Sequence record: MT586120.1
Length of the DNA: 64,000 nt
Direction: 5' to 3' (one strand)
Shown: positions 1 through 64,000 of the stretch, piece after piece
Layout: the number at the start of each line of letters is the position of its first letter
Position numbering within the stretch: the first letter of the stretch is position 1
Position numbers and translations under genes: made by a program
Notes under the pieces: generated by a model
Databases searched by the model: none
What the model was told of the DNA's origin: nothing
The model's input: only the letters and a program-made list of their open reading frames with translations

Positions 1-942
1 ATGTCATTCAAAGATCTAAAGAAGCAATCATCTCTCGGCGCTCTTACCCAGAAGCTCGTCAAGGAAGTAGAGAAGATGAATACAGCTGGCTCAAGCGGTG
101 ATGACCGCTACTGGAAGCTAGAATGTGATAAAGCCCAAAACGGTTATGCTGTGATCCGTTTCCTTCCACAGCCCGAAGGTGAAGATATGCCTTTCGTCAA
201 GATGTATTCCCACGCATTTCAAGGTAAAGGTGGCTGGTATATTGAGAACAGCTTGACTACACTAGGTCAGAAAGACCCCTTGTCTGAGTTCAACTCTGAG
301 CTTTGGAACAATGGTACTGATGCTGGTAAAGAGCAAGCACGTAAGCAAAAGCGTAAGCTCACATATATTGCTAACATTATGGTCGTCAAAGACCCAGCAA
401 ACCCCCAGAACGAAGGTGGAGTATTCCTCTACAAGTTCGGTAAGAAAATCTTCGACAAGCTTATGTCTGCTATGCAGCCTGAGTTTGAAGATGAAGAAGC
501 AATCAACCCATTCGACTTCTGGGAAGGCGCTAACTTCAAGCTCAAGGCAAAGAATGTAGCTGGCTACCGCAACTATGACTCTTCTGAGTTTGCGAAGGTA
601 GAAGCTCTTCTAGGTGGTGATGACGAAGCACTTGAAGGACTATACAATAAGTTGAACTCACTATCCGAGCTTGTTGCTCCAGATCAGTTCAAAGAGTATG
701 AAGTTCTTAAGAAGCGTCTCAATCAAGTCCTAGGCTTAGGTGCTCCTAGCAGCCGTCCAGCTGCCCAAGAGGATTCTGGTGATGAGGACATTGAAGAGCA
801 GCTACGGTCCGCTAGACCTGCCTTTAAGAAGGAAGTAGCAGCCTATAGTGAGCCTGAACTACCAACAACATCAACACCAGAGCCTGCCTCTAGTGAAGAT
901 GACGATGCTCTTAGTTGGTTCCAGTCACTTTCCGAAGATTGA
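1..942 (+). CDS. gp32: T4-like single-stranded DNA-binding protein
   Basis: GNGYAVIRFLP-like, YIENSLTTLGQKDP, NPFDFWEGANFKLK motifs; acidic C-terminal tail. Confidence 0.95.
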   Translation: MSFKDLKKQSSLGALTQKLVKEVEKMNTAGSSGDDRYWKLECDKAQNGYAVIRFLPQPEGEDMPFVKMYSHAFQGKGGWYIENSLTTLGQKDPLSEFNSELWNNGTDAGKEQARKQKRKLTYIANIMVVKDPANPQNEGGVFLYKFGKKIFDKLMSAMQPEFEDEEAINPFDFWEGANFKLKAKNVAGYRNYDSSEFAKVEALLGGDDEALEGLYNKLNSLSELVAPDQFKEYEVLKKRLNQVLGLGAPSSRPAAQEDSGDEDIEEQLRSARPAFKKEVAAYSEPELPTTSTPEPASSEDDDALSWFQSLSED

Positions 943-1311
943 TTAACTCTGATACAACTGCATCAGTGGTAAAGTCAAAGCAGCCTGAACTTCATTAGGC
1001 TTTAACATATACAGAGGCGTAGTATTGTTCCCAGTACTATAGTTCCTCTGTTTTTTTATGTGTAAATTTATTCCAGTCCAGCCCCACTCATAGACCCCCA
1101 ACACCTGCACAATAGGATACATATCCGTCAAGAAGTCTGGTTTCTCTGCAATGTAAGTATAGACATAAACCTTACCAGGAATAGGCATAGGAGCGATACT
1201 ATCAGAAAGAACCGCTTCTAGTTCTTTCATAATATCTTCAGAGTTTTCAGTACCAATAAGTTTGTCTAACAGAGGTCTAACTCTGTTGTTGCTCTTTTTC
1301 TTTTTAGCCAT
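943..1311 (-). CDS. short gp2-like DNA end protector protein
   Basis: PGKVYVYTY..D.YP..GWTGINLH resembles the T4 gp2 core; adjacent to gp4. Confidence 0.55.
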   Translation of the reverse strand: MAKKKKSNNRVRPLLDKLIGTENSEDIMKELEAVLSDSIAPMPIPGKVYVYTYIAEKPDFLTDMYPIVQVLGVYEWGWTGINLHIKKQRNYSTGNNTTPLYMLKPNEVQAALTLPLMQLYQS

Positions 1312-1742
1312 TAGACCCCTAGCTCCTTTTCAGTCATAATTTTGAACTCCCACCCCTGATCCAGGCAGAACTCCCTAGCAGCTGCCCATTTAGCCTGATT
1401 CTGAGAGAACATAGCCTCTGCTAGGAGAGTATTTTTAGTTCTCCTCTTGTATTTGGGTGGTTGAGTCTCCTTATATGGCTTAACTTCAATTAATATCTTT
1501 TCCCTCTTATCATCCTTATTAATTGCTTCCATATAAAAGTCTGGGTAATACTTAGCCATCCTTTTTTTGACAGGATTGTAATATGGGATTACAATTTCTT
1601 CTGATGCCCACTTAATTATTTTACTGTTAGTATCACAATAACGCATAAGTTTGCGCTCCCATAACGACCTATAAACAATCATATTGGGATTACCAATATA
1701 TTTCTTGGGATTCTCTGGTTTATAGATTCCTTTATAGGACAT
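1311..1742 (-). CDS. gp4: head completion nuclease
   Basis: YKGIYKPENPKKY, YRSLWE, WASEEIVIPY, YYPDF, IEVKP, NQAKW..A motifs. Confidence 0.93.
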   Translation of the reverse strand: MSYKGIYKPENPKKYIGNPNMIVYRSLWERKLMRYCDTNSKIIKWASEEIVIPYYNPVKKRMAKYYPDFYMEAINKDDKREKILIEVKPYKETQPPKYKRRTKNTLLAEAMFSQNQAKWAAAREFCLDQGWEFKIMTEKELGV

Positions 1743-1772
1743 AAATAGAGTAGGTAGTTCAATAGTATTTAG
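1741..1772. promoter_or_regulatory. divergent T4-type late promoters
   Basis: ATAAATA on + (1741-1747) and CTAAATA on - (1766-1772) between divergent late genes. Confidence 0.6.
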
Positions 1773-1773
1773 T

Positions 1774-2520
1774 GTGCCTAGAGTATTAACGCTAGAAGAT
1801 GTAAAACCACTACTTGGTAATTTGTCAAGGTCAAATTACTATCAGGTGCAGTTTGGTGGATTATCACCTGCATTGCTTGGAGCACTATCTGCAAGGGGCG
1901 TGGATCCATTTTTTGTATCTAATGATTCTGGGTTGCTTTGCTATCAAGCACAGCTTCCAGGATCTTCATTAGCTAGAACAGAATCTACAAACTTTACTGG
2001 TATTACAGAAAACTTTGCCCATAGGAAAGTATTTACTCCATTGAGCTTAGACTTTTACTGTGATGATAGATATAGATCTCTAAAGTTCTTAGAGCACTGG
2101 ATGGAATATGCCGTCAGTGGTAATGGGCTTAGTGGATATGCTGACAGTAACTACACATATAGGATGCAATATCCTAACGATCCTCTAACTGGGTATAAGT
2201 GTAGTGGTTCTAAAATATATAAGTTTGAAGCCAATGTGAGTAGGATTATTGAATACTCTTTTATTGGATTATTTCCGATTAACTTATCATCAACTCAAGT
2301 TAGATATGGTGCAGATGGTGAACTCACCAGAGTCAGTTGTCAGTTTGGATATACGAGATATATTGCTGGATCTGTATTGTCTATAGATGAGGCTAGAGGT
2401 TTCTCGAATAATTTACAGTCTGGTCTAACTAATATTACGGGCAACATTAATACCGTAATAGATACTGTAGATAGACTTAGAGGAACAGCTGCAAACGTAC
2501 TAGATCTATTCACCAACTAA
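1774..2520 (+). CDS. tail-tube-like baseplate protein (gp54/gp19 family)
   Basis: GTG start; LLCYQAQLPG, KFLEHWMEY, GLFPINLSS, V..QFGYTRY motifs; next to gp48. Confidence 0.75.
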   Translation: MPRVLTLEDVKPLLGNLSRSNYYQVQFGGLSPALLGALSARGVDPFFVSNDSGLLCYQAQLPGSSLARTESTNFTGITENFAHRKVFTPLSLDFYCDDRYRSLKFLEHWMEYAVSGNGLSGYADSNYTYRMQYPNDPLTGYKCSGSKIYKFEANVSRIIEYSFIGLFPINLSSTQVRYGADGELTRVSCQFGYTRYIAGSVLSIDEARGFSNNLQSGLTNITGNINTVIDTVDRLRGTAANVLDLFTN

Positions 2521-2528
2521 ATAGTATT

Positions 2529-3467
2529 ATGGCTAAATCATCCCCCAAACCAAGCTTACAATACCCCACCAATATTGCTAATGGCAATAATGACTACTTT
2601 CATTTGCAAATTTTTGAATATAAACCACTGGGTCTTGGTGGGGGTGGTGATAATATATTTGATGTTCCGTCAAGTCAAGCTCAAAGACCTAAAGTAGACA
2701 AAGAAACTAGTGGTGATAACCAGTCATACTTAGGTCAAATTATATTGCCTATGCCAGACAACATTGGTGATAATAACTCAGTTTCTTGGGACACTGATAC
2801 ATTAAACTCATTGACCATTGCCGGTGCAGGTACGCTCAGTGATGCTATATCAAAATTAAATTTGAATAATCCTGATCCAGGAGGGGCTTTAGATACAGTA
2901 AAAGATAGTGCATCCAAATTTTTAGATGCACTAAAAGATATTGACGTAAGAGGTAGTTTAAAAAATGCGTTAATAACTAGTGCCATAACTGGGGGAAATG
3001 TTGATCCAAACTCAATAGTTAGTAGAACAACTGGACAAGTATTAAACCCAAACTTGGAGCTTCTATTTAAGGGAGTTATTTTGAGGCAGTTTAACTATAG
3101 CTTTACACTAACACCAAGAACCAGTGAAGAGGGAACTCAGATTAAGGGTATCATAAATACTCTTAAGAAAAGAATGTCAGCAAAAAATACCACAGGTGCT
3201 GGTGCTGGTATATTCATTAAGGCACCTGATGTGTTCCAGCCAAGATTCATGCAAGGTCAAAAACCACATCCATTTTTATATAGTATAAGGCAGTGTGCTT
3301 TAGTGTCTATGAATGTTAATTATGATGGTGCGGGAATATATGCAACATATGGAGACGGCACACCAGTTAAAATGTCTTTACAGATGTCATTTAGAGAATT
3401 GAGTCCGTTATACTCTGAAGACTATAAAGATGGTTTACCCGGTCCAGATGAAGGAGTTGGATTCTAA
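2529..3467 (+). CDS. gp48: baseplate tail-tube cap
   Basis: LQYP, LPMP..I.D.N.V.W, NPNLELLFKG..LRQFNYSF.LTPR, L.MSFREL. Confidence 0.9.
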   Translation: MAKSSPKPSLQYPTNIANGNNDYFHLQIFEYKPLGLGGGGDNIFDVPSSQAQRPKVDKETSGDNQSYLGQIILPMPDNIGDNNSVSWDTDTLNSLTIAGAGTLSDAISKLNLNNPDPGGALDTVKDSASKFLDALKDIDVRGSLKNALITSAITGGNVDPNSIVSRTTGQVLNPNLELLFKGVILRQFNYSFTLTPRTSEEGTQIKGIINTLKKRMSAKNTTGAGAGIFIKAPDVFQPRFMQGQKPHPFLYSIRQCALVSMNVNYDGAGIYATYGDGTPVKMSLQMSFRELSPLYSEDYKDGLPGPDEGVGF

Positions 3468-4117
3468 TGACTTATTTCAGACAGCTACCGAATATTGAAT
3501 ATCAAAACTTCCTAAATGATCGCACAGGATCACAGGACTATATTTTAATGAAGAATATTTTCCTTAGGGGAAAATTGAGAGAAGACCTAGAAAGTAATTT
3601 TACAGTATTTCAGAAGTATAGTATTAAAGGTGATGAAAGACCTGATGAGATTGCCTATGATATATACGGATCATCTCAATATGACTGGGTTGTCCTAATT
3701 ACTGCTAGAATCATTACTTATCAAAATGACTACCCATTAACGAGTCAAGAACTCTATGATTATACCTTAAATAAGTATGGTGTTGAGGGTATGAATGCTA
3801 TCAATCACTATGAGAGTGTTGAGGTTAGAGATAGATTGGATAGGTTGGTATATCCAGCAGGTATCGTTGTAGCTAAAGATTTTACTATACCCAATCCAGA
3901 TACCCCAACATCATTTATCAGCCCTGTAGTTGGTGTTAGTAACTTTGAATATGAGACAAATAAGAATGATAGAAAGCGTAATATCACTATTCTAAGACCT
4001 CTATACTTAAATCAATTCTTGAATGATATGAGAGAAATCTCTAAGTATGGATTTAACTCAGAATATATTAATTCAACTACGATTAGAGCGGAGAATAGCA
4101 AGACTAAGAGCCCCTAA
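3467..4117 (+). CDS. gp53: baseplate wedge subunit (LysM-like)
   Basis: YFRQLPNIEY, Y.IKGDERPDEIAYDIYG..YDWVVL, E...N..KR.I.ILRP. Confidence 0.92.
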   Translation: MTYFRQLPNIEYQNFLNDRTGSQDYILMKNIFLRGKLREDLESNFTVFQKYSIKGDERPDEIAYDIYGSSQYDWVVLITARIITYQNDYPLTSQELYDYTLNKYGVEGMNAINHYESVEVRDRLDRLVYPAGIVVAKDFTIPNPDTPTSFISPVVGVSNFEYETNKNDRKRNITILRPLYLNQFLNDMREISKYGFNSEYINSTTIRAENSKTKSP

Positions 4118-4159
4118 TTAGCCGTCTAAATAACTATAGCATTCTACAAATTCTTTATT

Positions 4160-4870
4160 ATGGCGCTTCCTAAGATTGCCAAAGTGACTCACGAGACTAT
4201 TATTCCCTCAACTGGGAAGAAGATTAAGTTTCGTCCGTTTCTTGTGAAAGAGGAAAAGGTACTTATTTTAGCTCGCGAGTCTAACGACCAAAACGAGATG
4301 GTTAAGGGTATCATTGATGTAATCAATGCTTGCGTTATGACGAAAGGATTTTCTACTGAAAATCTATCCACTTTTGATATTGAATATATTTTCCTTAGTA
4401 TTAGGGGTAAGTCTATTGGGGAAGATGTTGAAGTTGTTGTTACTTGCCCTGATGATGGAGTGACTAGAGTCAATCATACTATTTTCTTGGATGAGGTAAA
4501 AGTCATCTTTGATGATGAACACTCAATGCAAGTTAAGATTGATGATACATATTCTGTTCTGATGAAGTATCCTAGTATTGAAGCTGTTATGGCTGCTGAT
4601 TCTGAGAATGTAAGTGTTACTGATAGTCTAGAACTTATTGCATCTTGCATAGATCAGATTTATTCTGAGGAGGACTCCTGGTCTTCTAGTGATAGTACTA
4701 CAGCAGAATTGGTCGAATGGGTTGAAGAACTTGAACCAAAGCAATTTGAGGGAATTGAGAAGTTCTTTACTACAATGCCTAAACTAAGTCATACCATTCA
4801 GGTTACTAACCCAGAAACTAAGGTGACTAGTGATGTTGTACTTGAGGGGCTAGGATCTTTTTTCGCGTAA
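4160..4870 (+). CDS. gp26: baseplate hub assembly protein
   Basis: MALPK, FRPFLVKEEKVL, FDIEYIFL.IRGKSIGE, CPDD, LEGLGSFF. Confidence 0.92.
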   Translation: MALPKIAKVTHETIIPSTGKKIKFRPFLVKEEKVLILARESNDQNEMVKGIIDVINACVMTKGFSTENLSTFDIEYIFLSIRGKSIGEDVEVVVTCPDDGVTRVNHTIFLDEVKVIFDDEHSMQVKIDDTYSVLMKYPSIEAVMAADSENVSVTDSLELIASCIDQIYSEEDSWSSSDSTTAELVEWVEELEPKQFEGIEKFFTTMPKLSHTIQVTNPETKVTSDVVLEGLGSFFA

Positions 4871-4872
4871 GT

Positions 4873-5052
4873 ATGGCTCACGAAGACCTTGAGTCATACT
4901 ATAAAACAAACTTTGCTCTAATACAACATCATAAATACAGTTTAAGTGATATTGAAAATCTTATCCCTTGGGAAAGAGATATATACATTACACTACTTAA
5001 AAACTGGATTGAAGAAGAAGAGCAACGCATAGCACAACAACAGCAGCGCTAA
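4873..5052 (+). CDS. gp51: baseplate hub assembly catalyst (not in ORF track, 59 aa)
   Basis: Manual translation MAHEDLESYYKTNFALIQHHKYSLSDIENLIPWERDIYITLLKNWIEEEEQRIAQQQQR; follows gp26. Confidence 0.9.
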   Translation: MAHEDLESYYKTNFALIQHHKYSLSDIENLIPWERDIYITLLKNWIEEEEQRIAQQQQR

Positions 5053-6896
5053 TGAACTTATTTGGAGCCGCCACTACGGGAGTTGATCCACAAACTGGAA
5101 AATACCTCTCCAAAGAACAAAGAGTCGCAATGTTCCGCGCATCTAGGGGACAGGGTGGCGGAACAGCTGGTGGCGGAAACAATTCTGCTGGGTCTCAAGT
5201 AACTCCAAAGACTGCTATTGTTGTAGCTAATAAGTTTTCTGAAATTACACAGACACTTAGTAATAACTATCAGACTGCTAGTGCTGGTGTTGCAGAGCAG
5301 GTTGCCGAAAATAGGGCACGTATTGAAAATCTTTATCGTATTGTATATGATAGAAGAAAAGAAGATTTAAAAAGAGAGAAGCAAGAAACTAGAAATACTT
5401 TAATTGGAGCTGAGAGGAGTAAGAGGGGACTTAAGGAGGGATTTGTAGAAGGCATCTCTTCCGCAGCAGCTGCAGCAGTAGCACCATTACAGAAAGCAGC
5501 AGCGGCAGTACAGAAGCCCATTATGTCCCTATGGGATAAAATAAGGAATGCTCTACTGTTATTGACTGCAGCTTGGGTTATTGATAATCTACCTGCAATC
5601 CTGAAGAAGTTTGATGAATTTTTTGGTAGTATAAAGAGCTTAAAGGATACATTGACAAAAGCTCTGGTTAATATCAGAGGTGTATTTGGTATATTTGATG
5701 GTATTATTAGGGGTATAGTACGTACAATTGGCGCAGTAATTAAAACTGCTTATAGAGTTGGTAAGGCTATTTTTCAGTCAGCATTTCGTTTAGGTAGAGC
5801 AGTATTTAATGCTATTAAAAAGGTAGTTGAGACCGTAGTTAGGACTATTTTTAAGGGTATTCGTGCTTTAGTGGGTGGTATAGGTAATGCTTATCGTGCC
5901 GCTAGGGGATTATTACCAGGTGGAAATAAGCCAACAACCCCAAAACTACCAGATAAACAGCCTAAAAATGTCTTCCAAAGGTTGTGGGGTAAGGTTACTA
6001 AAGCTGCTACAGGACTAAAAGAATTTGCTGGAAATCAATACGGCAAACTGAAAGAGGGTGCTGATAAATTTATGACGGGATTTAGTAATCTACGCTCCAA
6101 GGCAATGGAGAAACTGAATCCTTTAAAATCATATGCTACAAAGGAAGGTATTAAAGAGGGTAATACTGCTAGTAGGACAAAGGGTATACAGGACCTGTTG
6201 GGGAAGGTATTCGAGAAAGCGGGTATTGCAGGTAAGGGTATACTGAAAAATGCAGGTAAGATTGCAAAGAACTTATTAAGATTACCTGGTATTGGTCTTG
6301 CTGTTGACGTAATGCTCAATAAAGCAGGTGGGCAAGGGATGGGTGAGTCACTTATTAGAGGCTTGGCTTCTAGTATTGCTGGGATGGTTGGTATGAAAGC
6401 CGGTGCTGCTGTTGGTGCTGGTCTTGGTACAGTAATTCTTCCTGGTATTGGTACTGCTGCTGGTGGTATTTTAGGAGGTATTATAGGATCTATTCTTGCT
6501 GGCTCTGGTGGTGATGCTCTCGCTAAAGCAGGTATGGAGAGTGTTGGGATGGAAACCACATCTGATGCCGAGATGGTGGAGAATTATAAGCCAGTTGTAG
6601 AGTCTGTAATTGGTAGTGATAAGTCCAGTACCGCAGGACAGCCTAGTCCTGCTGCAGCCATCACTCCAAGCACTCCAAGCACACCAGATGGTATGCAAGT
6701 TCCCGAAGGCTCTAATACTACAAATAATGTTACTGTTGAGCAAATGCCCCCTATTATGGAAAATATAGAGAGAGAAAAGAAGGAAGTTATACCTGAACAA
6801 CCAGTTCCTACAATCTCTACTAGAGACCCTCAGACAGATCTTTATAGAGCTATGGCTAGTAAGAGCTATCAGCTTAATTTGGCGGGTACATTCTAA
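5052..6896 (+). CDS. baseplate hub/tape-measure-like protein
   Basis: Helical Ala/Gly/Lys-rich repeats, glycine-zipper segment, position after gp51. Confidence 0.55.
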   Translation: MNLFGAATTGVDPQTGKYLSKEQRVAMFRASRGQGGGTAGGGNNSAGSQVTPKTAIVVANKFSEITQTLSNNYQTASAGVAEQVAENRARIENLYRIVYDRRKEDLKREKQETRNTLIGAERSKRGLKEGFVEGISSAAAAAVAPLQKAAAAVQKPIMSLWDKIRNALLLLTAAWVIDNLPAILKKFDEFFGSIKSLKDTLTKALVNIRGVFGIFDGIIRGIVRTIGAVIKTAYRVGKAIFQSAFRLGRAVFNAIKKVVETVVRTIFKGIRALVGGIGNAYRAARGLLPGGNKPTTPKLPDKQPKNVFQRLWGKVTKAATGLKEFAGNQYGKLKEGADKFMTGFSNLRSKAMEKLNPLKSYATKEGIKEGNTASRTKGIQDLLGKVFEKAGIAGKGILKNAGKIAKNLLRLPGIGLAVDVMLNKAGGQGMGESLIRGLASSIAGMVGMKAGAAVGAGLGTVILPGIGTAAGGILGGIIGSILAGSGGDALAKAGMESVGMETTSDAEMVENYKPVVESVIGSDKSSTAGQPSPAAAITPSTPSTPDGMQVPEGSNTTNNVTVEQMPPIMENIEREKKEVIPEQPVPTISTRDPQTDLYRAMASKSYQLNLAGTF

Positions 6897-8794
6897 TGGC
6901 TATACCACTTATTGCTGCTAAATCACTTAATATTGCTAAAACTCTTATTGCATCTAGTAAGAATGTAGCTAAAGGTGTATATTCTACAGCAGCTTCTACG
7001 GTAAACAGAACCGGCGAGAAGATTAAATCAACCAATGCAAAAATTACTGCAGAGAAAAAGAAGCAGGCAGATATTAATAGAAAAAAATCTGAGAATGAAT
7101 CTCGCGCAGCAAAAGAGAATAATGCAGAAAATACCAATAAGAAAAAGGGTGCCGTTCTTAGCTTAGTTGGTGTTGTTAAAAAATCTATAATGGGGTTTTG
7201 GAAAATAATTGGTGCTTGGCTTCTAGACAACTTGCCTAAAATTATTGAGGAAGTGCGAAAGTTTGTGAAAAAGATTAGGATTGTTGGTGCTGCTATTAAG
7301 AGAGCTGTTACTCTCGTGGGTAGTGTATTTTCTTCTATTGGTAAGATTGCTAAAGCTGTCGTAAAAAATATCCTAAACTTTGATTTTACTGATAAGTCGG
7401 GCGATATTAGAGAAGCTAGAGAAGAACTTGACGCCAGTGTCGATGGTATTGGATCATCTATAAGCGAGATTGGTACTGTTTGGGGTAGGGAAGAGGATGA
7501 GTTGGATTATATTTTGACCCAATTAACAAGTAATCAAAATCTTGAAAATATTCGTAAGAACATTCTTAGTGAGTTCCCCGAAGTCGAGAAAGGGACTAGT
7601 GCCGTTGGTGATGGTTCTTCTCCTTCTTCTGGTGGTGGATCCTCTAGGGGTGATGCACTATTCGATTTAATTGGTAGTGGTGAGGGTGATTACAACTCAG
7701 TCAATAGGGGTAATGCTGGAGATACTCCAGGTGGTGCCGAGGCTATTTTTGGGAAACCACTTACAGAGATGACTGTAGGTCAAGTTGCTAGTGCTCAACA
7801 GAGTGGTCAAGTATTTGCTGTAGGAAAATATCAGATTATCCCAGACACTATGGTGGAATTTTTAAGGAATAGTCCTGACATAAAACCCACTGATAAATTT
7901 GATTCAAGAACACAGGAGAAGTTTAAGGAGTATGTTATTAATGTAAAGAGACCTGCTATTGGTAAGTATCTTCGTGGTGAAAGTGATGATAGAGATGCTG
8001 CAGCACAGGCAGTTGCTAGGGAGTTTGCTTCCGTTGGTCTAACTAAGGCTGAAGCTGGTAGAGGTCGTGGTCAATCTCGCTATGCAGGTACTGGTAATAA
8101 TGCAGCTTCTATCAGTCCAGACCAGGTTGCTTCTGCATTGGATGCTGATAGATCTGCAACTCTATCTCCACCTCAACCACAGGCTCCCCAACCAGCTAAT
8201 GGGCAGACTCCTGCTCCAGGTAAACAAAATGCTGCATTAGCATCTAGTGCGGGTAGACTCAATAAGAGTAGACTTGATACTAGTAGATTTGGTCGTAATG
8301 GGTGCGTATTTGCAGTAAATCAGGCATATAAAGCAGCTGGTATGACACCTCCTTGGGGAACTACTAACTATGTCCCCGATGCTAGAGCTATGATGATTAA
8401 AAAGGGATATGTTCAAGTTGGCGTTAAGAATGCTCAACCTGGTGATATTGTTATTATGGCTGATAGAGGATCTCCTCCGTGGGTCCATATTGGCATTGTT
8501 TCAAATTCGGGCACAGTACTACACAATTCATCAACAAATCAGGCATTTACTAACAATGAATCATTTTCAAGTCTTATGAGAAGGTATGTTAAAATTGAAG
8601 TTTATAGAGCACCTTCAGTAATATCTAGAGAATCATCTAATGTAAGCAATGCTGTTAATGGTTCTAAGAATGGAAAAAATAACGTGAAGGCATTGAATGA
8701 TAGTATGACTATTGCTTCAAGAAGAACTGGCGGAACTCAAGTAGTTAATAACACAGTCGTCTTGAAGCAGGATCGTGTTGTTATGGTGAGCTAA
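6896..8794 (+). CDS. tail-associated protein with lysozyme-like and NlpC/P60(CHAP)-like domains
   Basis: LFDLIGSGEGDYN...AVGKYQIIPDT (lysozyme-like); GCVFAV...QPGDIVI...HIGIV (Cys/His peptidase). Confidence 0.8.
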   Translation: MAIPLIAAKSLNIAKTLIASSKNVAKGVYSTAASTVNRTGEKIKSTNAKITAEKKKQADINRKKSENESRAAKENNAENTNKKKGAVLSLVGVVKKSIMGFWKIIGAWLLDNLPKIIEEVRKFVKKIRIVGAAIKRAVTLVGSVFSSIGKIAKAVVKNILNFDFTDKSGDIREAREELDASVDGIGSSISEIGTVWGREEDELDYILTQLTSNQNLENIRKNILSEFPEVEKGTSAVGDGSSPSSGGGSSRGDALFDLIGSGEGDYNSVNRGNAGDTPGGAEAIFGKPLTEMTVGQVASAQQSGQVFAVGKYQIIPDTMVEFLRNSPDIKPTDKFDSRTQEKFKEYVINVKRPAIGKYLRGESDDRDAAAQAVAREFASVGLTKAEAGRGRGQSRYAGTGNNAASISPDQVASALDADRSATLSPPQPQAPQPANGQTPAPGKQNAALASSAGRLNKSRLDTSRFGRNGCVFAVNQAYKAAGMTPPWGTTNYVPDARAMMIKKGYVQVGVKNAQPGDIVIMADRGSPPWVHIGIVSNSGTVLHNSSTNQAFTNNESFSSLMRRYVKIEVYRAPSVISRESSNVSNAVNGSKNGKNNVKALNDSMTIASRRTGGTQVVNNTVVLKQDRVVMVS

Positions 8795-8822
8795 TAAATA
8801 GTAGTGGTGAAACTGTATTGTA

Positions 8823-10142
8823 ATGTCAACTAAGCCATCACTGTATAAAATACTTACTATTAAGAAGGGTGATAGAGATGCTGACTTTAGATTAGCTGCT
8901 GTATCAATCGATTTTTATGAGGACATTATGTGTCCGACAGTTTCGTGTACCATACAAATTGCAAACTCCGGTGGGGTTATCAAGAGTGAAGAGACGGGGG
9001 AGAAAGTTTCTCTTTACGAAGGTATGAAAATTCGTAGTGGAGAAGAGGTTCAAATTTTAATTGCTGCCAACTCACCTACAAATGAAGATCTTGATTATTC
9101 CACTACCAAACCTCTATATGTAAATCGTATAAGTGGTTTAATTAGAGATGATAACTCTGAGTTTTTTAAGATGCATCTCATATCTAGAGAAGCATACGAT
9201 AATGAGGTAACTTTTTTAGAAAAACAATATCCAGAAGGTGTACCTGCCAGCAACCACGTAACAGATATTTTGAATGATAGTTTTATTTTTCCTAGTGAGA
9301 ATGATATAGAACAAACGACCAATGAATTTGGCTTTTGGGGTAATCAAATGAAACCATTTGATGCCTTGTTAAAAATTGCTAGCAAGTCTACTTCTGGTGT
9401 TGGTTTAAATGAGAGTGCTGGGTTTTTCTTCTACCAGACTAGGAGGGGCTTCTCATTTAAGTCTATTGATACCTTAGTGTCTCAGTCTGTTAATGTTCCT
9501 AAGTATGTTTACACACAATATAATGTAAATTCTGTGGATTTTAAGCCCGTTGGTGATTTAGAGTCTCTGGATTATAAAATAACTTCATTTGTTATTAATG
9601 AGACGGGAAATATGATTGCAGATTTAAGGAAGGGCACTTTTTCATCATCGAGGAGAATATTTGATCCATTAACATTTAATATTCAAGTTGATGATAATTT
9701 TACCGGTAATGATTACTCAAGAGTAAAGACATTAGGTGAAGCATTTTCTGAAGGGCAGGACACTTCTATTGGTGGTGTTGATTTATCCAAATTTCCATCA
9801 CAAATTATTATGGATACTAGGGATATTGGGACAGCTAATGCTGGTGTTAGTAGAAAAGATAACCAAGATCCAAAATTGTTTGTATCACAAAGAAAGATGC
9901 GATACAACACACTCTTTAGCCAATCCATCACTATTCAAGTACCACTAAACACCCGATTACACGCTGGTGATTTAGTTGAATGTGTTTTTCCTAGTATTGG
10001 AGACTCTGAAGTAACACAGCCAGATAGGACCCAAATAAGTGGTATATATATGATAAAGGAACTATGTCATCACTATGATACACAAGCTTCCTACACATCT
10101 ATGATGTTAATTAGAGACACCTTTGGTGAAAGACAAAAGTAA
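8823..10142 (+). CDS. baseplate hub protein (gp27-like)
   Basis: IDFYEDI, GFFFYQTRRGFSFKSID.L, I.VPLNTRLHAGDLVE, SG.YMIKELCH; precedes gp5. Confidence 0.75.
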   Translation: MSTKPSLYKILTIKKGDRDADFRLAAVSIDFYEDIMCPTVSCTIQIANSGGVIKSEETGEKVSLYEGMKIRSGEEVQILIAANSPTNEDLDYSTTKPLYVNRISGLIRDDNSEFFKMHLISREAYDNEVTFLEKQYPEGVPASNHVTDILNDSFIFPSENDIEQTTNEFGFWGNQMKPFDALLKIASKSTSGVGLNESAGFFFYQTRRGFSFKSIDTLVSQSVNVPKYVYTQYNVNSVDFKPVGDLESLDYKITSFVINETGNMIADLRKGTFSSSRRIFDPLTFNIQVDDNFTGNDYSRVKTLGEAFSEGQDTSIGGVDLSKFPSQIIMDTRDIGTANAGVSRKDNQDPKLFVSQRKMRYNTLFSQSITIQVPLNTRLHAGDLVECVFPSIGDSEVTQPDRTQISGIYMIKELCHHYDTQASYTSMMLIRDTFGERQK

Positions 10143-10144
10143 TT

Positions 10145-12229
10145 ATGAGACTCTATTTCGGCAGAATTGCTCCCACTAAACCACAACAACAGCAAGTAGC
10201 TGGTGGTGGATGGGCTTGGAGATATAAAGTTCGTATCTTTGATAAGCATCCCCCTGATAAAAATGTTTTACCTGATGAGAACCTTCCTTGGGCACAAGTT
10301 CTAATGCCCGTAACTGCTGGTTCTGGTGCCGCAAATTATGCCCAGACTCCATCACTAAATCAGGGTGATACTGTTAGTATCGCATATTATGATGAAGATG
10401 AACAGCAACCAATTATTACAGGCGTGCTACCGAGGACAGAATCTGTATCAACATCAGAGCCCGTAGATACTGGTAAAACTGGGTACACTCCATCAACAGG
10501 ATTCACGGAGAATAAGCCACAAAATAGCAAAACACCATCTGACGAGTCAAATGAAAACAATGTAAATAGTCAGCCATCAAATAGACCTGATCAACTAGCA
10601 GCTGCTGTTGGTAGTAGTGCTGCTTTGGCTGATACTTGTGATCCCAATGCATACAAGACAACAGCAGTAGCAACGGAGATTAACAACCTACTAAATGAGA
10701 TTGGTAAGTTTTCCGATCAAGCATCTCGTGTTGAGTCTATGATCGCGGGTACAATTGATCGTGTCCACGCACTAGTCAATCCATATGTTGGAGAGATGTT
10801 CTTCAATCTATATGAAGCTCTTGTTCCTGTATTGAATGCTGGATTATCTGCTTTATATAAGAAAGTATATTCTATTGTATTGGCATCAACTGGGAGCCCG
10901 ATCAAAGCCAAACTAGCAGCAGAGGCAGCTCTAATTGCCCTTATACCACCTATTCAGGCACTACAAGAGGCAATTCAGTTACTAGCTAATGCCGTTGTTA
11001 CTGGAATGTTGAGTAAAGTTGAGGATTTGATTAGAGATACTATTGAAAATAACGATCAGTTTACTAGTTGTGCTGGTACACAATTTAACGGTGCTCTAGT
11101 CAATTCAATCATTAACGATATTGATGATGGTATCGGTCCACTTATTGCGGCAGTATCTGCTATTTTGAGTGGTGGATTTGCTACGGCAGACGCAATCAGA
11201 TCAAGCTTGGATATTATTAGAGACTTTGCTGGTGGACTACTCGGTAAAAATCAGGGTGGTAATAAGTGTGGAGGTTTGGTTAAAGAGTATGTTATTGGTG
11301 TTGGACCAAAGAAAGATGTTGGTGATATTTTGAGTAATGTATTAGCCCAAGCAAATATGGCTAATGCTGCAGTTAATAGTGCTATTGGAGTTATTGATTC
11401 TGTTGGGGGTATTGTAGATTCTACGAATAGCCTAACGAGACAGTTTGGAGACTTCCCATTCCTAAGTGAATTCTCCGAAGCTAATAGCCCACTAAAAGAG
11501 TGTTCCACAGAACCACCAAAAACTTGCTATGCCCCAGAAGTTTTTATTTTCGGTGGTAGAGGTGAAGGAGCAAAGGCAACTGCTTATGTTGGTCGCTATG
11601 TTGATAGTGATGATGGAAGGACCGTTACTAATAAGAGGGGTGGTGTTGTTTCTATCAAGGTAGATGATGGTGGGAGTGGGTATGTTTATCCACCATTCGT
11701 TGAGATTAGAGACAACTGCAACCTAGGTATTGGTGGAGTCGCTAGATCAGTTATTAAAAATGGTAAAGTTATCAAGATTTACATAGTTACTCCTGGTGAG
11801 GGATACCCATCTGCCGGTCAGGAGTTGTTTGTTGTTGATGATGTTGAGGTTATAAGTGGTGGATCTGGATATGTTCCTGGTATTGTGCAGGATCAATATG
11901 GTGGTGAATACGAAGTAATCGTTGATGATGGTAGAGTAGTTACAATACTACCAATAAACATTATCCAAGTCCCCGATATTCCAGTTATCAAAATACCACG
12001 GATCAGCCCTGAAATACCACCAGGAGGTATTCTAAATAATGGTAAGATTTATGATGCTTCTGGTGCATTCTTTGCTGATGCTGTTATTGGTAATGGACTA
12101 ACATTCAAGCCAGTTCTAGTTCCATTACCAACGGCAGAACAAATTGCATCAGGTGATGTATCAGATAATATCACCCCAAGACTTCTACAAACAGAAGTTG
12201 TCCAAGTTATTGACTGTGTGGAGGATTGA
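10145..12229 (+). CDS. gp5: baseplate hub/central spike protein, N-terminal OB part
   Basis: RYKVRIF.KH..D...LPWAQVLMPVTAG..QGDTV...QQPIITGVL. Confidence 0.8.
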   Translation: MRLYFGRIAPTKPQQQQVAGGGWAWRYKVRIFDKHPPDKNVLPDENLPWAQVLMPVTAGSGAANYAQTPSLNQGDTVSIAYYDEDEQQPIITGVLPRTESVSTSEPVDTGKTGYTPSTGFTENKPQNSKTPSDESNENNVNSQPSNRPDQLAAAVGSSAALADTCDPNAYKTTAVATEINNLLNEIGKFSDQASRVESMIAGTIDRVHALVNPYVGEMFFNLYEALVPVLNAGLSALYKKVYSIVLASTGSPIKAKLAAEAALIALIPPIQALQEAIQLLANAVVTGMLSKVEDLIRDTIENNDQFTSCAGTQFNGALVNSIINDIDDGIGPLIAAVSAILSGGFATADAIRSSLDIIRDFAGGLLGKNQGGNKCGGLVKEYVIGVGPKKDVGDILSNVLAQANMANAAVNSAIGVIDSVGGIVDSTNSLTRQFGDFPFLSEFSEANSPLKECSTEPPKTCYAPEVFIFGGRGEGAKATAYVGRYVDSDDGRTVTNKRGGVVSIKVDDGGSGYVYPPFVEIRDNCNLGIGGVARSVIKNGKVIKIYIVTPGEGYPSAGQELFVVDDVEVISGGSGYVPGIVQDQYGGEYEVIVDDGRVVTILPINIIQVPDIPVIKIPRISPEIPPGGILNNGKIYDASGAFFADAVIGNGLTFKPVLVPLPTAEQIASGDVSDNITPRLLQTEVVQVIDCVED

Positions 12230-12231
12230 TC

Positions 12232-12870
12232 ATGGCTGCTAATTGGGAAAAGAGATCACTACATAGTTTTGGTTCAAACTTTAGGTTGGACATATGTAAT
12301 CCGCAGACTACAACATCAGGTAATCAAATCTATGAGTTGTATGCTGTTACTGATGAAGAAGAGGATGTAAGTCTTATTGGTTTAGGTGAGGACGGTAAAT
12401 TCCACTTATATAATGATAAGACTATTGAGATCGTTGGCGGTCAAAAAGCATCATCAAATGGTATAGATATTCTCATTCAAGGTAAGAATGGTGATGTATG
12501 TATCAATGCCGATAGAAATGGACGCATCCGTATTCGTGGTAAGGACATTGTATTACAGGCTGATGAGGATGTAGATATTGTTGCTGGTAGAAACATCAAC
12601 TTGAAATCCGGTTCTGGTCGTGTTCTTATTTCAGGGAACACCTTGGAGAAGACTGGATTGAAAGGCAATTTACTTGACCCATCCGCACAATGGGCATTTA
12701 GAGTATTTGAAGGAACAGGTCTCCCAGCAGGTTCATTTGCACAATTAGCGTCACCATTCTCCGGTATTTCTAATTTAGCTGGTGATCTAATCAAAAATCC
12801 CAATTTATTTTCTGGGTTCGTTCAAGGTGCTGTTAGTAACGCTATTGCTTCAGCATCCTCTTTTGTATAG
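12232..12870 (+). CDS. gp5 C-terminal beta-helix-like spike protein
   Basis: Beta-repeat pattern GDVCINA..NGRIRIRGKDIVLQADEDVDIVAGRNINL; directly after gp5. Confidence 0.65.
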   Translation: MAANWEKRSLHSFGSNFRLDICNPQTTTSGNQIYELYAVTDEEEDVSLIGLGEDGKFHLYNDKTIEIVGGQKASSNGIDILIQGKNGDVCINADRNGRIRIRGKDIVLQADEDVDIVAGRNINLKSGSGRVLISGNTLEKTGLKGNLLDPSAQWAFRVFEGTGLPAGSFAQLASPFSGISNLAGDLIKNPNLFSGFVQGAVSNAIASASSFV

Positions 12871-12910
12871 TGCCTAAATATAGCAGCACCCGTTTTATTA
12901 TTGTTTAGTA

Positions 12911-15900
12911 ATGTCTATTCAATTTCCAGCAAATCCAACAATTGGTCAAACATTTACAGATCCTGTAACTAATATCACTTACTATTGGAGTGGTAGTTAT
13001 TGGTCTGCTCAAGGTCCCGGAACTGGTATTGGAGCCACAGGCGCTTCAGGTTCCGTTGGACCCACTGGTTCTGGTGCTACGGGTGCGTCAGGTATTCCTG
13101 GTCCTAGGGGAAAGACTGGATCAACAGGTCCTAAAGGAGATAAGGGAGATAGAGGTTTTATTGGATTGACTGGCGCAACTGGTCCCGATGGATCACCTGG
13201 TGGTGCTACTGGTCCTCAAGGTGAGTTGGGTTCTACTGGTGCTACTGGTACTGTTGGACCTCTAGGTTCTACTGGTGCTACTGGTATTAGAGGTCTTACA
13301 GGTGATCCAGGTGGTGCTACTGGTGCTACTGGTATTGCAGGTCTTACTGGAAATCAGGGTGCTACTGGTATTCAGGGTCCTATTGGTGATCCAGGTGGTG
13401 CTACTGGTGCTACTGGCGTTCAGGGACCACAGGGAGCAACTGGATCTGGTGCTACTGGTGTCCGAGGAGCAACTGGTGAGCAAGGACTAACTGGACCACA
13501 GGGTGATCCTGGTGGTGCTACTGGTGCTACAGGTCCTCAAGGTTTTATTGGCGCTACTGGTATTGGTGCTACTGGAGCCACTGGTATTCAGGGACCACAG
13601 GGAGCTACTGGTGTTCAGGGTCCACAGGGAGATAGTATTACTGGAGCAACTGGTCCTTTCGGTCCTGGCGGACTACCTGGAGCTACTGGATTAACTGGTC
13701 CCACTGGTCCACAGGGAGCTACTGGTGTTGGTGCTAGTGGTGCTACTGGTATTCAGGGTGATCCTGGTGGAGCTACTGGTGCTACTGGTGTTCTTGGTTC
13801 TACTGGAGCAACTGGACTCACTGGAGCTACGGGTGAGTTGGGTGCTACTGGACCACAAGGACAGCCGTCATTGGTTCCTGGACCTGATGGCTCTACGGGT
13901 TCTACTGGTCCTATTGGTCCTGTTGGTGCTACTGGTGTTGGTGCTACTGGTGCTACTGGTATTAATGGTCCTCCTGGTCCAAGAGGGCTTACTGGTCCTA
14001 CAGGTGCTACTGGGGTTGTTGGTCCTTCAGGTGGTATTACAGCTCAATGGGACGCTAATGTATCTGTTCTAAATGCTAACAACGCTGCCCTTATCGCAGA
14101 CTCCACAGGTTCTAATCTAAAAATATTTAAAGTATCAAAATTTGATCAAGGTTTTGGTGATCAAACAGCATTCTTAAGTGGATTGGTGCGGGGAAATACA
14201 ATCACACTAGCTTCTGGTACTGGATCTTATATCTTTGAGGTCAAGGCTAATAGTGGTCTAGTCAATTCTGCTGGCGTTGAATGCTTCACCATCTTGGTTG
14301 AATCAACGGGTGGTAGTGGAGTACTTGATGCAGGTACAATCACACTAACCAAGACAGTAACCAGTGCAACATTCGCATTCTCTACGGCATCAATTGCATA
14401 TCCTAGTGCTGATGGTGATTTAACAATTGACTATAACTTTGAGTTCAACGGATATCCAAAGTATGTCGCATTCTCCCCAACAGATGTTTTGGGTGAAAAT
14501 GTATCACAATTCTTCTTTGATCCTTTAGCCAATAGCCCAAACTTCACAGAGTTCTACTTCCAAGCACAAATCAGTGGTTCTATTAACGACTTCAGGTTCA
14601 ATGTACGGGGTGGTAATTACTACGCAGATATTAACTCTTGGTTATATGTTGGTGAAGTAGAGACTTTATATGAAGTTCCTGTAGGTAGTGCTGATAATAT
14701 CTCTGCTATTTGGAATGTTCAGGTTGCTGCTGTAGCTACGGGTGCTACTGGTCTTCCTGGTAATCCAGGTGGAGCCACTGGTGCTACTGGCGCTCAAGGT
14801 GTTGCAGGTTCTCCTGGTGGGTCCACTGGTGCTACTGGTCTTCAAGGTATTGCTGGTTTAGATGGAGCAACAGGTCCACAAGGTGCTGCTGGTCTTCCTG
14901 GTATTCAAGGTGATCCAGGTGGTGCTACTGGTGCTACTGGATTTACTGGTGCTATTGGAGCTACTGGTATTGATGGGATAGTTGGAACAACTGGAGCCAC
15001 TGGTCCTCAAGGCGATCCTGGTGGTGCTACTGGTGCTACTGGTCTTCAAGGTTCAACTGGTTTAGGTGCTACTGGCGCTACAGGTCCTCAAGGTGATCCT
15101 GGTGGTGCTACTGGTCCTCAAGGTCTACAAGGAAATCCTGGTACAAATGGTATTCCTGGTGATCCTGGTACAAATGGATTGAACGGGTCTACAGGTGCTA
15201 CAGGTCCACAAGGTACATTTGGATTAACGGGTGCTACTGGATTAACTGGTCCCACGGGTCTTGGTGAGCTTGGTGGTACAGGTGCTACTGGTGCTACAGG
15301 TCTTCCTGGTGCTGGCGGTACTCCTGGTTCTGATGGTGAGATTGGAGCTACTGGTCTTCAAGGTACACAAGGTGTGGATGGTGTACAAGGTACTGAAGGA
15401 TTGGTTGGGGCTACTGGTCCTATTGGTCCACAAGGTCCAGCAAGTGGTGCTACAGGTGCTACTGGCTCTATTGGTCCACGGGGTTCTACGGGTGATCAAG
15501 GCGAGCCTGGTCCTCCTGGTCCTTTCGGTGGTCCTGCTGGTCCTCCTGGTCCTCCTGGTCCTGGTGGCGGTCCTACTGGTGCTGATGGCGCTACGGGTGC
15601 TACAGGCTTAACTGGTCCTTCAGGTGAGAAAGGAGATGCTGGTTCAATTGGTGCTCCTGGATTTAGAGGATTTATTGGGTCTACAGGTGCTACTGGACTA
15701 CAAGGAACGACTGGACCTATTGGCTCCACTGGTGCTACTGGCGTATTTGGATCTACTGGGGCAACTGGTCCTGTAGGAGCCACGGGGATAAGTGTAACTG
15801 GCTCAACTGGTGCTACTGGACCCCAAGGTTCTACGGGTATATTTGGTTCTACTGGTGCTACTGGTGTATTTGGTTCTACTGGGGCAACTGGTCCTTCTGG

Positions 15901-17548
15901 TCCAACGGGTGCTACTGGTGTATTTGGTGCTACTGGTTCTACTGGTGTAGCAGGTGCTACGGGTTCTCTTGGCGCTACTGGAGCAACAGGAGTTCTTGGT
16001 TCCACTGGCGCTACTGGTATAGATGGATCAACAGGTGCTACTGGCTCTCTCGGTGCTACTGGAGCAACAGGTGTTCTTGGATCCACTGGGGCAACAGGTC
16101 CTCAAGGTGCTACTGGTTCTCTTGGTGCGACTGGTGCAACGGGTGTTCTTGGATCTACAGGAGCTACTGGTTCTCAAGGTGCTACTGGTTCTCTTGGCGC
16201 TACTGGACCCATAGGTTCTACAGGAGCTACTGGAATTGGAGCTACAGGATCCACAGGAGTTCCTGGTGCTACAGGTTCCACAGGACCCATAGGTTCCACA
16301 GGAGCTACTGGTATAGGTGCTACGGGAGCCACGGGAGTTCCTGGTGCTACAGGTGCTACTGGTCTTCTAGGTTCCACAGGAGCTACTGGTATCGGAGCCA
16401 CTGGTCCTACAGGAGCTACTGGTCCTCTTGGGTCCACTGGTGCTACTGGTCCTGTTGGTGCTACTGGTATTCCTGGTCCTCCTGGTCCTGGTGGTGGAGA
16501 TCCTGGTCCCCCAGGTCCTGGTGGCGGTGCTACTGGTGCTAATAATATCTCTGCTATTTGGAATGTTCAGGTTGCTGCTGTAGCTACGGGTGCTACTGGT
16601 CTTCCTGGTAATCCAGGTGGAGCCACTGGTGCTACTGGCGCTCAAGGTGTTGCAGGTTCTCCTGGTGGGTCCACTGGTGCTACTGGTCCTGTTGGTGCTA
16701 CTGGTATTCCTGGTCCTCCTGGTCCTGGTGGTGGAGATCCTGGTCCCCCAGGTCCTGGTGGCGGTGCTACTGGTGCTACAGGTCCCGCAGGTGCTACGGG
16801 TATTCAGGGGGCTACTGGTTTAGGTGCTACTGGTGCTACTGGTGTTTTTGATAATACTAGTGATATCAATACTAGTGGGAACATTACTGCTGCTACTATC
16901 ACTGCTACTGTTAAGTTTGATGGTGATCTAGAAGGCAATGCTGATACTGCTACGGTATCAACTAACTCTAATATTGTTACCGCTACTGGCTCCACCGAGC
17001 ATAGGGTGATTATCGTTGATGGTGATACAGGAGATCTTGGATTGGAGAGTGATAGTAATCTCACATTCAATCCAAATACAAATACTCTCACCGCTGGTAG
17101 TTTCGTTGGCGGTGGTGTTATTTCTGGCTTCGTACAGAACAGCACTACTACAAGAGTTCAAACTAGTAGTACTAACTGGGCAAGTACCACATTATCTGCC
17201 ACCATCAATAAAAAAACTGTAGATAGTTCTATTCTTATTATGGTGAATCAGAATTACTTGATCAGTAACGTTATTGGTAGTTTTAGGATTATGAGGGGGA
17301 CAACTCCAATTTTCGCTGTTGATGGTGATATTGGGTTAATTAACAATACAACTGGAAATCCAATTGTTTCAACAACAGCAGTTGCTTCTAGGTGGGCAGC
17401 TACCTTTATCGACACAACTCTAACTTCTGGTAATATCACATACTCAACAGAGTTTAGAAAGAGTTCTGGCGGTAGTGGAGCAACAGAATACCTTGTTGTT
17501 CAAAGTGCGAATATTGAGAGTTTGATTCAGGTGATTGAAATCTCATAG
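12911..17548 (+). CDS. collagen-like tail fibre/virion fibre protein
   Basis: N-terminal [13 protein letters not shown] anchor; long G-X-Y and GATG repeat tracts; two globular domains; late promoter CTAAATA near 12874. Confidence 0.88.
14694..14840 (+). repeat. 147-bp segment duplicated exactly at 16542-16688
   Basis: Base-by-base identity; encodes [26 protein letters not shown]... Confidence 0.9.
16429..16778 (+). repeat. 113-bp direct repeats (16429-16541, 16666-16778) flanking the duplicated segment
   Basis: Identical by eye, 237-bp offset. Confidence 0.88.
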
Positions 17549-17587
17549 GAATATGGTATAATAGATACTATAATATAGTTGTTTATT

Positions 17588-18661
17588 ATGCGATTTCATA
17601 TTCTGGGTTTGCCCCACACAGTATCCAGTAAAGAATATGTTGCCTGTGCTTATACCCAAAAGGTAGTAAAGTTCGGCAAAATGATGAAGGAACGTGGTCA
17701 CGAGATAATTCACTATGGTCACGAAGATAGTGATCTAGTATGCGATGAGCACGTCACTGTGACCACTAATGCCGACTTGGAGAAGGCATATGGTTCATAT
17801 GATTGGAGAAAGAACTTCTTCAAGTTCAATACAGGCGATCACGCATATCAAACATTTTATAAAAACGGGATTGAAGAAGTTGGAAAACGTAAGCAGAAGA
17901 ATGACTTTATTCTCCCTTTTTGGGGATCAGGTACTCGCCCTATTTGTGATGCTCATCCTGACCTTATCACAGTAGAGCCTGGTATTGGCTACGCAGGAGG
18001 TCATTGGGCTAACTGGAAGATCTTTGAGAGCTACGCTATTATGCACGCTTATCAAGGTCTTGAATCTGTTGGTACTTGTAAGCAGAGCTGGTATGACGTT
18101 GTTATCCCAAACTATTTCGATTTAGAGGACTTTGAGTATGCGCCAGAGAATAAAGAGGATTATTTTCTATTTTTGGGTCGTGTATATGCTGGTAAAGGTA
18201 TTGATATTGCCGTCCAAGTAACCGAGAAGATTGGAGCCAAGCTAGTAGTAGCTGGACAGAACCCAGAGAACAGAACATTCCCACCACACGTTGAGTTTGT
18301 TGGCTATGCCGACGTAGAGACCCGTAAGAGGCTTATGAGCCGCGCCAAGGCATCTTTTGTAGCTTCCACCTACTTGGAGCCATTCGGTGGCGTACAGGTG
18401 GAGAACTTGCTCTCAGGCACCCCTACGATCACTACTGATTGGGGAGCATTCGTTGAGAACAACCCACACGGACTAACGGGATTCCGTTGCCGCACTTTTG
18501 CTGACTTTGTAGATGCCGCTAAAAACATTGATACTATTGCTCCTAGCGTATGTCGTACTTATGGTGAGCAGTTCGCCTTAGAGAATGTAGCACCACGATA
18601 TGAGAAGTTTTTCCAAGATGTTCTCAATGTATATACTGGTGAAGGCTGGTATCAACTATGA
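17588..18661 (+). CDS. GT-B (GT4-like) glycosyltransferase
   Basis: [23 protein letters not shown] (E-x7-E), [13 protein letters not shown]. Confidence 0.88.
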
Positions 18662-19560
18662 AGAGAATAGCATTCTTTACATATAATGAATGGGCTTTCG
18701 GGTCCATTCATAAAGCATTGATAAAGGAGCTATACAAAACTGGTATTGACTCTAATATCATTGATTGGAATGTCTCTTATAGTAGAGAAGAGTTCAATGC
18801 TTTTATGGATACATATGATGTATTTGTTACAGTACCAGGAAACGCAGTAACTGCTCTGCTATCCTATGGTGTTCCTTATAATAATATCATTGCTATTGCC
18901 CACGGTAGATATGATATACAATTTGGTTTAGCAGAAGGTAATGACTTTAATGCCTTCCGTGCTTATGGTGGGGTTAGTTTAGATTTAGCTAATTTTTCAC
19001 ATAAGAATGGAATAACCAAGGACTTCTATGTTGTCCGTAATGGTATTAACTTTGATGAGTTCTACCGTCCAGTAGCAGAACAACTAAATGTTATTGGTTA
19101 TTCGGGTGTTATTGAAAAGGAGAATCCACACTCCAATATAAAAGATTGGAAGCGTGGTTATCTAGTCAAAGAAATAGCATCTAAAACAGATACTAAGTTA
19201 CTTCTACCATCACAGAGGAGTCATCTAGCTATGGCTGCCTACTATAAGAATGTTGATTGCCTTATGGTATCATCCACAGAACAAGAATCTTGTGGTCTTC
19301 CACTATTAGAAGCTGCCGCAGCAGGTAGGCTACCCATATCAACTCTCACTGGTATCAATAGAGACTTTGAAGTTCCTACTGGCGTTATACTACCGATGGA
19401 AGAAGACCGTTATTTGTTTGCTGGTACAAATGCTATCAATACACTCAAAGAAAACCCCAAGTTCTTTAAGCAGCTATGTACAAATGCCCAAGATTTTGCT
19501 AGAATACATTACGATTGGTCAGTTGTTATAGACGGCTGGATTACTTTACTCACACAATAA
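18658..19560 (+). CDS. second GT-B glycosyltransferase
   Basis: [25 protein letters not shown] (E-x7-E), YDWSVV. Confidence 0.85.
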
Positions 19561-19564
19561 TATT

Positions 19565-20161
19565 ATGCTTACTGATTTAATACAAGTTGTAGATTGCCTT
19601 ACACCAGAACAAACTCAAAGGTGTTTGGAATTGCTGGAAAATTATGAATGGACTCCAACTACCGTATTTGGTATGAGTGGTTGTGAAGTAAATCCTAATA
19701 TCCGTCTCAATGATAGAGTTTGTTTGAGTGATGTAGACGAGTGTGCTAAAATTATGCACGAGGGAATGAATGCATCTCTTCTTACATACAAAGATATTGT
19801 GGGTGGTATTAACCAGGAGTTCCAAAAGTATCCTGTCCCAGGCACATATAGAACAAATTGTTATAGGGAATCCATTCAAGTCCTCCGATATACAGAAGGT
19901 CAATACTATAAATGGCACTCTGACGAAGCCACTGATAGGACTATAAGCGAAGCTAATAGAACTATTTCTATGGTTCTATACCTAACAGATGACTTTGAGG
20001 GTGGTAGAACCCACTTTATCCACCGCCACTATAAGCCAAAAGCTGGTCAGGTATTAGTATTCCCATCTAACTGGTGCTTCCCACACGAGTGTGAGGTAAT
20101 CACCAAAGGAACTAAAATCGCAGCAGTTACTTGGTATCATTCACATTACAATTTTGACTAA
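19565..20161 (+). CDS. 2OG-Fe(II) oxygenase, prolyl 4-hydroxylase-like
   Basis: YKWHSD (HxD), ISMVLYL.DDFEGG.T.F, PKAGQVLVFPS...PHEC..ITKGTK. Confidence 0.9.
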   Translation: MLTDLIQVVDCLTPEQTQRCLELLENYEWTPTTVFGMSGCEVNPNIRLNDRVCLSDVDECAKIMHEGMNASLLTYKDIVGGINQEFQKYPVPGTYRTNCYRESIQVLRYTEGQYYKWHSDEATDRTISEANRTISMVLYLTDDFEGGRTHFIHRHYKPKAGQVLVFPSNWCFPHECEVITKGTKIAAVTWYHSHYNFD

Positions 20162-20352
20162 TGAGTAAAACTACACCCCAGACCGTCCACGAAGCACATC
20201 TAGCATCATTCAGTGGACGCTTAAATATGATTGCTGCCGCAGCACATTGTGGCTTAACATTACGAGAGTTTAAGATGACTTTCCGAGAGTTTTTGAAGTA
20301 TAATCCACCTTCATATAGCCCAGAAACCACTCTACAACTTGATCTATTTTAG
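20161..20352 (+). CDS. small hypothetical phage protein
   Basis: Coupled ORF; AAHCGLT.REFKMTFREF. Confidence 0.7.
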   Translation: MSKTTPQTVHEAHLASFSGRLNMIAAAAHCGLTLREFKMTFREFLKYNPPSYSPETTLQLDLF

Positions 20353-20393
20353 CCTGCTAAATATAGTAACAGTTTTATTATGGGTACGGAAAA

Positions 20394-23300
20394 TTGCCAC
20401 TTAATAAGTTAGAAAATTTCATTAAGAACGTTGACGGTCGCACTCTGTATGTGAATCCAGCGGATTTGAATGCGACCGACAGTATTACAAACGAAGGCAC
20501 TTCTCTCACAGAGCCCTTCCGTACTCTTCAAAGGGCACTCATAGAGTCAGCTCGTTTTTCCTATGTTCAGGGAGATAATAACGATTTAATCGAAAAAACT
20601 ACGATTATCTTATATCCAGGTGAGCACACTATTGATAATAGACCTGGCTATGGTATTAAGGTTGATGGTAGTGGTGATGCTATTGCGGTAGCTCCTAATG
20701 GTCAGCAAGTTACACCAGCACCAGTATTCAACCTAGCTTCTGATACAAACTTTGATATTGAGTCCCCAAACAATATTTTATGGCACTTCAACTCCATTTA
20801 TGGTGGTGTTGTAATTCCTCGTGGTACTTCTATCGTAGGTATGGATCTACGTAAGACAAAGATCCGCCCCAAGTATGTACCAAACCCAACAGACCCATCA
20901 GTACCATCCTCTGCAATTTTCCGTGTTACTGGTACCTGTTACTTCTGGCAGTTCACAATTTTTGATGGTGCTGAAAATGGTCTAGTATTCACTGACCCAC
21001 AAGATTTCTCTGAAAACAATCAGTGTCGCCCAACATTCTCACATAATAAGCTAACCGCATTTGAGTATGCTGATGGTGTAAATCCTGCTATTGCTAATGG
21101 ATTTGAGCTAACTGACTTGCAGATGTATTATAGTAAGCTATCAAATGCTTATAATGAAGCATCTGGTCGTCAAATCAAACAGAAGTTCCCTGCACAACCA
21201 GAGGGATTTGCTCCAATGCTCCCCGAGTTTGAGATTGTGGGTGCATTTGCAACAGATCCTATTCGCATTGCTTCTCTAATTTCTGGTGATGGATTTACCC
21301 CAGACGCTGTTATTACAGTAGACACTGTTGTCCCCAATGATTTAGCCGTTGGAACTCCCATTAAGATCCGTGGAGTAGCTGTATCCGATTATAATATTTC
21401 TGCGAAAGTTGCGACAGTCATTAGCCCAACACGTTTTACATACTTAATCCCATTCGTAAGACCTGAACTTCCAGCACGTCCATCTGTATCCTCTGCAACT
21501 GTAACCGTTGAGACTGATACTGTTACTGGTGCATCTCCGTACATTTTTAACGTATCGATGCGATCCGTCTGGGGTATCAATGGTATGCATGCTGACGGCA
21601 GTAAGGCAACTGGATTCCGTAGCATGGTCGTTGCACAGTTCACCGCGATCAGCCTTCAAAAAGATGACCGTTCATTCGTTAAGTATAACGAACAGGCACG
21701 TAGATATGATGGTATTGATGTTAGTACCACAGTACGTGGTGCTGAACTAGCAGCAGGCTCATCCTCCACAAATAGTGCTCGTGTTTATCATCTAGACCCA
21801 CGAGCAATTTATCGTCCAGGTTGGGATACTACTCACATTAAGATGAGTAATGATGCTGTTATTCAGATCGTTTCAGTCTTTGCTATTGGATTCAACCAGC
21901 ACTTCGCAGCACTATCTGGAGCTGACGCATCTGTCACCAACTCAAACTCAAACTTCGGTCAATTTGCCCTATTATCAGGTGGATTTAAGAATGATGCATT
22001 TGAGAAAGACGACCGAGGATTTGTAACACAAATTGTTACACCAAATACTGCATACAATCCATCAGAAGATGCTATCTCCAATATTGGTTGGGTTAATATT
22101 GACTTTTCGTTGACTAACAGCCAATCATTACCTGGTCAGTTATATCTACTTGGTTATTCTAATAAAGAGGATATACCACCATACATCAATCAGGGCTTCC
22201 GTATTGGTGGAAACTATAATGAGACTTTATATCAACCACTTAGTGATGAATCACTTGAAAGTGCTTCAATTTGTATGGTTGATAACATTATTGATGGCAA
22301 TTCCAATGTTGCTACTGGTACTGATATTGCTCGCAAAACATATCCAGTAATTGCTGGTCCTGGTCAAGGTCCAACATCAGGCTCCACTCTAACTCTTCCA
22401 TTCCACGGTCTATTAAATGGAGAAACTATTCGTATCTTCTCTGGGACGGGTGATCTACCAGAAAATATCGATGCAGCTACATTATATTACGCAAACGTTG
22501 TTGATGCAGAGAACATTCGCATTTCAACCTCCCAGTCTAATGCTCTAAATGACCTATTTTTGGATATTTACGGCGGCACTGATCTGCGCATTGAATCTCG
22601 TGTAAATGATAAGACACCTGGTGATGCGGGTCATCCAATCCAGTATGATGATACTATAGGTAATTGGTTTGTTCATACTAATGTAAATAGTGATATCTAT
22701 CAGTATGTTAAATCAAATCCCACATCTACTGAAGGTCTTGACTCTGTTACTTTCTACCAGAGAGAGGGTGATAATAGAAGCCTTGACGATAAAATCTATA
22801 GACTAAGATATGTTATCCCCAAAGAAACTGTAAATGCTAAGCCACCAACCCCAGGATATGTTATTCAGGAGTCTTCTTCTACTGGTGCTAGGGATAATGA
22901 TGATTTCATCCTCAATGATTTAACATTCACTGATTATGAATATGATAGAAACCCAAGATATATTGTTAGCTGTAACTTCATCTCTATCTCATCAGAGGTA
23001 GAGGTTCGCAGTGAAATCCCTCATCAATTATTTGTTGGTGATAAGATCAACATCATTAATGTTACTTCAACAAATAATCCTGACGCAGTAAATGGTAGAG
23101 GATATAATGGTGAGTTCTTAGTAACACGTATTATAGATGCTAGAACTTTCTATTATAGTTCTACTGATGTTAATGGATTTACTAGAAACTTAATTGGTGA
23201 ATTGTTTACCAATGATACAAACGATAGAAACATCCTACTACCACGTTTTCAGCGTAAGGATAATCAAACCAATACTTTCGTCTATCGTGTAGAGGAAATT

Positions 23301-26270
23301 TCTCCATTCAGTGAGACGATTAGAGATGGTATCTATCATTTGTTCTGTGTTAATGGTTCAAATCAAGTAACCGAGACCTTTACCAATAGATTCTACAATC
23401 AGCCCATTGAAGATCTTTATCCTCAATTAGATACTGATAATACTAATAACAATGTTGAGTCATCAACAACTTTCGCCAATAGTTCACCACTAGGTAAAGT
23501 CGTTATTGATAGCCTACAGTCCTCTATCACTAGAGAGACTATTGATAAGCTATCAAAGAGTTCAAGTACAAATATAATCAAAACAGTTACTATTGGTGCT
23601 TCAGAAACTACATTAGAATTTGAGCGTGAGCACAACTTCAGTGGAGTATATGGTTACACTACATTAGCCGGTGGTAGTGGTTATGTTGATGGTACTTACT
23701 ATAATGTAAGGTTGCTATCTGGTGCTGCCTGGAAAGGTGCATCTGCCGAGGTTGTTGTTATCTCAGGTCAAGTTAATTCACTAACCATTATGGACCCAGG
23801 TTCTGGGTATAGTGGTGGAGAAACATTGAATATTGATCCATCTGGCTTGGGTGGTGGCGTAGGCGCAAGTATTACTATCACTTCAGATGATATTGAAAGT
23901 TCTGCTGGATTCGTATTACAACTCACTGGTGGTGGTCTAACAACACCTGACTCATACGCACCTATTGTAACAGTAGATAGCACAACATCAGTATCAATTG
24001 CTAATTCTTCTATTGTTTCTGGTATCTCAACTACCGGAATGTATGCTCTACCTACTGATAGTGGAACATCTATCGCAGCATATAGTTTTGATAGTACTAC
24101 TGGAGTATCAACATTCACTGCAGACCCAACAACTGGCTTTGGTATGCAGAGAGGTAATAGCTTCGTAGCATTTGACTCTAATGGATATCCATTAGGTAAG
24201 TATTACGTGTCTTCTGTTCCATCTCCAAACATTATTGAAACTAAAACTAATTCAAATCTAGTAGATGTAGCATTGATTGGTAAGTGTGGTTATGAAGATA
24301 ACGATGCTAATACTGGTTCTAGTGGAGAAAATATTGGTATCCGTGGTACCGCAGCATTTGATTTGGGTGTATTCTACTTAGAAACCAATTCAGGCACTGG
24401 AAATGTATTGACTCTATCAGCCAGAGATGGCGGCGTAACTGGTAAAGTCGCACAGAAACTACCTCTTGGAAGATACCTACAGATTGGCTCTGAAATTATT
24501 CGTGTTGCTAGCACTACATTTGGTGGACTAAACCTTAATGAAGTAACTGTTATTCGTGGTGCTCTTGGTACTAATATCATCAACCATCCACAGTATTCTA
24601 AGGTTCGTGCTATCTCTCCATTAGCGATTGAGCTACGCAGACCTTCTATTCTCCGTGCATCTGGTCATACTTTTGAGTACCTAGGCTATGGTCCTGGTAA
24701 CTACTCAACAGCACTACCACAGCTACAAGTAGAACAGCTCCCTGATGAAGAAGTATTCTTGGTACAGGCACAGGAACTATCTTGTGGTCAGGTTGTATAC
24801 ACTGGTATGTCCGATAATGGAGACTTCTACATCGGTAACACCAAGTATTCTGCTACTTCAGGCACACAAACTACATTTGATGTACCCATTCCAACAGTAG
24901 CAGGTCAAAATGCTTCCAGTAATAACGTAGTATTTGATGAAGTTATAGTCAATCAGAGATTATTCGTTGCTGGTGGTGAGACAAATCAAGTTCTATCACA
25001 GTTTGATGGACCTGTTAAGTTTACTCAATCAGTTAACATAGAAAATACTTTAGGTGTAACAGGTAATAGTTCATTCAATACTGTAGATATTCTCTCACAG
25101 GAGAATGCTATTTCTCTAACTGATGGTGGAGCACTTACTATTCGTGGTGGGGCATCCGTTGGTAAGGATTTGTATATTGGAGGCACACTATACTCAACTG
25201 GTGATTTCTCTACTAATATTGTTTTAGCAGCTGAGCCAGATTCTCCTATTAGCCTATTTGAGAATCAGAATAATGGTTTGCTTGGTATTGGTAGTCAACC
25301 AGGTAAAGTTGTTTTCAACACAACAGTACCTGCTACTGGTGATGGTGGAGATGACATTGCTGATGCTGATGCTGGTGTTGTTGTTGAGGGTGGTTTAGTT
25401 GTAAGGGGCACTCTACTAGCAGGTGAAGTTAAGGCTAATGGTCTTGGTAAGCCTGGTACCGTTATTATGTGGGGTGGTACTGTTGATAATGTCCCTGAGG
25501 GATACTTATTGTGTAATGGTGCAGCATATGATAGAACCACATACGATAAGTTATTCGCTTCCATTGGGTATGTTCATGGTGGTTCTGGTAATAACTTCAA
25601 TGTTCCTGACCTAAGAGACAAGTTCATTACTGGTGCTGGTTCTCAATATAATACTTCTGATGAAGGTGGAAGCAATACTGTTGTTTTAACTGAAGCGGAA
25701 CTTCCCACGCATACTCACATCATAGACAATACGGATATATCCCATACACACGCTCTTGATGCGGGGGCAACTGCAAGTGTTGTAAATGATAATACTCCAT
25801 TATCTGTTAGTGGTTCTACTGATGATGATACAGGAAAGCATATACACTCTTCTGGTGCTACCAGTGATCCTGGAAATCATACCCATTCTATTACTGATGT
25901 ACAACATGCACATAGTATGGCAGGCTTTAATCAAGAGGACAGTGCAGAAAGAAGTGCTGGACTCATTGTCGATGATGATCGAAGACCTAATGAGAATACT
26001 GGGTGGGCTACAAGGGGAGCATTCACTGGAATTACTGGCACGAATGGAGGTGGGAGTCATACCCATACTATTTCTGTAACTAATCTCAACTCCGAGCATA
26101 ATCATACATTGACTGCTAGTGGTAATGCTAACCATAACCATGATCTTGAGGGAAATACTGCAAGTTCTCTTGGTGATCATGATCATACTGCACAAACCAC
26201 TGGTGCTGATGTTGCTCACGAGAACCGTCCTCCATATTACGCTCTGGTCTATTTGATCCAGTACAAGTGA
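20394..26270 (+). CDS. large tail fibre/structural protein with C-terminal tail-collar domain
   Basis: TTG start after late promoter CTAAATA; C-terminal GTVIMWGG..P.GYLLCNG..PDLRDKFITGAG and His-rich THTH repeats ending HENRPPYYAL. Confidence 0.88.
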   Translation: MPLNKLENFIKNVDGRTLYVNPADLNATDSITNEGTSLTEPFRTLQRALIESARFSYVQGDNNDLIEKTTIILYPGEHTIDNRPGYGIKVDGSGDAIAVAPNGQQVTPAPVFNLASDTNFDIESPNNILWHFNSIYGGVVIPRGTSIVGMDLRKTKIRPKYVPNPTDPSVPSSAIFRVTGTCYFWQFTIFDGAENGLVFTDPQDFSENNQCRPTFSHNKLTAFEYADGVNPAIANGFELTDLQMYYSKLSNAYNEASGRQIKQKFPAQPEGFAPMLPEFEIVGAFATDPIRIASLISGDGFTPDAVITVDTVVPNDLAVGTPIKIRGVAVSDYNISAKVATVISPTRFTYLIPFVRPELPARPSVSSATVTVETDTVTGASPYIFNVSMRSVWGINGMHADGSKATGFRSMVVAQFTAISLQKDDRSFVKYNEQARRYDGIDVSTTVRGAELAAGSSSTNSARVYHLDPRAIYRPGWDTTHIKMSNDAVIQIVSVFAIGFNQHFAALSGADASVTNSNSNFGQFALLSGGFKNDAFEKDDRGFVTQIVTPNTAYNPSEDAISNIGWVNIDFSLTNSQSLPGQLYLLGYSNKEDIPPYINQGFRIGGNYNETLYQPLSDESLESASICMVDNIIDGNSNVATGTDIARKTYPVIAGPGQGPTSGSTLTLPFHGLLNGETIRIFSGTGDLPENIDAATLYYANVVDAENIRISTSQSNALNDLFLDIYGGTDLRIESRVNDKTPGDAGHPIQYDDTIGNWFVHTNVNSDIYQYVKSNPTSTEGLDSVTFYQREGDNRSLDDKIYRLRYVIPKETVNAKPPTPGYVIQESSSTGARDNDDFILNDLTFTDYEYDRNPRYIVSCNFISISSEVEVRSEIPHQLFVGDKINIINVTSTNNPDAVNGRGYNGEFLVTRIIDARTFYYSSTDVNGFTRNLIGELFTNDTNDRNILLPRFQRKDNQTNTFVYRVEEISPFSETIRDGIYHLFCVNGSNQVTETFTNRFYNQPIEDLYPQLDTDNTNNNVESSTTFANSSPLGKVVIDSLQSSITRETIDKLSKSSSTNIIKTVTIGASETTLEFEREHNFSGVYGYTTLAGGSGYVDGTYYNVRLLSGAAWKGASAEVVVISGQVNSLTIMDPGSGYSGGETLNIDPSGLGGGVGASITITSDDIESSAGFVLQLTGGGLTTPDSYAPIVTVDSTTSVSIANSSIVSGISTTGMYALPTDSGTSIAAYSFDSTTGVSTFTADPTTGFGMQRGNSFVAFDSNGYPLGKYYVSSVPSPNIIETKTNSNLVDVALIGKCGYEDNDANTGSSGENIGIRGTAAFDLGVFYLETNSGTGNVLTLSARDGGVTGKVAQKLPLGRYLQIGSEIIRVASTTFGGLNLNEVTVIRGALGTNIINHPQYSKVRAISPLAIELRRPSILRASGHTFEYLGYGPGNYSTALPQLQVEQLPDEEVFLVQAQELSCGQVVYTGMSDNGDFYIGNTKYSATSGTQTTFDVPIPTVAGQNASSNNVVFDEVIVNQRLFVAGGETNQVLSQFDGPVKFTQSVNIENTLGVTGNSSFNTVDILSQENAISLTDGGALTIRGGASVGKDLYIGGTLYSTGDFSTNIVLAAEPDSPISLFENQNNGLLGIGSQPGKVVFNTTVPATGDGGDDIADADAGVVVEGGLVVRGTLLAGEVKANGLGKPGTVIMWGGTVDNVPEGYLLCNGAAYDRTTYDKLFASIGYVHGGSGNNFNVPDLRDKFITGAGSQYNTSDEGGSNTVVLTEAELPTHTHIIDNTDISHTHALDAGATASVVNDNTPLSVSGSTDDDTGKHIHSSGATSDPGNHTHSITDVQHAHSMAGFNQEDSAERSAGLIVDDDRRPNENTGWATRGAFTGITGTNGGGSHTHTISVTNLNSEHNHTLTASGNANHNHDLEGNTASSLGDHDHTAQTTGADVAHENRPPYYALVYLIQYK

Positions 26271-26311
26271 TAATATAAATAGCTAAAAGCACTTACCAGC
26301 ATTAACTAATA

Positions 26312-28366
26312 ATGGCTAATTTTAATAAGTCCTTCAATTTTAGAGGTGGATTCCAGGTCGATGAAACAACTTTCATCGTCCGTGGAGAGAAGGTGGGCAT
26401 TGGTTCCAGTGTCCCCGATACTCTCCTAGATGTAAATGGAACCATCACAGCTAAAGGACTGGCTATTGATTCTAGTGCTGATGTTATTATAGAGAGTGCG
26501 AATGTAGGTTTCTTAAGTGCTACAACTATTCACGTTGGTGTTGCTTCTATTAGTGCTGGTATTATTACATCAGCAACTCCAACTGGAATCGTCACATACT
26601 ATGGCGATGCAAGATTTTTACAAGGACTACCAACTTCGCAGTGGATTGATACTGATGTTGGGTTAGGCTACACAAGTATCTACGCAGCTGGTAATGTTGG
26701 TGTAGATACAACAGATCCCCGTTATGCCTTCCAGGTTGGTGGTGTTCCTTTCCCCACCATAGATGGACCACCACTACCCGCACAGGATGGCGTAGGTATT
26801 GAGAATGGTAATGTATATGCTTCTGGTATTGTATCTACCCGTGGTGAGTTTATTGGTTTAGGTAGTAATATCACTGCTATTGATGGTAGTAATATTACTG
26901 TTGGTGCTATTGGTTCTATGGCTTATGGTCCTCTAATTGTAACAGAGGAAGTCATTGCTGATAGGTTCACTGGTATTGCTTCTACAGCTATTAGTGTAAC
27001 TCCTGATGCTACACTAGAGTTTGATACTGCAACAGCTAATGAGTTTAACGCAGTAAATAGATTCGTATCTACCACAGGTAAGCTACAGATAGGTGATGAC
27101 TCAACATCTTCCGCTGTAGGTGATATTGATGTATTTAAGACTGGTTCTAATTCATCAGTATATTCACTATCAAATCAAGTATCCAAGCTATTTGTAGGGG
27201 CACAAAGACAATCTGGTCAGGCTAGGCAGTTCGGTGGACTACGACACGGATTAGTTGGTAGCGACCCACTCACTCAAATTAATGACCTTGACCTAGTAAA
27301 CTATGATATTGGTAATCTAAACTTTTATCTACACTCTGGTAGTGGTGGTCCAGGTATTACTACTGGTGCTTTCCGCTGGATATATGGTCAGACTGGCTTC
27401 TCTCTAGCAGAACTATCCAAAGAAGGTGTATTTTCACTGAAAGGTAATGGTGTTTCTGGTTCTATTGTATTGGAAGTTGCTGGTATCTCTAGTTTTTCTG
27501 ACGCAGTATATATTAACGGAGACTTAAACGTTCCCGCAGGGAATAATGTTGATATTGGTGCTGATATAACTGTTAGTGGTAATTTTGACTTTAGTGGTAG
27601 TACTATAACCTTCCCAGATCAAGTTACAATGGAAGAATTGATAATAAGTGATACTCTCACAGTTGGTAATCCATTATCAGATTTTGTAACTATTACATCA
27701 ACGCAAATATCTAATGGAAATAGTATTATTGGTAATGGCACTATCAACTCTACTTCAATTCAGGGTGATACAATTAATGGTACATCTGTAAATGCAACAG
27801 AATTACAATATACCACATCTTTAGTTGGTCCTCAATTCTCAATAAATTCTCTGGGTGATCTACAGGCATCTTCAATAACATCTGCATCTGCATCATTATC
27901 ATCAATTATATCCACAGATATTACTACTGGCAGTCTTTCTGTTACTAGCTCTTTATCTGTAATTAATGCAAATGTAACTACAATTACTTCGGATACGGTT
28001 AATTCTACTAATATTAATGGAACAACATTGGATATTTCGGGAACCAGTACATTAAATGATATATCTTCCAATTCTATAGATACCCCTTTAGCAAATATAA
28101 CTGCGGTTAATACTAATAGTATTGCTCCACTTAGTTCATCATCTATCTCTATACCTGGAGATATTGATGGCGCTGGAAATGGAACTATCACAGATTTTAG
28201 TGAATTGAATTCTAGTTTAGTTAATTGTACAACACTTAGAGTTGATCAAATTGAGATCGCTCCAGGATTGTTTAGTTCAACTAGCGTTAGATTGACCTTC
28301 ATTAGTGATTCAGTTCCCGACGGTGCTTATGTTGATCTTACATTGACCCCACTTCCATCTAACTGA
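26312..28366 (+). CDS. tail fibre/virion structural protein
   Basis: Late promoter TATAAATA near 26275; GNVGVDTTDP-type beta repeats; Ser/Thr/Ile-rich C-terminus. Confidence 0.75.
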   Translation: MANFNKSFNFRGGFQVDETTFIVRGEKVGIGSSVPDTLLDVNGTITAKGLAIDSSADVIIESANVGFLSATTIHVGVASISAGIITSATPTGIVTYYGDARFLQGLPTSQWIDTDVGLGYTSIYAAGNVGVDTTDPRYAFQVGGVPFPTIDGPPLPAQDGVGIENGNVYASGIVSTRGEFIGLGSNITAIDGSNITVGAIGSMAYGPLIVTEEVIADRFTGIASTAISVTPDATLEFDTATANEFNAVNRFVSTTGKLQIGDDSTSSAVGDIDVFKTGSNSSVYSLSNQVSKLFVGAQRQSGQARQFGGLRHGLVGSDPLTQINDLDLVNYDIGNLNFYLHSGSGGPGITTGAFRWIYGQTGFSLAELSKEGVFSLKGNGVSGSIVLEVAGISSFSDAVYINGDLNVPAGNNVDIGADITVSGNFDFSGSTITFPDQVTMEELIISDTLTVGNPLSDFVTITSTQISNGNSIIGNGTINSTSIQGDTINGTSVNATELQYTTSLVGPQFSINSLGDLQASSITSASASLSSIISTDITTGSLSVTSSLSVINANVTTITSDTVNSTNINGTTLDISGTSTLNDISSNSIDTPLANITAVNTNSIAPLSSSSISIPGDIDGAGNGTITDFSELNSSLVNCTTLRVDQIEIAPGLFSSTSVRLTFISDSVPDGAYVDLTLTPLPSN

Positions 28367-28369
28367 TCC

Positions 28370-28398
28370 TTGACAAGCCGTAGCAGCTGTGCTACAAT
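28370..28398 (+). promoter_or_regulatory. sigma70 promoter marking the start of the early/accessory region
   Basis: TTGACA-17 bp-TACAAT. Confidence 0.8.
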
Positions 28399-28420
28399 TC
28401 ATCCATATAATGCAAGACCA

Positions 28421-28822
28421 ATGCTCAAGCCTCTTCTCGCAGCAATTATATTCTCTACGATGCCAGTTGCTACACTGGCACAGGAACAGGAACCATACGA
28501 TTACACTGGTGCTACACTTAGACAGCAGCAGTATCAGATCTATGAGCTAAACCGTCGCCTTCAGGTTCAAGGGAACCAGAGGGAGATACAAATGCTCCAA
28601 GATCGTGTAGCGAATGGAGGTCAGCCACCCCAGCCAACTCAAGTTATAGTTGAGCAAAGAACTAACCCCATAGTACCTATTTTAGGTGCTGCTTTAATTG
28701 GTGGTGCTATCATCTACGGTGCTAATCAAAACAACCGTAGCTATCACCACCACCACGAATACCACAGAAACGGTAATAGATACCGTATTTGTAGAGATCA
28801 CAAACGTCGTTACTATTGTTAA
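28421..28822 (+). CDS. secreted/membrane hypothetical protein
   Basis: Signal peptide MLKPLLAAII..VATLA; glycine-zipper ILGAALIGGAII. Confidence 0.7.
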   Translation: MLKPLLAAIIFSTMPVATLAQEQEPYDYTGATLRQQQYQIYELNRRLQVQGNQREIQMLQDRVANGGQPPQPTQVIVEQRTNPIVPILGAALIGGAIIYGANQNNRSYHHHHEYHRNGNRYRICRDHKRRYYC

Positions 28823-28824
28823 TT

Positions 28825-29034
28825 ATGGATTCCGTAGCACTATTCCTTTCTAGGGACTACACAATGAGTATCATTCAAGCATTACGTGAAGCAAAGGAGA
28901 GGTGTGATGGAGATGGGCGTAGGATTATGGCTAAACAATATGAAGAAGTTGAGACCATTATGCGTGCTCAACACGATATTGCCCAAAGCATTAGGGAAAA
29001 TATGGATCGGAACGGCGGCGACTACTCAATCTGA
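28825..29034 (+). CDS. hypothetical protein
   Basis: ORF; start uncertain. Confidence 0.55.
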   Translation: MDSVALFLSRDYTMSIIQALREAKERCDGDGRRIMAKQYEEVETIMRAQHDIAQSIRENMDRNGGDYSI

Positions 29035-29090
29035 ACCACTTACCAAAGTGTCCACTACCCCTTGCGGTTCTGCTCGTGAGGGGTTATATT
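29034..29090 (+). promoter_or_regulatory. repeated promoter cassette
   Basis: AACCACTT-accA-AAGTGTCCAC, hairpin, TATATT. Confidence 0.75.
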
Positions 29091-29145
29091 ATATTCATCA
29101 GCCGTGGTATAATAGCTTATTGGACCCAACCATTCTTCTTATTAA

Positions 29146-29961
29146 ATGAATAAACCATTCCTCAAGTGGGCAGGCAACAAGTTTCGTGTCCTTCCCCATC
29201 TCATTCCACATATCGGGTATCCAAAGACTTATTGTGAGCCATTTGGGGGTAGTTTATCTGTTGCATTGAATAATGCTGCTGATAAGTATATTCTAAATGA
29301 TATCAATAAAGACCTTGTAGCTATATACAATAACATTAATAGTGATGGTGAAGACTTTATTCAGTACTGTAATGAGTTGTTCATACCAACTAACAATACT
29401 AAAGAGGCATACTTAGATATACGTAGCCAGTTTAATACTTGTACTGATATGAGAGAACGTGCTCGTATCTTTGTTTATCTCAACCGCCACTGTTTCAATG
29501 GCTTGAGTAGATACAATAGTAAGGGTGGTTTCAATGTTCCTTTTGGTAAGTATGATTCACCTAAATGTCCTATTGATGAGATGAGATTCTTTCATAAGTA
29601 CTTTGAAGGTAAGGAAGTATCCTTTAATTCACTATCATTTGAGCACGAGTCACTATATTCTAGCTTAGGTGAAGGTGACGTTCTCTATATGGACCCACCA
29701 TATGTTCCTGCTACAGAGACAGCAAACTTTACGAGTTATGCTACAGAGGGATTTACTCACGACCAGCAGGTTAAGTTAGCTAACATTGCTGAGGAGTTAT
29801 CATCAAAAGGTGTTAAGGTTATTATAAGCAATCACGATGTACCAATTACTAGAGAATTATATAAGAACGCTAAAATCTACAGTATTCAAGTTAGTAGAAC
29901 CATTTCAGCAAAGAGTAGTAGTAGGAAGAAGGCAAGCGAGCTCATCGCAGTCTACGGATAA
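29146..29961 (+). CDS. dam: DNA adenine methyltransferase (Dam/D12 class)
   Basis: KPFLKWAGNK, EPFGGS, YLNRHCFNGL.RYN.KG.FNVPFG, YMDPPY. Confidence 0.95.
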   Translation: MNKPFLKWAGNKFRVLPHLIPHIGYPKTYCEPFGGSLSVALNNAADKYILNDINKDLVAIYNNINSDGEDFIQYCNELFIPTNNTKEAYLDIRSQFNTCTDMRERARIFVYLNRHCFNGLSRYNSKGGFNVPFGKYDSPKCPIDEMRFFHKYFEGKEVSFNSLSFEHESLYSSLGEGDVLYMDPPYVPATETANFTSYATEGFTHDQQVKLANIAEELSSKGVKVIISNHDVPITRELYKNAKIYSIQVSRTISAKSSSRKKASELIAVYG

Positions 29962-30016
29962 GCCACTTACCAAAGTGTCCACTAACCCACCCGGTGCTGC
30001 CGTGGTGGGTTATACT
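29961..30016 (+). promoter_or_regulatory. repeated promoter cassette
   Basis: AGCCACTT..AAGTGTCCAC, AACCCACC/GGTGGGTT hairpin, TATACT. Confidence 0.8.
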
Positions 30017-30043
30017 AGTTGTATCAACAGAGCAGAGAGCTAC

Positions 30044-31297
30044 GTGATCCAACTTCGTCCCCATCAGCAAGAATCACTCAACAAGCTGACCGTGGCGAGC
30101 CGTGGTCAAGTGATCGTCCCTACTGGCGGCGGTAAGACTCTTATCGGTATTATGGATGCCTGTAAGCGCTTTGAGAGCGCTTCTGAGCCCATCTCCATCA
30201 TTGTTGTGGCTCCACGTTTACTTTTAGCTAACCAGCTCTGTGAAGAGTATATGGAGGTCATCAAGGATCAAGTTTCTACTCAAGTTGTTCCCGCTCATAT
30301 TCATTCTGGGGACACCTCACATTTCTCTACCACCAAAGCCTGTGAGATCCGTAACTTCGTCTCTATGACTCAGGCAGCTGGTCTTCACCGCATTTTCTTT
30401 ACCACCTATCACAGCCTTCATAGGATCGCTGAGAGTAGTGTTCAAGCGGACACCATCTACTTTGACGAGGCACACAACAGCGTTCAGAAGGGCTTCTACC
30501 CAGCTGTAAAGTTCTTCTCAGAGACCACGCAACGCGCCTTCTTCTTCACCGCTACACCTAAGCACAGTGTGACCCCAAAGAAGCCTGGAATGAACGACAG
30601 CAGTGTCTATGGAAACGTTATCGTGAACGTAGAAGCAGGCAAACTTGTCCAAGGGGGCTTCATCGTTCGTCCACAGGTCGTAGCACGTGAGCTGCGCCTA
30701 CTCCAAAAAGATGAGCTGACTTCTCACCGTGATTCCGAGCACATCATTCAGAGCATCGACGAGAGTCGCGTTAGTAAGGTTCTGGTCTGCGCCAAGAGTG
30801 TAAAACAGATTGTTCGTATGGTTGCTGAGTCTTCCTTTGTGAATGACTTGAAGGCACGTGGTTTTTCTTATATGTACATTGCTGCTTCCACAGGAGCAAT
30901 CATCGATGGACGCAAAGTAACCCGCGAAGAGTTCTTTAAGACCCTCAATGCTTGGGGTGCCGATAACACGAAGCAGTTCGTTGTTTTACATCATTCTATC
31001 CTCTCTGAGGGTATCAATGTATCTGGGCTTGAAGCTGTTATTATGCTGAGAGCTATGGATGCGGTAGGTGTCGCGCAAACAATCGGAAGAGTTATTAGGC
31101 TTCACGAAGATGATGCCGCTGGTCTGCGTGCGGGCACCATCACACCAGGTAACACTTCTGAGTATACTAAAAGCTTCGGTCTTGTTATTGTACCCGTGTT
31201 CAACACTACTCAACAGGGCGTAGCGCGTTCCGTTGATAAGATTGTTGATACCATCTTCAACAAAGGTGAGGCAGCTGTATCTGTTATCCGTCGCTAA
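30044..31297 (+). CDS. SF2 DEAD/DEAH-like helicase (type III restriction Res-like)
   Basis: LRPHQ, PTGGGKT, FDEAH, TATPK, LSEGINV, QTIGRVIR; GTG start after cassette. Confidence 0.9.
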   Translation: MIQLRPHQQESLNKLTVASRGQVIVPTGGGKTLIGIMDACKRFESASEPISIIVVAPRLLLANQLCEEYMEVIKDQVSTQVVPAHIHSGDTSHFSTTKACEIRNFVSMTQAAGLHRIFFTTYHSLHRIAESSVQADTIYFDEAHNSVQKGFYPAVKFFSETTQRAFFFTATPKHSVTPKKPGMNDSSVYGNVIVNVEAGKLVQGGFIVRPQVVARELRLLQKDELTSHRDSEHIIQSIDESRVSKVLVCAKSVKQIVRMVAESSFVNDLKARGFSYMYIAASTGAIIDGRKVTREEFFKTLNAWGADNTKQFVVLHHSILSEGINVSGLEAVIMLRAMDAVGVAQTIGRVIRLHEDDAAGLRAGTITPGNTSEYTKSFGLVIVPVFNTTQQGVARSVDKIVDTIFNKGEAAVSVIRR

Positions 31298-31503
31298 ATA
31301 CTAGAAAGAATGGCTATACCATGGAACCAATCACACTAACAATACTAGTTGGCTTGATGCAAGTATCACCAACTCACTGTCAATTTGAATTGCTACATCC
31401 AAATGGAGTTATTGACACTCACGTTGTTAAGTGTGAGTATATCATCAATGGTGATATACTACCAATCACATAAATATCATTACATTACCTTTAACCACAA
31501 TAC

Positions 31504-31525
31504 CTCCCGCAAGGGGGGTTTTTTA
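31504..31525 (+). terminator. intrinsic terminator
   Basis: CTCCC-gcaa-GGGGG plus T-run. Confidence 0.6.
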
Positions 31526-31589
31526 ATGGAATCTTCACAATTCAGCTCATCCGTGTTAGAATACATACATTGTTACGATACACTACACA

Positions 31590-31895
31590 ATGAAAGCATT
31601 TTTCTTAATCCTTGCTAGTGCAGTTCTAGCATCCCCCGTAGCTGCTGCTGAGGTAGGTGTGCGCCATACTCACGGTCATACCACTAGCAACACATACAAT
31701 GGTCGCTCAGTCACCCGTAGCCACTCACAGGGCAGCTTTGCAGAGGTCTCTGGTGGTGGTTCTGCCGGTCATAATGGTGGTTCTGGTTATCGCCGCGTAG
31801 AGGCAGGCAGCTATGGTAGCCGCACCCGTGAAAGTTTTGATTTTAACAGCAGAACTACATCAACATTCACTGAAAGTAGCACTTTTAGTCGGTGA
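31590..31895 (+). CDS. small secreted Ser/Gly-rich protein
   Basis: Signal peptide MKAFFLILASAVLASPVAA. Confidence 0.75.
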   Translation: MKAFFLILASAVLASPVAAAEVGVRHTHGHTTSNTYNGRSVTRSHSQGSFAEVSGGGSAGHNGGSGYRRVEAGSYGSRTRESFDFNSRTTSTFTESSTFSR

Positions 31896-31958
31896 TCAGA
31901 CCAATTCTTAGCGAGAAAGAAGAGATAAGCCCCAAAATGTCCTATTTTACCTACAACA

Positions 31959-32468
31959 ATGCTAAAACATTTGTTCGTGGGAGCACTTATCTCTTTTTCT
32001 TGCTCCCCTGTGCTTGCTAACGGTCAATCTACCGTGTCTTCCAGTAGTAATGCACAAAATAACCAGAATAACAATGGAACTGTGAATCTTGCCCCTATGG
32101 GTGGTTCAAACTCCAACTATCAGATCAATTCTGTATCAAATAGCCAGTACCAATTCGGTCCTGGTATCTCTTGTCCCACACCTGAACTTGGTATTGGGGC
32201 TTTTGGGGGCAATAATAGCTCATTTGATTCTGATTATAGCAACGGTTCTAACAATATAGGTGCAACCTTAATGTTTACTACACCTTTGGGCGGTGATATT
32301 GGTCGTTATTGTAAAGAATTGGTACAGGAGATCACCAAACAACGGCAATTGGACACAAAGGTGACTATGATTCGCCAATGTGCGCAGTTTGCTCGGGAAG
32401 GTGTTATACTAGACACCGAACAGTTCCCCGAGTTCGCTATCTGCTCTGCTGTAACAGTCACTCGGTAA
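31959..32468 (+). CDS. secreted hypothetical protein
   Basis: Signal peptide; four Cys (SCPTP, RYCKE, RQCAQ, AICS). Confidence 0.75.
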   Translation: MLKHLFVGALISFSCSPVLANGQSTVSSSSNAQNNQNNNGTVNLAPMGGSNSNYQINSVSNSQYQFGPGISCPTPELGIGAFGGNNSSFDSDYSNGSNNIGATLMFTTPLGGDIGRYCKELVQEITKQRQLDTKVTMIRQCAQFAREGVILDTEQFPEFAICSAVTVTR

Positions 32469-32511
32469 ACTGTCCACTAATCCACGACAGCCTAGCCTAG
32501 TGGGTTATACT
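32466..32511 (+). promoter_or_regulatory. repeated promoter cassette
   Basis: AACTGTCCAC, hairpin, TATACT, CATACCAAACAAGG leader. Confidence 0.8.
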
Positions 32512-32540
32512 ATTCACATACCAAACAAGGTCATTCACAA

Positions 32541-32735
32541 ATGTCTGAAAACATGAGCTACTCAGCAGTTCTTTATGAAATGCAAGAGATTAAAGATGAG
32601 TGGCGTCGTAATACCTATACATACCACGAAGGTCAAAAAGAACGTTATGCACTCCTTCTTGAGGTCCGCCGTATCCGCGTTGCTCAAATGTACGCAGATG
32701 GGCGAGTACACGATGGATCAATGCAGTCAGGCTGA
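32541..32735 (+). CDS. hypothetical protein
   Basis: ORF behind cassette. Confidence 0.75.
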   Translation: MSENMSYSAVLYEMQEIKDEWRRNTYTYHEGQKERYALLLEVRRIRVAQMYADGRVHDGSMQSG

Positions 32736-32769
32736 TTCACTGCCAACTGAAGTAAACAACACACTAATT

Positions 32770-32910
32770 ATGGAAAATCAACCCCTAGATCAGTACTGGA
32801 CCACTCCTTATGGCGATTTTGCCATCCGAAAGACTCGTTTTGGTGCTACACTTGTATGGATGGGACTAAACATCAGTATTGTTATTACTGATAGTCCAAA
32901 AGACGAATAG
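32770..32910 (+). CDS. small hypothetical protein
   Basis: MENQPLDQYWTTPYG..., followed by hairpin terminator near 32918-32938. Confidence 0.45.
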   Translation: MENQPLDQYWTTPYGDFAIRKTRFGATLVWMGLNISIVITDSPKDE

Positions 32911-33111
32911 TTTACATTAAGGGGCATTAAGCCCCTTTGTTACAATATCAAAACATTTAAGCCAAATTTAGCAAAAATTATGCTATACTTGGTGAGGCAA
33001 TACAGAGAGACTTCTTAAAAATCACTGATAGCCACTAAATATCATCAATGGTTGTATTTCAACCTGATGGTTTGTTACTTATATCTACACACAGAAAAAA
33101 AAAAACATATT

Positions 33112-33498
33112 ATGACATCATTCAACAAGAGCCTTTTGCGTCAAATTGCCCAGAAAAAAAATAAAGCACAAAACGGATTTACATTGATTGAACTAATGGT
33201 CGTTGTTGCGATTGTTGGCGTTCTATCTGCCGTAGGTCTACCTCAGCTATTGAAAGCACAAGACCGAGCAAAGATTTCAGTGGCACAACAGGAAGCAGTC
33301 AACTACGCTAAAGAGTGTTCTATCTCCCTCCTTACAGGTGGTGCTGGTCCTGACGCTGGTGACTTTGAAACAGTTCCTGCCGCACAGACATGCGTCGCTG
33401 GTACAAGTGTAACCGGTGTATCTGATACTGACCCAGCAGTAACCTGGACAGTAACAATGGAAGGCGGCATCCCTGGCGTTCCTTCTTCCGATGAGTAA
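33112..33498 (+). CDS. pilA: type IV major pilin with prepilin leader
   Basis: Basic leader ...KKNKAQNG|FTLIELMVVVAIVGVLSAVGLP with Glu5; two Cys in globular part. Confidence 0.9.
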   Translation: MTSFNKSLLRQIAQKKNKAQNGFTLIELMVVVAIVGVLSAVGLPQLLKAQDRAKISVAQQEAVNYAKECSISLLTGGAGPDAGDFETVPAAQTCVAGTSVTGVSDTDPAVTWTVTMEGGIPGVPSSDE

Positions 33499-33504
33499 TC
33501 TATT

Positions 33505-34068
33505 ATGAACCTAATGTCCACCATGGTGGGACTTAGCGTTATGGGAGTTATGGCTCCCTCCATAATGCAAATGTCCATCGCACCATACGAAGCAAATCTA
33601 AGGGCAAAAAACCTTGGAACTGCCGAAGCTGCTGCTACAGTTTTTGCTGCTACATATGAAGGTGGACTCGACACTCCACCAACAGTTGAAGGTCCCTGTA
33701 CATCAGAGGCTAGAGAAAATACAGATAACGCATATAGCGTCACCTGTACCTATGGATCTGGTAAGTATGTTCAGTCTGTTATGCGTGCCTTTCGTACTGC
33801 TGTCCCCGATAAAGGACTAGATGGTACAGGCGCTAGAGGAGGGAGAGAGTTTCAATTTGAGACACCCACACGCTACTCAGGTCACCAATGTCCTATCCAC
33901 GACCCCTGGGGTGTTTATGGTTACAATGACCAAATGTATACAGCTCTAGGTGGTGCTTGTATGCCACATGATGCTTGGACTCCGACCAAATATCAGTTCT
34001 CTGACCCTACTGCCTGGCTCTACGACATCAACAACATCAAAGGTTACGGAGATCATCCAGACTATTAG
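33505..34068 (+). CDS. pilin-like/pilus-associated protein
   Basis: N-terminal hydrophobic helix MNLMSTMVGLSVMGVMAP without leader; directly after pilA; four Cys. Confidence 0.55.
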   Translation: MNLMSTMVGLSVMGVMAPSIMQMSIAPYEANLRAKNLGTAEAAATVFAATYEGGLDTPPTVEGPCTSEARENTDNAYSVTCTYGSGKYVQSVMRAFRTAVPDKGLDGTGARGGREFQFETPTRYSGHQCPIHDPWGVYGYNDQMYTALGGACMPHDAWTPTKYQFSDPTAWLYDINNIKGYGDHPDY

Positions 34069-34072
34069 TATA

Positions 34073-34261
34073 ATGATTAAAAAACTGATTGAATCTTATA
34101 AAGATTATCTAAATTATTTGAGAGACTTGTCTCACCGATCATCACCAATATATCGTGAATTAGCTATTGAGCGATTAAAAGCTCATAGAGAATATATGGA
34201 TAATCGCAGAAGATACAACCCATATCTTCATCCAGACGAATGGGATGCTGAAAATATCTAA
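34073..34261 (+). CDS. hypothetical protein
   Basis: ORF, ATG at 34073. Confidence 0.6.
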   Translation: MIKKLIESYKDYLNYLRDLSHRSSPIYRELAIERLKAHREYMDNRRRYNPYLHPDEWDAENI

Positions 34262-34269
34262 AATAAATA

Positions 34270-34294
34270 GAGGGGAGTGATGCTCCCCTTTTTT
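34270..34294 (+). terminator. intrinsic terminator
   Basis: AGGGGAG-tgatg-CTCCCCT plus T-run. Confidence 0.65.
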
Positions 34295-34597
34295 ATGGAT
34301 TTTATAGTAACAGTTAGAACATACACTGGTGCTGTTAAGTCAGTAGAAGTCAAGAACATGCCCGATGAGGATGCTGCCCGTGCTGAAGCGGTTAGCTTAA
34401 CCTTCGGGCGTGTTCTTTCTATTGAGAGGACAGATACTGAGGAAGTTGTAGTAGCTACTACACCAAAGAAGAAAAAGCGGAAACTACCTGAAATTGAAAG
34501 AGAACTGATGCCTGGTGAGACTGAAACTATCGTCACAGGATACGATAACAACCCACTAGCAGTTTTCACATATCTAAATGATGATGGGTTGGTGTGA
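34295..34597 (+). CDS. hypothetical protein
   Basis: ORF MDFIVTVRT... Confidence 0.65.
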   Translation: MDFIVTVRTYTGAVKSVEVKNMPDEDAARAEAVSLTFGRVLSIERTDTEEVVVATTPKKKKRKLPEIERELMPGETETIVTGYDNNPLAVFTYLNDDGLV

Positions 34598-34651
34598 CGG
34601 CTGATATAGTGTCCACCTAACCCCCACAGGGGTGGTTTTTTATTATATGAT
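34593..34651 (+). promoter_or_regulatory. repeated promoter cassette
   Basis: GTGACGG..AGTGTCCAC, CCCC/GGGG hairpin plus T-run, TATGAT. Confidence 0.75.
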
Positions 34652-34672
34652 GACTTCATACGAAACGAACTG

Positions 34673-34879
34673 ATGACTTCTCTCTTTTCAGTCAAATGCT
34701 TCAGTCCATCTCAAGTTTTTTATACTTGTCAAACTGAACTTTGGGTAGAAGCAGTTGCTATGGCACATCTTCTGGCAGAAACATATGGACATCGTGCTAA
34801 TGTGTATAAACCCAATGAGGTTCATCACGCATATTCTGCCACAGGGAACCCCGATATCACTGATCGTATCTTTACCTGA
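34673..34879 (+). CDS. hypothetical protein
   Basis: ORF between cassettes. Confidence 0.65.
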   Translation: MTSLFSVKCFSPSQVFYTCQTELWVEAVAMAHLLAETYGHRANVYKPNEVHHAYSATGNPDITDRIFT

Positions 34880-34885
34880 TAAGAT

Positions 34886-34941
34886 AACCACTTCCTAAAC
34901 TGACCACTGAACCCCCACAGGGCACCCAAATGCCCTATACT
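34886..34941 (+). promoter_or_regulatory. repeated promoter cassette
   Basis: AACCACTT..AACTGACCAC, GGGCA/TGCCC hairpin, TATACT. Confidence 0.8.
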
Positions 34942-34964
34942 AATTACATCAACACAGCACTACT

Positions 34965-35396
34965 ATGGCTCGCCACTCCGAAGTTCTTATCCAAGGCGTC
35001 AACGTTCCAGGCGGAAACTTCAAAGTAACAGTTCCCGTAGACTCCTCCTATGCTTCCGATGCTGCTCGTAACATCTATCCATACGATGGAGCACAATACA
35101 TCTGGATGAAGTCTTGGGAGGTTGGTCAGTCCTCTCGTGGCGGTGGTGGCTCCTCCTCTGGGGCAGGAATGGGTCCAGGCACCATCGTAATGGGGCTTAT
35201 TGGTCTTATCCTGGTTGCTGGTATTGGTTCTGCCTTTGAGGATGATACATCACCTGTTGAGACCCCCCAGGCTGCCCCTGTAGAGCGTGTTCAGGCAGCT
35301 CCTGCTCCCGTTGCACCTGCTGCTGAACCACAGTTTAGGGACTATGCTAGCCCTCCTCCTTCCTACTGCATCACTGAAAACTTTGAGCCTTGCTGA
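34965..35396 (+). CDS. single-TM membrane protein
   Basis: TM segment IVMGLIGLILVAGIG; Pro/Ala-rich tail. Confidence 0.7.
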   Translation: MARHSEVLIQGVNVPGGNFKVTVPVDSSYASDAARNIYPYDGAQYIWMKSWEVGQSSRGGGGSSSGAGMGPGTIVMGLIGLILVAGIGSAFEDDTSPVETPQAAPVERVQAAPAPVAPAAEPQFRDYASPPPSYCITENFEPC

Positions 35397-35397
35397 T

Positions 35398-35571
35398 ATG
35401 ATTGACTTCCGTCCCCCGCATCACATCACCACACAAGAAGAGTGGGATTTTATATTCAAGACACAGATCGAAAACTGTGCTAAACTAAAGAATACCGAGG
35501 CACAATACTATACCTGTATTGATTCCACTGGTAAGACTACCCGTAAAGTTGTTATTGAGTTTGATGACTGA
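35398..35571 (+). CDS. hypothetical protein
   Basis: ORF MIDFRPPHH... Confidence 0.6.
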   Translation: MIDFRPPHHITTQEEWDFIFKTQIENCAKLKNTEAQYYTCIDSTGKTTRKVVIEFDD

Positions 35572-35713
35572 ATCCGACATCACAATCTTCTTCCTAAAAA
35601 CAATATCATTATTCTTTGTTCTTGGATGTGCTTATGCCGTATCTTTGATGGAAGAGGATGATGATGATGATGATGATGAGGGAATGTATCAACCCGCATA
35701 CAATAGAATCTAA
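35564..35713 (+). CDS. small membrane protein with acidic tail
   Basis: TM segment then EEDDDDDDDEG. Confidence 0.6.
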   Translation: MTESDITIFFLKTISLFFVLGCAYAVSLMEEDDDDDDDEGMYQPAYNRI

Positions 35714-35955
35714 TGACTGACGAAATCCTAGACTACACCGAAGAAGTAAGTGTCACACTATCACGTTCTGATTGGAACTGGTTTGTTACACTTATGAGTG
35801 ACTCCGTTGATAAAATGGAGCTAGCAGTTGCTGCTGCTGGTAAAGACTCTGCCGAGTTCCTAGCTATTGAGACCCTACGCACTATTCGTAATGAAATTGC
35901 CCGACAATCTGGACTTGACCAATTTATTGAAGGAGATGCCCGTCAAAGCTCCTAA
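35713..35955 (+). CDS. hypothetical protein
   Basis: Coupled ORF. Confidence 0.7.
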   Translation: MTDEILDYTEEVSVTLSRSDWNWFVTLMSDSVDKMELAVAAAGKDSAEFLAIETLRTIRNEIARQSGLDQFIEGDARQSS

Positions 35956-36208
35956 AGGGTATCACTATGAGATTACAGAACATAAGCGGAATGTAGCGGC
36001 TATTTGGTTATGTGGTGGTCCCACATACCTCTATAATGGCGGAGAAACTGCTAGAACTATTCACTCATTCTATGACTATAAGAAGAAGGTATGGTTCTCT
36101 CCAATTAATAGTAAGAAGGTAGGTCAAGAAGTTCACCCTAGCAATATTCGTCCATATTCTTCTATGCCGTTGAACCTAAATCCACTGATGGCAGCTCTTA
36201 TGTCTTGA
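35936..36208 (+). CDS. conserved cyanophage-type hypothetical protein
   Basis: APKGYHYE..RNV.AIWL...IHSFYD.KKK.WFSPINSKKVG. Confidence 0.75.
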   Translation: MPVKAPKGYHYEITEHKRNVAAIWLCGGPTYLYNGGETARTIHSFYDYKKKVWFSPINSKKVGQEVHPSNIRPYSSMPLNLNPLMAALMS

Positions 36209-36725
36209 TACAGTACATAAGAGCTACGTTACGTGGTCGATATGATATCCAGTTGTCAACGTTAGGGGCAGCATTGTCCTGCGCACCCCTTGATACATTG
36301 TCTTGAGTAGAATTTGCCACACCACCATTAGACTGTAGTCTAGTCCCAGTTAGCTGATTACCATCAGCCTCTGCATATTGTTGACCAATATTGAAAGTGG
36401 GAGATGTTACATTACTATCACTGCCGAAAGCATCATTCATTGCCTGCCTTGTGGATGTAGCTGCTTGACTACTACCCAAAGCACGACCAGTATCAACACC
36501 AGCACCGTTATCCCAACCCCTAACAAACTCACCACGAAGATCTGGAGTGTTGGAACCAATTAGGGTCTCTAGGTCATCAAAGCCAGAAGTTGACTGACCA
36601 TTACATTCCAAGTACCCAGTGGGAGGAACAGCACCATAGTACATAATAACAGTACCTGTTGGATTGGTTCCTTGGGATACTCCACTTCCACTTTCTATTG
36701 TATCTACAACTAAAGTTCCTGCCAT
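36198..36725 (-). CDS. stand-alone tail-collar domain protein (mini fibre tip)
   Basis: PTGTVIMY..PPTGYLECNG..PDLRGEFVRGWD.G.GVD.GRALGS.Q...RPRNVALMYCIK. Confidence 0.9.
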   Translation of the reverse strand: MAGTLVVDTIESGSGVSQGTNPTGTVIMYYGAVPPTGYLECNGQSTSGFDDLETLIGSNTPDLRGEFVRGWDNGAGVDTGRALGSSQAATSTRQAMNDAFGSDSNVTSPTFNIGQQYAEADGNQLTGTRLQSNGGVANSTQDNVSRGAQDNAAPNVDNWISYRPRNVALMYCIKT

Positions 36726-36745
36726 GATAAATAAGAGACTTTTTA

Positions 36746-36759
36746 CTATTTATAAATAG
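36746..36759. promoter_or_regulatory. palindromic bidirectional T4 late promoter
   Basis: CTATTTATAAATAG reads TATAAATA on both strands, between divergent ORFs. Confidence 0.7.
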
Positions 36760-36782
36760 AATTGTAAACATACGAACAACAA

Positions 36783-36944
36783 ATGACTTACGCACCTAAG
36801 CGTTGTCATGAATGTGCTCAAATTATTGTACCAAAGCGACCCTTAGAAATTATTGAGATCATTAAACAGTCAGATGCTCTCCTGGAGGCAGAGATTCAAA
36901 GAGTCGAACAAGAACTTGTAGACAAGTACGGTCACAAGTGGTAA
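36783..36944 (+). CDS. small protein with CxxC (not in track)
   Basis: MTYAPKRCHECAQ..., followed by terminator near 36952-36981. Confidence 0.55.
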   Translation: MTYAPKRCHECAQIIVPKRPLEIIEIIKQSDALLEAEIQRVEQELVDKYGHKW

Positions 36945-36996
36945 GCTAAATAACCTCGTAGGGCAACCTACGGGGTTTTTTTGTTGGATTGAAGAT

Positions 36997-37236
36997 ATGT
37001 CCTTTAAGAAGAGTAAGGAACAGCTTAATTCTGAGTTCAAACTAGTTATTGAACGGGCACGGGTATGTGGTAAGGGAGCTGCTAGGGCAGACAACCTACA
37101 CAAACTATCCACTCAACTAGGATATATTGATGCCGCTCTCACGGGTGGTAAGCTGACCAATAAGCAGGCAGCACAGCAAGTTAAAGATTTGTATAAAGCT
37201 TGGAAAGAAACCAATAGAGCCATCGACCTGGAGTGA
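36997..37236 (+). CDS. hypothetical protein
   Basis: ORF. Confidence 0.65.
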   Translation: MSFKKSKEQLNSEFKLVIERARVCGKGAARADNLHKLSTQLGYIDAALTGGKLTNKQAAQQVKDLYKAWKETNRAIDLE

Positions 37237-37257
37237 TTCTGTGCTATAATCTATGGT

Positions 37258-37644
37258 ATGGAAAGCTTTATGTCCCTAGCCATTGAGGTCGCCAAGACCT
37301 CACCATCACGCAAGCCTGTTGGGGCAGTGCTCTTACGGAAAAACAAGGTGATTGCTACGGCAACCAACCACGACTGTAAGACGCACCCCATTCAAGCCAA
37401 GTGGGCAGAGCGTGTGGGATTATCTGAAAAGATCTACCTACACGCCGAAATATCTGCTATGATAAAGGCTAGGGAAGAGGCAGACAAGATCGTTGTTGTC
37501 CGCCTAGGCGGTCATTCAGGCAACGAACTACGCCAAGCTCGCCCCTGTAAGATCTGTGAAGCATACTTGCGTCACACATCTAGTATCAAACACGTCTACT
37601 ATTCAGAGTGGACAAACAAGTTCTCCTATGAGTATTGGGGTTAA
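37258..37644 (+). CDS. zinc-dependent cytidine/deoxycytidylate-type deaminase
   Basis: VGAVL, LHAE, RPCKIC motifs. Confidence 0.88.
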   Translation: MESFMSLAIEVAKTSPSRKPVGAVLLRKNKVIATATNHDCKTHPIQAKWAERVGLSEKIYLHAEISAMIKAREEADKIVVVRLGGHSGNELRQARPCKICEAYLRHTSSIKHVYYSEWTNKFSYEYWG

Positions 37645-37662
37645 TCCCACTAATTTATTATT

Positions 37663-37869
37663 ATGAGTATCCAAACAGGCGACACAGTTATCTTCCGTGG
37701 TGGTGTAATCCCCGAGCAAGTTAAGTATTCTGGTTCGGACTATCCATCAGACCTTACTATCGGCAAGACATATGTTGTTGCTAGTGTAGAGCAGACTAGC
37801 TCATACGCCAACTTAACATTGGAAAATACTGAAGGTAGGTTCAACTCAAATCAATTCCAAGTAGCATGA
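37663..37869 (+). CDS. hypothetical protein
   Basis: ORF; SH3-like pattern GDTVIF..LTIGKTYVV. Confidence 0.7.
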   Translation: MSIQTGDTVIFRGGVIPEQVKYSGSDYPSDLTIGKTYVVASVEQTSSYANLTLENTEGRFNSNQFQVA

Positions 37870-38072
37870 GTTCCATTAAAACATTTACACAAACTAGCGA
37901 TGATCTATATGATCGTCACAACTATAAAGTTGTATTCAAAGGTGGTCGCAAAGAGATCTACTGTGAATCTTGGGAAGGTGTCCAATCTATTTGGTTTCAA
38001 TGGGCACAGATGCAAGCTATAGATTACATTGAAGTCTGTGATATTAAGAAGTACAAGCCGAAAGGATTTTAA
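37866..38072 (+). CDS. hypothetical protein
   Basis: YDRHNYKVVF, KPKGF C-terminus. Confidence 0.7.
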   Translation: MSSIKTFTQTSDDLYDRHNYKVVFKGGRKEIYCESWEGVQSIWFQWAQMQAIDYIEVCDIKKYKPKGF

Positions 38073-38074
38073 TT

Positions 38075-38263
38075 ATGATTCCACTTGCGTTAGCTTGTGT
38101 TCTTGGTGGTTGTTTAGATGTACCTATTGGTACTACTAGTGATACTCTACCAGAAACTATTGTAAAGGAGTTCCGTAGACAAAACCCCAAACAAACAACA
38201 AACCCATCCTGTTATGTGATGGGTACATTTTATGTAGAATGTCCAGAGGTTAATTATGACTAG
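38075..38263 (+). CDS. small secreted/lipoprotein-like protein
   Basis: Hydrophobic N-terminus, CY..G.FYVECP. Confidence 0.65.
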   Translation: MIPLALACVLGGCLDVPIGTTSDTLPETIVKEFRRQNPKQTTNPSCYVMGTFYVECPEVNYD

Positions 38264-38420
38264 AAGTATTATTCATCCAGAACTACAAATCCCCGAGTGG
38301 GGAACAGAAGAGTATCGTATTTGGTGGGAATCACAATATGATCAACACGAGAGCCACGAACTACAGCGGACACCGCCAATGGAAGTTTTAGAATGGGCTG
38401 ATGGTTTCGTAGGTAAATAA
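38256..38420 (+). CDS. small hypothetical protein (not in track)
   Basis: MTRSIIHPELQIPEWG..., overlaps previous stop. Confidence 0.5.
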   Translation: MTRSIIHPELQIPEWGTEEYRIWWESQYDQHESHELQRTPPMEVLEWADGFVGK

Positions 38421-38422
38421 TA

Positions 38423-38477
38423 GACAGTTCTAATAGTGTCCACTGCCCCTTGCTAGGGGCTTTTTTGTTGTTATACT
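38423..38477 (+). promoter_or_regulatory. repeated promoter cassette
   Basis: GACAGTT..AGTGTCCAC, GCCCC/GGGGC plus T-run, TATACT. Confidence 0.8.
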
Positions 38478-38507
38478 ATGTTCAACCAACCAAACCAACC
38501 CAACCAA

Positions 38508-38855
38508 ATGGCTTCCTTCGCTGACTACGTTGACTCCAAGCCTGCTGCTGATAAAGCTGAGGCTGATGTGCTACGCTACACCGAGGTGCTTATTGAAGCA
38601 CTGACCCAGGATGCCCCCGACGACTACACCTATGCCATTGACGGTGGTCGTAAGTTCCATAAGGTGTGGATGTATCGCTATGGCAAGCGTGACTCCATCC
38701 ACGCCTTTGTGGACAAGAAGACTGGTTCCGTATTCAAACCTGCTTCAACAAAAGCGCCCGCAAAAGGTGAGCGCTTCAACCTCCTAGACCCCATCAGCCG
38801 TGAGAAGTGCCTAGCCAAGGCTGGATGGTCGGGAGGATATTTATATGTTCGCTAA
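38508..38855 (+). CDS. conserved phage hypothetical protein
   Basis: GRKFHKVW...SIHAFVDKKTG.VFKPAS.KAPAKG.RFNL. Confidence 0.8.
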   Translation: MASFADYVDSKPAADKAEADVLRYTEVLIEALTQDAPDDYTYAIDGGRKFHKVWMYRYGKRDSIHAFVDKKTGSVFKPASTKAPAKGERFNLLDPISREKCLAKAGWSGGYLYVR

Positions 38856-38861
38856 AATACT

Positions 38862-39023
38862 ATGTATATTCTCCCTCTCATTTTCATTGCCTGCCTGACT
38901 ACTGGTGAGTGCTTCAGCTCTAATAGAGCACCCGAAGTACGTGAACCAGTACCATACGGCACAGACCTAGAAGCTCCCCGTAGAGGGATGCGTGACCCCC
39001 GAGTGAGGACAACTAATGATTGA
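38862..39023 (+). CDS. small lipoprotein-like protein (not in track)
   Basis: MYILPLIFIACLTTGEC... Confidence 0.45.
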   Translation: MYILPLIFIACLTTGECFSSNRAPEVREPVPYGTDLEAPRRGMRDPRVRTTND

Positions 39024-39210
39024 TTATTACAGCGAAGACCACATAGACTCGTTTGACTTTGAAAAAGCCGAACAACTTGAACAAGACATTTTAGAGATGA
39101 TTTCTAACCCCAACAAAGAGTATTATCACCACAGCTCTCCCGCTTGGAATATTGCTGCACTTCTTGTATACTTGGAGGATATGGTGGACAAACTAGAGGA
39201 ACTAAACTGA
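39016..39210 (+). CDS. hypothetical acidic protein
   Basis: ORF. Confidence 0.65.
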   Translation: MIDYYSEDHIDSFDFEKAEQLEQDILEMISNPNKEYYHHSSPAWNIAALLVYLEDMVDKLEELN

Positions 39211-39443
39211 TGAATCAAGCAAAGCAACTAGCAGAGAACCTTGCCTTTGATGCCTATATGAGGTATCACCGCAACAGAATGACTCTCCCCTGCCCTGATG
39301 TGGACCAGCTCCGCACCTATGATGTGGTTGACCGTGGTGAGAGCTATGTTATACTGTATAAGAACGGTATGGATGCTGGTAAGTCCTGTATCTATGCTAC
39401 AATAAATAAGGAGACCTGTAAGGTATGCTCGAACTATCTCTGA
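39210..39443 (+). CDS. hypothetical protein
   Basis: Coupled ORF. Confidence 0.65.
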   Translation: MNQAKQLAENLAFDAYMRYHRNRMTLPCPDVDQLRTYDVVDRGESYVILYKNGMDAGKSCIYATINKETCKVCSNYL

Positions 39444-39594
39444 TTCTAGGGCTCGCTCTGACGCCCCTAGAAGCCTCTGAGAGCATCAATGAGTTCTGTT
39501 CATATGTCGTTGGTATCCCCTACGCTAGCGACATCTTCACAGACGAAGAGTGGGGGAGATTTGTATATTGTAGAGAGTCCATAAGAGTACCACA

Positions 39595-40239
39595 ATGAAT
39601 AAGATATTTGCATTATTGGCTGCTGTCGTAGCAGCTACACCCGCACAAGCTGGGTTCATTATCCCTGATGATATTGTTCCACTAAGTGGAGAAAGAGCCA
39701 GTAGAATGTTCTGGCGTGGATGTATTGATGAGAAGGGTGAGATTACTAAGATAACTGTTAAGTGTGATAGAATCTTTAAGCCTAAACCAACCCAAGCAAG
39801 GGTAGAATGGAAGAACGCAAAGAAGTGTGAGGAATATACTCCTGGTTGTGTATCTGTTGATGCTAGTATTCAAGTTGGGGGCTTTCAGCTTTCAGTTCTA
39901 TCAGCTAGAACTAGAAGACGCCGTGGTCCTGGTGGTGGTTGGGAGTCATATTCTCAACTAGATATGGCTCTATCTAAGAAAGGTTTTGAGCAATATTCTA
40001 TCAACTGTACTGATCCTGATAGTGATATTAGAGTGCTAGATTTTGATGGTAAACCTAAGCATATGTATAGAACAACACAGTTTAGACTTGATCTATGTAA
40101 TAGTGTATTCCCTGAGCTTGAGCGTGATACAGCATATCAGTTGAAAGAGTTAGCTTGTAGGCTTACGAAGGACCCAAAAAAGAATAGAGAGTGTTGGATA
40201 GACTTTAAGGAGTGGAGAGCAAACAGGAGGTATAGATAG
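39595..40239 (+). CDS. secreted hypothetical protein
   Basis: Signal peptide MNKIFALLAAVVAATPAQA; multiple Cys. Confidence 0.75.
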   Translation: MNKIFALLAAVVAATPAQAGFIIPDDIVPLSGERASRMFWRGCIDEKGEITKITVKCDRIFKPKPTQARVEWKNAKKCEEYTPGCVSVDASIQVGGFQLSVLSARTRRRRGPGGGWESYSQLDMALSKKGFEQYSINCTDPDSDIRVLDFDGKPKHMYRTTQFRLDLCNSVFPELERDTAYQLKELACRLTKDPKKNRECWIDFKEWRANRRYR

Positions 40240-40295
40240 ACCACTTTGAGTAGTGTCCACTGCCCCAACACAGGGGCATTTTTATGCTCTATAAT
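40239..40295 (+). promoter_or_regulatory. repeated promoter cassette
   Basis: GACCACTT-tgagt-AGTGTCCAC, TGCCCC/GGGGCA plus T-run, TATAAT. Confidence 0.8.
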
Positions 40296-40318
40296 AATTT
40301 CATTGAAACGGACACACC

Positions 40319-41278
40319 ATGCACACCACCAAGACTCTCTATGTAGAGACAGACTCTGCCGAGACAGACTCTGCTAAGGTTACGGGGCTTTTCAGAAACA
40401 TTATTGGTGACGCATTTGACGCAGATGAACGCGCCAAGCAATATAAGGGGAAGAGACGCCAAGACTTCTTTGGTCATTGGGATTTACCTCCAGGTATACG
40501 TGATTACCTCATTCATACAGAACTTAAGCGCCCCTGTTATAGTGAACGAGTGATCTGGAGAGATCCTAAGGTATCAGATGTGCAGTCGAAAGAAGTATTT
40601 GACTTTTTTGTTGATAAAAACAGTACAGTAGCAGAAATGAAGCAAGTTGTTATTGATCTTATAAGTGAAGTTGTCCTTTCTATTGGTGGAGAGTCTAAGG
40701 TAAAGCCGTTTATTCCCACTACATGGCAGAGAGACGCTATTAGATTTGTTGCTCAGTCTCTATCTGAAGGTAAGACTACTCTAATGTTGGAACTTGCTGC
40801 TCGCTTTGGTAAGACTGGAACTAGCGTTTGTATGTTTGACTATTCCAGTGCGGATGTTATGGTAGTTACAAACTATGTAAAAACTGTTAATAAAAGTTTT
40901 GGTAATACTGTTGTTGACTTTTTTGCGGACAGAATGGTCTATGTTGATGCTAGATCTAAAAATGCAGAGTCTATGATTGATTCTGCACTAGCTAATGGGA
41001 AAAAAGTTGTTCTTGTATGTAGTTTACACCATAGCCAAAATTTAGATTATAATATTGATATGATCCGAAAGTATGATAACAGGATAGTTTTTGTGGATGA
41101 AGCGGACTTTGGTTGTCATAAAGACAAACAAGTAAGTCGAGTCAAACGACTAAGAGAAAATGTTCCGCTCATTCTTATGACAGGCACTGGTGCGGACAAG
41201 GCAGCTGCTAGCCATCACATAGATGGTATGCTCTCAACCACATATTTTGATATGCTGTTACAGACTAACAAGGCTTGA
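40319..41278 (+). CDS. SF2 helicase, N-terminal (RecA1) half
   Basis: PTTWQ (Q motif), ARFGKT (Walker A-like), VDEADFG, MTGTG; ends before RecA2. Confidence 0.8.
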   Translation: MHTTKTLYVETDSAETDSAKVTGLFRNIIGDAFDADERAKQYKGKRRQDFFGHWDLPPGIRDYLIHTELKRPCYSERVIWRDPKVSDVQSKEVFDFFVDKNSTVAEMKQVVIDLISEVVLSIGGESKVKPFIPTTWQRDAIRFVAQSLSEGKTTLMLELAARFGKTGTSVCMFDYSSADVMVVTNYVKTVNKSFGNTVVDFFADRMVYVDARSKNAESMIDSALANGKKVVLVCSLHHSQNLDYNIDMIRKYDNRIVFVDEADFGCHKDKQVSRVKRLRENVPLILMTGTGADKAAASHHIDGMLSTTYFDMLLQTNKA

Positions 41279-41303
41279 CATGGCTACCCACACACCGTAC
41301 AAT
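41275..41303 (+). promoter_or_regulatory. sigma70 promoter
   Basis: TTGACA-17-TACAAT. Confidence 0.75.
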
Positions 41304-41309
41304 ATTCAT

Positions 41310-42626
41310 ATGAAACAACCAACTATCGACCTATCTCGCTTTGAGTCTGACTTCCAAGGCGTAGTCTCCCCCCTCCAAAACTCAATCCCATCCGTCAGAC
41401 TCTATGAATGGAATTTGGCAGATTATGCTGCCAAGCAGGTTGAGCTTGCCCCTGAAGAAGCATACGCATCATGGATAAAATCAATGGACCGTAATGCAAT
41501 GGGTGATGGTCTTAGGTCTGCCGCATATTGGCGTGGATTCTATGACATTTTGATTGGTAAGAATTGGGAGTATGAATCTCTAGCATTAGAAAATTCCATT
41601 GGAAGTATGGGGTCTGTTATGCAATTCATTCCACCCCACGCCAACGGGCAGGCTGGTGCAGCTTCTATGGTTGTAGAAATTGCCAAAGCCGCACTAGGTC
41701 AAAAGTATCACGTCAAGTTTCTTTCTGGGGCAGATAACGTCAAAAATGAGACTGCAGAAAGGGAGGCGGAAGATGCTTTAATTGAAGCCAGTAGAGTTGG
41801 TAAAAAGGTGTGGTTTATATCTCAAGGTATGGCATGTAGATCATTCAGTGTGCCTGAAATTGATACTGTTCTTCTTACATATGATGGTGGTGCTATGGGT
41901 GCCACTATTCAAAAACTTAGCCGTGCTTGTACTGCGGGTGAGGTAGATAAGTTGGCTAAAGTTGTTGCGATCAGTATTGACCCCAACCGAGATGATAAGC
42001 TGACTGGGTTTATCCTAGATGCCGCAGTTAAGGCAAGCGAAGAGAATGAAACTGATTTGAATGAAGAGCTTCGTCGTGCTCATGCTACATTTCCCCTCTT
42101 CACTCAGCATGGTGATGCTTTTCTTCCTATTTCTGAGGATGAATACTTAAAGAGAGCAATGAAGCTGAGTAGCGTCAAGCGTCTTGCTGTATCCCGTGAG
42201 GCACTGATCAATATCGATCCTGCTGTTGCCATGGATCTAGTGGAACAGTTTAATAGTAATGTCTCTCCCACTAATCGAGCCGGTACTAAAGATGTTGGTA
42301 TTAAGGGAAGTCGCTTCCAAGATACTCCCACACCAAAGGCAAAGGTAGACGACAATGAGGAACAGAAAGCAATGAACCGCCTTCAGGAACAACTAACTGC
42401 CTTTGTTGAGCATGTTGAGTTTATATCATACCTAGTAGACGAAGAGTATCCCTCCATTGATTCTATCCTCTCTTCTGCTGAGCTGAATGATCAGAATTCC
42501 TATGAGTTTCAAGAACTGGCGGGGATGATGCCCAATGTCGTTCGTCAGTGTCTTGGATTGGGTCTCCTCTCTCGCACTTGGATTGACTCCACTATCTTGG
42601 CTTCCCGACAGGAGCACACTAACTGA
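41310..42626 (+). CDS. SF2 helicase, C-terminal (RecA2-like) half
   Basis: ISQGMACRSFSVPEIDTVLL (motif V-like), IQKLSRA (motif VI-like). Confidence 0.7.
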   Translation: MKQPTIDLSRFESDFQGVVSPLQNSIPSVRLYEWNLADYAAKQVELAPEEAYASWIKSMDRNAMGDGLRSAAYWRGFYDILIGKNWEYESLALENSIGSMGSVMQFIPPHANGQAGAASMVVEIAKAALGQKYHVKFLSGADNVKNETAEREAEDALIEASRVGKKVWFISQGMACRSFSVPEIDTVLLTYDGGAMGATIQKLSRACTAGEVDKLAKVVAISIDPNRDDKLTGFILDAAVKASEENETDLNEELRRAHATFPLFTQHGDAFLPISEDEYLKRAMKLSSVKRLAVSREALINIDPAVAMDLVEQFNSNVSPTNRAGTKDVGIKGSRFQDTPTPKAKVDDNEEQKAMNRLQEQLTAFVEHVEFISYLVDEEYPSIDSILSSAELNDQNSYEFQELAGMMPNVVRQCLGLGLLSRTWIDSTILASRQEHTN

Positions 42627-42637
42627 TGTGGCAGGGG

Positions 42638-42666
42638 TTGACTTCCATTCTATTTTATGTCATAAT
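42638..42666 (+). promoter_or_regulatory. sigma70 promoter
   Basis: TTGACT-17-CATAAT. Confidence 0.65.
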
Positions 42667-42672
42667 ACACCT

Positions 42673-43734
42673 ATGAAAAACAACCTCCTCTTCCGTCTCA
42701 AAGGTCAGCAGGCAGCCGCCCAAGAACTTGTTTCTGAGATCCCTGAGCGTCTCTTCACTGACGATAGTATTGTATTCTATGATCCCGCAATGGGCGGCGG
42801 ACAGTATCTTCAAGAGATTCTAAATAGGGCAAAGGTTGATTATGATAGAGATATTTCGGCAAGGGTGTTTGGCTCCGAAGAGTCTGTAGTTCACCTCAAC
42901 TGGGTAAAGCGCAATACCTCAGTTCCCAAAGAAAATATTACTAAAGGACCAGCAGACATGAATTTTAGTGCGTGCATTGGTAACCCACCATACTCAGATA
43001 GAACAAGCGACAGCCCCAACTCAAAGAATCTTGATAGTGTATTCTTTGAAAATGCGATTAGTCGGTGTGGATATGTGTCTATGATTATTCGTGCTAAGCA
43101 TTTTGTTGATGCTCGTAGCAACTTCCGCCGTAAGCTGTTCACTAGTGGTCACCTAGTTTCTATAAAGAGACTCGATGATTCTGTGTTCCCCACTATTCAG
43201 AATACAGAGACTTGTGTTGTTACTTGGGATAACAACCACTCAGGTCCATGTAAGATTGAATATAAAGATGGAACGGTTCATCAGATTAATCTCACCCGCG
43301 ATACTGTAATTAAACTAGATAATCCTGAGTTTGGTAAAGTCATTGAGAACAACCTTGCGGATCGTTGGATTCGTGGTCATCTTTCGCGTGGTCAAATTGT
43401 TGAGGGTGATGCACCTATGATTGAGATTATGGGATCCGGCAAATCGCCAGTTATTGCGAACGTTTCGGTTGGTCAAGAAGATACTGCCCGCAATCGTTAT
43501 GGTGTTATTATGAATGTGAATGGTTCTCATGGTAGTTTTGGTGTAGTTCATATTAAACCTTTCAGCGCATCAATCTCCAATAGCGTGATCGCTCTGTTAA
43601 CTAATACCGAAGAAGAAGCAATTATTTTATATAATTATCTAAAGTCTGAGGAAGTCAGTGGTATTGTTGCATCAAACAAACAGAAGCAGTGTAATACCAG
43701 GACTCTTTTTAGTAATATCCCATCTCCACTATAA
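42673..43734 (+). CDS. Eco57I/TaqI-like adenine methyltransferase with target-recognition domain
   Basis: FYDPAMGGGQYL (motif I), IGNPPY (motif IV). Confidence 0.85.
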   Translation: MKNNLLFRLKGQQAAAQELVSEIPERLFTDDSIVFYDPAMGGGQYLQEILNRAKVDYDRDISARVFGSEESVVHLNWVKRNTSVPKENITKGPADMNFSACIGNPPYSDRTSDSPNSKNLDSVFFENAISRCGYVSMIIRAKHFVDARSNFRRKLFTSGHLVSIKRLDDSVFPTIQNTETCVVTWDNNHSGPCKIEYKDGTVHQINLTRDTVIKLDNPEFGKVIENNLADRWIRGHLSRGQIVEGDAPMIEIMGSGKSPVIANVSVGQEDTARNRYGVIMNVNGSHGSFGVVHIKPFSASISNSVIALLTNTEEEAIILYNYLKSEEVSGIVASNKQKQCNTRTLFSNIPSPL

Positions 43735-43742
43735 AATTAATT

Positions 43743-44144
43743 ATGACTAAAAACAAGCACAATGAGAATGTAGGATCTGATATTGAACGTTCTAATGAGC
43801 GCATTGATCAGACTGGTGAAGTATTCACTCCTATGGAACTGTGCCGTGAGATGGTCAACGAACTACCACTAGATGTACTACAGAATCCTAAGAGCACATT
43901 TATTGATAATTCTGCTGGGTCGGGCAACTTCATCATCGCTCTCCGTGACAGACTACTAGAATATCACGAGTTATCACATATCTTAGACAATATGCTCTAT
44001 ACTGTTGAGTTTATGGAGGATAATCACGCCGAGTTGTGTGAGAGAATAGGTGTGCCTGTTACTCACCCACATTATGTTAGAGCTGATGCTACCACATATG
44101 ATTATAGCTTTGGTGAGCCTATAGGATTAGAGGCATTCTTCTAG
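43743..44144 (+). CDS. stand-alone SAM-binding half of an N6-adenine methyltransferase
   Basis: TGEVFTP, FIDNSAGSGNF, LYTVE..EDN; no NPPY. Confidence 0.8.
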   Translation: MTKNKHNENVGSDIERSNERIDQTGEVFTPMELCREMVNELPLDVLQNPKSTFIDNSAGSGNFIIALRDRLLEYHELSHILDNMLYTVEFMEDNHAELCERIGVPVTHPHYVRADATTYDYSFGEPIGLEAFF

Positions 44145-44198
44145 CCACTTTGAGTAGTGTCCACTGCCCCACCACAGGGGCATTTTTAATGTTATGAT
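44143..44198 (+). promoter_or_regulatory. repeated promoter cassette
   Basis: 44-bp near-identity to the cassette at 40241. Confidence 0.8.
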
Positions 44199-44219
44199 TT
44201 ATCCATCAGCTTAACGCAT

Positions 44220-44537
44220 ATGATCGAAGCTATCGCAGCTCCAAACACACAGGTCACTGAAGAGGGTGGACTCTTCTACATCACTATGAGCGTTGGTCCT
44301 GATGAGGTATGCACTGCTTGTTATATGCGCGACAAGGCGCAGAGAGTGGTCATTATCCAATTAGATACACCAGTGGAGTATAGAGGCAATGGCTACGCTA
44401 CAGCCCTCCTGGAGAGCATACAGAGGCGTGAGAAGACTGGTCCTATCCGTGTGATTAGTACTAGCCATGCCGTTGGTTTCTACAATAAGCTAGGATACAT
44501 TGAAGTATCACCATACGTGTTCCAAAGCTCAAACTGA
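44220..44537 (+). CDS. GNAT acetyltransferase
   Basis: EYRGNGYATALL, AVGFYNKLGY. Confidence 0.85.
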   Translation: MIEAIAAPNTQVTEEGGLFYITMSVGPDEVCTACYMRDKAQRVVIIQLDTPVEYRGNGYATALLESIQRREKTGPIRVISTSHAVGFYNKLGYIEVSPYVFQSSN

Positions 44538-44574
44538 CCACTGAACCCCCACAGGGCACCCAAATGCCCTATAC
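44531..44574 (+). promoter_or_regulatory. repeated promoter cassette
   Basis: AACTGACCAC, GGGCA/TGCCC, TATACT. Confidence 0.8.
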
Positions 44575-44598
44575 TATTCACATAAGCAACGGACACCA

Positions 44599-45492
44599 AT
44601 GACCAAGAACCTACACCTTGAGCACCCAGAAGACCTTATCTTGTCTGGTGACCTATCAGTGCTTGATTGGTTCTCTACCATCTCCAACACCAGCGTGAAG
44701 ATGGACGGCAGTGTAGCCATTGTATGGGGCATCAACCCAGAGAATGGTAAGTTTTTCGTAGGTAAGAAGTCAGTATTCAATAAGAAGAAGGTTGAGATAT
44801 GCTATACACCACAAGATATTAGGAAGTTCTACGGTGACCGTGAGGAGCTAGCAGACATTCTCCTCGCTTGCCTTGACTTCTTGCCCCGCACTGGTGGTAT
44901 CTATCAAGGTGACTTCATTGGGCTGGGTGGTAACTCAAAATACACACCCAACACCATTACATATGACTTTGGCTCTCCTGTTGAGGAAGTCATTATCATT
45001 GCTCCTCACACATACTATGTTGGTGATACTATCAAGGGATGTGTTGCTCACCCACTATCACACCAATTAGAATCAACTGGTGATGTTCTGTTTGTTCAGC
45101 CTACCGTTGATTGTAAGTGTACCTTCTATGATTCTGTTGATGCTATCCGCACATCAGTGAAGAAGTCCAAGTTCTTGACGGATAAATCAGCCAAAGAGGT
45201 TCGTGTTATACTTAACGCATTCGTTCGCGAAGGTAAGTCCATCAGCCCACAACTACTAGAACAAGTTGTAGGTGACTGGAATCTCACTATGTCCTACTTC
45301 CAAATCATTGACCTAAAGGAGCAAATGATGGAAGCTATGATAGTATATGATGGACCAAAGGCATTCATTGGTGATATGCCCGTAGCTTGCGAAGGCTATG
45401 TTCGCACCAATCGCCACGGTTCTATGAAACTGGTTGATCGCTATCAGTTCGCACAGGCTAACTTCAACAACACACGATTCAGGTCAAACTAA
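44599..45492 (+). CDS. conserved cyanophage protein with ligase-like KxDG motif
   Basis: HLEHPED, SVKMDG, YQGDFIG, EGYV, KLVDR..F..ANF. Confidence 0.65.
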   Translation: MTKNLHLEHPEDLILSGDLSVLDWFSTISNTSVKMDGSVAIVWGINPENGKFFVGKKSVFNKKKVEICYTPQDIRKFYGDREELADILLACLDFLPRTGGIYQGDFIGLGGNSKYTPNTITYDFGSPVEEVIIIAPHTYYVGDTIKGCVAHPLSHQLESTGDVLFVQPTVDCKCTFYDSVDAIRTSVKKSKFLTDKSAKEVRVILNAFVREGKSISPQLLEQVVGDWNLTMSYFQIIDLKEQMMEAMIVYDGPKAFIGDMPVACEGYVRTNRHGSMKLVDRYQFAQANFNNTRFRSN

Positions 45493-45719
45493 TGGATTGC
45501 ACTAGATGTCTACACTACTATGAAATACGTGGGAGAAAGATATGTCGCTCTCCCCATCTTGATGAGGAAGCACCTGTTGAACAGGAGAGATCTAGTTTAG
45601 GTCAATGCAATCAAGATGGAAAGAACTTTGAATTTTGTGTTTATAGGAAGGCACGTCACGTGTTTTGGGGCTCAATATATGATGAAAATGCAACTAGACT
45701 AGACCACTATCCAAACTGA
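45492..45719 (+). CDS. small Cys-containing protein
   Basis: CxxCxH, four further Cys. Confidence 0.6.
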   Translation: MDCTRCLHYYEIRGRKICRSPHLDEEAPVEQERSSLGQCNQDGKNFEFCVYRKARHVFWGSIYDENATRLDHYPN

Positions 45720-45757
45720 CCACTAACGTTCCACAAGGCACACAGATGCCTTATACT
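45702..45757 (+). promoter_or_regulatory. repeated promoter cassette
   Basis: GACCACTA..AACTGACCAC, AAGGCA/TGCCTT, TATACT. Confidence 0.8.
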
Positions 45758-45784
45758 ACATACATAGCAAACGAGGCTTACTAA

Positions 45785-46114
45785 ATGCTTATCAACTGGA
45801 CAGATGAAGAGAGAGCAGCCGCTACCCGTGGCGATGTAAACATCTTCATCCTCAACACCACTCCACAAGCTATCAAGGAGATGGACAAAGAACTACCCAC
45901 TGATACACATATCATTGAGTACGTTATTGATGGTGAGACATCCTATGATGCTGTTAGAGGCTATAAGATGAGCGATATCTTCAATGTATACCACGATAAG
46001 TTTAGAAGAGACGACATCACTGCTCAAGTCATTAGTATCAAGAGTGGCTATGGTGTTATCAAACCCAAGCTTTATGGCTATCAAGCCGTTGAATCATCCA
46101 AGAAAACCAAGTAA
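45785..46114 (+). CDS. conserved hypothetical protein
   Basis: LPTDTHII.Y...YDAVRGYKMSDIFNVY.D. Confidence 0.75.
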   Translation: MLINWTDEERAAATRGDVNIFILNTTPQAIKEMDKELPTDTHIIEYVIDGETSYDAVRGYKMSDIFNVYHDKFRRDDITAQVISIKSGYGVIKPKLYGYQAVESSKKTK

Positions 46115-46120
46115 TTCATT

Positions 46121-46501
46121 ATGACTAACACAACACCCGATCCAATAGACAATCTTCCTTATCAACCCGCTGCTCGTGATAGAAATGCTGAACAGCAACG
46201 CTTCCAGGAGCGCGTCCTAGTGCGCTCCACAGCCACTGGTTTCGAGCAGGGCATTGCTGCTATGGCTGGGCTGTTTACGGCTGGTCCTCTGGGCTCTCTG
46301 GCTGCCTGGGGGGCTCTCCGTGGTCTCCAAGGTAAGTGGGCACCCTGGTTCATCCTAGGCATCCCTGCTTCTGTTGCTCTCAACGTGGTTCAGCTGCTTA
46401 TCATTGCCGCTATCACTGGAGCAGCTGTTGAGCCTGAAGCTGGAACAGACTATGAAGCACACCACATACAGGAGCAGCAAGAGCAAGTAACGAATATTTA
46501 A
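46121..46501 (+). CDS. membrane protein
   Basis: Two to three hydrophobic segments. Confidence 0.7.
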   Translation: MTNTTPDPIDNLPYQPAARDRNAEQQRFQERVLVRSTATGFEQGIAAMAGLFTAGPLGSLAAWGALRGLQGKWAPWFILGIPASVALNVVQLLIIAAITGAAVEPEAGTDYEAHHIQEQQEQVTNI

Positions 46502-46537
46502 GTTTGTCTTGGTTATAGCACAAAACTCTGTTATAAT

Positions 46538-46732
46538 ATGTGTGTAAATACTAACAGAGTAATTCATATAATAATGAGACATAATAATACAGACGCACTG
46601 ATAAATGATTGCGAAGACTACCTACTACACAGATATATTCCATTACATTCATATACAGGAGATGAAATCATAAAGCAAGCCATCAAGGAAGGTTATATGA
46701 TGGACCTATTTTATAGACACTACTCAAAGTGA
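46538..46732 (+). CDS. hypothetical protein
   Basis: ORF; start uncertain; terminator-like hairpin near 46737-46760. Confidence 0.5.
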   Translation: MCVNTNRVIHIIMRHNNTDALINDCEDYLLHRYIPLHSYTGDEIIKQAIKEGYMMDLFYRHYSK

Positions 46733-46770
46733 CTACGGGGGGCAATATGCCCTCTTTTTTATGATATAAT

Positions 46771-47559
46771 ATGGAAACCAATTCAGAAACTATGAACAAG
46801 CTACTCAATGGTGAATGTCTTGAAGTTATGAAGACACTAGCTGATAATTCAATTGATATGGTTTTCTGTGACCTACCTTATGGTACTACACAGAACTCTT
46901 GGGATACTATCATCCCATTCGATGAGTTGTGGGCAGAGTATCATCGTATCGTCAAGATTGATGGTGCTATTGTACTAACAGCACAACCACCATTTGATAA
47001 GGTCTTAGCTTGTTCAAATCTAAAAGACTTCCGTTATGAATGGATATGGGAGAAGAATAAAGCAACTGGGCACCTAAATGCTAAGAAGATGCCTATGAAG
47101 GCACACGAGAACATACTAGTATTTTATAGAAAGCTTCCTACATATAACCCACAGATGACCACAGGTCATAAGCCAATGAATGCAGTATTGCCTAAGAGCA
47201 ATATGCCTGCACCAAAGGAGAAGAGAAACTATAACCACGTAGAAGAGCGACTAGGTAATCCTGGTGGTGGAACTAGTAGGTATCCAAGAGATACTGTTAG
47301 GTTCCCCGTTATCAACAATGATGACCCAAAGAAGTTCCACCCAACACAGAAACCTATCCCCTTGATTAAGTACTTCATCAAGACATATTCTAATCCAGGT
47401 GATGTTGTACTAGACAATTGTATGGGCTCAGGTTCTACCTGTATTGCTGCATCTAATCTAGATCGACAGTTTGTTGGTATTGAGATGAGTGAGGAATATT
47501 ACAACCTAGCAGTTGAGTGGGTCGAATCCGAACGTAGACTCACCCAGTTCTTTAACTGA
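46771..47559 (+). CDS. beta-class N4/N6 DNA methyltransferase
   Basis: GECLEVM, DLPYG, HENILVFY, HPTQKP, VVLDNCMGSGST. Confidence 0.92.
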   Translation: METNSETMNKLLNGECLEVMKTLADNSIDMVFCDLPYGTTQNSWDTIIPFDELWAEYHRIVKIDGAIVLTAQPPFDKVLACSNLKDFRYEWIWEKNKATGHLNAKKMPMKAHENILVFYRKLPTYNPQMTTGHKPMNAVLPKSNMPAPKEKRNYNHVEERLGNPGGGTSRYPRDTVRFPVINNDDPKKFHPTQKPIPLIKYFIKTYSNPGDVVLDNCMGSGSTCIAASNLDRQFVGIEMSEEYYNLAVEWVESERRLTQFFN

Positions 47560-47597
47560 CCACTGAACCACCACAGGGCACCCAAATGCCCTATACT
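47542..47597 (+). promoter_or_regulatory. repeated promoter cassette
   Basis: ACCCAGTT..AACTGACCAC, GGGCA/TGCCC, TATACT. Confidence 0.8.
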
Positions 47598-47620
47598 ATA
47601 TTCATCAACCAAAGGGAACA

Positions 47621-47788
47621 ATGATCAAGTCACAAGTTCAGCGCATCGTTCGCGAAGTAGCTACTACTCAAGGTGCTACGCTCACACGTGATGAGAAGTG
47701 GTCCGTGTTCCTTAACGTCTGTGATGGTCTCTATCGTGACGGGCGCATCACACTCAAGCAACACGACAACTGGACATCCCCTTTCTGA
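47621..47788 (+). CDS. small hypothetical protein (not in track)
   Basis: MIKSQVQRIV...VCDGLYRDGRIT; RBS AAAGGGAAC. Confidence 0.7.
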   Translation: MIKSQVQRIVREVATTQGATLTRDEKWSVFLNVCDGLYRDGRITLKQHDNWTSPF

Positions 47789-47796
47789 GTATAACA

Positions 47797-47943
47797 ATGA
47801 TCACCCAAGACGACCGTGACTTCGTAAACTTTCTGTTCGGTAAGTTGCTTACTGAGACAGATACTGATATGATTGATCTACACGATGACGATACTGCTGG
47901 TATCGACGCACTTGAATTTGAACAACTCACCCTCGCTATTTGA
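47797..47943 (+). CDS. small acidic protein (not in track)
   Basis: MITQDDRDFVNFLFGKL... Confidence 0.6.
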   Translation: MITQDDRDFVNFLFGKLLTETDTDMIDLHDDDTAGIDALEFEQLTLAI

Positions 47944-47945
47944 TT

Positions 47946-48293
47946 ATGAGCATCCTTACACAAGAGTCTACACAAAAACTTGCTGAGGCTATTGCACAAG
48001 ATGTATTCGCATACATCTCCGAAGATGGTCGCTACCTTGACGGTGTGATGAACACCATTGAGCCTGCTATTGTACACGTTATTGGTCAAACAAGCCCCGA
48101 GCTAGTTGGTGAGCTTGGTTGCGCTATTATGGGTATGATTTGTATCCCTAGTGACCCAGATGTATACCAAGATGACCTATGGAAGACACGATATGAGCGA
48201 CTCTATCGCTATGTGAAGCACACATATGCTGAGAGTTACATTGATGGTGCTGAGTATGGTATAATTGCTAGTGATGAAGTTTACGGATACTGA
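47946..48293 (+). CDS. hypothetical protein
   Basis: ORF. Confidence 0.7.
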   Translation: MSILTQESTQKLAEAIAQDVFAYISEDGRYLDGVMNTIEPAIVHVIGQTSPELVGELGCAIMGMICIPSDPDVYQDDLWKTRYERLYRYVKHTYAESYIDGAEYGIIASDEVYGY

Positions 48294-48295
48294 TT

Positions 48296-48502
48296 ATGCC
48301 TGCACATAGTAATATGGGTCAATATAGGCTCACTGATATTCAGGTTGATTTGATTCTCCATTGTTTGGAGTATACAAGAAACCTTACTATTGAGGAAGAC
48401 AATGAGAGGAGGAAGATTGTAGAATCACTACAATCTGGAGTATTACCACCACCACCTCATACCATAGAAGAAGACCCCTACGCCAACTATTGCGACATCT
48501 AA
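48296..48502 (+). CDS. hypothetical protein
   Basis: ORF. Confidence 0.6.
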   Translation: MPAHSNMGQYRLTDIQVDLILHCLEYTRNLTIEEDNERRKIVESLQSGVLPPPPHTIEEDPYANYCDI

Positions 48503-48885
48503 TGCCTAAAACAAAGCAACCCAAACTAACACAAGAAGAGCTATTCCCTCACGGTAGGGAGTTTGGCTATCGCCTACAACTTGAAGAGCGTATTGAAGGT
48601 CTAGGAACTATTGCTTGGTTTCAGTGTGAGTTCCACTTGACTAAACACGTAGAAAGATATAGAATAACCAAAGGTAAAATTGATGTGATGAAAGGGGCAA
48701 CCCCCCTCACCAAAGACCCATTTGCCCCTAAACGTACTAGGAAGGCTAGTGGTACCAAGGCATCTCAAGCATCAAAAACCAAAAAACCTGTAAAAACAGC
48801 AGCCAAGACCAAGAGTGCCCCTCGCACATCTAAAACTGCTAAAAAAGAGGTTTTTAGTAATCTAGACACATTCTTTTCTAAATGA
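48502..48885 (+). CDS. conserved hypothetical protein with Lys-rich tail
   Basis: FGYRL...IAWFQCEFHLTKHVERY. Confidence 0.75.
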   Translation: MPKTKQPKLTQEELFPHGREFGYRLQLEERIEGLGTIAWFQCEFHLTKHVERYRITKGKIDVMKGATPLTKDPFAPKRTRKASGTKASQASKTKKPVKTAAKTKSAPRTSKTAKKEVFSNLDTFFSK

Positions 48886-49031
48886 ATAACCCATTGAGTG
48901 CTATAAAGCACACTAGAACAACATATAGTAGGCAATATCAGAAAAACTATGTTGAGGTATTAGTCCAATTTAAGGATGAACCTGAAGCATGGATACCCCT
49001 TGAAACTTTACTAGCACTTAAAGAACAATGA
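48882..49031 (+). CDS. small hypothetical protein (not in track)
   Basis: EVLVQFKDEPEAWIP.ETL; overlaps both neighbours. Confidence 0.6.
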   Translation: MNNPLSAIKHTRTTYSRQYQKNYVEVLVQFKDEPEAWIPLETLLALKEQ

Positions 49032-49255
49032 TTGAACTATTCAGTACAGTAAATTTTACTCCATTAGAAGCTTCTAAAGCAGCACTTTTAGCGTTGCTGA
49101 TTGGTGGCATAGTCTACTACGCCATATTTTTTTTGCTTCAAAAATGGATTTCTTTATCTGTTAGACTTGAAAGTCCTTGGTCAGAAATTGTATTTTATGT
49201 TCCGCTTATTTTTGGAGCATGGCTCGCTGTTTTCTCCGCTTTAATTTCCAAATGA
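49028..49255 (+). CDS. two-TM membrane protein
   Basis: Two hydrophobic helices. Confidence 0.65.
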   Translation: MIELFSTVNFTPLEASKAALLALLIGGIVYYAIFFLLQKWISLSVRLESPWSEIVFYVPLIFGAWLAVFSALISK

Positions 49256-49488
49256 TTGAACTATCTCTTATCACACTACTCAATACAATGGCTCCACGCT
49301 ATTGTGAATACAAGCGTAGTGGCTTAAATGATACAAAAGCAACTCTACTATCATATAGTGAGATGCATGACGAATACCCATCAGCTGCTATTAGAAAGGC
49401 AGTGCTTAATGGTAGGGGATTAGAAGCAATTGCTGTCGCTATGGTAGCAACAACGTGCCCACTTGATGCAATTAAAGACAATGACTGA
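49252..49488 (+). CDS. hypothetical protein
   Basis: ATGA overlap; YCEY...TCP. Confidence 0.65.
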   Translation: MIELSLITLLNTMAPRYCEYKRSGLNDTKATLLSYSEMHDEYPSAAIRKAVLNGRGLEAIAVAMVATTCPLDAIKDND

Positions 49489-49630
49489 ACCACTCAAAAC
49501 ATATCACGTTAAGGTAAAGTTCCTTGATGACCTAAAGTATGGTGAGTTTATCACAGCACCATCAGAAAAAGAAGCCCTCAAACTATTTGTAGAGGAGTAT
49601 TTGTATGTTGCATCGGAGAGAGAAGAATGA
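49481..49630 (+). CDS. small hypothetical protein (not in track)
   Basis: MTEPLKTYHVKVKF... Confidence 0.5.
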   Translation: MTEPLKTYHVKVKFLDDLKYGEFITAPSEKEALKLFVEEYLYVASEREE

Positions 49631-49764
49631 CTAATAAACTATATGAACAGCACGATGATGAGAGTATTGAAGCACTCAATACTATCGACACATTGAAGCG
49701 TAGGATTATTGAATTAGAAGCAGAGATTGTAACACTTAAAGCACGAATGAGGGATATGGGATGA
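49627..49764 (+). CDS. small coiled-coil protein (not in track)
   Basis: LKRRIIELEAEIVTLK; ATGA overlaps. Confidence 0.5.
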   Translation: MTNKLYEQHDDESIEALNTIDTLKRRIIELEAEIVTLKARMRDMG

Positions 49765-49955
49765 GTTTTTCACCAGCACTAGGTATATTAGTTGAGTATA
49801 AGGGAAGCGTAGGTGAGATTAAGTTCATTGATGACGTATATCTCACCATATGCACAAAGAGTAAGACTGATGGGATGATAGGTGACCTATGTTTGGTTGT
49901 CTACAAGCCAGAATGGGACCTAATCAAGATGATTGGTGATCGTAATAGACAGTAA
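49761..49955 (+). CDS. hypothetical protein
   Basis: VEYKG.VGEIKFID..YLTIC. Confidence 0.65.
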   Translation: MSFSPALGILVEYKGSVGEIKFIDDVYLTICTKSKTDGMIGDLCLVVYKPEWDLIKMIGDRNRQ

Positions 49956-49996
49956 GTAAAGTGTCCACATGCCCGACCCATCCACAACTACTATAG
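49948..49996 (+). promoter_or_regulatory. degenerate promoter cassette
   Basis: GACAGTA..AAGTGTCCAC; hairpin eroded. Confidence 0.55.
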
Positions 49997-49998
49997 AT

Positions 49999-50922
49999 AT
50001 GAAATTTGATGTTATTATTGCCAACTTCCCATTTGATGACGCCAATAGTTCTGCCAAGAATGGTAAGCTATGGAAGAAGTTTACAGACAAGTGTATTGAT
50101 GATCTACTAAAGACTGGAGGCACAATGAATATTGTATCTCCAACTACTATCTTATCTAAGATCGACTATGGCATGAAGAAGGTCAAGCAGTTCTCAACAA
50201 CTCAGAGTTTAGTTGCTATTGATTATTCAGTTGGTGAGAAGTTCTTCGCAACTATTGGTTGTCCAATCTGTAAGTGGACTATGGTAGATAAGCCATATGA
50301 TGGTAAGACTGTTGTGACTGATATTAAAGGTGACTATGAGTTTGATATCCGAGTTGGTGATGGACTTCCTATGCGCCATGAGCGTATGGTACTTCAGAGT
50401 ATTCTTGATAAAATCCAGAACTCAACCCACCCACGCATTCCAACAAAAACGGGACAGCAAATAACAGGTGAAGAATATAAAAAAAATGGTAAAAATCTAA
50501 AAGCCACTGACTGTGGTACATATCCAATATTCCACAGCGGAAAAAAAATACAATATACTTATACACAACCAACTACTGGAACTGGGCTTAAGTTTGTTAT
50601 TCCATTCTCCGCATCCCATAGATCAAGATTTATCACTACTGGGTATATTGGAATGTTTAATGCTTGGTGTCCGATCAAAAATGAAGACGAGGGTGAGTAT
50701 CTAATGAAGATTATGGATCATCCACTTATTGATCTCTATATCACCAAGCAGAACCGATATATTAATTATGAGTCTAATAAGTTCACTACAACGACAGGCT
50801 TCGCTCAAGTTGTCAGGACTAACCGCCTACCATATCTTGAGAGCTTCGAGAATCTAGCAGAACAGTTCAATCTAACTTCAGAAGAAGTTGAGTATCTAGA
50901 AGGAGTTGGTATCAATGTCTAA
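49999..50922 (+). CDS. catalytic/TRD half of an Eco57I-like adenine methyltransferase
   Basis: Starts MKFDVIIANFPF (motif IV variant), LKTGGTMNIVSP; no SAM-binding motif I. Confidence 0.75.
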   Translation: MKFDVIIANFPFDDANSSAKNGKLWKKFTDKCIDDLLKTGGTMNIVSPTTILSKIDYGMKKVKQFSTTQSLVAIDYSVGEKFFATIGCPICKWTMVDKPYDGKTVVTDIKGDYEFDIRVGDGLPMRHERMVLQSILDKIQNSTHPRIPTKTGQQITGEEYKKNGKNLKATDCGTYPIFHSGKKIQYTYTQPTTGTGLKFVIPFSASHRSRFITTGYIGMFNAWCPIKNEDEGEYLMKIMDHPLIDLYITKQNRYINYESNKFTTTTGFAQVVRTNRLPYLESFENLAEQFNLTSEEVEYLEGVGINV

Positions 50923-51325
50923 AAACAATCACAATTTAGAGTCTGGATCATCACTGAACAGAAGTGATGATAGAATAATAGAGACCCAAGAGGTATTCAC
51001 TCCAATGGAGTTGTGCCATCTAATGGTACAAGACATACCATTAGATATTAGGAAGAATCCAAAAAGCACATTCTTAGACAATTCATCGGGTAGTGGTAAT
51101 TTTATAGTTGCCCTACTGGAAGACCTACAAAATTATCATTCTAGAGAACATATCATATCAAATATGCTCTATGCAGTTGAGCTTATGGAAGACAATCATA
51201 TAGAAATGTGTGAGCGTCTAGGTATATCAACAACCCACCCACACTTTGTGTGTCACGACGCATTAACATATGATTATAGTTTTAGCGAACCCCTCAATAC
51301 ATTAGATGCAATGCTATTCCACTAA
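50915..51325 (+). CDS. stand-alone SAM-binding half of a methyltransferase (paralogue of 43743)
   Basis: TQEVFTP, FLDNSSGSGNF, LYAVELMEDN. Confidence 0.8.
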   Translation: MSKNNHNLESGSSLNRSDDRIIETQEVFTPMELCHLMVQDIPLDIRKNPKSTFLDNSSGSGNFIVALLEDLQNYHSREHIISNMLYAVELMEDNHIEMCERLGISTTHPHFVCHDALTYDYSFSEPLNTLDAMLFH

Positions 51326-51371
51326 GCAAAGTGTCCACTGCCCCTTGATAGGGGCTTTTTTATGCTATAAT
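51319..51371 (+). promoter_or_regulatory. repeated promoter cassette
   Basis: AAGTGTCCAC, GCCCC/GGGGC plus T-run, TATAAT, TTCATACCAAAC. Confidence 0.8.
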
Positions 51372-51395
51372 TTATTCATACCAAACAACAGGGCA

Positions 51396-51599
51396 ATGGC
51401 TTCTCACTACAATGGCTTCATGGATGACGCGACAGCAGCTCTACCTAATAGGTCCGAGGATGAGTTGACCGAGGTATTTTATTTACTTGAGTTGTTTAGT
51501 TCTCAATACACCCCCGAGGACGGGGACTATACAGAGTACCTAAAGACGAGATTAATCTCATATCATACATCATTAGGTATGATGGATCCAGATCAATAA
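51396..51599 (+). CDS. hypothetical acidic protein
   Basis: ORF between cassettes. Confidence 0.65.
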   Translation: MASHYNGFMDDATAALPNRSEDELTEVFYLLELFSSQYTPEDGDYTEYLKTRLISYHTSLGMMDPDQ

Positions 51600-51641
51600 G
51601 TGTCCACTAATACACCATAGCCCACCTAGGTGGGCTATACT
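51598..51641 (+). promoter_or_regulatory. repeated promoter cassette
   Basis: AAGTGTCCAC, perfect palindrome AGCCCACCTAGGTGGGCT, TATACT. Confidence 0.8.
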
Positions 51642-51669
51642 ATATTCAACAAGCAAAGCAAACTAGTCA

Positions 51670-51927
51670 ATGCGATCACTACTACTAGCGGGGGTCTTGA
51701 TGCTCTCCACACTACCAGCACAAGCCCAGACCCGTGTGGTGTGTGGTTTTATGCTAGAATACAATGCCTGCCTAACGGACAACACCAACACCACTGATAT
51801 TGTGCTGGTACTAGGACCAGATGGTGGAGAGAGAATCACTATTGATTGTAGTAACAGTCAATGGAACTCACACGGTCCTAACACACAAGAGTTCGTTCAG
51901 TCCATCGTAGATTCTTACTGTAACTGA
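51670..51927 (+). CDS. small secreted protein
   Basis: Signal peptide ..LPAQA; four Cys. Confidence 0.7.
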   Translation: MRSLLLAGVLMLSTLPAQAQTRVVCGFMLEYNACLTDNTNTTDIVLVLGPDGGERITIDCSNSQWNSHGPNTQEFVQSIVDSYCN

Positions 51928-51929
51928 TT

Positions 51930-52466
51930 ATGAAAGCATTTATCTCCGCATTCCTTGCATCACTCGCTATTGCTGCTCCTGCTATGGCAGCACCACTCCC
52001 AGCAGATCATCAACGATTTGTAGACACAATGGTCAACGATGGTGTGATCTTCAAGGTTAATGAACCAGCAGAGCTATGTTATGGTGATAAAGACGTTGAC
52101 GGTGGCTATGTTGTATATAAAGGTGATCGCTATCTAGTAGTATGTCAAGACAATCGCACAACCAGTGATGTAACAAACTGGACTGCTAATGACCTTGATA
52201 CTATCAGACACGAAGGTTTCCACGTCATCCAAGACTGTATGTCAGGAGCCAAGAATGATAATGTATTTGATACAGTATTCACTAGTCAAGAGGAGGTCAT
52301 TGATGCTCTTGGTGTAGAAGAAGCAATGCGCATTACGAGTATCTATTCTAATAACTATAATAAAGATAGGCACGGTGATATTAAGATGGAGATTGAAGCA
52401 TTCTATGCTGCTAGGGACTACTCTGCTACAGAACTAAATTCTTTGTACACACAATACTGTAAGTAA
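51930..52466 (+). CDS. secreted zinc-metallopeptidase-like protein
   Basis: Signal peptide; IRHEGFHVIQDC (HExxH) with downstream EIEA. Confidence 0.75.
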   Translation: MKAFISAFLASLAIAAPAMAAPLPADHQRFVDTMVNDGVIFKVNEPAELCYGDKDVDGGYVVYKGDRYLVVCQDNRTTSDVTNWTANDLDTIRHEGFHVIQDCMSGAKNDNVFDTVFTSQEEVIDALGVEEAMRITSIYSNNYNKDRHGDIKMEIEAFYAARDYSATELNSLYTQYCK

Positions 52467-52467
52467 A

Positions 52468-52755
52468 ATGAAACGCTACGGTCTTTATTGGTTACGAGCA
52501 CTCACACTAGGTGCTGGTCTTAATGCTCTTATTGTAAGCTCATTGATGAATAATAGGGATTGGAAGTTTCATCAAGCAGCACCTATTGGAGCTCTTGTGT
52601 GTGTTAATTGTTCCTTTGCTGCTGACCGTCTTATCTTTGGTAGAACAAAAAAGAAGGCAGTTGTACCCACCATAACACCCACTGAGACACCCCACAGTTG
52701 CCCTGTATGCTCTGACTACCCTTGTGTATGTGACGCTTGGAAAAGTGGCTCATAA
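52468..52755 (+). CDS. membrane protein with C-terminal Cys cluster
   Basis: Hydrophobic segments; CPVCSDYPCVC. Confidence 0.6.
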   Translation: MKRYGLYWLRALTLGAGLNALIVSSLMNNRDWKFHQAAPIGALVCVNCSFAADRLIFGRTKKKAVVPTITPTETPHSCPVCSDYPCVCDAWKSGS

Positions 52756-52840
52756 GAGCATACATTGCCCACTCATAGACTATAATTACAAGAGTAGACA
52801 CACCCCCACCTCAATCAAACAAACTACACACAAATAACAA

Positions 52841-52999
52841 ATGAAAACATCACACACTGTATTAATTTCAGCTACAACAGCATCTGCATTCGTCATTGGT
52901 AAGAACTATGCACCTCGAACAACTTGGGACATTTTTATTGTTTTGTTGCTAACTGCTATTATGAGTCTTATGATTCAATTTGTGAGGGAAAATAGTTGA
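52841..52999 (+). CDS. 52-aa two-TM protein, paralogue 1 (not in track)
   Basis: MKTSHTVLISATTASAFVIG...VRENS. Confidence 0.65.
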   Translation: MKTSHTVLISATTASAFVIGKNYAPRTTWDIFIVLLLTAIMSLMIQFVRENS

Positions 53000-53054
53000 G
53001 GTATATTCTAATTCCACCCCCACCTCAATCAAACAAACTACACACAAATAACAA

Positions 53055-53213
53055 ATGAAAAACTTACACATTGCAGCAATTTCAGCGGTATTATCATTTA
53101 CATTTATTATTGGATTAACATATGTACCTGAAACAACTGGTTATTTTATTGCTGGTTCTGTATTAACTGCTGTTATTAGTCTTGTTATTGGTTCTATGAG
53201 GGAAATTAGTTGA
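53055..53213 (+). CDS. 52-aa two-TM protein, paralogue 2 (not in track)
   Basis: MKNLHIAAISAVLSFTFIIG...MREIS; same leader and trailer as paralogue 1. Confidence 0.65.
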   Translation: MKNLHIAAISAVLSFTFIIGLTYVPETTGYFIAGSVLTAVISLVIGSMREIS

Positions 53214-53303
53214 GGTATATTCTAATTCCACCCATTGCAGCGCCTATTCACCTGTCGCGCCACTAATTGTACTTGCAGTAATCTTTACTTTGGATAATAA
53301 ACT

Positions 53304-53480
53304 ATGAAAACATCACACACTGTATTAATTTCAGCTACAGCAGCATCTTCATTCGTCATTGGTATGAACTACGCACCTATAATATCTTATAATATTTTTG
53401 CTGTTTTAGCACTAACTGCTGTATTTACTCTTATTGTTAAAGGAATCCAATTCATTATTAAAAACCCAAATGAAATCTAA
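53304..53480 (+). CDS. 58-aa two-TM protein, paralogue 3 (not in track)
   Basis: MKTSHTVLISATAASSFVIG... Confidence 0.65.
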   Translation: MKTSHTVLISATAASSFVIGMNYAPIISYNIFAVLALTAVFTLIVKGIQFIIKNPNEI

Positions 53481-53637
53481 CTATCTACCATATATTGTTG
53501 TAGGGCTCACTATTGTTGTTGGTGTTAATCTATGGGTAATTGAGAGAGATGCCGAATCATTTGAACGTTGGTGTTCTAGTGAATCAGCACAGACACAAAG
53601 TCTAGCTTGTTACCCACAGTTAAACCCAATGCCCTAA
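53470..53637 (+). CDS. small single-TM protein
   Basis: LPYIVVGLTIVVGVNLW..ERD. Confidence 0.6.
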   Translation: MKSNYLPYIVVGLTIVVGVNLWVIERDAESFERWCSSESAQTQSLACYPQLNPMP

Positions 53638-54332
53638 TCAACATCAGCATAGAACCACATATAACCTTTCCATCGTTGATTCCATTTGATAGAAGTACAA
53701 ATACCTTTACCTCTATCATCTTCACCCATAGCTCTCATAGCATCACTGATAGAGTCGAAGATAGGAGTAACGTGACCTTCTTTGTGTATGCCGTATACCT
53801 TACGTTTGTTACTACCAATTTGTTTATATACCCACCATTTGTATCCATAGGCAGTACCATCTCTAGCAATAGCATCTTTAATTTTAGTTATCTTACCATT
53901 AGCAAACTCAGCAGCAGCTTTCCATCCGTGATGAGTCTTAAGCTTGCCCGTTTTAGTACAACGTGATTTAATGGTATTACAAGGGTGTTTAGGTGATGGT
54001 TTCTTCTTCCTCTGTATGCCCCATTTACGCTTACTAGTAGTATGCCGTTCCCTTGTAATGTTATGCTCTAATACGTCTTGATTATACTCTGGTTTATATC
54101 TATCGAACCAGTATTCCATACGGTTAGCAATGTCACACTTATAATACTCTTCAAGTATAGATATCTTAAAATTAGAGGGATTGTAACGTCTCATAGACAT
54201 AAATAGCGAGCTATTCTCAGACTCATATTTTTGTAACATTTCACGCCACTCTCGATTGAGTGGTTTTTCCGTGTAATCTATGTAAGAATGCCCTGTTTCA
54301 AGGTTTTTGATGACGTAGATGTTATAGAGCAT
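53634..54332 (-). CDS. GIY-YIG-like homing endonuclease with NUMOD1-like repeats, possibly degenerate
   Basis: IYVIKN..GHSYID, KYKPEYN-like end; two C-terminal repeats ending GYKWW and GYMWFY. Confidence 0.7.
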   Translation of the reverse strand: MLYNIYVIKNLETGHSYIDYTEKPLNREWREMLQKYESENSSLFMSMRRYNPSNFKISILEEYYKCDIANRMEYWFDRYKPEYNQDVLEHNITRERHTTSKRKWGIQRKKKPSPKHPCNTIKSRCTKTGKLKTHHGWKAAAEFANGKITKIKDAIARDGTAYGYKWWVYKQIGSNKRKVYGIHKEGHVTPIFDSISDAMRAMGEDDRGKGICTSIKWNQRWKGYMWFYADVD

Positions 54333-54397
54333 TTGAGGTGCTTCTCTCTTTTATTATAGTATGTATATTAAATATGTAAATAAACTAGGTTAGCTAC

Positions 54398-54427
54398 TTG
54401 ACACCGATGAGTAGTATGCTATATAAT
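54398..54427 (+). promoter_or_regulatory. sigma70 promoter pointing into the tandem repeat
   Basis: TTGACA-18-TATAAT. Confidence 0.55.
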
Positions 54428-54529
54428 AGTAACGTTCACGATGAATGTAGAAGATAAACCCAACCAACCTAAACGATTGATTGAGTTGTTAATATAATCA
54501 CTTGTAAGCACATAGGAACCATCTATACC

Positions 54530-54754
54530 CATAGAGTACATAGAGCCTATTAGCTCCATAGAGTCCATAGAGCCTATTAGCTCCATAGAGCCTATTAGCT
54601 CCATAGAGTCCATAGAGCCTATTAGCTCCATAGAGTCCATAGAGCCTATTAGCTCCATAGAGTCCATAGAGTCCATAGAGTCCATAGAGCCTATTAGCTC
54701 CATAGAGTCCATAGAGCCTATTAGCTCCATAGAGTCCATAGAGTCCATAGAGTC
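54530..54754. repeat. two-unit tandem repeat: 11x CATAGAGTC (one variant) and 7x CATAGAGCCTATTAGCTC
   Basis: Parsed by hand; 225 bp. Confidence 0.92.
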
Positions 54755-55098
54755 CATAAGGGGTACCCACTCATAACCGATGGGTCACCCGAGTCTTAGC
54801 CTATTTTCTATCGAAAGTCAAGCGGAACCCCACGGGACACAAAATTTTCTGGGAAATACCTCGGAAAAGTCCTCTCAGGTTCTCTCATAGAACTCTCATA
54901 AAGGTATCCTAAATAGATGTGCTTATCGACACAGCAATACGCTATAAACCTTAAGGATACTAGCAATTGCTTGAAAGACTGCTATAATATATCCATAGGG
55001 GGAAAGCAATGCCCCCACGTCAATCCCCTAAATGGGGGAAAGACACTATGGTCATCTTCACAAACTGATGAACCTCTGATCCATTACTTCCTACTACT

Positions 55099-55350
55099 AT
55101 GGCAATGATCTACTTATTTGAATCCAACCAAGACCTAGCTCAACGGGGCGGCGGTGTAATGTCATGGGATGGCGAACCCGAAGAGATGTGGGGTGAAGTC
55201 AATCCTAACAATATCTCTAATGGTGATATCGCTGATATCATTGAGATGATTGGTCGTCCCGCATCTGCCGAGGTTGCTGCTGCTGAATATGATGAGTATC
55301 GTGATGAGCGTGATAGCTCTGAGCGTATGGCTGATCGTTATGGTTGCTGA
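55099..55350 (+). CDS. acidic hypothetical protein
   Basis: ORF. Confidence 0.6.
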   Translation: MAMIYLFESNQDLAQRGGGVMSWDGEPEEMWGEVNPNNISNGDIADIIEMIGRPASAEVAAAEYDEYRDERDSSERMADRYGC

Positions 55351-55351
55351 T

Positions 55352-55590
55352 GTAATACTGCGCTGTGTATAACCTTCGCGTGTGATATACTGCGGTGCAT
55401 ATACTCTGTGTGCCTGCATATACTGCGCTGTGTATAACCTTCGCGCTAGTATATACTGCGCTGTGTATGCCTGCGGCGCACATATTCACAGCGTAACACA
55501 GCATATAATATACAGCATACACGCAGTATATAATACGCAGCGCACGCAGTATATACTCACACACATACAACAATATACTGCGGGAGCTGT
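55352..55590. repeat. cluster of ATATACTGCG motifs in both orientations
   Basis: About five forward and two reverse copies; TACTGCGCTGTGTATAACCTTCGCG twice. Confidence 0.8.
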
Positions 55591-55791
55591 CACTCTCGCA
55601 GTATTTTTGTGTGTCTCGCTGCGCCCCCTCTGATAAAGGCACAACGGACTGCGGAATCTCTTAAGGATCCTGGAGATATTATAACATATGCGTATCATGC
55701 AGCGCAAGCGAGTCTCATAGTACTCTCATATATACTATTCTAGGTTTTTCCTAGATTATGTGCTATAATATATCTTCACCACCTTGGGCTA

Positions 55792-55959
55792 ATGAATACC
55801 TCGTACTCTCATAGAAAGTCTATTAGTATTACTTTAGACTTGGAAGTTTATGATGATTTTAATTACAATGAAATTGATTTTAATTCTTTATTAGAATTAG
55901 AAGGTAATGAGACTGTAGAGGTTAGTATTACCGACCATTCTGATGTAGAAGTATATTAA
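55792..55959 (+). CDS. small acidic protein (not in track)
   Basis: ITLDLEVYDDF...LELEGNE; TATAAT upstream. Confidence 0.55.
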   Translation: MNTSYSHRKSISITLDLEVYDDFNYNEIDFNSLLELEGNETVEVSITDHSDVEVY

Positions 55960-56012
55960 TATACTTTGTAATTATACTTTGAGTTAATTGTTATTACTTA
56001 ATGAGGCATTAT

Positions 56013-56069
56013 GTGCCAATAGGTGAAGTGTCCACAAAACCGAATATTTACCCCAGGATGCCTTATAGT
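56013..56069 (+). promoter_or_regulatory. repeated promoter cassette
   Basis: GTGCCAAT..AAGTGTCCAC, TATAGT. Confidence 0.7.
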
Positions 56070-56101
56070 TGATTCATCAACACAAAGGGGCATCCTTTTT
56101 A

Positions 56102-56383
56102 ATGAATACCGAGTATCAACTGGCAGACACAATTACTGAAACTTTAACAACAATTTCATCTCGTTGTAGTCAGTTAATCAATGAAGATCGCCTAGAAGAT
56201 GTTACATCAATGCTCAATGAGTGGACACTTAATGATGACACAGTAGTGCTGACTCACTTCCTCAATGAGACTACTGACAGTATTGAAGATCAGCTGATGT
56301 ATGTTACTATCAGTGAAACTCACATCACAGAGGGGTCATTCTGGTTTGATCCCGAGGTTGAACTCCCCACCGACAACATTTAA
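56102..56383 (+). CDS. acidic hypothetical protein
   Basis: ORF behind cassette. Confidence 0.65.
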   Translation: MNTEYQLADTITETLTTISSRCSQLINEDRLEDVTSMLNEWTLNDDTVVLTHFLNETTDSIEDQLMYVTISETHITEGSFWFDPEVELPTDNI

Positions 56384-56396
56384 TTTTATTAAAAAA

Positions 56397-56600
56397 ATGA
56401 ATCTTACAAACGACCAGCGCCTAGCTCTTGCTCAACGTATCACTGACGAGTTTAAATTGTTCGTTAAAGAAGAACTAGTATATCAAGTTGATGATATGAA
56501 AGATAACGACCAGCTGAATCACGATTACTATATTACATCTAGCGATCAAGAGGATATCACAAAACTAGTAATTGACCTCATTGCTGTGCCAGTTAGCTAA
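56397..56600 (+). CDS. hypothetical protein
   Basis: ORF ending inside next cassette. Confidence 0.65.
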   Translation: MNLTNDQRLALAQRITDEFKLFVKEELVYQVDDMKDNDQLNHDYYITSSDQEDITKLVIDLIAVPVS

Positions 56601-56642
56601 GTGTCCACTAAATCCCCCACTGGTTCGCTAGTGGGTTATATT
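56586..56642 (+). promoter_or_regulatory. repeated promoter cassette
   Basis: GTGCCAGTT-agct-AAGTGTCCAC, CCCAC/GTGGG, TATATT. Confidence 0.8.
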
Positions 56643-56666
56643 AATCACATCAACACAAGAACCCCA

Positions 56667-56855
56667 ATGACCTCCGATCTCATCGAACTAATGGAAGCAC
56701 AGGGATCCGATGGAATCCTAGAAATGATGGCTGATAGAGATGGTTCAGCTTTCTTGCTTGATAGGCTCTTTGCTTCAATGGATGAGACGGAAGTTGCCGA
56801 GTGGACCACCTGGTTAAAGACCAGTTTGAAAACCTACACATCAAACCACCCATAG
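56667..56855 (+). CDS. hypothetical protein
   Basis: ORF between cassettes. Confidence 0.6.
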   Translation: MTSDLIELMEAQGSDGILEMMADRDGSAFLLDRLFASMDETEVAEWTTWLKTSLKTYTSNHP

Positions 56856-56875
56856 GGTCCTCAATGCCCTATACT
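56819..56875 (+). promoter_or_regulatory. repeated promoter cassette (dyad eroded)
   Basis: GACCAGTT, AATGCCCTATACTAATCACATCAACACAGG. Confidence 0.7.
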
Positions 56876-56898
56876 AATCACATCAACACAGGACCCCA

Positions 56899-57096
56899 AT
56901 GGACATCAGAGTATACTGTACATCTGAGGAGAGTTTAAACCAAGCAGTGGAGCTTATCCAAATGCTAGACGATAATGCTAGCATCTCCACGTGGGAGCCT
57001 GATGGGGACGATGGGACCTATGGGGCATTCGTTGATGGTATTGACGATCAACTAGCCACCACCTTGGGACAGTTGTACGAAGTGTCCACTGACTGA
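56899..57096 (+). CDS. acidic hypothetical protein
   Basis: ORF reading through next dyad (QLYEVSTD). Confidence 0.65.
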   Translation: MDIRVYCTSEESLNQAVELIQMLDDNASISTWEPDGDDGTYGAFVDGIDDQLATTLGQLYEVSTD

Positions 57097-57123
57097 CCCA
57101 CTGGGTCCTCAATGCCCTATACT
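57066..57123 (+). promoter_or_regulatory. repeated promoter cassette
   Basis: GGGACAGTT..AAGTGTCCAC, TATACT. Confidence 0.8.
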
Positions 57124-57147
57124 AATCACATCAACACAGGAACCCCA

Positions 57148-57303
57148 ATGAAAAAGTCATTCAAGGTTTGTCTCTCAAAGATGGATAATCCAAATTTCCT
57201 TAATTTTATTATTGTTGAGGATTGTGTTGATATGGATGAATGTGTTGAACATATTCACTCCACCGAAAGAGGATGGGTGATTGATTCTATCAAGCAGCTT
57301 TGA
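57148..57303 (+). CDS. small hypothetical protein
   Basis: ORF between cassettes. Confidence 0.6.
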   Translation: MKKSFKVCLSKMDNPNFLNFIIVEDCVDMDECVEHIHSTERGWVIDSIKQL

Positions 57304-57304
57304 T

Positions 57305-57361
57305 GGGACACTTAGCTAAGTGACCACTGAACCACCCATAGGGCACTCAATGCCCTATACT
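57305..57361 (+). promoter_or_regulatory. repeated promoter cassette
   Basis: Near-perfect dyad GGACACTT-AGCT-AAGTGACC, GGGCA/TGCCC, TATACT. Confidence 0.85.
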
Positions 57362-57385
57362 AATCACATCAACACAAAACAACCA

Positions 57386-57706
57386 ATGACCACTGCCCCA
57401 CATTTCGTTCGTTCTACAATGAGCCTCGGACCTACTGAGAGCATCTGCTTCAAAGTGAGCTGTGACGCAAAAGCACAATGGGAGAATGGAATCTTCCACA
57501 ACTCACGATATGGAATCTTCTTTCTTTGTGAGGAGGGAGGGAAGCTGAAGCTTGAGCTCACATCAAAGGGACTCGACACCATTAAGTTCCGTAAGTGTAC
57601 AGTCAAGAGTGAAGCAGGGGCAGTGAACCGCATCCTAAAATGGATGGGTGATATTATGGGAGACAGTATCTTCCTTCCTATGCCTGAGTTTGAGGAAGCA
57701 AACTAA
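57386..57706 (+). CDS. conserved hypothetical protein
   Basis: WENGIFHNSRYGIF...KFRKCTVKS. Confidence 0.75.
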   Translation: MTTAPHFVRSTMSLGPTESICFKVSCDAKAQWENGIFHNSRYGIFFLCEEGGKLKLELTSKGLDTIKFRKCTVKSEAGAVNRILKWMGDIMGDSIFLPMPEFEEAN

Positions 57707-57772
57707 CAGCGCTCTATTTAACCTTCGCAACCATTCTAACATACTGCGCAGCATTTAACAAGCGCGCACACA

Positions 57773-57796
57773 TATACTGCGCACGCAGTATATAAT
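57773..57796 (+). promoter_or_regulatory. palindrome ATATACTGCG-CA-CGCAGTATAT overlapping TATAAT
   Basis: Perfect 10-bp arms; same motif as the 55.4-kb cluster. Confidence 0.7.
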
Positions 57797-57816
57797 ATAC
57801 ATCACACACATTACTA

Positions 57817-57984
57817 ATGAACAACTACATCGACGACGCAGCACTCTATGAAGATATACTGCGCGAGGACGAAGTATATAATGGGCTACGCAGGCTTGAG
57901 CTGCCTGTAAGGGATGGACGCAGGCAACAGCGTAGACGCAGGGAGCGCCAGCGTCAAGCTTGTTACAATAAGTATCACAACTAG
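57817..57984 (+). CDS. small Arg-rich protein (not in track)
   Basis: MNNYIDDAALYED...RRQQRRRRERQRQ. Confidence 0.5.
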   Translation: MNNYIDDAALYEDILREDEVYNGLRRLELPVRDGRRQQRRRRERQRQACYNKYHN

Positions 57985-58039
57985 GACAGTATACTAACTG
58001 TCCACCAAACCAACACAGCGCAGCCATCTGCGCTATATT
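57984..58039 (+). promoter_or_regulatory. repeated promoter cassette
   Basis: GGACAGTA..AACTGTCCAC, AGCGCA/TGCGCT, TATATT. Confidence 0.8.
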
Positions 58040-58063
58040 ATATACATCAACACAAGGAACCCA

Positions 58064-58231
58064 ATGAACACATTCACACCCAATCCTATGCTTGAGATGT
58101 TAATGAGTCGTGAACAGTTAATGGAAGATATTGATGCGATTGTTGATAGTTTTGACCGTGATTCAGAAAGTAATGATGATTTAGTTTCTAGGCTATGTGA
58201 TGCTGTATGTGCTAATTTCCCCGCTAAGTAA
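58064..58231 (+). CDS. small acidic protein (not in track)
   Basis: MSREQLMEDIDAIV...LCDAVCANFP. Confidence 0.7.
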   Translation: MNTFTPNPMLEMLMSREQLMEDIDAIVDSFDRDSESNDDLVSRLCDAVCANFPAK

Positions 58232-58258
58232 CACCAACTCAATCCACACTATCTAACA

Positions 58259-58486
58259 ATGAACCTCGGTCATCTTCAAACAAAAATGTTGACGTTCGTC
58301 AATGAGCGTCCTGGTTTTCATCACATAAGAAAAGACAGAGATACACTTAGAGTGGCTAATTCACTCGCAAAGCGTAACTTAATAATACTTGAAGAATATC
58401 TTGGAGACTATACTATTCGTGCTATTGATAGCGAACGTGTTGATGTAAATGATTATAACTACGCAGGGAGTAGGCATCACTATTGA
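58259..58486 (+). CDS. small winged-helix-like hypothetical protein
   Basis: ORF; RVANSLAKRNLI pattern. Confidence 0.6.
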   Translation: MNLGHLQTKMLTFVNERPGFHHIRKDRDTLRVANSLAKRNLIILEEYLGDYTIRAIDSERVDVNDYNYAGSRHHY

Positions 58487-58488
58487 GT

Positions 58489-58545
58489 GTGCCAGTTGCG
58501 CTAGTGTCCACTAAATCACCCACTGGGCTCCTGGTGGGTTATATT
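58489..58545 (+). promoter_or_regulatory. repeated promoter cassette
   Basis: GTGCCAGTT..AGTGTCCAC, CCCAC/GTGGG, TATATT. Confidence 0.8.
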
Positions 58546-58568
58546 AATCACATCAACACAAAACCTCA

Positions 58569-58811
58569 ATGAACACCCTCAAAGATCTCCAAGCTAGAGT
58601 TGCCGCACTAATTGAACAGCAAGGCGAAGATTCTGTATGTGCTGCGTGGATTTACACTGGCGAAGATGTTATTAGATATGACGAAAATTGTGATGCAATA
58701 CGTCAGCCCAAAGAATTGAGAGATAAAGTAATAAATGGTTTAGATGACTATGATTACATTTATCAAGTTATTGATGAGGCTATTACTCAAGAATTAGATG
58801 AGTGTGTGTGA
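58569..58811 (+). CDS. hypothetical protein
   Basis: LIEQQGED..CAAWIYTGEDV. Confidence 0.75.
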   Translation: MNTLKDLQARVAALIEQQGEDSVCAAWIYTGEDVIRYDENCDAIRQPKELRDKVINGLDDYDYIYQVIDEAITQELDECV

Positions 58812-58864
58812 CAGTTGGGCTAGTGTCCACTGGGGCTAGCAGCTCCCCACCTAGCTGCTACAAT
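58808..58864 (+). promoter_or_regulatory. repeated promoter cassette
   Basis: GTGACAGTT..AGTGTCCAC, GGGG/CCCC, GCTACAATTGATTCATACCAAAC. Confidence 0.85.
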
Positions 58865-58890
58865 TGATTCATACCAAACAAGGGAACCCA

Positions 58891-59091
58891 ATGAACACCG
58901 TTGAAATCAACTACGAAATCGCCAAGCTTCGTGAGGAGCGTCAGCAGCTGCTGAACCGTGCGAACGTAATCGGTGATTGTATCCAAGAGCTTGCGCAGCT
59001 GCGCACCAAACAGCAACTTGCCTCAAAGCGTGAGCACGATGAGCGCTTCGAGTCCAGTGAGGACCTATTCGCTGAGATGTTTGGCGGTTGA
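58891..59091 (+). CDS. coiled-coil hypothetical protein
   Basis: ORF between cassettes. Confidence 0.7.
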   Translation: MNTVEINYEIAKLREERQQLLNRANVIGDCIQELAQLRTKQQLASKREHDERFESSEDLFAEMFGG

Positions 59092-59138
59092 TTAAGTGGC
59101 ACAAGGGGGCTAGGCAAGCCCCCACCACCTGCTACAAT
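59083..59138 (+). promoter_or_regulatory. repeated promoter cassette
   Basis: AAGTGGCAC, GGGGGCT/AGCCCCC, TACAAT. Confidence 0.8.
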
Positions 59139-59165
59139 TGATTCATACCAAACAAAGGAACCCCA

Positions 59166-59432
59166 ATGACTTCAGTTTTTCTAGTATTTCATGTTGAGTA
59201 TCCTTTCAACGAAGGCTGTGATAATGTTATTGGTGATGAATTCTCTAAAGTATTTCATACCAAAGAAGATGCTGAAGAGTATATCAAGAAGACTGATGTT
59301 TCAGAGTCAGTTCGAGTTGCTAAGTGGGCAAAAGAAAAGTGTGATAGGTTGGGTTGGGGTGAGGACATGCTTAAGCGCCTGATTAAATCAAATGTCAAAG
59401 AATGGGAGATTAAAGAGATTCCATTCGGCTGA
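59166..59432 (+). CDS. hypothetical protein
   Basis: ORF behind cassette. Confidence 0.7.
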   Translation: MTSVFLVFHVEYPFNEGCDNVIGDEFSKVFHTKEDAEEYIKKTDVSESVRVAKWAKEKCDRLGWGEDMLKRLIKSNVKEWEIKEIPFG

Positions 59433-59472
59433 TGCCCTCTCGCTACAAATAAAAACCACTAAAAAACACAAA

Positions 59473-59739
59473 ATGATCAGAACTCAAATCACTGTTGAAA
59501 TCAAGCGTAGCGAGTGGGAATGTTACATCGACACCCCAGATTCAGTCATCGAAACTATTAACAACTACTTTGCCTTTGTATTACAATCACGTGATACGGC
59601 ATTAGAAGCACAAGCTGAAATCTTTAAGTTTATGTGCATGTTTAGTGAGTTTGGTTTCTATGATAGTGAGCCTAGGCAATGTGCAACAGATACTATTAAC
59701 GATTTCTTCGGGGCAAGCTTGAGCAGGTGGGACAGTTGA
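59473..59739 (+). CDS. hypothetical protein
   Basis: FSEFGFYDSEP; ends inside next dyad. Confidence 0.7.
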   Translation: MIRTQITVEIKRSEWECYIDTPDSVIETINNYFAFVLQSRDTALEAQAEIFKFMCMFSEFGFYDSEPRQCATDTINDFFGASLSRWDS

Positions 59740-59786
59740 GCTAGTGGCACAAGGGAGCCGCCACTGGCTCCCACAGCTGCTATGAT
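59729..59786 (+). promoter_or_regulatory. repeated promoter cassette
   Basis: GGGACAGTT..AGTGGCAC, GGGAGCC/GGCTCCC, TATGAT. Confidence 0.8.
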
Positions 59787-59813
59787 TACAAAGTAATCGA
59801 GGGAGACACCCCA

Positions 59814-60005
59814 ATGAACATTCAAGTCAACGGCTACGCAATCGACACCCTTAAGCAAGCGCTTCAAGAGTCTTCGATGCTATGGCAAGAGCGTATCCTG
59901 CAAGCCGAGCGCGGCGAGCGTCAAAACCTCAGCATCGAGGGAGCCCGTATGATGCAAGATGACTTGAGGGACATCCTAGAGCAAATCAGGTTGCAAGACG
60001 CCTGA
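59814..60005 (+). CDS. hypothetical protein
   Basis: ORF between cassettes. Confidence 0.7.
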   Translation: MNIQVNGYAIDTLKQALQESSMLWQERILQAERGERQNLSIEGARMMQDDLRDILEQIRLQDA

Positions 60006-60007
60006 TC

Positions 60008-60052
60008 AACTGGCACACGGGAGCCACACAGGCTCCCACCACCTGCTACAAT
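60008..60052 (+). promoter_or_regulatory. repeated promoter cassette
   Basis: AACTGGCAC, GGGAGCC/GGCTCCC, TACAAT. Confidence 0.8.
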
Positions 60053-60078
60053 TGATTCATACCAAACAAAGGAACCCA

Positions 60079-60336
60079 ATGAACGGCTGGACTAACTACG
60101 AAACCTGGAACGCATCACTTTGGATCAGCAACGAGGAGTTCCTCTACAACACCGCTCGCGCTTGCGTGACCTATTGTGACCCCAGCGAGCAGCCTTGGAC
60201 CAAGTTCGTCCGTTGTATGACCGAGGGACAGATCGGCAGCTTCCTTGGTGAGACTGGCGATGGCGTCCGCTGGGATGATACCAGCATCAACGCCGATGAG
60301 ATGAACGAGATGATGCTAGAGTTAGTCGCTGACTGA
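60079..60336 (+). CDS. conserved phage hypothetical protein
   Basis: NGWTNYETWN..LWI.N.E.LY...TGDGVRW. Confidence 0.8.
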   Translation: MNGWTNYETWNASLWISNEEFLYNTARACVTYCDPSEQPWTKFVRCMTEGQIGSFLGETGDGVRWDDTSINADEMNEMMLELVAD

Positions 60337-60381
60337 ACTGGCACAAGGGGGCTCGCAGCCCCCTCCCACAGCTGCTACAAT
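60336..60381 (+). promoter_or_regulatory. repeated promoter cassette
   Basis: AACTGGCAC, GGGGGCT/AGCCCCC, TACAAT. Confidence 0.8.
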
Positions 60382-60407
60382 TACAGAGTAATCAAAACAC
60401 AGCACCA

Positions 60408-60578
60408 ATGACCGAAATGACTTTCTACGTGATGTTCAGCTCCGAGGAGCTTACAGAGCCAGACTACATTGGTCCTTTCTACAAGCTAGAAGACGCCGAA
60501 GATTACGCAGATCATCAGAACCAAGGGCTTGCGAACAACGGCATCCCTGGCTGGGTTGCTTCCTACGGGGTCGTCTGA
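60408..60578 (+). CDS. small hypothetical protein (not in track)
   Basis: EPDYIGPFYKLEDAEDYAD..N..LA..GIPG. Confidence 0.7.
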   Translation: MTEMTFYVMFSSEELTEPDYIGPFYKLEDAEDYADHQNQGLANNGIPGWVASYGVV

Positions 60579-60589
60579 ACCAATCTCCA

Positions 60590-60634
60590 AACTGTCCCAA
60601 TGGGGTTGACGGTTCCCCTCAAAACCGTTATATT
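60590..60634 (+). promoter_or_regulatory. repeated promoter cassette with canonical -35
   Basis: AACTGTCC, GGGG-TTGACG..CCCC, 17 bp, TATATT. Confidence 0.8.
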
Positions 60635-60696
60635 AGATTCATCGGTTGAGCCACACTCTACAGGCTCCCGGTTATCCACCTCATTTCTCTACAACA

Positions 60697-60999
60697 ATGA
60701 AAACCACACTTTCCACAATCTTCAGCCGCAATAACGTGATGAATGCCCTCCTGGCTCTCTGCACTGCTATCGAGTTCTGCTACGATATGGGCGCACGCTT
60801 CGGTACCTGGTATCGCCAGGGAGGGCGTGAGGAGCTCATCAAAGCCGTTGCCCTTATCATCACCGCAATCGTCTGGACCATCTCTACAGCCCGTCTGGGG
60901 GCACAGGTAGTCCGCACCAACGGACCAACCTGGCTCGCACAGGCTAACGCAACACGCCATCGTATCAGCCGCGCATTCAGCTACGAGTATGCCAGCTGA
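60697..60999 (+). CDS. membrane-associated hypothetical protein
   Basis: Hydrophobic segments. Confidence 0.65.
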   Translation: MKTTLSTIFSRNNVMNALLALCTAIEFCYDMGARFGTWYRQGGREELIKAVALIITAIVWTISTARLGAQVVRTNGPTWLAQANATRHRISRAFSYEYAS

Positions 61000-61046
61000 G
61001 ACACTGACACAAGGGGGCTAGGCAAGCCCCCATCACCTGCTACAAT
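60990..61046 (+). promoter_or_regulatory. repeated promoter cassette
   Basis: TGCCAGCT..ACTGACAC, GGGGGCT/AGCCCCC, TACAAT. Confidence 0.8.
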
Positions 61047-61076
61047 TGATTCATACCAAACAAAGGGAGACACCCA

Positions 61077-61307
61077 ATGTCCAGCACCACTTACACCCAG
61101 GCAGCTTACGCCGAAGCAATCCGCCGCCTCTCGGCTGGCTACGTTTCAGAGTTTGCTGAGTTTGCTGCAGGTGATGAGAGGATGCATGAGCTGATGATGG
61201 AACTTGCTTCTGAGTTCGTTGATGCCAATCTACCCATCGTCAGGGAGGAGGACGCAATCGACGTAGCTGCTGAGCTCCACTTGGGCATCACAATCCGTGC
61301 CGTGTGA
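61077..61307 (+). CDS. acidic hypothetical protein
   Basis: ORF between cassettes. Confidence 0.75.
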   Translation: MSSTTYTQAAYAEAIRRLSAGYVSEFAEFAAGDERMHELMMELASEFVDANLPIVREEDAIDVAAELHLGITIRAV

Positions 61308-61361
61308 CGGCTGACCAACTGACACAAGGGGGATAGCTAAGCCCCCACCACCTGCTACAAT
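61304..61361 (+). promoter_or_regulatory. repeated promoter cassette
   Basis: GTGACGGCT..AACTGACAC, hairpin, TACAAT. Confidence 0.8.
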
Positions 61362-61389
61362 TGATTCATACCAAACAAAGGAACCTCAA

Positions 61390-61704
61390 ATGCGCAAGAT
61401 TGAAATCCAAATGAACCGCGCTGTTCAGTCTGGCACCAATTTCAGCCAAGCTAACACCTCAGTTCATCATCACGAGGGTGTGGCTGTGGTTCGCCTGCAC
61501 GGTAACAAGATCGCTGAGGTAGGCGACGATTTCATCACTCTCTTCGATGGTGGCTTCCAATCCACTACCACCAAGAGCCGCCTCAATGCCTTGATGGCTG
61601 AGTTCTGCTCACCCGGTGAGAACGTATTCCAGAAAGCTTACCAGTGGTTCATCAAAGCCAATGGCGTCACCGTTCCATTTGAGTCAGGTGTGACACTCCG
61701 CTAA
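61390..61704 (+). CDS. conserved cyanophage hypothetical protein
   Basis: MRKIE.QMN.A, V.LHGNKIA, DGG.QS.TTKSRLNAL. Confidence 0.8.
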   Translation: MRKIEIQMNRAVQSGTNFSQANTSVHHHEGVAVVRLHGNKIAEVGDDFITLFDGGFQSTTTKSRLNALMAEFCSPGENVFQKAYQWFIKANGVTVPFESGVTLR

Positions 61705-61748
61705 ACTGGCACACGCTCCCTAGCGGGAGCTCCCCCAGCTGCTACAAT
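61690..61748 (+). promoter_or_regulatory. repeated promoter cassette
   Basis: GTGACACT..AACTGGCAC, GCTCCC/GGGAGC, TACAAT. Confidence 0.8.
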
Positions 61749-61774
61749 TGATTCATACCAAAGGAACCAAACCA

Positions 61775-62365
61775 ATGACCAAACTCACCACGCTTCAGGT
61801 TGCAGCCAAGCTCAAAACCACTGATTTCAGTGCATTCCCTAAGCCCGGTAAGAATAAGGGCGACCGTGGGCAGCTTCTTGAGTTAGCGCTTGGCGTTGCT
61901 AATTCTAGCGACTTGACTGACCTCCTCGATGGTGAGATTAAATCATTCACTCAAGGGCAGACGATTGCAGTCACCCAAGTTAAGCATTGTCTTACCGAAA
62001 TCATCGAAGAGAAAGTATCATTCAAAGAGAGTAAAGTCGGAGAGAAGTTAAAGCAAGCAATTTACGTAGGCTTCACTCGCAATAACGATTACATTGGTAC
62101 TGAGATTGTAAACGAAGAAAATTCAACAGCACATTATCAAGAATTGGAAGAGGATTACAACTTCATTGCTGATAGCATCCGCAACGCATTCGATACTAAT
62201 ACAACATTAGCAACTATCACTGGACCTAACAAACTCCTGCAAATTCGTACCAAGGCATCTAAAACCAACGGCAGATATGTGCCCCTATGTTATGCTGGTC
62301 AGACAATGAAAGATAAGGCAATGGCGTTCTATCTTACCGCTGGTTTCGGTAAAGAAATCATGTGA
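61775..62365 (+). CDS. MutH/Sau3AI-family PD-(D/E)xK endonuclease
   Basis: NKGDRGQLLELALG, D..DGEIK, LLQIRTKA, AFYL..GF parallel MutH motifs. Confidence 0.75.
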   Translation: MTKLTTLQVAAKLKTTDFSAFPKPGKNKGDRGQLLELALGVANSSDLTDLLDGEIKSFTQGQTIAVTQVKHCLTEIIEEKVSFKESKVGEKLKQAIYVGFTRNNDYIGTEIVNEENSTAHYQELEEDYNFIADSIRNAFDTNTTLATITGPNKLLQIRTKASKTNGRYVPLCYAGQTMKDKAMAFYLTAGFGKEIM

Positions 62366-62421
62366 GCCAGTTGAGCCACTGGCACAGGGAGCCTAGCAGG
62401 GCTCCCCCCAGCTGCTACAAT
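62364..62421 (+). promoter_or_regulatory. repeated promoter cassette
   Basis: GAGCCAGTT..ACTGGCAC, GGGAGCC/GGCTCCC, TACAAT. Confidence 0.8.
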
Positions 62422-62447
62422 TGATTCATACCAAACAAAGGAAACCA

Positions 62448-62729
62448 ATGGGAATCTCACTCGATCAGCAAGTCGCACAGCTCGCAGCCGAAGGTCATCA
62501 AGAGATTGCAGTCATCAAACTCCCTAGTCAGGCAACCCGCAAGCGTCGCAAGCCTAGCAAGCGTCGCACTCCACAAACCACTAACGCGGTCAGCCAAACA
62601 ACCTACACTCAAACCGAGAGCCGCAACCTAGGCAAGATTAGTTCAGCCTATGCGCGTCAAGTCCGAGCAGATAGAAGGGCAGCGGCTCAACAAAAAGCAG
62701 CCGAGCTTAACGGTCAGCCAATCTTCTAA
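62448..62729 (+). CDS. basic hypothetical protein
   Basis: Arg/Lys-rich RKRRKPSKRR. Confidence 0.7.
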   Translation: MGISLDQQVAQLAAEGHQEIAVIKLPSQATRKRRKPSKRRTPQTTNAVSQTTYTQTESRNLGKISSAYARQVRADRRAAAQQKAAELNGQPIF

Positions 62730-62772
62730 GAGGCACAAGGGGGCTAGCAGCTCCCCCCCTAGCTGCTACAAT
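62715..62772 (+). promoter_or_regulatory. repeated promoter cassette
   Basis: AAGAGGCAC, GGGGG/CCCCC, TACAAT. Confidence 0.8.
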
Positions 62773-62799
62773 TGATTCATACCAAACAAAGGAACTCAA

Positions 62800-63264
62800 A
62801 TGGCTACCTACACAAACGCTCAATTGATCGCATTCTTTAAGCAATGGGAGCCTAAGGTTCAATACTTCGGGATCGATATTGTCCCCCCTGGATTCTTCAA
62901 GTTCTACAAGCAGGGTAGGGAGCTTGTTAAGGCAGAAGCTGCTGCCACCTTAGCAGCTGCTAAAACTAACAGCCGCACCCCCCTAACAGAATCCGAGCTT
63001 CGTCCCGTCTTCGAAGAGTACCTCGCAACATATCTCGATAATGGGCTTAAGGCTAAGGTCTTTGATCGCTATGCTCCAGTTGAAGCCATTAGCACCGAGC
63101 GCCTAGATAGGGTCGCTACCGTTATGGGTATCCATGGGCAGATCGCCGCTCGCGATACTAGAAATAACTCAACTAAGAGCTGCCTGGATCGTATGGGTAA
63201 AACGCTTGTAGCCATTCTCGAAGAGTACAATGAAATGGTAGGATTCGAGCGCTTCGCCGCATGA
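62800..63264 (+). CDS. hypothetical protein
   Basis: ORF behind cassette. Confidence 0.75.
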   Translation: MATYTNAQLIAFFKQWEPKVQYFGIDIVPPGFFKFYKQGRELVKAEAAATLAAAKTNSRTPLTESELRPVFEEYLATYLDNGLKAKVFDRYAPVEAISTERLDRVATVMGIHGQIAARDTRNNSTKSCLDRMGKTLVAILEEYNEMVGFERFAA

Positions 63265-63271
63265 TTCTATC

Positions 63272-63308
63272 AAGGGGCTAGCCACCTAGCCCCGATCTAT
63301 GCTACAAT
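63272..63308 (+). promoter_or_regulatory. repeated promoter cassette (dyad absent)
   Basis: GGGGCTAG-ccac-CTAGCCCC, TACAAT, TTCATACCAAAC. Confidence 0.75.
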
Positions 63309-63335
63309 TCATTCATACCAAACCAGGAACCGACA

Positions 63336-63554
63336 ATGCCTTTCTCACCTGCCTGCCGCCTTTCAGACCAGACCCGTGTATGGGTTGAGCGCTCAATTCA
63401 CGAGGGAGTAGACCAGGCACTCGAAGCCAACTTCGGACCAGCACAGGGTCAGACTGCTACCGCCATTGCTCTCCGCTTCGCTGCTACGTATTCAGAGGAG
63501 GGCAAGACGATGAGCCTAGCTAACCCCACTAGCGGAATCAGAGCCGAAGATTGA
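63336..63554 (+). CDS. hypothetical protein
   Basis: ORF between cassettes. Confidence 0.65.
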   Translation: MPFSPACRLSDQTRVWVERSIHEGVDQALEANFGPAQGQTATAIALRFAATYSEEGKTMSLANPTSGIRAED

Positions 63555-63560
63555 CCAGCC

Positions 63561-63599
63561 AAGGGGGTTGACGGATCAGCCCCCTCTATGGTCTACAAT
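63561..63599 (+). promoter_or_regulatory. repeated promoter cassette
   Basis: GGGGGTTGACG..CCCCC, TACAAT; near-identical to the copy at 63757. Confidence 0.75.
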
Positions 63600-63624
63600 T
63601 CTTACATACCAAACAAGGGAACCG

Positions 63625-63768
63625 ATGAACGCCAAAATCTACATAGCATCGATGACCATTGGCTTCACGCTCTCCACCCTAGCCATTGTATTTGGGGCTA
63701 TGTCCTTGGACTTCCAAGAGCCTTCGGCAGCAACCCCAGTTGCTCAAATCACCTGCCAAGGGGGTTGA
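63625..63768 (+). CDS. small single-TM protein
   Basis: IYIASMTIGFTLSTLAIVFGAM. Confidence 0.6.
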   Translation: MNAKIYIASMTIGFTLSTLAIVFGAMSLDFQEPSAATPVAQITCQGG

Positions 63769-63794
63769 CGGATCAGCCCTCTATGGTCTACAAT
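63734..63794 (+). promoter_or_regulatory. repeated promoter cassette
   Basis: TTGACG-18-TACAAT, CATACCAAACAAGGGAACCG. Confidence 0.75.
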
Positions 63795-63819
63795 TCATTC
63801 ATACCAAACAAGGGAACCG

Positions 63820-64000
63820 ATGACGACTCTTCACTCTATCGAAAATCTCACAGCCGAGCTCGACCGCCTAGAGGGAATCAAGAATCGCCTAGCAGGGCTG
63901 ATCGTAGACCTTAAGCTCACCAACCCAGACTCACTATTCATCGGACTCTATCAGGACCGCCTCAAGTTCAATGTTCTCCCCGCCATCAAACTCACCAAGG
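63820..64000 (+). CDS. hypothetical protein, truncated by window end
   Basis: MTTLHSIENLTAELDRL..., open to the edge. Confidence 0.6.
   Translation, partial: MTTLHSIENLTAELDRLEGIKNRLAGLIVDLKLTNPDSLFIGLYQDRLKFNVLPAIKLTK

What the first reader, a model, noticed from the sequence alone, without database searches (positions are those of the whole stretch)
29034..63820. Array of about 35 repeated promoter cassettes dividing the early region into mostly single-gene units
Seen: a recurring 50-90 bp intergenic unit = dyad (GTG/GGA-C-CA[G/C]TT-N4-6-AA[G/C]TG[T/G/A]CCAC or ..GCAC), hairpin, -10 box (TATACT/TACAAT/TATAAT/TATATT), then a conserved leader (TGATTCATACCAAACAAAGGAACC-ATG or AATCACATCAACACAGGA-ATG). 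From 56.0 to 64.0 kb nearly every ORF has its own copy, and subfamilies cluster by position (AATGCCCTATACT at 56.8-57.4 kb, GCTACAATTGATTCATACC at 58.8-63.8 kb). Known: mobile promoter-early-stem-loop (PeSL) cassettes of T4-type phages, and a dedicated early-gene element reported for cyanophage Syn9. Inference: a gene-cassette platform in which homologous regulatory units both express and recombinationally exchange unrelated cargo genes, resembling an integron without an integrase.
Basis: partly seen in the sequence, partly recalled or inferred. Interest (0 to 1): 0.85.

Follow-up and report, generated by a model that had tools for sequence, protein, structure and literature searches.

The report
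Repeated promoter cassettes in a cyanophage
A marine cyanobacterial virus (S-CAM7) carries about 35 copies of one small control unit in front of its early genes, and comparing natural isolates shows that genes are inserted, lost and swapped at these units; this extends a mechanism already known from T4-type phages to cyanophages and adds a conserved, still unexplained protein-type binding site.

Summary
The window is Synechococcus phage S-CAM7 (MT586120, bases 1-64000). A profile of the unit finds 35 copies between 29034 and 64096 and two more elsewhere in the 221-kb genome. All are on the gene strand; none is on the other strand.

Each unit has five parts:
- a 24-bp imperfect palindrome that usually contains the upstream gene's stop codon;
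- a GC-rich hairpin, a full terminator in some copies;
- a -10 box, often TGn-extended, with no conserved -35;
- a 16-25 nt leader;
- the ATG.

The spacing palindrome arm / arm / -10 is fixed, also in Syn9, ACG-2014f and many uncultured phage contigs.

Among three S-CAM7 and three ACG-2014f isolates, 19 of 64 indel or replacement boundaries lie inside cassettes, which cover 8% of the region (P = 6e-7). Six events have both ends in cassettes. These include filled versus empty sites and unrelated genes in the same slot.

This is the PeSL type of composite terminator-promoter cassette known from T4-like coliphages and vibriophages, in a cyanomyovirus variant with an upstream palindrome in place of a -35. 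It is not an integron. Promoter activity is inferred, not shown.

The parts
29034..29103 (+). Cassette (palindrome CCACTTACCAAAGTGTCCAC, hairpin, TATATT) upstream of the dmt methyltransferase gene. It forms the left repeat of the dmt insertion.
   Evidence: nhmmer E=2e-7, not in the training set; alignment with the empty site of the KU isolates
29146..29961 (+). Cargo gene dmt (D12 N6-adenine DNA methyltransferase). Present only in this isolate, between two cassette copies.
   Evidence: Pfam PF02086 E=4e-59; the 874-bp insertion is flanked by the identical 22-nt CCACTTACCAAAGTGTCCACTA
29961..30034 (+). Cassette upstream of the ResIII/DEAD helicase gene. It forms the right repeat of the dmt insertion.
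   Evidence: nhmmer E=1e-8, not in the training set
32457..32533 (+). Cassette, CCAC..GTGG hairpin type, TATACT
   Evidence: nhmmer E=1e-12
34595..34670 (+). Cassette with hairpin plus T-run (terminator-like)
   Evidence: nhmmer E=7e-8; fold
34888..34966 (+). Cassette, GGGCA-CCCAAA-TGCCC hairpin abutting TATACT, leader AATTACATCAACACAG
   Evidence: nhmmer E=1e-12
38422..38503 (+). Cassette with canonical intrinsic-terminator hairpin (GCCCCTTGCTAGGGGC plus T6) between palindrome and TATACT
   Evidence: nhmmer E=6e-10
40240..40319 (+). Cassette, terminator type. Left breakpoint of a 3.4-kb replacement lies in its leader, just after the -10.
   Evidence: nhmmer E=4e-11; breakpoint 40298
44143..44215 (+). 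Cassette, terminator type, upstream of a GNAT gene
   Evidence: nhmmer E=1.5e-8; terminator scan; Pfam
44528..44597 (+). Cassette, GGGCA..TGCCC type. The upstream stop codon TGA lies inside the right arm AACTGACCAC.
   Evidence: nhmmer E=8e-10
45704..45778 (+). Cassette, GGCA..TGCC type
   Evidence: nhmmer E=2e-10
46733..46770 (+). Degenerate unit: right-arm-like AAGTGACTAC, terminator hairpin plus T-run, and TATAAT directly abutting the annotated ATG of an N6_N4 DNA methylase gene
   Evidence: not detected by the profile
47544..47622 (+). Cassette upstream of a 55-aa gene. Its homologue in ACG-2014f (gp067) is a single-gene cassette indel.
   Evidence: nhmmer E=4e-16; tblastn 74.5% identity; gp067 indel
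49950..49968 (+). Lone palindrome (GACAGTAAGTAAAGTGTCCAC) without a promoter. Left breakpoint of a 1.6-kb replacement falls exactly at its 3' edge.
51319..51389 (+). Cassette, terminator type, TGCTATAAT, leader TTATTCATACCAAAC
   Evidence: nhmmer E=5e-12
51587..51665 (+). Cassette. Right breakpoint of the 1.6-kb replacement falls at the 5' edge of its right arm AGTGTCCAC.
   Evidence: nhmmer E=2e-10
56014..56087 (+). Cassette, weak hairpin, TATAGT
   Evidence: nhmmer E=9e-9
56587..56668 (+). Cassette, class B leader AATCACATCAACAC
   Evidence: nhmmer E=6e-13
56820..56901 (+). Cassette, class B, degenerate palindrome
   Evidence: nhmmer E=6e-9
57072..57149 (+). Cassette, class B
   Evidence: nhmmer E=2e-12
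57305..57387 (+). Cassette, class B
   Evidence: nhmmer E=3e-12
57984..58065 (+). Cassette with perfect 7-bp palindrome arms GGACAGT / ACTGTCC
   Evidence: nhmmer E=2e-13
58490..58569 (+). Cassette, class B
   Evidence: nhmmer E=1e-11
58809..58892 (+). Cassette, class A (TGCTACAAT extended -10, leader TGATTCATACCAAAC)
   Evidence: nhmmer E=2e-18
59083..59165 (+). Cassette, class A, hairpin GGGGGCT-AGGCA-AGCCCCC with the -35-like TAGGCA in the loop
   Evidence: nhmmer E=3e-17
59433..59472 (+). Degenerate remnant (GCTACAAAT only)
   Evidence: not detected by the profile
59731..59813 (+). Cassette, class A variant (TATGAT, different leader)
   Evidence: nhmmer E=4e-8
59997..60080 (+). Cassette, class A, hairpin GGGAGCC..GGCTCCC
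   Evidence: nhmmer E=2e-16
60324..60407 (+). Cassette, class A variant
   Evidence: nhmmer E=9e-7
60579..60642 (+). Cassette variant with a canonical TTGACG-17-TATATT promoter
   Evidence: nhmmer E=1.5e-5, not in the training set
60990..61076 (+). Cassette, class A
   Evidence: nhmmer E=2e-14
61305..61389 (+). Cassette, class A
   Evidence: nhmmer E=1e-14
61701..61776 (+). Cassette, class A. Left boundary of a cargo swap lies in its leader.
   Evidence: nhmmer E=1e-11; breakpoint 61769
61775..62365 (+). Cargo gene (196 aa, no Pfam match). In the two other isolates it is replaced by an unrelated 189-aa gene.
62365..62449 (+). Cassette, class A. Right boundary of the cargo swap lies at its left arm. 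Its hairpin sequence differs between isolates.
   Evidence: nhmmer E=5e-17
62717..62799 (+). Cassette, class A. Its hairpin differs between isolates, and the cargo downstream is swapped for a 31%-identical allele.
   Evidence: nhmmer E=1e-14
63271..63335 (+). Cassette, class A variant without a recognisable right arm
   Evidence: nhmmer E=9e-8
63553..63625 (+). Cassette. Together with the next copy it brackets a small unannotated ORF that is absent from isolate KU686212.
   Evidence: nhmmer E=3e-10; 69-bp overlapping HSPs
63747..63820 (+). Cassette, last complete copy in the window. The array continues with 64029-64096 in the record.
   Evidence: nhmmer E=3e-11

Best explanation
The region is the hyperplastic early-gene region of a T4-like cyanomyovirus, lying between the tail-fibre genes and baseplate genes gp25/gp6. 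It is punctuated by about 35 copies of a composite terminator-promoter cassette of the PeSL kind.

Each cassette is read 5' to 3' on the gene strand as follows.
1. A 24-bp imperfect palindrome (TGTGnCAsTT-N4-AAsTGkCACA, with the right arm AAGTGTCCAC or AACTGGCAC). It lies about -62 to -41 from the predicted start site and usually contains the upstream gene's stop codon.
2. A GC-rich segment of constant length and variable sequence. It usually folds into a hairpin. In about a quarter of the copies a T-run follows, making an intrinsic terminator that insulates the unit from upstream transcription.
3. A -10 hexamer, TGn-extended in about 40% of copies, with no conserved -35.
4. A 16-25 nt A/C-rich leader with a weak Shine-Dalgarno sequence, then the ATG.

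Inferred mechanism of expression: host RNA polymerase starts about 7 nt after the -10. Because there is no -35, recognition most likely depends on the extended -10 together with a dimeric DNA-binding factor (host or phage, unidentified) bound to the phased palindrome.

Shown by comparison of isolates: because the cassettes are direct repeats, the phage's own homologous recombination (uvsX, uvsY and gp46/47 are present) can pair non-allelic or heterologous copies. This inserts, deletes or replaces whole expression-ready gene modules. Crossovers fall in the palindrome, in the hairpin segment or in the leader.
For: Copies and strand: 35+2 copies, all on the gene strand, none on the other, with large excess over shuffles.

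Fixed geometry:
- Arm-to-arm gap is 5 nt in 125 of 131 unique palindromes.
- Right arm to -10 is 28-29 or 30-31 nt in 117 of 131.
- In a scan of uncultured phage contigs that allowed N20-30, 80 of 122 matches fall at N27-28 and show the whole architecture.
- The right arm starts 65-76 nt before the ATG, and the -10 ends 21-32 nt before it.

Same element elsewhere: five or six copies upstream of Syn9 gp61-gp78, 23-32 copies in ACG-2014f isolates, and copies before the conserved AAA+ (cobS-like) gene in S-CAM7 and many contigs.

Hairpin: present well above background, with many different complementary stems. Canonical terminators occur in several copies.

No -35: best match to TTGACA averages 2.9/6 against 2.5 background, and the sigma-70 scan is not enriched.

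The palindrome is not a base-paired stem: the central G/C positions of the two arms are complementary in only 31% of 131 cases.

Recombination:
- 19 of 64 boundaries are in cassettes that cover 8.2% of the region (P = 6e-7). 6 of 32 events have both ends in cassettes, against 0.22 expected.
- Indels are flanked by 52-84 bp of duplicated cassette, with a single hybrid copy at the empty site.
- Unrelated cargo occupies one slot.
- A homologue of one cargo lies inside a cassette-bounded methylase module of another phage genus.
- Recombination genes are annotated in the genome.

The PeSL precedent comes with experimental support in RB49/phi1 (PMC2839356, PMC4122927).
Against: - No transcription start or expression data could be read for S-CAM7 or for Syn9, so promoter and terminator activity are inferred.
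- About 70% of breakpoints are not at cassettes.
- Cassettes make up 44% of the intergenic DNA. Part of the enrichment could therefore reflect selection for recombinants that keep genes intact.
- The association between genes that moved relative to ACG-2014f and possession of their own cassette is only suggestive (Fisher P = 0.07).
- Class A hairpins lack a U-tract, so they may terminate poorly.
- Some homologous units in ACG-2014f and in uncultured contigs have a C-rich spacer that cannot fold.
- No factor that binds the palindrome has been identified.
- A palindrome centre near -52 is not a classic activator position.
Confidence: 0.72

Rival explanations
1. The palindrome is an operator for a repressor or roadblock protein rather than a recruiting factor. 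A phage early protein would bind the roughly 35 sites to shut off early promoters or stop read-through at gene ends. This resembles the 'stoperators' of cluster A mycobacteriophages (from memory). The cassette would still be a promoter and a recombination substrate.
For: - Many copies, one orientation, at gene ends and overlapping stop codons.
- A protein-type palindrome without covariation.
- Lone palindromes without a promoter exist, for example at 49950-49968.
- Extended -10 promoters can work without any activator, and 14 of 33 copies have TGn.
Against: - Strict phasing with the -10 over a spacer of variable sequence is what promoter-coupled recognition predicts, not a simple roadblock.
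- 19 of 33 units have neither TGn nor a -35 and would be weak promoters unaided.
- A site upstream of -40 is a poor position for steric repression.
Confidence: 0.22
2. Exchange is site-specific. The palindrome is the target of a dedicated nuclease or recombinase (homing-endonuclease-like or integron-like), and cassette shuffling results from cleavage and repair at that site rather than from general homologous recombination.
For: - Three events have crossovers exactly within or at the edge of the palindrome with only 9-22 nt of shared sequence: dmt, and both ends of the 49974|51593 replacement.
- The cargo swap 61769|62365 ends at the left arm.
- HNH and other endonuclease genes lie in the ACG-2014f region and are themselves variable.
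Against: - Other crossovers lie in the leader or the hairpin segment.
- Hairpins are mosaic within otherwise conserved cassettes.
- No recombinase or integrase was seen in the annotation or in the Pfam scans of about 30 proteins of the region.
- The fixed distance to the -10 points to a transcriptional role.
- T4-type recombination needs only short homology (PMC2839356).
Confidence: 0.1
3. The cassettes are only promoters. Breakpoints coincide with them because selection keeps recombinants whose junctions fall between genes, not because cassettes promote recombination.
For: - Cassettes are 44% of the intergenic bases.
- Two thirds of the boundaries lie elsewhere, including at plain start codons such as 39599 and 43742.
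- The moved-gene test is not significant.
Against: - Indels are flanked by duplicated cassette sequence (52, 69, 81 and 84 bp of overlapping alignment), with one hybrid copy left at the empty site. That is the signature of recombination between repeats.
- Six events with both ends in cassettes, against 0.22 expected.
- Different hairpins inside orthologous cassettes.
Confidence: 0.12
4. The conserved element acts in RNA. The palindrome and hairpin at the 3' end of each message would form a processing or stabilising structure.
For: - The elements lie at the 3' ends of ORFs and include GC hairpins.
- Stop codons are embedded in the palindrome.
Against: - The two arms do not covary (31% complementary at the variable position).
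- The distance to the -10, a DNA signal of the next gene, is fixed.
- No Rfam family matches.
Confidence: 0.05

Closest known systems
PeSL (promoter-early stem-loop) cassettes of T4-like phages RB49/phi1, T4/PST and KVP40/nt-1 (Arbiol et al. 2010, PMC2839356; Comeau et al. 2014, PMC4122927)
   Same: - A small composite unit of stem-loop plus early promoter plus Shine-Dalgarno sequence plus ATG, repeated in direct orientation.
- Concentrated in the hyperplastic region between core modules, flanking small ORFans and DNA-modification genes.
- Insertions, deletions and replacements between close relatives map to the units.
- GGGG...CCCC-type stems.
   Different: - No conserved -35; PeSLs have TTGACA-like or TTTACW-like -35 boxes.
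- The stem-loop sits where the -35 would be, instead of upstream of it.
- An additional conserved 24-bp palindrome lies upstream at fixed phase and overlaps the preceding stop codon. Several crossovers are in it.
- The host is a cyanobacterium.
- Promoter and terminator activity and mini-circles have not been tested here.
Upstream element of early-region genes in cyanophage Syn9
   Same: My scan of the Syn9 genome finds the same architecture before gp61, gp63, gp68, gp73 and gp78 (plus a weaker hit before the helicase gp75): palindrome arms, a 28-31 nt spacer, a -10, a leader and the ATG.
   Different: Syn9 has five or six copies with -10 TATTCT and leader ATAAGAGTCAAAGG. S-CAM7 has 35 and ACG-2014f has 23-32, in several sequence subfamilies. 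Whether the published Syn9 motif is exactly this element could not be checked.
Integron gene cassettes (attC / intI / Pc)
   Same: An array of mostly single genes separated by a recurring imperfect inverted repeat. The cargo is unrelated and variable between strains.
   Different: - Every unit has its own promoter, whereas integron cassettes are promoterless and read from one Pc.
- The repeat shows no attC-like folded structure or covariation.
- No integrase is evident.
- Junctions are spread over the unit, as expected for homologous recombination.
T4 middle promoters (MotA box at -30 plus -10, dependent on MotA/AsiA)
   Same: A -10 without a usable -35, combined with a conserved upstream box at fixed distance. 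This suggests factor-dependent recognition.
   Different: The box here is a palindrome at about -62 to -41, not a 9-bp box at -30. Cyanomyoviruses lack motA and asiA (review PMC2984593).
Stoperators of cluster A mycobacteriophages (L5, Bxb1; from memory)
   Same: About 30 copies of a short protein-binding site, in one orientation, in short intergenic spaces, often overlapping stop codons.
   Different: Stoperators are 13-bp asymmetric sites bound by the immunity repressor of temperate phages and are not phased with a -10. S-CAM7 is a T4-like lytic phage.

Membership tests
PeSL cassettes of T4-like phages | -10 hexamer of a sigma-70-type promoter at a fixed short distance upstream of the Shine-Dalgarno sequence and start codon | tested here: met
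   TATACT, TACAAT, TATAAT or TATATT ends 21-32 nt before the ATG in 33 of 34 units; TGn in 14 of 33
PeSL cassettes of T4-like phages | -35 hexamer (TTGACA, TTTACW or TTGYVH) 17 nt upstream of the -10 | tested here: not met
   Best match averages 2.9/6 against 2.5 for background; at least 4/6 in 8 of 34 units. The -35/-10 scan is not enriched, 55 found against 46 +/- 7 in shuffles.
PeSL cassettes of T4-like phages | Stem-loop (terminator) belonging to the unit, just upstream of the promoter | tested here: met
   A hairpin with MFE <= -8 occurs in 62% of units against 5% background, with many compensatory stem variants; several copies have a T-run. The position differs: it overlaps the -35 region.
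PeSL cassettes of T4-like phages | Concentration in a hyperplastic region of a T4-like genome, flanking small non-core genes | tested here: met
   35 of 37 copies lie between the tail-fibre-like genes and gp25/gp6. The cargo is mostly ORFans, methylases and helicases.
PeSL cassettes of T4-like phages | Indels and replacements between closely related phages map to the units | tested here: met
   19 of 64 boundaries against 8.2% coverage, P = 6e-7; six events with both ends in units
PeSL cassettes of T4-like phages | Measured promoter and terminator activity; mini-circles formed by recombination between units | not testable with these tools
   Needs reporter assays and inverse PCR
Integron | Tyrosine-recombinase integrase (intI) with an adjacent attI | tested here: inconclusive
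   None is annotated among the 275 features, and none appeared among about 30 proteins of the region scanned with Pfam. Most genes are unannotated, and not all were scanned.
Integron | Promoterless cassettes expressed from one common promoter | tested here: not met
   Each unit carries its own -10 and leader
Integron | attC: an imperfect inverted repeat that folds, with paired R/L boxes | tested here: not met
   The arms do not covary (31% complementary at the variable position). The element is 24 bp and is phased with a promoter.
Syn9-type early-region element | Same palindrome, spacer, -10 and leader architecture upstream of small early-region genes of Syn9 | tested here: met
   Profile and pattern hits at 44788, 46304, 47218, 48572 and 51014 of DQ149023. 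Identity with the published motif could not be checked.
T4 MotA-dependent middle promoters | MotA box (TGCTT) at -30 and motA/asiA genes | not tested
   Cyanomyoviruses are reported to lack motA and asiA (PMC2984593). No search for them was run here.

The most novel reading that the evidence does not exclude
The phased 24-bp palindrome is the operator of a dedicated, still unidentified dimeric factor (virion-borne, early phage-encoded or host). This factor would replace -35 recognition at early or middle promoters of cyanomyoviruses, which lack Alt/Mod and MotA/AsiA. The same site would also be the preferred crossover point at which expression-ready gene modules are exchanged within and between phage genera. 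That would make it one short sequence serving both as a regulatory address and as a recombination joint.
Probability: 0.3. Interest if true: 0.75.

Novelty: new variant of a known kind. Interest (0 to 1): 0.55.

Why it matters
How T4-like cyanophages time their early and middle transcription without the T4 regulators is an open question. The review read says the mechanism is still unclear.

A single promoter architecture with a conserved, strictly phased palindrome gives a concrete handle. It is found in Syn9, S-CAM7, ACG-2014f and many uncultured marine phage contigs. The site can be mutated, used as bait for its binding protein, and checked against existing Syn9 start-site data.

The array also shows, with natural isolates from one coast, that DNA methylases, nuclease-like genes, helicases and ORFans move as ready-to-express modules at these units. 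This is the layer of the genome likely to matter for host range and defence or counter-defence in abundant ocean viruses.

It extends PeSL-type modular shuffling to cyanophages. The only cyanophage paper that discussed the idea (S-PM2, PMC4503421) found it unlikely there.

Tried and rejected
- Rfam search of 29-64 kb at E <= 1 gave only three chance-level hits.
- The standard sigma-70 -35/-10 scan was not enriched. It picks up only the few cassettes with TAGGCA or TTGACG, so canonical -35/-10 promoters were rejected.
- The palindrome as an RNA or DNA stem was rejected for lack of covariation.
- A host transcription-factor site was sought by scanning 185,579 genomes for TGTGNCANTTNNNNAANTGNCACA. 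The scan stopped at 120 rows. Hits were mostly Acidobacteriota plus a few filamentous cyanobacteria, with no consistent neighbouring gene. It is uninformative for marine Synechococcus.
- The test that genes which moved relative to ACG-2014f more often own a cassette gave P = 0.07, suggestive only.
- My recollection that the 196-aa cargo at 61775 is MutH-like was not supported: Pfam finds nothing.
- The high G+C of 58.8-64.5 kb (50%) is not explained by transfer from ACG-2014f, whose region has 43%.
- Literature: Doron et al. 2016 (Syn9 start sites), Weigele et al. 2007 and Mann et al. 2005 could not be opened. No held paper contains GTGTCCAC together with 'cyanophage' in a relevant context. 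No held paper on S-CAM7 or ACG-2014f was found that deals with these cassettes, judged from titles and abstracts only.

Full report
**What the window is.** Megablast shows that the window is identical to positions 1-64000 of Synechococcus phage S-CAM7 isolate 0809CC03 (MT586120.1, 221,362 bp, Kyanoviridae, Mazuvirus). Two further isolates are about 98% identical but differ by insertions, deletions and replacements: KU686213 and KU686212 (= NC_031927). The finding covers the block of about 95 mostly small, mostly unannotated + strand genes between the tail-fibre-like genes and baseplate genes gp25/gp6. This is the position of a hyperplastic region in T4-like genomes.

**Check of the observation.** I listed every intergenic space and the 110 nt upstream of the candidate start codons. 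The recurring unit is plainly there.
- A profile HMM built from 31 units was searched over the complete genome on both strands. It returned 41 hits, every one on the + strand.
- 35 hits lie between 29034 and 64096 with E <= 1.5e-5. Six hits had not been used for training, including two outside the region, before genes at 117263 and 120463.
- AGTGTCCAC occurs 15 times against 0.62 expected from shuffles. The class A -10-plus-leader 21-mer occurs 12 times against 0 expected.
- The statement that nearly every ORF has its own copy holds for 56-64.6 kb (22 cassettes, 17 of them heading one annotated gene). It does not hold for 29-56 kb, where 13 cassettes head units of 1 to 13 genes. Overall 32 of 92 gene junctions carry a cassette, and cassettes make up 44% of the intergenic bases.

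**Anatomy.** From 5' to 3' the unit has four parts.

1. An imperfect palindrome.
   - The consensus is clearest in the relative ACG-2014f: TGTGACAGTT-GGAG-AAGTGGCACA. In S-CAM7 the right arm is AAGTGTCCAC, AACTGACCAC or AACTGGCAC.
   - The stop codon of the upstream gene usually lies just before or inside the palindrome, in the left arm, the spacer or the right arm. In one copy (57072) it lies just after the right arm.
   - Among 131 unique palindromes from S-CAM7, ACG-2014f, Syn9 and uncultured contigs, the gap between the arms is 5 nt in 125.
   - The variable G/C position of the two arms is complementary in only 31% of cases. The arms therefore do not covary as a base-paired stem would. The element looks like the binding site of a dimeric protein.
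2. A segment of constant length and very variable sequence.
   - The segment folds into a GC hairpin with MFE <= -8 kcal/mol in 62% of units, against 5.4% of random 29-mers from the region. There are at least eight different complementary stems.
   - In some copies a T-run follows, giving a textbook intrinsic terminator: 34595, 38422, 40240, 44143, 51319, and both copies outside the region.
3. A -10 hexamer, preceded by TGn in 14 of 33 units, ending 21-32 nt before the ATG.
   - There is no conserved -35. The best match to TTGACA at 16-18 nt averages 2.9 of 6 against 2.5 for background. A standard -35/-10 scan is not enriched.
   - In class A the hairpin loop carries a weak -35-like TAGGCA.
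4. An A/C-rich leader with an AAGGA-like Shine-Dalgarno sequence in 19 of 33 units.

The distance from the right arm to the -10 is 28-29 nt for the TCCAC type and 30-31 nt for the GCAC type, in 117 of 131 cases.

**The same element elsewhere.**
- Blastn of one class A unit finds only S-CAM7 and Synechococcus phage ACG-2014f (Atlauavirus, 65 records), with 5-15 places per ACG-2014f genome among the rows listed.
- The S-CAM7 profile finds 32, 23 and 28 copies in three ACG-2014f isolates, all on the gene strand.
- I scanned IMG/VR for AGTGTCCACT-N20-30-TATACT. Of 122 matches, 80 have N = 27 or 28, and these show the whole architecture: left arm, right arm, hairpin, terminator or C-rich spacer, -10, leader and ATG. 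The other spacings look like chance or coding matches.
- One 14.8-kb contig carries 14 copies on one strand.
- Many contigs carry the unit before a homologue of the S-CAM7 AAA+ (cobS-like) gene at 120463.
- In Syn9 the architecture occurs before gp61, gp63, gp68, gp73 and gp78, with -10 TATTCT and leader ATAAGAGTCAAAGG.

A length-conserved, sequence-variable spacer between palindrome and -10, seen across genera, is the strongest argument that the palindrome belongs to the promoter. It is not merely a repeat or a recombination site.

I chained blastn alignments of the region among the three S-CAM7 isolates and among three ACG-2014f isolates. I then inspected the junctions base by base.
- *dmt gene.* The D12 adenine methyltransferase gene dmt (Pfam E = 4e-59) is present only in MT586120. 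It lies between two cassettes that share the identical 22 nt CCACTTACCAAAGTGTCCACTA. The other isolates have one cassette there, made of the left flank plus the right-hand hairpin and promoter. This is an empty site whose crossover lies inside the palindrome.
- *The 1.6-kb replacement 49974|51593.* It begins exactly after one AAGTGTCCAC and ends exactly before the next.
- *The slot between cassettes 61701 and 62365.* MT586120 holds a 196-aa protein there. The KU isolates hold a 189-aa protein with no detectable similarity to it. The junctions lie in the leader and at the left arm. The 189-aa protein is 44% identical to a gene of ACG-2014f isolate C25. That gene sits beside a DNA adenine methylase gene in a 1391-bp module inserted between two cassettes.
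- *The next slot.* It holds 31%-identical alleles, and one isolate has a mosaic allele.
- *Single-gene indels.* A small ORF between cassettes 63553 and 63747 is missing from KU686212. ACG-2014f gp067, a homologue of the S-CAM7 gene behind cassette 47544, is likewise a single-gene indel flanked by 84 bp of duplicated cassette.
- *Mosaic cassettes.* Orthologous cassettes can carry different hairpins in different isolates.

Counted conservatively over 32 unique events, 19 of 64 boundaries lie inside cassettes. Cassettes cover 8.2% of the region (binomial P = 6e-7). Six events have both ends in cassettes, against 0.22 expected (P = 8e-8).

**Limits.**
- About 70% of boundaries are not at cassettes. 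They include a 1157-bp deletion at a 6-bp microhomology inside ORFs, in-frame indels, a 114-bp divergent patch, junctions at plain start codons, indels of free-standing endonuclease genes, and two other repeat families.
- Events shared by isolates were merged by hand, and no tree-aware count was made.
- Because cassettes are nearly half of the intergenic DNA, selection for intact genes explains part of the enrichment. However, the duplicated cassette sequence flanking the indels is the direct mark of recombination between repeats.
- The test of whether genes that moved relative to ACG-2014f more often own a cassette gave only P = 0.07.
- No start-site or expression data could be read.

**How it most likely works.**
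- *Shown:* the architecture, its phasing, its conservation, the absence of a -35, the hairpins, and the exchange of modules at the units.
- *Inferred:* each unit is a promoter read by host RNA polymerase about 7 nt after the -10. The hairpin, where it has a T-run, ends the upstream transcript. A dimeric factor on the palindrome helps (my preferred reading) or controls promoter use. The phage's own uvsX/uvsY/gp46-47 machinery recombines the direct repeats.
- *Rivals:* I rank three alternatives lower, for the reasons given under the rival explanations. They are a repressor or roadblock role for the palindrome, a site-specific nuclease acting on it, and a purely selective explanation of the breakpoints.

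**Comparison with what is known.** The closest system is the PeSL cassette of RB49/phi1, T4/PST and KVP40/nt-1. There, promoter and terminator activity and mini-circles were demonstrated, and modular shuffling was proposed (PMC2839356, PMC4122927).
- S-CAM7 meets most defining features: -10, stem-loop, location in the hyperplastic region, and breakpoints at the units.
- It fails the -35 feature, and it adds the phased palindrome.
- The only cyanophage paper I found that discusses PeSLs judged them too sparse in S-PM2 to matter (PMC4503421).
- No held paper on S-CAM7 or ACG-2014f that I found deals with these cassettes, judged from titles and abstracts only.
- Integron membership fails on own promoters and on the absence of an attC-like structure.

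I therefore file this as a new variant of a known kind. It is of moderate interest overall. Interest would be higher if the palindrome turns out to be the address of the missing early or middle transcription factor of cyanomyoviruses.

Noticed in passing
window 54484-54798: Tandem array of 9, 18 and 27-bp units (CCATAGAGT / CCATAGAGCCTATTAGCT, 14 overlapping register copies). It lies under an annotated minus-strand ORF (54498-54770), and its copy number differs between the three isolates.
   Followed up: partly
window 55355-55600 and 57706-57870: A second repeat family: at least 10 copies of ATATACTGCGC in both orientations, in the two longest intergenic spaces of the region. It is also a site of length variation between isolates. 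Function unknown.
   Followed up: partly
window 54353-54427: The only consensus sigma-70 promoters in the region: TTGACA-18-TATAAT on + (54398-54427) and TTTACA-16-TATAAT on - (54380-54353). They lie back to back, next to the only two minus-strand genes of the region.
   Followed up: no
window 52756-53303: Three tandem paralogous 52-58-aa genes (starts 52841, 53055, 53304). The first two share a leader (CACCCCCACCTCAATCAAACAAACTACACACAAATAACAA). Isolate KU686212 has one copy fewer.
   Followed up: partly
window 58800-64000: G+C is 50% here, against 41-42% for the rest of the genome and 43% for the ACG-2014f region. The class A cassettes and their cargo may have come as a block from a phage of higher G+C.
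   Followed up: partly
window 39595-43742: One slot with three different alleles in three isolates: three genes including an Eco57I-like methylase (this isolate), a set including a DEAD-like helicase (KU686213), and a type II restriction-modification subunit (KU686212). The junctions are at plain start codons rather than at cassettes.
   Followed up: partly
window 29975, 56631, 57112, 57350; L001 38972-39190 (record 63971-64189): Several deposited gene starts fall inside cassettes (in the right arm, the hairpin or before the -10) and are probably called too far upstream. A small ORF (63625-63750) between two cassettes is unannotated.
   Followed up: partly
L001 40784-42945 (record 65783-67944): Three tandem paralogous genes of about 240 aa just past the window. 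The second and third are preceded by TATAAATAC, a T4-type late promoter sequence, with near-identical upstream regions; the first has CATAAATAC.
   Followed up: no
L006 19316-19389 (record 143316-143389): The record annotates a tRNA with anticodon CTA ('tRNA-Pyl'), that is, an amber-reading tRNA, at the head of the phage tRNA cluster.
   Followed up: no
L144, L174, L176, L185 and about 110 other genome loci: The palindrome TGTGnCAnTT-N4-AAnTGnCACA occurs in intergenic DNA of many Acidobacteriota and some filamentous cyanobacteria, twice within 2 kb in Mojavia. No common neighbouring gene was found.
   Followed up: partly

Follow-up and report, generated by a model that had tools for sequence, protein, structure and literature searches.

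Near-identical predicted promoter-hairpin cassettes flank variable gene modules in the early hyperplastic region of Synechococcus phage S-CAM7

The sequence analysed was that of Synechococcus phage S-CAM7 isolate 0809CC03 (MT586120.1), a T4-like cyanomyovirus of the family Kyanoviridae. The window comprises 64,000 nucleotides of this record; coordinates refer to it, and the features described below lie on its + strand. S-CAM7 SB42 and S-CAM7 0910CC49 (CC49) were used as sister isolates for comparison. Between 29 and 64 kb, about 34 intergenic cassettes of 60-85 nt with one shared architecture were found, which account for about 7% of the sequence of this region. Nearly every small gene or module in the array is preceded by one cassette. 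A cassette is composed of an upstream dyad with GTGTCCACT or a variant as its core, followed by a GC-rich hairpin, a -10 box and, directly before the ATG, a short leader. The core GTGTCCACT is present in 12 copies in the window (0.6 expected), a number reached in 0 of 100 shuffles, which excludes chance. For GTGTCCAC, the 221-kb genome has 16 forward-strand sites, of which 14 fall in the 29-59 kb interval; from 1 to 28 kb, no forward-strand site other than one at 10.8 kb was found.

Cassette hairpins were stable compared to shuffled sequence (z -1.95 to -3.2). A hairpin followed by a T-run, and thus terminator-like, characterizes a subfamily at 38445, 40261 and 44165, and the same architecture was seen at 51326. 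In most other cassettes the hairpin abuts the -10 box without a T-run. The dyad element precedes the -10 box by about 28 nt, the hairpin occupies the -35/spacer position, and some cassettes carry an extended -10 box (TGnTACAAT). A scan for consensus sigma-70 promoters (-35 and -10 hexamers 17 nt apart) did not pick up the cassettes. The cassettes are very probably composite regulatory elements of the S-CAM7 early hyperplastic region, with predicted promoter and terminator activity.

A first-pass annotation of the window had described a 44-bp repeat with one mismatch that encloses exactly four genes of a helicase/methyltransferase module. This repeat is present at 40241-40284 and 44145-44188, with the mismatch (A/C) in the hairpin loop, and brackets exactly four annotated genes (slot 1). 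The 44-mer begins 2 nt past the stop codon of gene 39595-40239 and directly past that of gene 43743-44144. The left cassette (40240-40318) contains the 44-mer with dyad, GTGTCCACT, GC hairpin and T-run (terminator-like hairpin at 40261-40278), followed by the -10 box TATAAT and the leader. The right cassette (44145-44219) consists of the 44-mer and a leader before a GNAT-family gene (44220-44537).

The first three genes of slot 1 (40319-43734) are variable, and each sister isolate has different genes at this position. Sequence searches against Pfam, PHROGs and PDB gave nothing for the first two (319 and 448 aa). PADLOC returned a weak P-loop/DinG-like match for the 319-aa protein, and the searches assigned no family to the 448-aa protein. 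The 353-aa protein contains an Eco57I-like methylase catalytic part. The helicase label of the module is therefore weakly supported for 0809CC03, although clear DEAD/ResIII helicases are carried by the slot 1 alleles of the sister isolates. A donor search in other phage records found no DNA match to the three variable genes outside 0809CC03. The fourth gene (43743-44144, 133 aa) encodes the SAM-binding N-terminal part of a gamma-class N6-adenine methylase and is conserved in 3/3 isolates. It is a paralogue of a 136-aa gene in slot 2 (62% identity); the first genes of the two slots (319 and 317 aa) are not paralogues.

Among the three isolates the module at 40.3-43.7 kb was replaced, not deleted. 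The window matches SB42 at about 99% identity as far as 40298 and no longer from 40299 on, which places the left junction between the -10 box and the ATG. In the 133-aa gene, identity among the isolates is 76-92% over the 5' 250 nt and reaches at least 98% in the 3' part. The module swaps thus have their right junction within this gene, near 43990, and not in the right cassette. The left 44-mer of the window is identical to the right 44-mer of the sisters, and the 3' part of the same cassette is of the left type; the left cassette is thus a recombination-style hybrid.

Relatives with an empty slot were found in metagenomes. An exact-pattern scan of IMG/VR with the 44-mer gave nothing; a metagenome scan then yielded relatives of the 44-mer. 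In contigs L101 (98% identical) and L102, one cassette is present and the whole four-gene module, including the 133-aa gene, is missing. The alignments of L101 to the left and right flanks overlap on exactly the 44-mer 44145-44188, and those of L102 likewise overlap on the 44-mer. Five states of slot 1 were observed: empty, a one-gene state with a beta-class methylase (contig L099), and three different helicase/methylase modules.

At the dmt locus, an identical 22-mer (29036-29057 and 29963-29984, 927 bp apart) brackets a dam gene, as the first-pass annotation had reported. The left cassette (29035-29145) comprises the 22-mer dyad, its own hairpin (29057-29084; -19.7 kcal/mol, z -3.0) and -10-like boxes, and is predicted to drive dmt. 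The cargo of the 927-bp indel unit, dmt (29146-29961), encodes a D12-class N6-adenine DNA methyltransferase (Dam; Pfam PF02086, E 3.6e-59). The right cassette (29962-30043) carries the second 22-mer, a hairpin, the -10 box TATACT (30011-30016) and a leader before a gene for a UvsW-like helicase. All DNA from the left-cassette hairpin through dmt is missing from the sister isolates, and dmt was not found anywhere in either sister genome. In the alignment, the single cassette of the sisters is composed of the left flank of the window, the 22-mer and the hairpin and -10 box of the right copy. A viral contig of 88% identity (L098) is likewise devoid of dmt and carries the empty site, and a viral-metagenome contig skips from 29034 to 29980. 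The crossover maps to the 22-mer (both sisters and L098 having one cassette).

Since L098 shares the empty site with both sisters, parsimony favours a gain of dmt in 0809CC03. Judged by these comparisons, dmt is the only one of the loci for which the direction, insertion or deletion, appears resolved. The interval just right of dmt (30.0-32.8 kb) differs from the sisters at 63 positions versus almost none in the flanks. For this reason, dmt may have arrived within a longer recombination patch and not as a cassette-to-cassette unit. A search for a donor of dmt found none: the closest IMG/VR proteins were at most 75% identical, and the closest phage records had about 65% DNA identity. With respect to outgroup synteny, no dam gene is located upstream of the helicase in ACG-2014f, and one is found a gene away in S-RIM8, so that L098 is the more informative outgroup.

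The third repeat pair, at 63.6 kb, had been described as near-identical copies enclosing one small gene. This was confirmed: the copies, about 65 nt long and 197 bp apart (63559 and 63756), flank a single unannotated ORF of 47 aa with one hydrophobic segment (63625-63768), the cargo of a 197-bp unit. The left copy (63555-63624) has a hairpin of -21.3 kcal/mol (z -3.2), an extended -10 box (TACAAT) and a leader; the right copy (63752-63819) is located before gene 63820. The unit is present in 0809CC03 and SB42 and missing from CC49, which has one cassette. By alignment, the CC49 cassette consists of the left flank joined to right-copy variants, with the crossover within the first ~22 nt of the repeat. 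An exact-pattern scan of IMG/VR for an outgroup gave nothing.

Slot 2 (49961-51669) contains a GTGTCCAC element at 49961, a split methylase pair (49969-50922 and 50915-51325), a gene of 67 aa and a cassette at 51600-51669. The sisters have a different module here, with both junctions at GTGTCCAC. In metagenome contig L100, the slot 2 module is missing and one cassette is left. The empty sites of slots 1 and 2, which derive from metagenome contigs, could in principle be mis-joins through the repeat. We consider this unlikely because CC49, whose left flank L101 matches, shares only about 16 exact bases between its left and right cassettes. Further cassette-to-cassette replacements were detected at 61781/62365 and 62807/63246. 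Two indels lie outside cassettes: one of 1157 bp at 32840 coincides with a 6-bp microhomology within a gene, and one of 60 bp at 35720 is also in coding sequence. Base composition showed only small GC dips, which are not diagnostic of foreign origin.

Presence/absence and replacement polymorphisms with junctions inside cassettes were thus found at four loci. Relatives with a single cassette were identified for all three repeat pairs of the first-pass annotation, each time with the crossover inside the repeat. Breakpoints fall within the repeats in these empty-site relatives, but not at the right end of the slot 1 swaps among the isolates, which lies in the 133-aa gene. For pairwise similarity, all 34 cassettes (561 pairs) were compared. 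The three flagged pairs (dmt, 40.3-44.1 kb and 63.6 kb) were the only reciprocal-best pairs that are also neighbours, consistent with the expectation that adjacent copies should be closer than random pairs. They ranked 4th, 26th and 38th of 561. Several non-adjacent pairs were more alike than the flagged ones (e.g. 59092/61308, 47-nt exact match; 34880/44538, 46 nt), and near-identity alone is therefore no mark of recent insertion. The reading of the first-pass annotation is supported by the empty sites at its three loci.

The cassettes very probably serve as homology patches for the phage's own recombination and replication, at which modules are gained, lost and exchanged. Like cassettes would act as short patches of homology for this machinery. 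Recombination between two cassettes in direct order would remove the intervening genes, so that a single hybrid cassette remains. A module would be inserted or replaced when this reaction runs backwards or when a co-infecting relative takes part in a double crossover, and the incoming module would bring its own predicted promoter and terminator. UvsX-type homologous recombination or repeat-mediated template switching could provide the enzymology, possibly through a circular intermediate; a RecA/UvsX homologue is encoded in the S-CAM7 genome. The proposal that a module inserted by recombination at a cassette and thereby duplicated it is retained as to recombination, but not as a transposon-like target duplication: recombination needs a cassette on both partners, and the flanking copies would therefore be hybrids of pre-existing cassettes. 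Likewise, the cassettes would be mobile as portable homology patches and not as autonomous mobile elements.

Three other explanations were weighed against exchange at homology patches. The cassettes might only promote direct-repeat deletions through single-strand annealing or replication slippage, in which case the filled state would always be ancestral and insertion would never occur. Direct repeats of 22-44 bp at distances of 0.2-3.9 kb are classic deletion substrates, and the 197-bp unit and slots 1 and 2 could have changed in either direction. However, the empty dmt site common to both sisters and L098 speaks for a gain, the four unrelated cargo sets found between the same slot 1 cassettes require gains or replacements besides losses, and the genes at 61.8 and 62.8 kb were replaced from cassette to cassette. 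Deletion as the sole process is accordingly considered improbable. It is far less probable that a dedicated recombinase recognizes either the dyad or the hairpin and has a fixed cutting position, as in an integron-like site-specific system. The array is indeed made up of single-gene units that each carry a conserved element with a hairpin, and the dyad (GTGTCCACT) is conserved well enough for a candidate protein-binding site. Yet no tyrosine or serine recombinase candidate (PF00589 or PF00239) was detected in the whole 221-kb genome, in a search that was positive in 14/14 and 12/14 control genomes. The crossover site also differs from event to event: it was mapped to the dyad (dmt), before the hairpin loop (L101), between the -10 box and the ATG (window versus SB42), and in or after the hairpin (L100 and, less securely, L102). 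This spread within the cassette argues for homology rather than a fixed site, and some swaps terminate inside the conserved 133-aa gene.

Finally, cassette similarity could reflect nothing but selection on a shared promoter/terminator design, with the indels being unrelated illegitimate events in intergenic DNA. The high similarity of some non-adjacent cassettes agrees with this, as do the two indels of the region that use no cassette. The same cassette class is moreover present in distant cyanomyoviruses (e.g. ACG-2014f and S-RIM8), which implies that function constrains the sequence. Against this, the single cassette of the relative is at four loci a precise hybrid of the flanking copies, with no bases extra or missing, and the only reciprocal-best neighbours all have empty-site relatives. 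There is hardly any chance that selection on design accounts for these patterns by itself. A broader version of the preferred reading, exchange at homology patches, is put forward as a conjecture that is probably wrong in this full form: a phage or host protein bound to the conserved dyad could both set early transcription and stimulate recombination, and the arrays could form a dedicated exchange platform across marine cyanomyoviruses, which keeps a few slots stocked with interchangeable DNA-methylation and helicase modules against host restriction.

T4-like cyanophages belong to the most abundant viruses of the ocean, and their variable islands are well known. To our knowledge, the mechanism by which these islands are filled and emptied is not settled. 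In S-CAM7, junctions were resolved within the shared bases of a repeat, both in metagenomes and in isolates that share one coast. DNA methyltransferases (Dam, two split Eco57I-like enzymes, a beta-class enzyme in a relative, and the helicase/methylase modules) make up much of the cargo that can be recognised, which would connect the mechanism with evasion of host restriction. S-CAM7 lines that were evolved in the laboratory and bear many large deletions exist (bioRxiv 10.64898/2026.10.08.757702), and module shuffling is therefore directly testable.

Among known systems, integron cassettes (attC and IntI) resemble the S-CAM7 arrays in that mostly single-gene units lie between hairpin-forming repeats and are gained or lost there. 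In contrast to integrons, S-CAM7 has no integrase of any kind, each unit has its own predicted promoter and the crossover point is not fixed. T4-like cyanophages have variable genomic islands, and repeat-mediated deletions occur in T4. In T4, deletions at GGGC/GCCC motifs were reported (cited in PMC2839356). As in S-CAM7, near-identical isolates differ in gene content within defined regions that precede the structural genes. What sets S-CAM7 apart is that its junctions could be placed in one particular repeated regulatory element, to within the bases that the repeat copies share.

Shuffling at promoter-early stem-loops (PeSLs), including circle formation, was demonstrated by experiment in RB49 and phi1 (Arbiol et al. 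2010, PMC2839356), and the mechanism was extended to the pairs T4/PST and KVP40/nt-1 (Comeau et al. 2014, PMC4122927). For cyanophage S-PM2, PeSLs were weighed and judged unlikely (PMC4503421), and our literature search found no description of PeSL-type modular shuffling for cyanophages. The systems differ in phage group, S-CAM7 belonging to the marine cyanomyoviruses (Kyanoviridae), and in element layout: in place of a -35 hexamer at 17 nt, the cassettes have a conserved dyad that precedes the -10 box by ~28 nt, and their hairpin lies in the -35/spacer position, whereas in PeSLs it is upstream of the promoter. Mini-circles, small circular DNAs formed by recombination between neighbouring elements, are the experimental hallmark of PeSLs; the comparison with S-CAM7 covered sequences. 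Both elements are short promoter-plus-hairpin composites located ahead of small early genes, and both cluster in hyperplastic regions, outside the core structural and replication modules. In both, indel and replacement junctions of close relatives are located inside the elements, the crossover position within the element is variable and hybrid elements are left behind. Both also have DNA-modification genes in the cargo and reside in a T4-like myovirus with its own recombination system. The S-CAM7 arrays thus appear to fit homology-driven modular shuffling of the PeSL type, a mechanism already known from T4-like phages of enteric bacteria, and would carry the PeSL model over to a distant branch of ecological importance.

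The window matched bases 1-64000 of MT586120.1 (Synechococcus phage S-CAM7 isolate 0809CC03) at 100% with identical coordinates. This T4-like cyanomyovirus (Kyanoviridae, Mazuvirus), with a genome of 221 kb, has Synechococcus WH7803 as its isolation host. It was compared with two further complete isolates, 0910SB42 (SB42; KU686213) and 0910CC49 (CC49; KU686212), using the matching 46 kb of each. When every intergenic gap from 28 to 64 kb was listed, about 34 elements of common design emerged, here termed cassettes. Their order is upstream dyad element, GC-rich hairpin, -10 box, short purine-rich leader, then start codon. The cassette core GTGTCCACT was present in 12 copies (0.6 expected in the window), and 14 of the 16 forward-strand GTGTCCAC sites of the whole genome were located between 29 and 59 kb. 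Cassette hairpins were stable compared to shuffled sequence, and those at 40261 and 44165 are followed by T-runs and were predicted to be terminator-like. The three repeat pairs described in the first-pass annotation were recovered: 44-mers at 40241 and 44145 with one loop-base difference, identical 22-mers at 29036 and 29963, and copies at 63559 and 63756 with 22, 20 and ~25 identical-base stretches in common.

Likeness of the 34 cassettes (561 pairs) was assessed by local alignment scores and 10,000 order permutations. Adjacent copies were more alike than non-adjacent ones: the mean score was 30.4 for neighbours versus 17.5 for non-neighbours, and was reached in 0 of 10,000 permutations. Much of this reflects regional subfamilies. 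Neighbours were mutual best matches only in the three flagged pairs. Among all 561, their ranks were 4th, 26th and 38th; exact matches were longer (47 and 46 nt) in several pairs of cassettes that are not adjacent. A recent event can therefore not be proved from similarity alone, and relatives must be compared.

Relatives with a single cassette, as expected if modules are inserted by recombination at a cassette, were found for the D12-class Dam methylase gene dmt (29146-29961, plus strand; unit size 927 bp). In SB42 and CC49, the 69-aa gene and the helicase are separated by one cassette, and dmt was found nowhere in either genome. This cassette combines the window's left flank and 22-mer with the right copy's hairpin, -10 box and leader (alignment A1), which places the crossover inside the 22-mer. 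The same empty site, again with this 22-mer, was present in an IMG/VR contig (L098) only 88% identical to S-CAM7. Gain of dmt in isolate 0809CC03 is thus the more parsimonious reading. The join recurs in contigs of an environmental viral metagenome: one jumps from 29034 to 29980, skipping dmt, and in a second the end of the upstream gene is joined directly to 29963; dmt was carried by other contigs of the same run.

Over the 2.9 kb to the right of dmt (30000-32840), 63 differences from both sisters were counted, versus almost none at 33.0-35.5 kb and very few at 26-29 kb, so that a longer recombination patch may have brought in dmt. This block, which has the dmt unit as its left limit and a 1157-bp indel as its right limit, looks like a patch from a related phage. 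A close donor of dmt was searched for and not found. A second patch of raised divergence from the sisters was located at 38.5-39.0 kb. The start of the UvsW-like helicase is recorded as GTG at 29975, inside the cassette and upstream of its hairpin and -10 box. A better fit to the promoter layout is the in-frame GTG at 30044, located just ahead of the conserved LRPHQ motif. In the sister records the start is annotated further downstream, equivalent to ~30110.

At 63.6 kb, two copies and a 47-aa ORF are present in the window and SB42 (unit size 197 bp), versus one cassette in CC49. In the latter, the left flank is joined with right-copy variants (alignment A2), so that the crossover lies within the first ~22 nt of the repeat.

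For the 44-bp pair (slot 1, 40.3-44.1 kb), single-cassette relatives were found among metagenome contigs; the isolates themselves show replacement. All three retain both cassettes with different interiors: genes of 319, 448 and 353 aa in the window (the last with an Eco57I-like catalytic part), genes of 203 and 417 aa and a 481-aa DEAD/ResIII helicase in SB42, and a 704-aa ResIII-like protein and a 348-aa Eco57I-like methylase in CC49. The left junction between window and SB42 is at 40299, between -10 box and ATG. The right junction among isolates is not at the right cassette. A 133-aa gene (43743-44144) is kept in 3/3 isolates, its first 250 nt being 76-92% identical and the remainder at least 98%; the swaps were therefore resolved inside this gene. 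Scanning metagenomes for the cassette core yielded further contigs (L099-L102), among them the decisive relatives for slot 1. L101, which matches S-CAM7 at 98% identity to either side of slot 1, runs from a CC49-type upstream gene through one cassette directly into gene 44220. It lacks the entire module, the 133-aa gene included, and its left and right alignments overlap on exactly the 44-mer. The more distant L102 is built like L101, its left-type and right-type bases being mixed in another pattern, and in L099 slot 1 holds a single 242-aa beta-class methylase. At least five states thus occur between the two cassettes. The window's left 44-mer equals the right 44-mer of the sisters, and its 3' part is left-type (alignment A3); this cassette is a hybrid, as would be expected from inter-cassette recombination.

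Upstream of slot 1, a gene for a secreted-looking protein (window 39595-40239; L005 14146-14582) is replaced by another in CC49, L101 and L102, with only the first ~25 nt in common. The slot-1 cassette is therefore an identity island between two independently variable segments. Within the four-gene module, classical sigma-70-type promoters with a -35 hexamer were predicted between genes 1 and 2 and between genes 2 and 3 (41275-41303 and 42638-42666; 11/12 and 10/12 matches), unlike the cassette promoters of surrounding phage genes.

A two-gene N6-adenine methylase of permuted order occurs twice in the genome (42673-44144 and 49969-51325). The Eco57I-like catalytic part is encoded by the upstream gene, the SAM-binding N-terminal motifs by the 133/136-aa gene downstream; the two small subunits are 62% identical. 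In 80 IMG/VR loci (L009-L088) the small gene was 61-75% identical (two outliers, 34-41%), with an upstream partner of ~180 to 1137 aa and usually overlapping stop and start codons.

Both sisters have another module in place of 49969-51599 (slot 2), joined at GTGTCCAC on either side; contig L100 lacks the module and has a single cassette. Cassette-to-cassette replacement was also observed for the genes at 61775-62365 and 62800-63264. Two other events occurred outside cassettes. The 1157 bp at 32840-32845, present in both sisters and missing from the window, has a 6-bp microhomology (TTGGTG) inside coding sequence at its junction and is an illegitimate deletion or insertion. The second event is a 60-bp indel at 35720.

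Repeats of other types were also recorded. At 52801-53233, a small gene and its leader form a tandem 214-bp duplication (copies 78% identical; one copy in CC49), with an intergenic repeat lacking the GC hairpin. Units of 9/18/27 bp (CCATAGAGT / CCTATTAGCT) are arrayed in tandem at 54484-54800, within the annotated minus-strand ORF 54498-54770; array length varies among the three isolates. Long intergenic stretches at 55351-55791 and 57707-58063 contain many short repeats of ATATACTGCGC type and its complement, distinct from the cassette type. The dominant signal in any repeat search of the window is a very long collagen-like Gly-X-Y run (13000-16900; 9-nt periodicity) in a large structural gene.

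Insertion of modules by recombination at a cassette, as proposed in the first-pass annotation, is thus supported, with the qualifications above, by junctions in cassettes at dmt, at 63.6 kb and at the empty sites of slots 1 and 2. Crossover positions within the cassettes vary, no tyrosine or serine recombinase is encoded in the genome (control genomes were positive), and a RecA/UvsX homologue is. Together this points to exchange driven by homology, through the recombination and replication machinery of the phage itself, rather than to a site-specific system. In lab-evolved S-CAM7 lines, large deletions are reported to build up in variable regions (2026 preprint, bioRxiv 10.64898/2026.10.08.757702).

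In a full-text literature search, promoter-early stem-loops (PeSLs) of T4-like phages had been weighed for a cyanophage in only one research paper, on S-PM2, where they were judged unlikely (PMC4503421). Cassettes of the S-CAM7 class can also be seen in ACG-2014f and S-RIM8. In RB49 and phi1, excised circles form and re-integrate (PMC2839356). The S-CAM7 cassettes match the PeSL model (Arbiol 2010, PMC2839356; Comeau 2014, PMC4122927) in architecture, location, junction behaviour and cargo type. They differ from published PeSLs in host group, being found in a cyanophage, and in lacking a -35 hexamer, with the hairpin in that position and the dyad element further upstream.

Follow-up and report, generated by a model that had tools for sequence, protein, structure and literature searches.

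The window, namely the whole stretch of 64,000 nucleotides analysed here, is DNA of Synechococcus phage S-CAM7 isolate 0809CC03 (MT586120.1), a T4-like cyanomyovirus, and its coordinates are identical to those of the record. The locus under study is pair B, which is annotated in GenBank as two overlapping "hypothetical" genes, 49969-50922 (CC030809_00075) and 50915-51325, called large-B and small-B in the following. Another pair, pair A, is formed by MTase-A and small-A (Table 1). We searched the GenBank record, and it turned out that the small genes and the Eco57I-type genes of the S-CAM7 genome number just two each.

Table 1. Features at and around the two gene pairs in the window
Feature	Position	Strand	Description	PHROG match
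large-B	49969..50922	+	catalytic half with motifs IV-VIII (IV = NFPF) and target-recognition region; without motifs X and I-III	
small-B	50915..51325	+	putative 136-aa SAM-binding half with motifs X, I, II and III	phrog_4376, E 5e-62
coupling junction	50899..50922	+	GAAGGAG ribosome site within the end of large-B; ATG of small-B over TAA of large-B	
isolate-variable cassette	49975..51592	+	swapped in KU686212; flanks 99% identical	
small-A	43743..44144	+	133-aa paralogue of small-B (62% identity); SAM-binding motifs all intact	
MTase-A	42673..43734	+	complete gamma-order Eco57I-type methyltransferase: motif I DPAMGGGQY, motif IV NPPY, TRD	
two genes 5' of MTase-A	40319..42626	+	match the N-terminal helicase-like part of giant (>870 aa) partners; context only	

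Large-B carries the segment FDVIIANFPF at residues 13-22 of the ORF 49969-50922. Its closest relatives, P0012 (79% identity) and P0013 (78%), begin at the Met equivalent to 49999, so the true start of large-B is probably at this position. In Pfam, only later parts of the models are matched (71-168 of 171 in the Eco57I profile; 122-253 of 311 in N6_Mtase), with a score of 19.7 bits that is below the gathering cut-off of 25.3 bits, and the PHROG match (phrog_3689, E 6e-25) covers positions 62-314 of 348, the first 61 being absent. As these matches cover only the later profile portions, large-B is without the part that holds motifs X and I, which bears out the original prediction that 49999-50922 begins at the catalytic strand and has no motif I. 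Compared with the consensus (D/N/S)PP(Y/F/W), its motif IV (NFPF) keeps the Asn, the second Pro and the aromatic residue, while the first Pro is a Phe. NFPF was rightly regarded as atypical, yet it is also found in P0013 and L065; P0012 has NPPY. In NCBIfam, no family was found for large-B, MTase-A or the single-chain relative P0148.

Small-B contains motif X (EVFTP, as QEVFTP), motif I (FLDNSSGSGNF), motif II (VELMEDN) and motif III (HDALTYDY). Its annotated start is 50915, and the TTG at 50906 is the start given by the ORF finder. The only Pfam match of small-B is to positions 27-86 of 311 in N6_Mtase (17.2 bits; cut-off 20.4 bits), small-A scores 19.9 bits, just under the same cut-off, and the two genes together match positions 21-87 of the profile. 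Both are assigned to phrog_4376, which is listed as function unknown, at near full length (128-133 of 134 positions; E 5e-62 for small-B and 1e-77 for small-A), while NCBIfam gave the small proteins only a weak N-terminal match to the Alw26I/Eco31I/Esp3I adenine methyltransferase model. Small-A and small-B share 62% identity (E 1e-62). The SAM-binding motifs X and I-III are present in both and are invariant over 32 family members (alignment A1), and small-B retains all 38 invariant columns of this alignment. Hence all sequence statements about a two-gene enzyme with swapped order, in which the large gene begins at motif IV and the small gene holds the SAM motifs, are confirmed, including that the downstream gene supplies only the part with EVFTP and FxDxxxGSGNF; the GEVFTP quoted for it is the reading of small-A. 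Besides, an RNA-library contig identical to 51035-51223 was found among the contigs searched, which does not establish transcription.

The two genes of pair B overlap by 8 nt (ATG of small-B at 50915, TAA of large-B at 50920-50922), and a GGAG lies 9-10 nt upstream of the ATG; as read from the sequence, this junction is a classic arrangement for translational coupling. We collected 80 IMG/VR loci that encode the small protein at 60-70% identity. In about 60 of the 80, the small gene shares 4-47 nt with a preceding gene that carries NPPY, NPPF or NFPF, and most of the others are ended by the contig end. Since the small gene is phrog_4376 and the pairing recurs so widely, what is seen at pair B is not due to chance.

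The partners of the small genes are of several classes. Minimal halves (181-205 aa), including those of P-SSM5 and S-CAM7 0910CC49, have motif IV at residue 9-10. Partners with a short cis N-half (240-322 aa) carry about 60 aa ahead of motif IV, which is at residue 66-80, and in SKS1-type partners (413-483 aa) it is at about residue 250. Giant partners (>640 aa, most >870 aa) contain a helicase-like N-terminal region and have motif IV at residue 350-660. In Bellamy and ACG-2014f, the partner position is taken by a 187-200-aa gene without motif IV, and the methyltransferase lies further upstream; a label of this gene as PD-(D/E)xK nuclease was dropped, Pfam being silent on it. The motif I region of the Bellamy methyltransferase is without glycine. 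Near-identical small subunits pair both with short-cis-N-half partners and with partners lacking a cis N-half.

We searched small-B against 1.8 billion representative proteins and obtained 632 matches at E <=0.001, which show three architectures. Proteins of the first are stand-alone and about 120-200 aa long. In the second, with gamma order, the domain is N-terminal: residues 14-126 of P0027 lead directly into the GNPPF strand, and P0070 has the small part at 11-102 and the large part at 106-403. The third is permuted with the domain at the C-terminus, as in P0032, P0089, P0148 and Aeromonas phage phiAS5 ORF0215, the last of which has NPPY at its start and motifs X and I near residues 296-335. 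In BLAST, P0027 carries both halves of pair B (small-B at 14-126 with 48% identity, then large-B at 128-239 with 29%), and P0148 carries them in reversed order (large-B at 2-306 with 23%, small-B at 336-456 with 38%). This mapping of both window proteins onto P0027 and P0148 puts the cut precisely at the border of motifs III and IV, and a split at this point with halves swapped in order agrees with single-chain relatives of either order. The strand 1/strand 4 switch point between motifs III and IV is a known site of circular permutation in amino-methyltransferases (PMC7544214).

P0148 has 453 homologues, and the 119 other clusters listed were sorted by regex motif matching. In 79 of these clusters, motif IV falls near residue 9 and motifs X/I fall near 320-400, while 35 have motif IV in the first 40 residues and no regex match to motif I. 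About two-thirds of those 35 are halves of about 300 aa that match the first two-thirds of P0148 at 50-54% identity. On three contigs, one of these halves, P0275, has a 151-aa small gene overlapping it, and one conserved cluster of minimal halves has 264 members.

The AlphaFold2 model of P0148 (59 sequences) reached a pLDDT of 92.3 and a pTM of 0.90, and this permuted single chain is confidently predicted to fold as a complete methyltransferase. The best Foldseek matches of the model are the gamma enzymes CamA, BrxX/PglX, M.TaqI and M.BseCI. In VIA-align, residues 96-411 of M.TaqI (catalytic half and DNA-binding domain) align to residues 1-279 of the model (Z about 10), and the beta-class enzymes M.MboIIA (Z 12.0), M.RsrI, CcrM and M.PvuII align from residue 1 to about 427-455 (Z 10-12). 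Both ends of the chain thus align within one beta-class fold, which fits a C-terminal SAM half that completes the fold in beta order. By homology, large-B would correspond to TaqI 96-411 and small-B to TaqI 1-95. The gamma-order relative P0070 had no match when its sequence was searched against solved structures.

Pair A is built differently. Small-A begins 8 nt after MTase-A, and it is the paralogue (43743-44144) expected behind the other methyltransferase (42673-43734). The original prediction further held that the split methyltransferase is present twice, and this is right only for the small gene: MTase-A has its own canonical motif I (DPAMGGGQY) together with NPPY and passes the Pfam cut-off of PF07669 (28 bits; cut-off 25.3), so small-A is not needed to complete it and there is no second split enzyme. 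In its N-half, MTase-A resembles the N-halves of P0064 and P0070 as well as the C-half of P0148, and its catalytic/TRD part is 40-52% identical to the partners in L031, L049, L050 and L066. The genes at 40319..42626 had no Pfam match; in tblastn and blastp they match giant proteins of L015 and L065, where this part is fused to the methyltransferase, and MA01 has a homologue labelled type II R-M restriction subunit.

SKS1-type partners also look complete. The model of P0014 (pLDDT 60.7 overall, about 80-90 in residues 1-250) aligns at residues 163-338 to TaqI 21-213 (Z 15.8, 22% identity), which suggests that these partners have a structurally complete TaqI-like cis domain. In hhalign, no similarity was detected between the small family and the SKS1-type partners (cis N-half). 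A "degenerate copy" of the small domain in the SKS1-type N-extension is therefore unsupported, and the model there is a TaqI-like cis N-half. In S-SKS1, no second Eco57I-type gene was found for the small subunit to serve, and the idea of a shared subunit was rejected for this phage, which has only one such gene. Many partners of the small gene keep an N-half in cis, and with complete ones like MTase-A and P0014, and with S-SKS1, the small protein cannot everywhere serve just to complement a missing half. A small subunit in trans may make the cis N-half dispensable, and cis halves would hence be found intact, degenerate or lost.

Some loci contain more catalytic genes than small genes. For example, L093 has four consecutive complete halves (273, 307, 248 and 284 aa) and then one small gene, separated from the upstream gene by 35 nt, after which the contig ends within a fifth half. 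All four complete halves start with MKFDV..GNPPY and differ in their C-terminal parts, and the halves are each preceded by a conserved promoter-like cassette of about 45 nt. Two methyltransferase genes accompany the small gene in each of L024, L056 and L075. In ACG-2014f, about 100 kb separate the sole small gene from a 301-aa half, which begins at motif IV and is kept at >=94.7% identity in 26 isolates.

Both genes of pair B, or their relatives, are under purifying selection. Between large-B and its relative in L093, which has the same truncated start, dN/dS is 0.16 over 307 codons, and for small genes it is <=0.15 where synonymous sites are unsaturated. When 54 small subunits were placed in a tree, small-B came out on a long branch (0.85) as the sister of the SKS1-type partners' subunits (support 94/91), while small-A lies in a group of 12 rows whose partners are of the giant or the 187-200-aa type, and no well-supported subset includes it. 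The nearest longer relatives of large-B are also SKS1-type: large-B aligns to the C-terminal 280 aa of the 524-aa P0014 (44% identity in BLAST), followed by P0015 (43%). The two affinities together suggest that the pair was inherited together, and large-B appears, from these alignments, to have lost about 240 N-terminal residues. In the S-CAM7 isolate KU686212, a 205-aa NPPY half and a different small gene stand as a block in place of positions 49975-51592; this small gene is only 68% identical to that of 0809CC03 at the nucleotide level, between flanks of 99% identity. The proposal of a conserved small subunit with an exchangeable large subunit is therefore supported in part. A conserved small subunit does occur with highly varied partners, there can be 2-5 catalytic genes per small gene and ACG-2014f has its distant half, but what the S-CAM7 isolates swap is a single cassette of both genes rather than just the large one.

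We consider it likely that pair B is an obligate two-subunit TaqI-like N6-adenine DNA methyltransferase, whose small subunit belongs to a family acting in trans. The cut would separate strand 3, with motif III, from strand 4, with motif IV, which is where the Rossmann fold has its topological switch point. Motif X and strands 1-3, which would make the SAM pocket, would come from the small subunit, and strands 4-7, the adenine-binding NFPF loop and a C-terminal DNA-recognition region of TaqI type would come from the large one. Small-B would be translated by coupling from the GGAG site within the end of large-B, and the two chains may assemble into a heterodimer through strand 1-strand 4 pairing, as within the single chains of the fused relatives. 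Such an enzyme could bind SAM and methylate phage DNA at adenine N6, at a site set by the large subunit, which would protect it from host restriction. Across the family, the small subunit may be a conserved trans module able to serve several catalytic/specificity subunits. More tentatively, and with the balance slightly against it, marine T4-like cyanophages might use one conserved 133-aa SAM half-domain in trans as a hub for interchangeable half-enzymes. These would be carried in small cassettes with a promoter, of which a locus may hold up to five and some lie about 100 kb away, and the family would also record two-gene intermediates on the way from gamma to beta order.

Another reading takes the small protein as a free-standing SAM-binding protein, for regulation or timing of methyltransferases or for sequestering SAM, with large-B inactive or otherwise employed. 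The small gene is coupled equally tightly to complete-looking partners (MTase-A and the SKS1-type, with its match to TaqI 21-213), S-SKS1 has only that one partner, and hhalign relates the small family in no way to the SKS1-type cis N-half, all of which would suit such a protein. However, the domain is covalently fused to a catalytic half, in either order, in hundreds of relatives, beta-class enzymes align with the fused permuted chain at both of its ends within one methyltransferase fold, and purifying selection on halves that start at motif IV is hard to explain without a SAM site, so we regard this reading as unlikely. It is still less probable that pair B is a decaying remnant, in which large-B would be a truncated, inactive SKS1-type methyltransferase and the small gene merely adjacent. 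The match to the C-terminal 280 residues of P0014, the long branch of small-B and the non-canonical motif IV point in this direction, but dN/dS is low against a relative with the same truncated start, P0012 and P0013 share the start of large-B, there are large conserved clusters of minimal halves (181-205 aa, and about 300 aa), such as that of 264 members, and small-B keeps every invariant residue of its family.

The overlap of the genes, in the same order as in the fused permuted relatives, could also mean that a programmed frameshift joins the two frames into one permuted chain like P0148. We give this very little weight: the junction has a strong GGAG and an ATG start, the overlap length varies among relatives (4, 8, 11, 14 and so on to 47 nt) with both frame relations, gaps stand in place of the overlap in L093 (35 nt) and pair A (8 nt), and no conserved slippery site was seen.

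Taken as a two-subunit methyltransferase, pair B is closest to the gamma enzymes M.TaqI, CamA and M.BseCI (PF07669/PF02384), with which it shares motifs X and I-III, as well as the same kind of C-terminal recognition domain; its putative motif IV would be a variant of the NPPY type. It differs from them by the cut between motifs III and IV, the 136-aa SAM half encoded second and NFPF as motif IV. While gamma enzymes have X, I-VIII and TRD in one chain, pair B consists of two genes with IV-VIII and TRD first and X/I-III second, and both of its halves score below the curated cut-offs of the gamma Pfam families. The linear order of motif IV, TRD and motif X/I defines class beta, whose enzymes are single chains acting as dimers (PMC7544214). 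Compared with M.MboIIA, M.RsrI, CcrM and M.PvuII, pair B has the beta order at the level of gene order only, while the fused relatives have it in one chain. Neither half of pair B matched PF01555 (N6_N4_Mtase) at E up to 1, whereas the true beta-class enzyme of the window (46771-47559) matches it at 1.4e-29. As the sequence and the TRD kinship of pair B are of gamma type, its beta-like order appears to have arisen independently.

Split methyltransferases are known among cytosine-C5 enzymes. M.EcoHK31I is a natural one, made of two polypeptides from adjacent genes. M.AquI alpha/beta is likewise a split C5 methyltransferase of two polypeptides from adjacent genes, cut at a domain boundary (PMC5944983). 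Unlike these two, pair B would be an amino-methyltransferase that is cut inside the Rossmann sheet, with the gene order swapped, and in its family several large subunits appear to share one small subunit. In the papers searched, we found no description of a split or permuted phage adenine methyltransferase, of a two-gene amino-methyltransferase intermediate, or of an amino-methyltransferase with a cut in the Rossmann sheet, swapped genes and a shared SAM subunit.

Amino-methyltransferases are classed by circular permutation of one fold, and the origin of the permutations has been argued mostly from single chains. The evidence for models of permutation, either by duplication or by fission and fusion, comes mainly from single-chain intermediates (PMC3320104). 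States predicted by these models are present here, namely a complete enzyme with an extra N-half, free halves and fusions of both orders. Because one family (23-48% identity to the window proteins) spans the complete, extra-SAM-half, free-half and both fusion states, fission and fusion can be tested with natural genes. If one SAM subunit does serve several specificity subunits, it would be a new build of multi-specific DNA modification, which resembles the swapping of S subunits in Type I systems but with the cut inside the catalytic domain, and it would give the phage several methylation specificities at low coding cost. Designers of split, programmable methyltransferases would then also have a natural template. 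A half-enzyme with NPPY at its start is likely to be dismissed as a fragment, so the methylation capacity of ocean phages is probably under-counted. For the nine clusters looked up by name, all nine are unnamed or labeled "hypothetical protein", and the cyanophage records mostly label these genes likewise.

Besides the permuted methyltransferase, in which the catalytic part comes first and the SAM-binding part last, we noted several further genes of the S-CAM7 window and of other loci (see the table). Upstream of MTase-A, the complete Eco57I-type enzyme, lie two helicase-like genes whose products resemble the N-terminal part of the giant partners in L015 and L065. Pfam and NCBIfam scans gave no match for either gene. 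In the MA01 homologue, this N-terminal region and a methyltransferase form one fused product, for which the annotation is type II R-M restriction subunit. Given this similarity and the MA01 fusion, the two helicase-like genes, MTase-A and small-A, the SAM-half paralogue downstream of it, look like a giant module split into four genes.

Genes and loci considered, with coordinates
Feature	Coordinates	Match or source
Two adjoining helicase-like genes	window 40319-41278 and 41280-42626	similarity to giant-partner N-terminal region
Small GNAT-type acetyltransferase-like gene	window 44220-44537	PF13673 1e-06; phrog_38651 8e-71
Ordinary beta-class methyltransferase, third in window	window 46771-47559	N6_N4_Mtase PF01555 E 1.4e-29; phrog_67
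Permuted methyltransferase in pieces	L007:493-2426	Klebsiella phage vB_KpnM_KpV477
187-200-aa protein gene	L004:1939-2502; L005:2985-3587	Bellamy gp87; ACG-2014f gp052
Detached half-methyltransferase and next gene	L100:939-2780	ACG-2014f, record ~140.2-142.1 kb
L093 array	1-4306	ENA ERZ23491322 scaffold_13506

The acetyltransferase-like gene adjoins small-A on its downstream side, and the beta-class methyltransferase is a single complete chain.

In T4-like Klebsiella phages, the permuted enzyme is divided among three proteins, of which ORF0215 of Aeromonas phage phiAS5 is the fused counterpart. For KpV477, the first piece is a 381-aa protein in which NPPY comes after a LEM-3-like GIY-YIG domain (PF22945, 1.9e-15). 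The second (110 aa) is similar to the end of the recognition part, and the third, with 153 aa, is the SAM half and bears the annotation DNA methyltransferase.

Several cyanophages have the conserved 187-200-aa protein gene between the methyltransferase gene and the small gene, and a Pfam scan of this protein (Bellamy and ACG-2014f copies) gave no match. In ACG-2014f, a 293-aa gene lies immediately downstream of the detached half; by reading of its sequence, the product is a candidate Dam-like alpha-class methyltransferase, since motif I is near the N-terminus and DPPY near residue 200.

In the L093 array, a conserved cassette of ~45 nt with a TATA-like box precedes the small gene and all four complete half-methyltransferase genes. 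A fifth half starts at 4010 and extends past the contig end. The cassette copies upstream of these four complete halves close with a mini-ORF of three codons (ATG GCT TTA TGA), and a GTG start lies 1 nt past it, an arrangement which looks like a re-initiation leader.

Two environmental contigs match the large-B/small-B pair, the catalytic and SAM-binding halves. One, a 189-nt contig of marine oligo-dT RNA-seq origin, matches window 51035-51223 within small-B without a difference; the other, a 587-nt metagenome contig, covers 50771-51357 with 21 differences, and thus the large/small junction is retained in an environmental relative.
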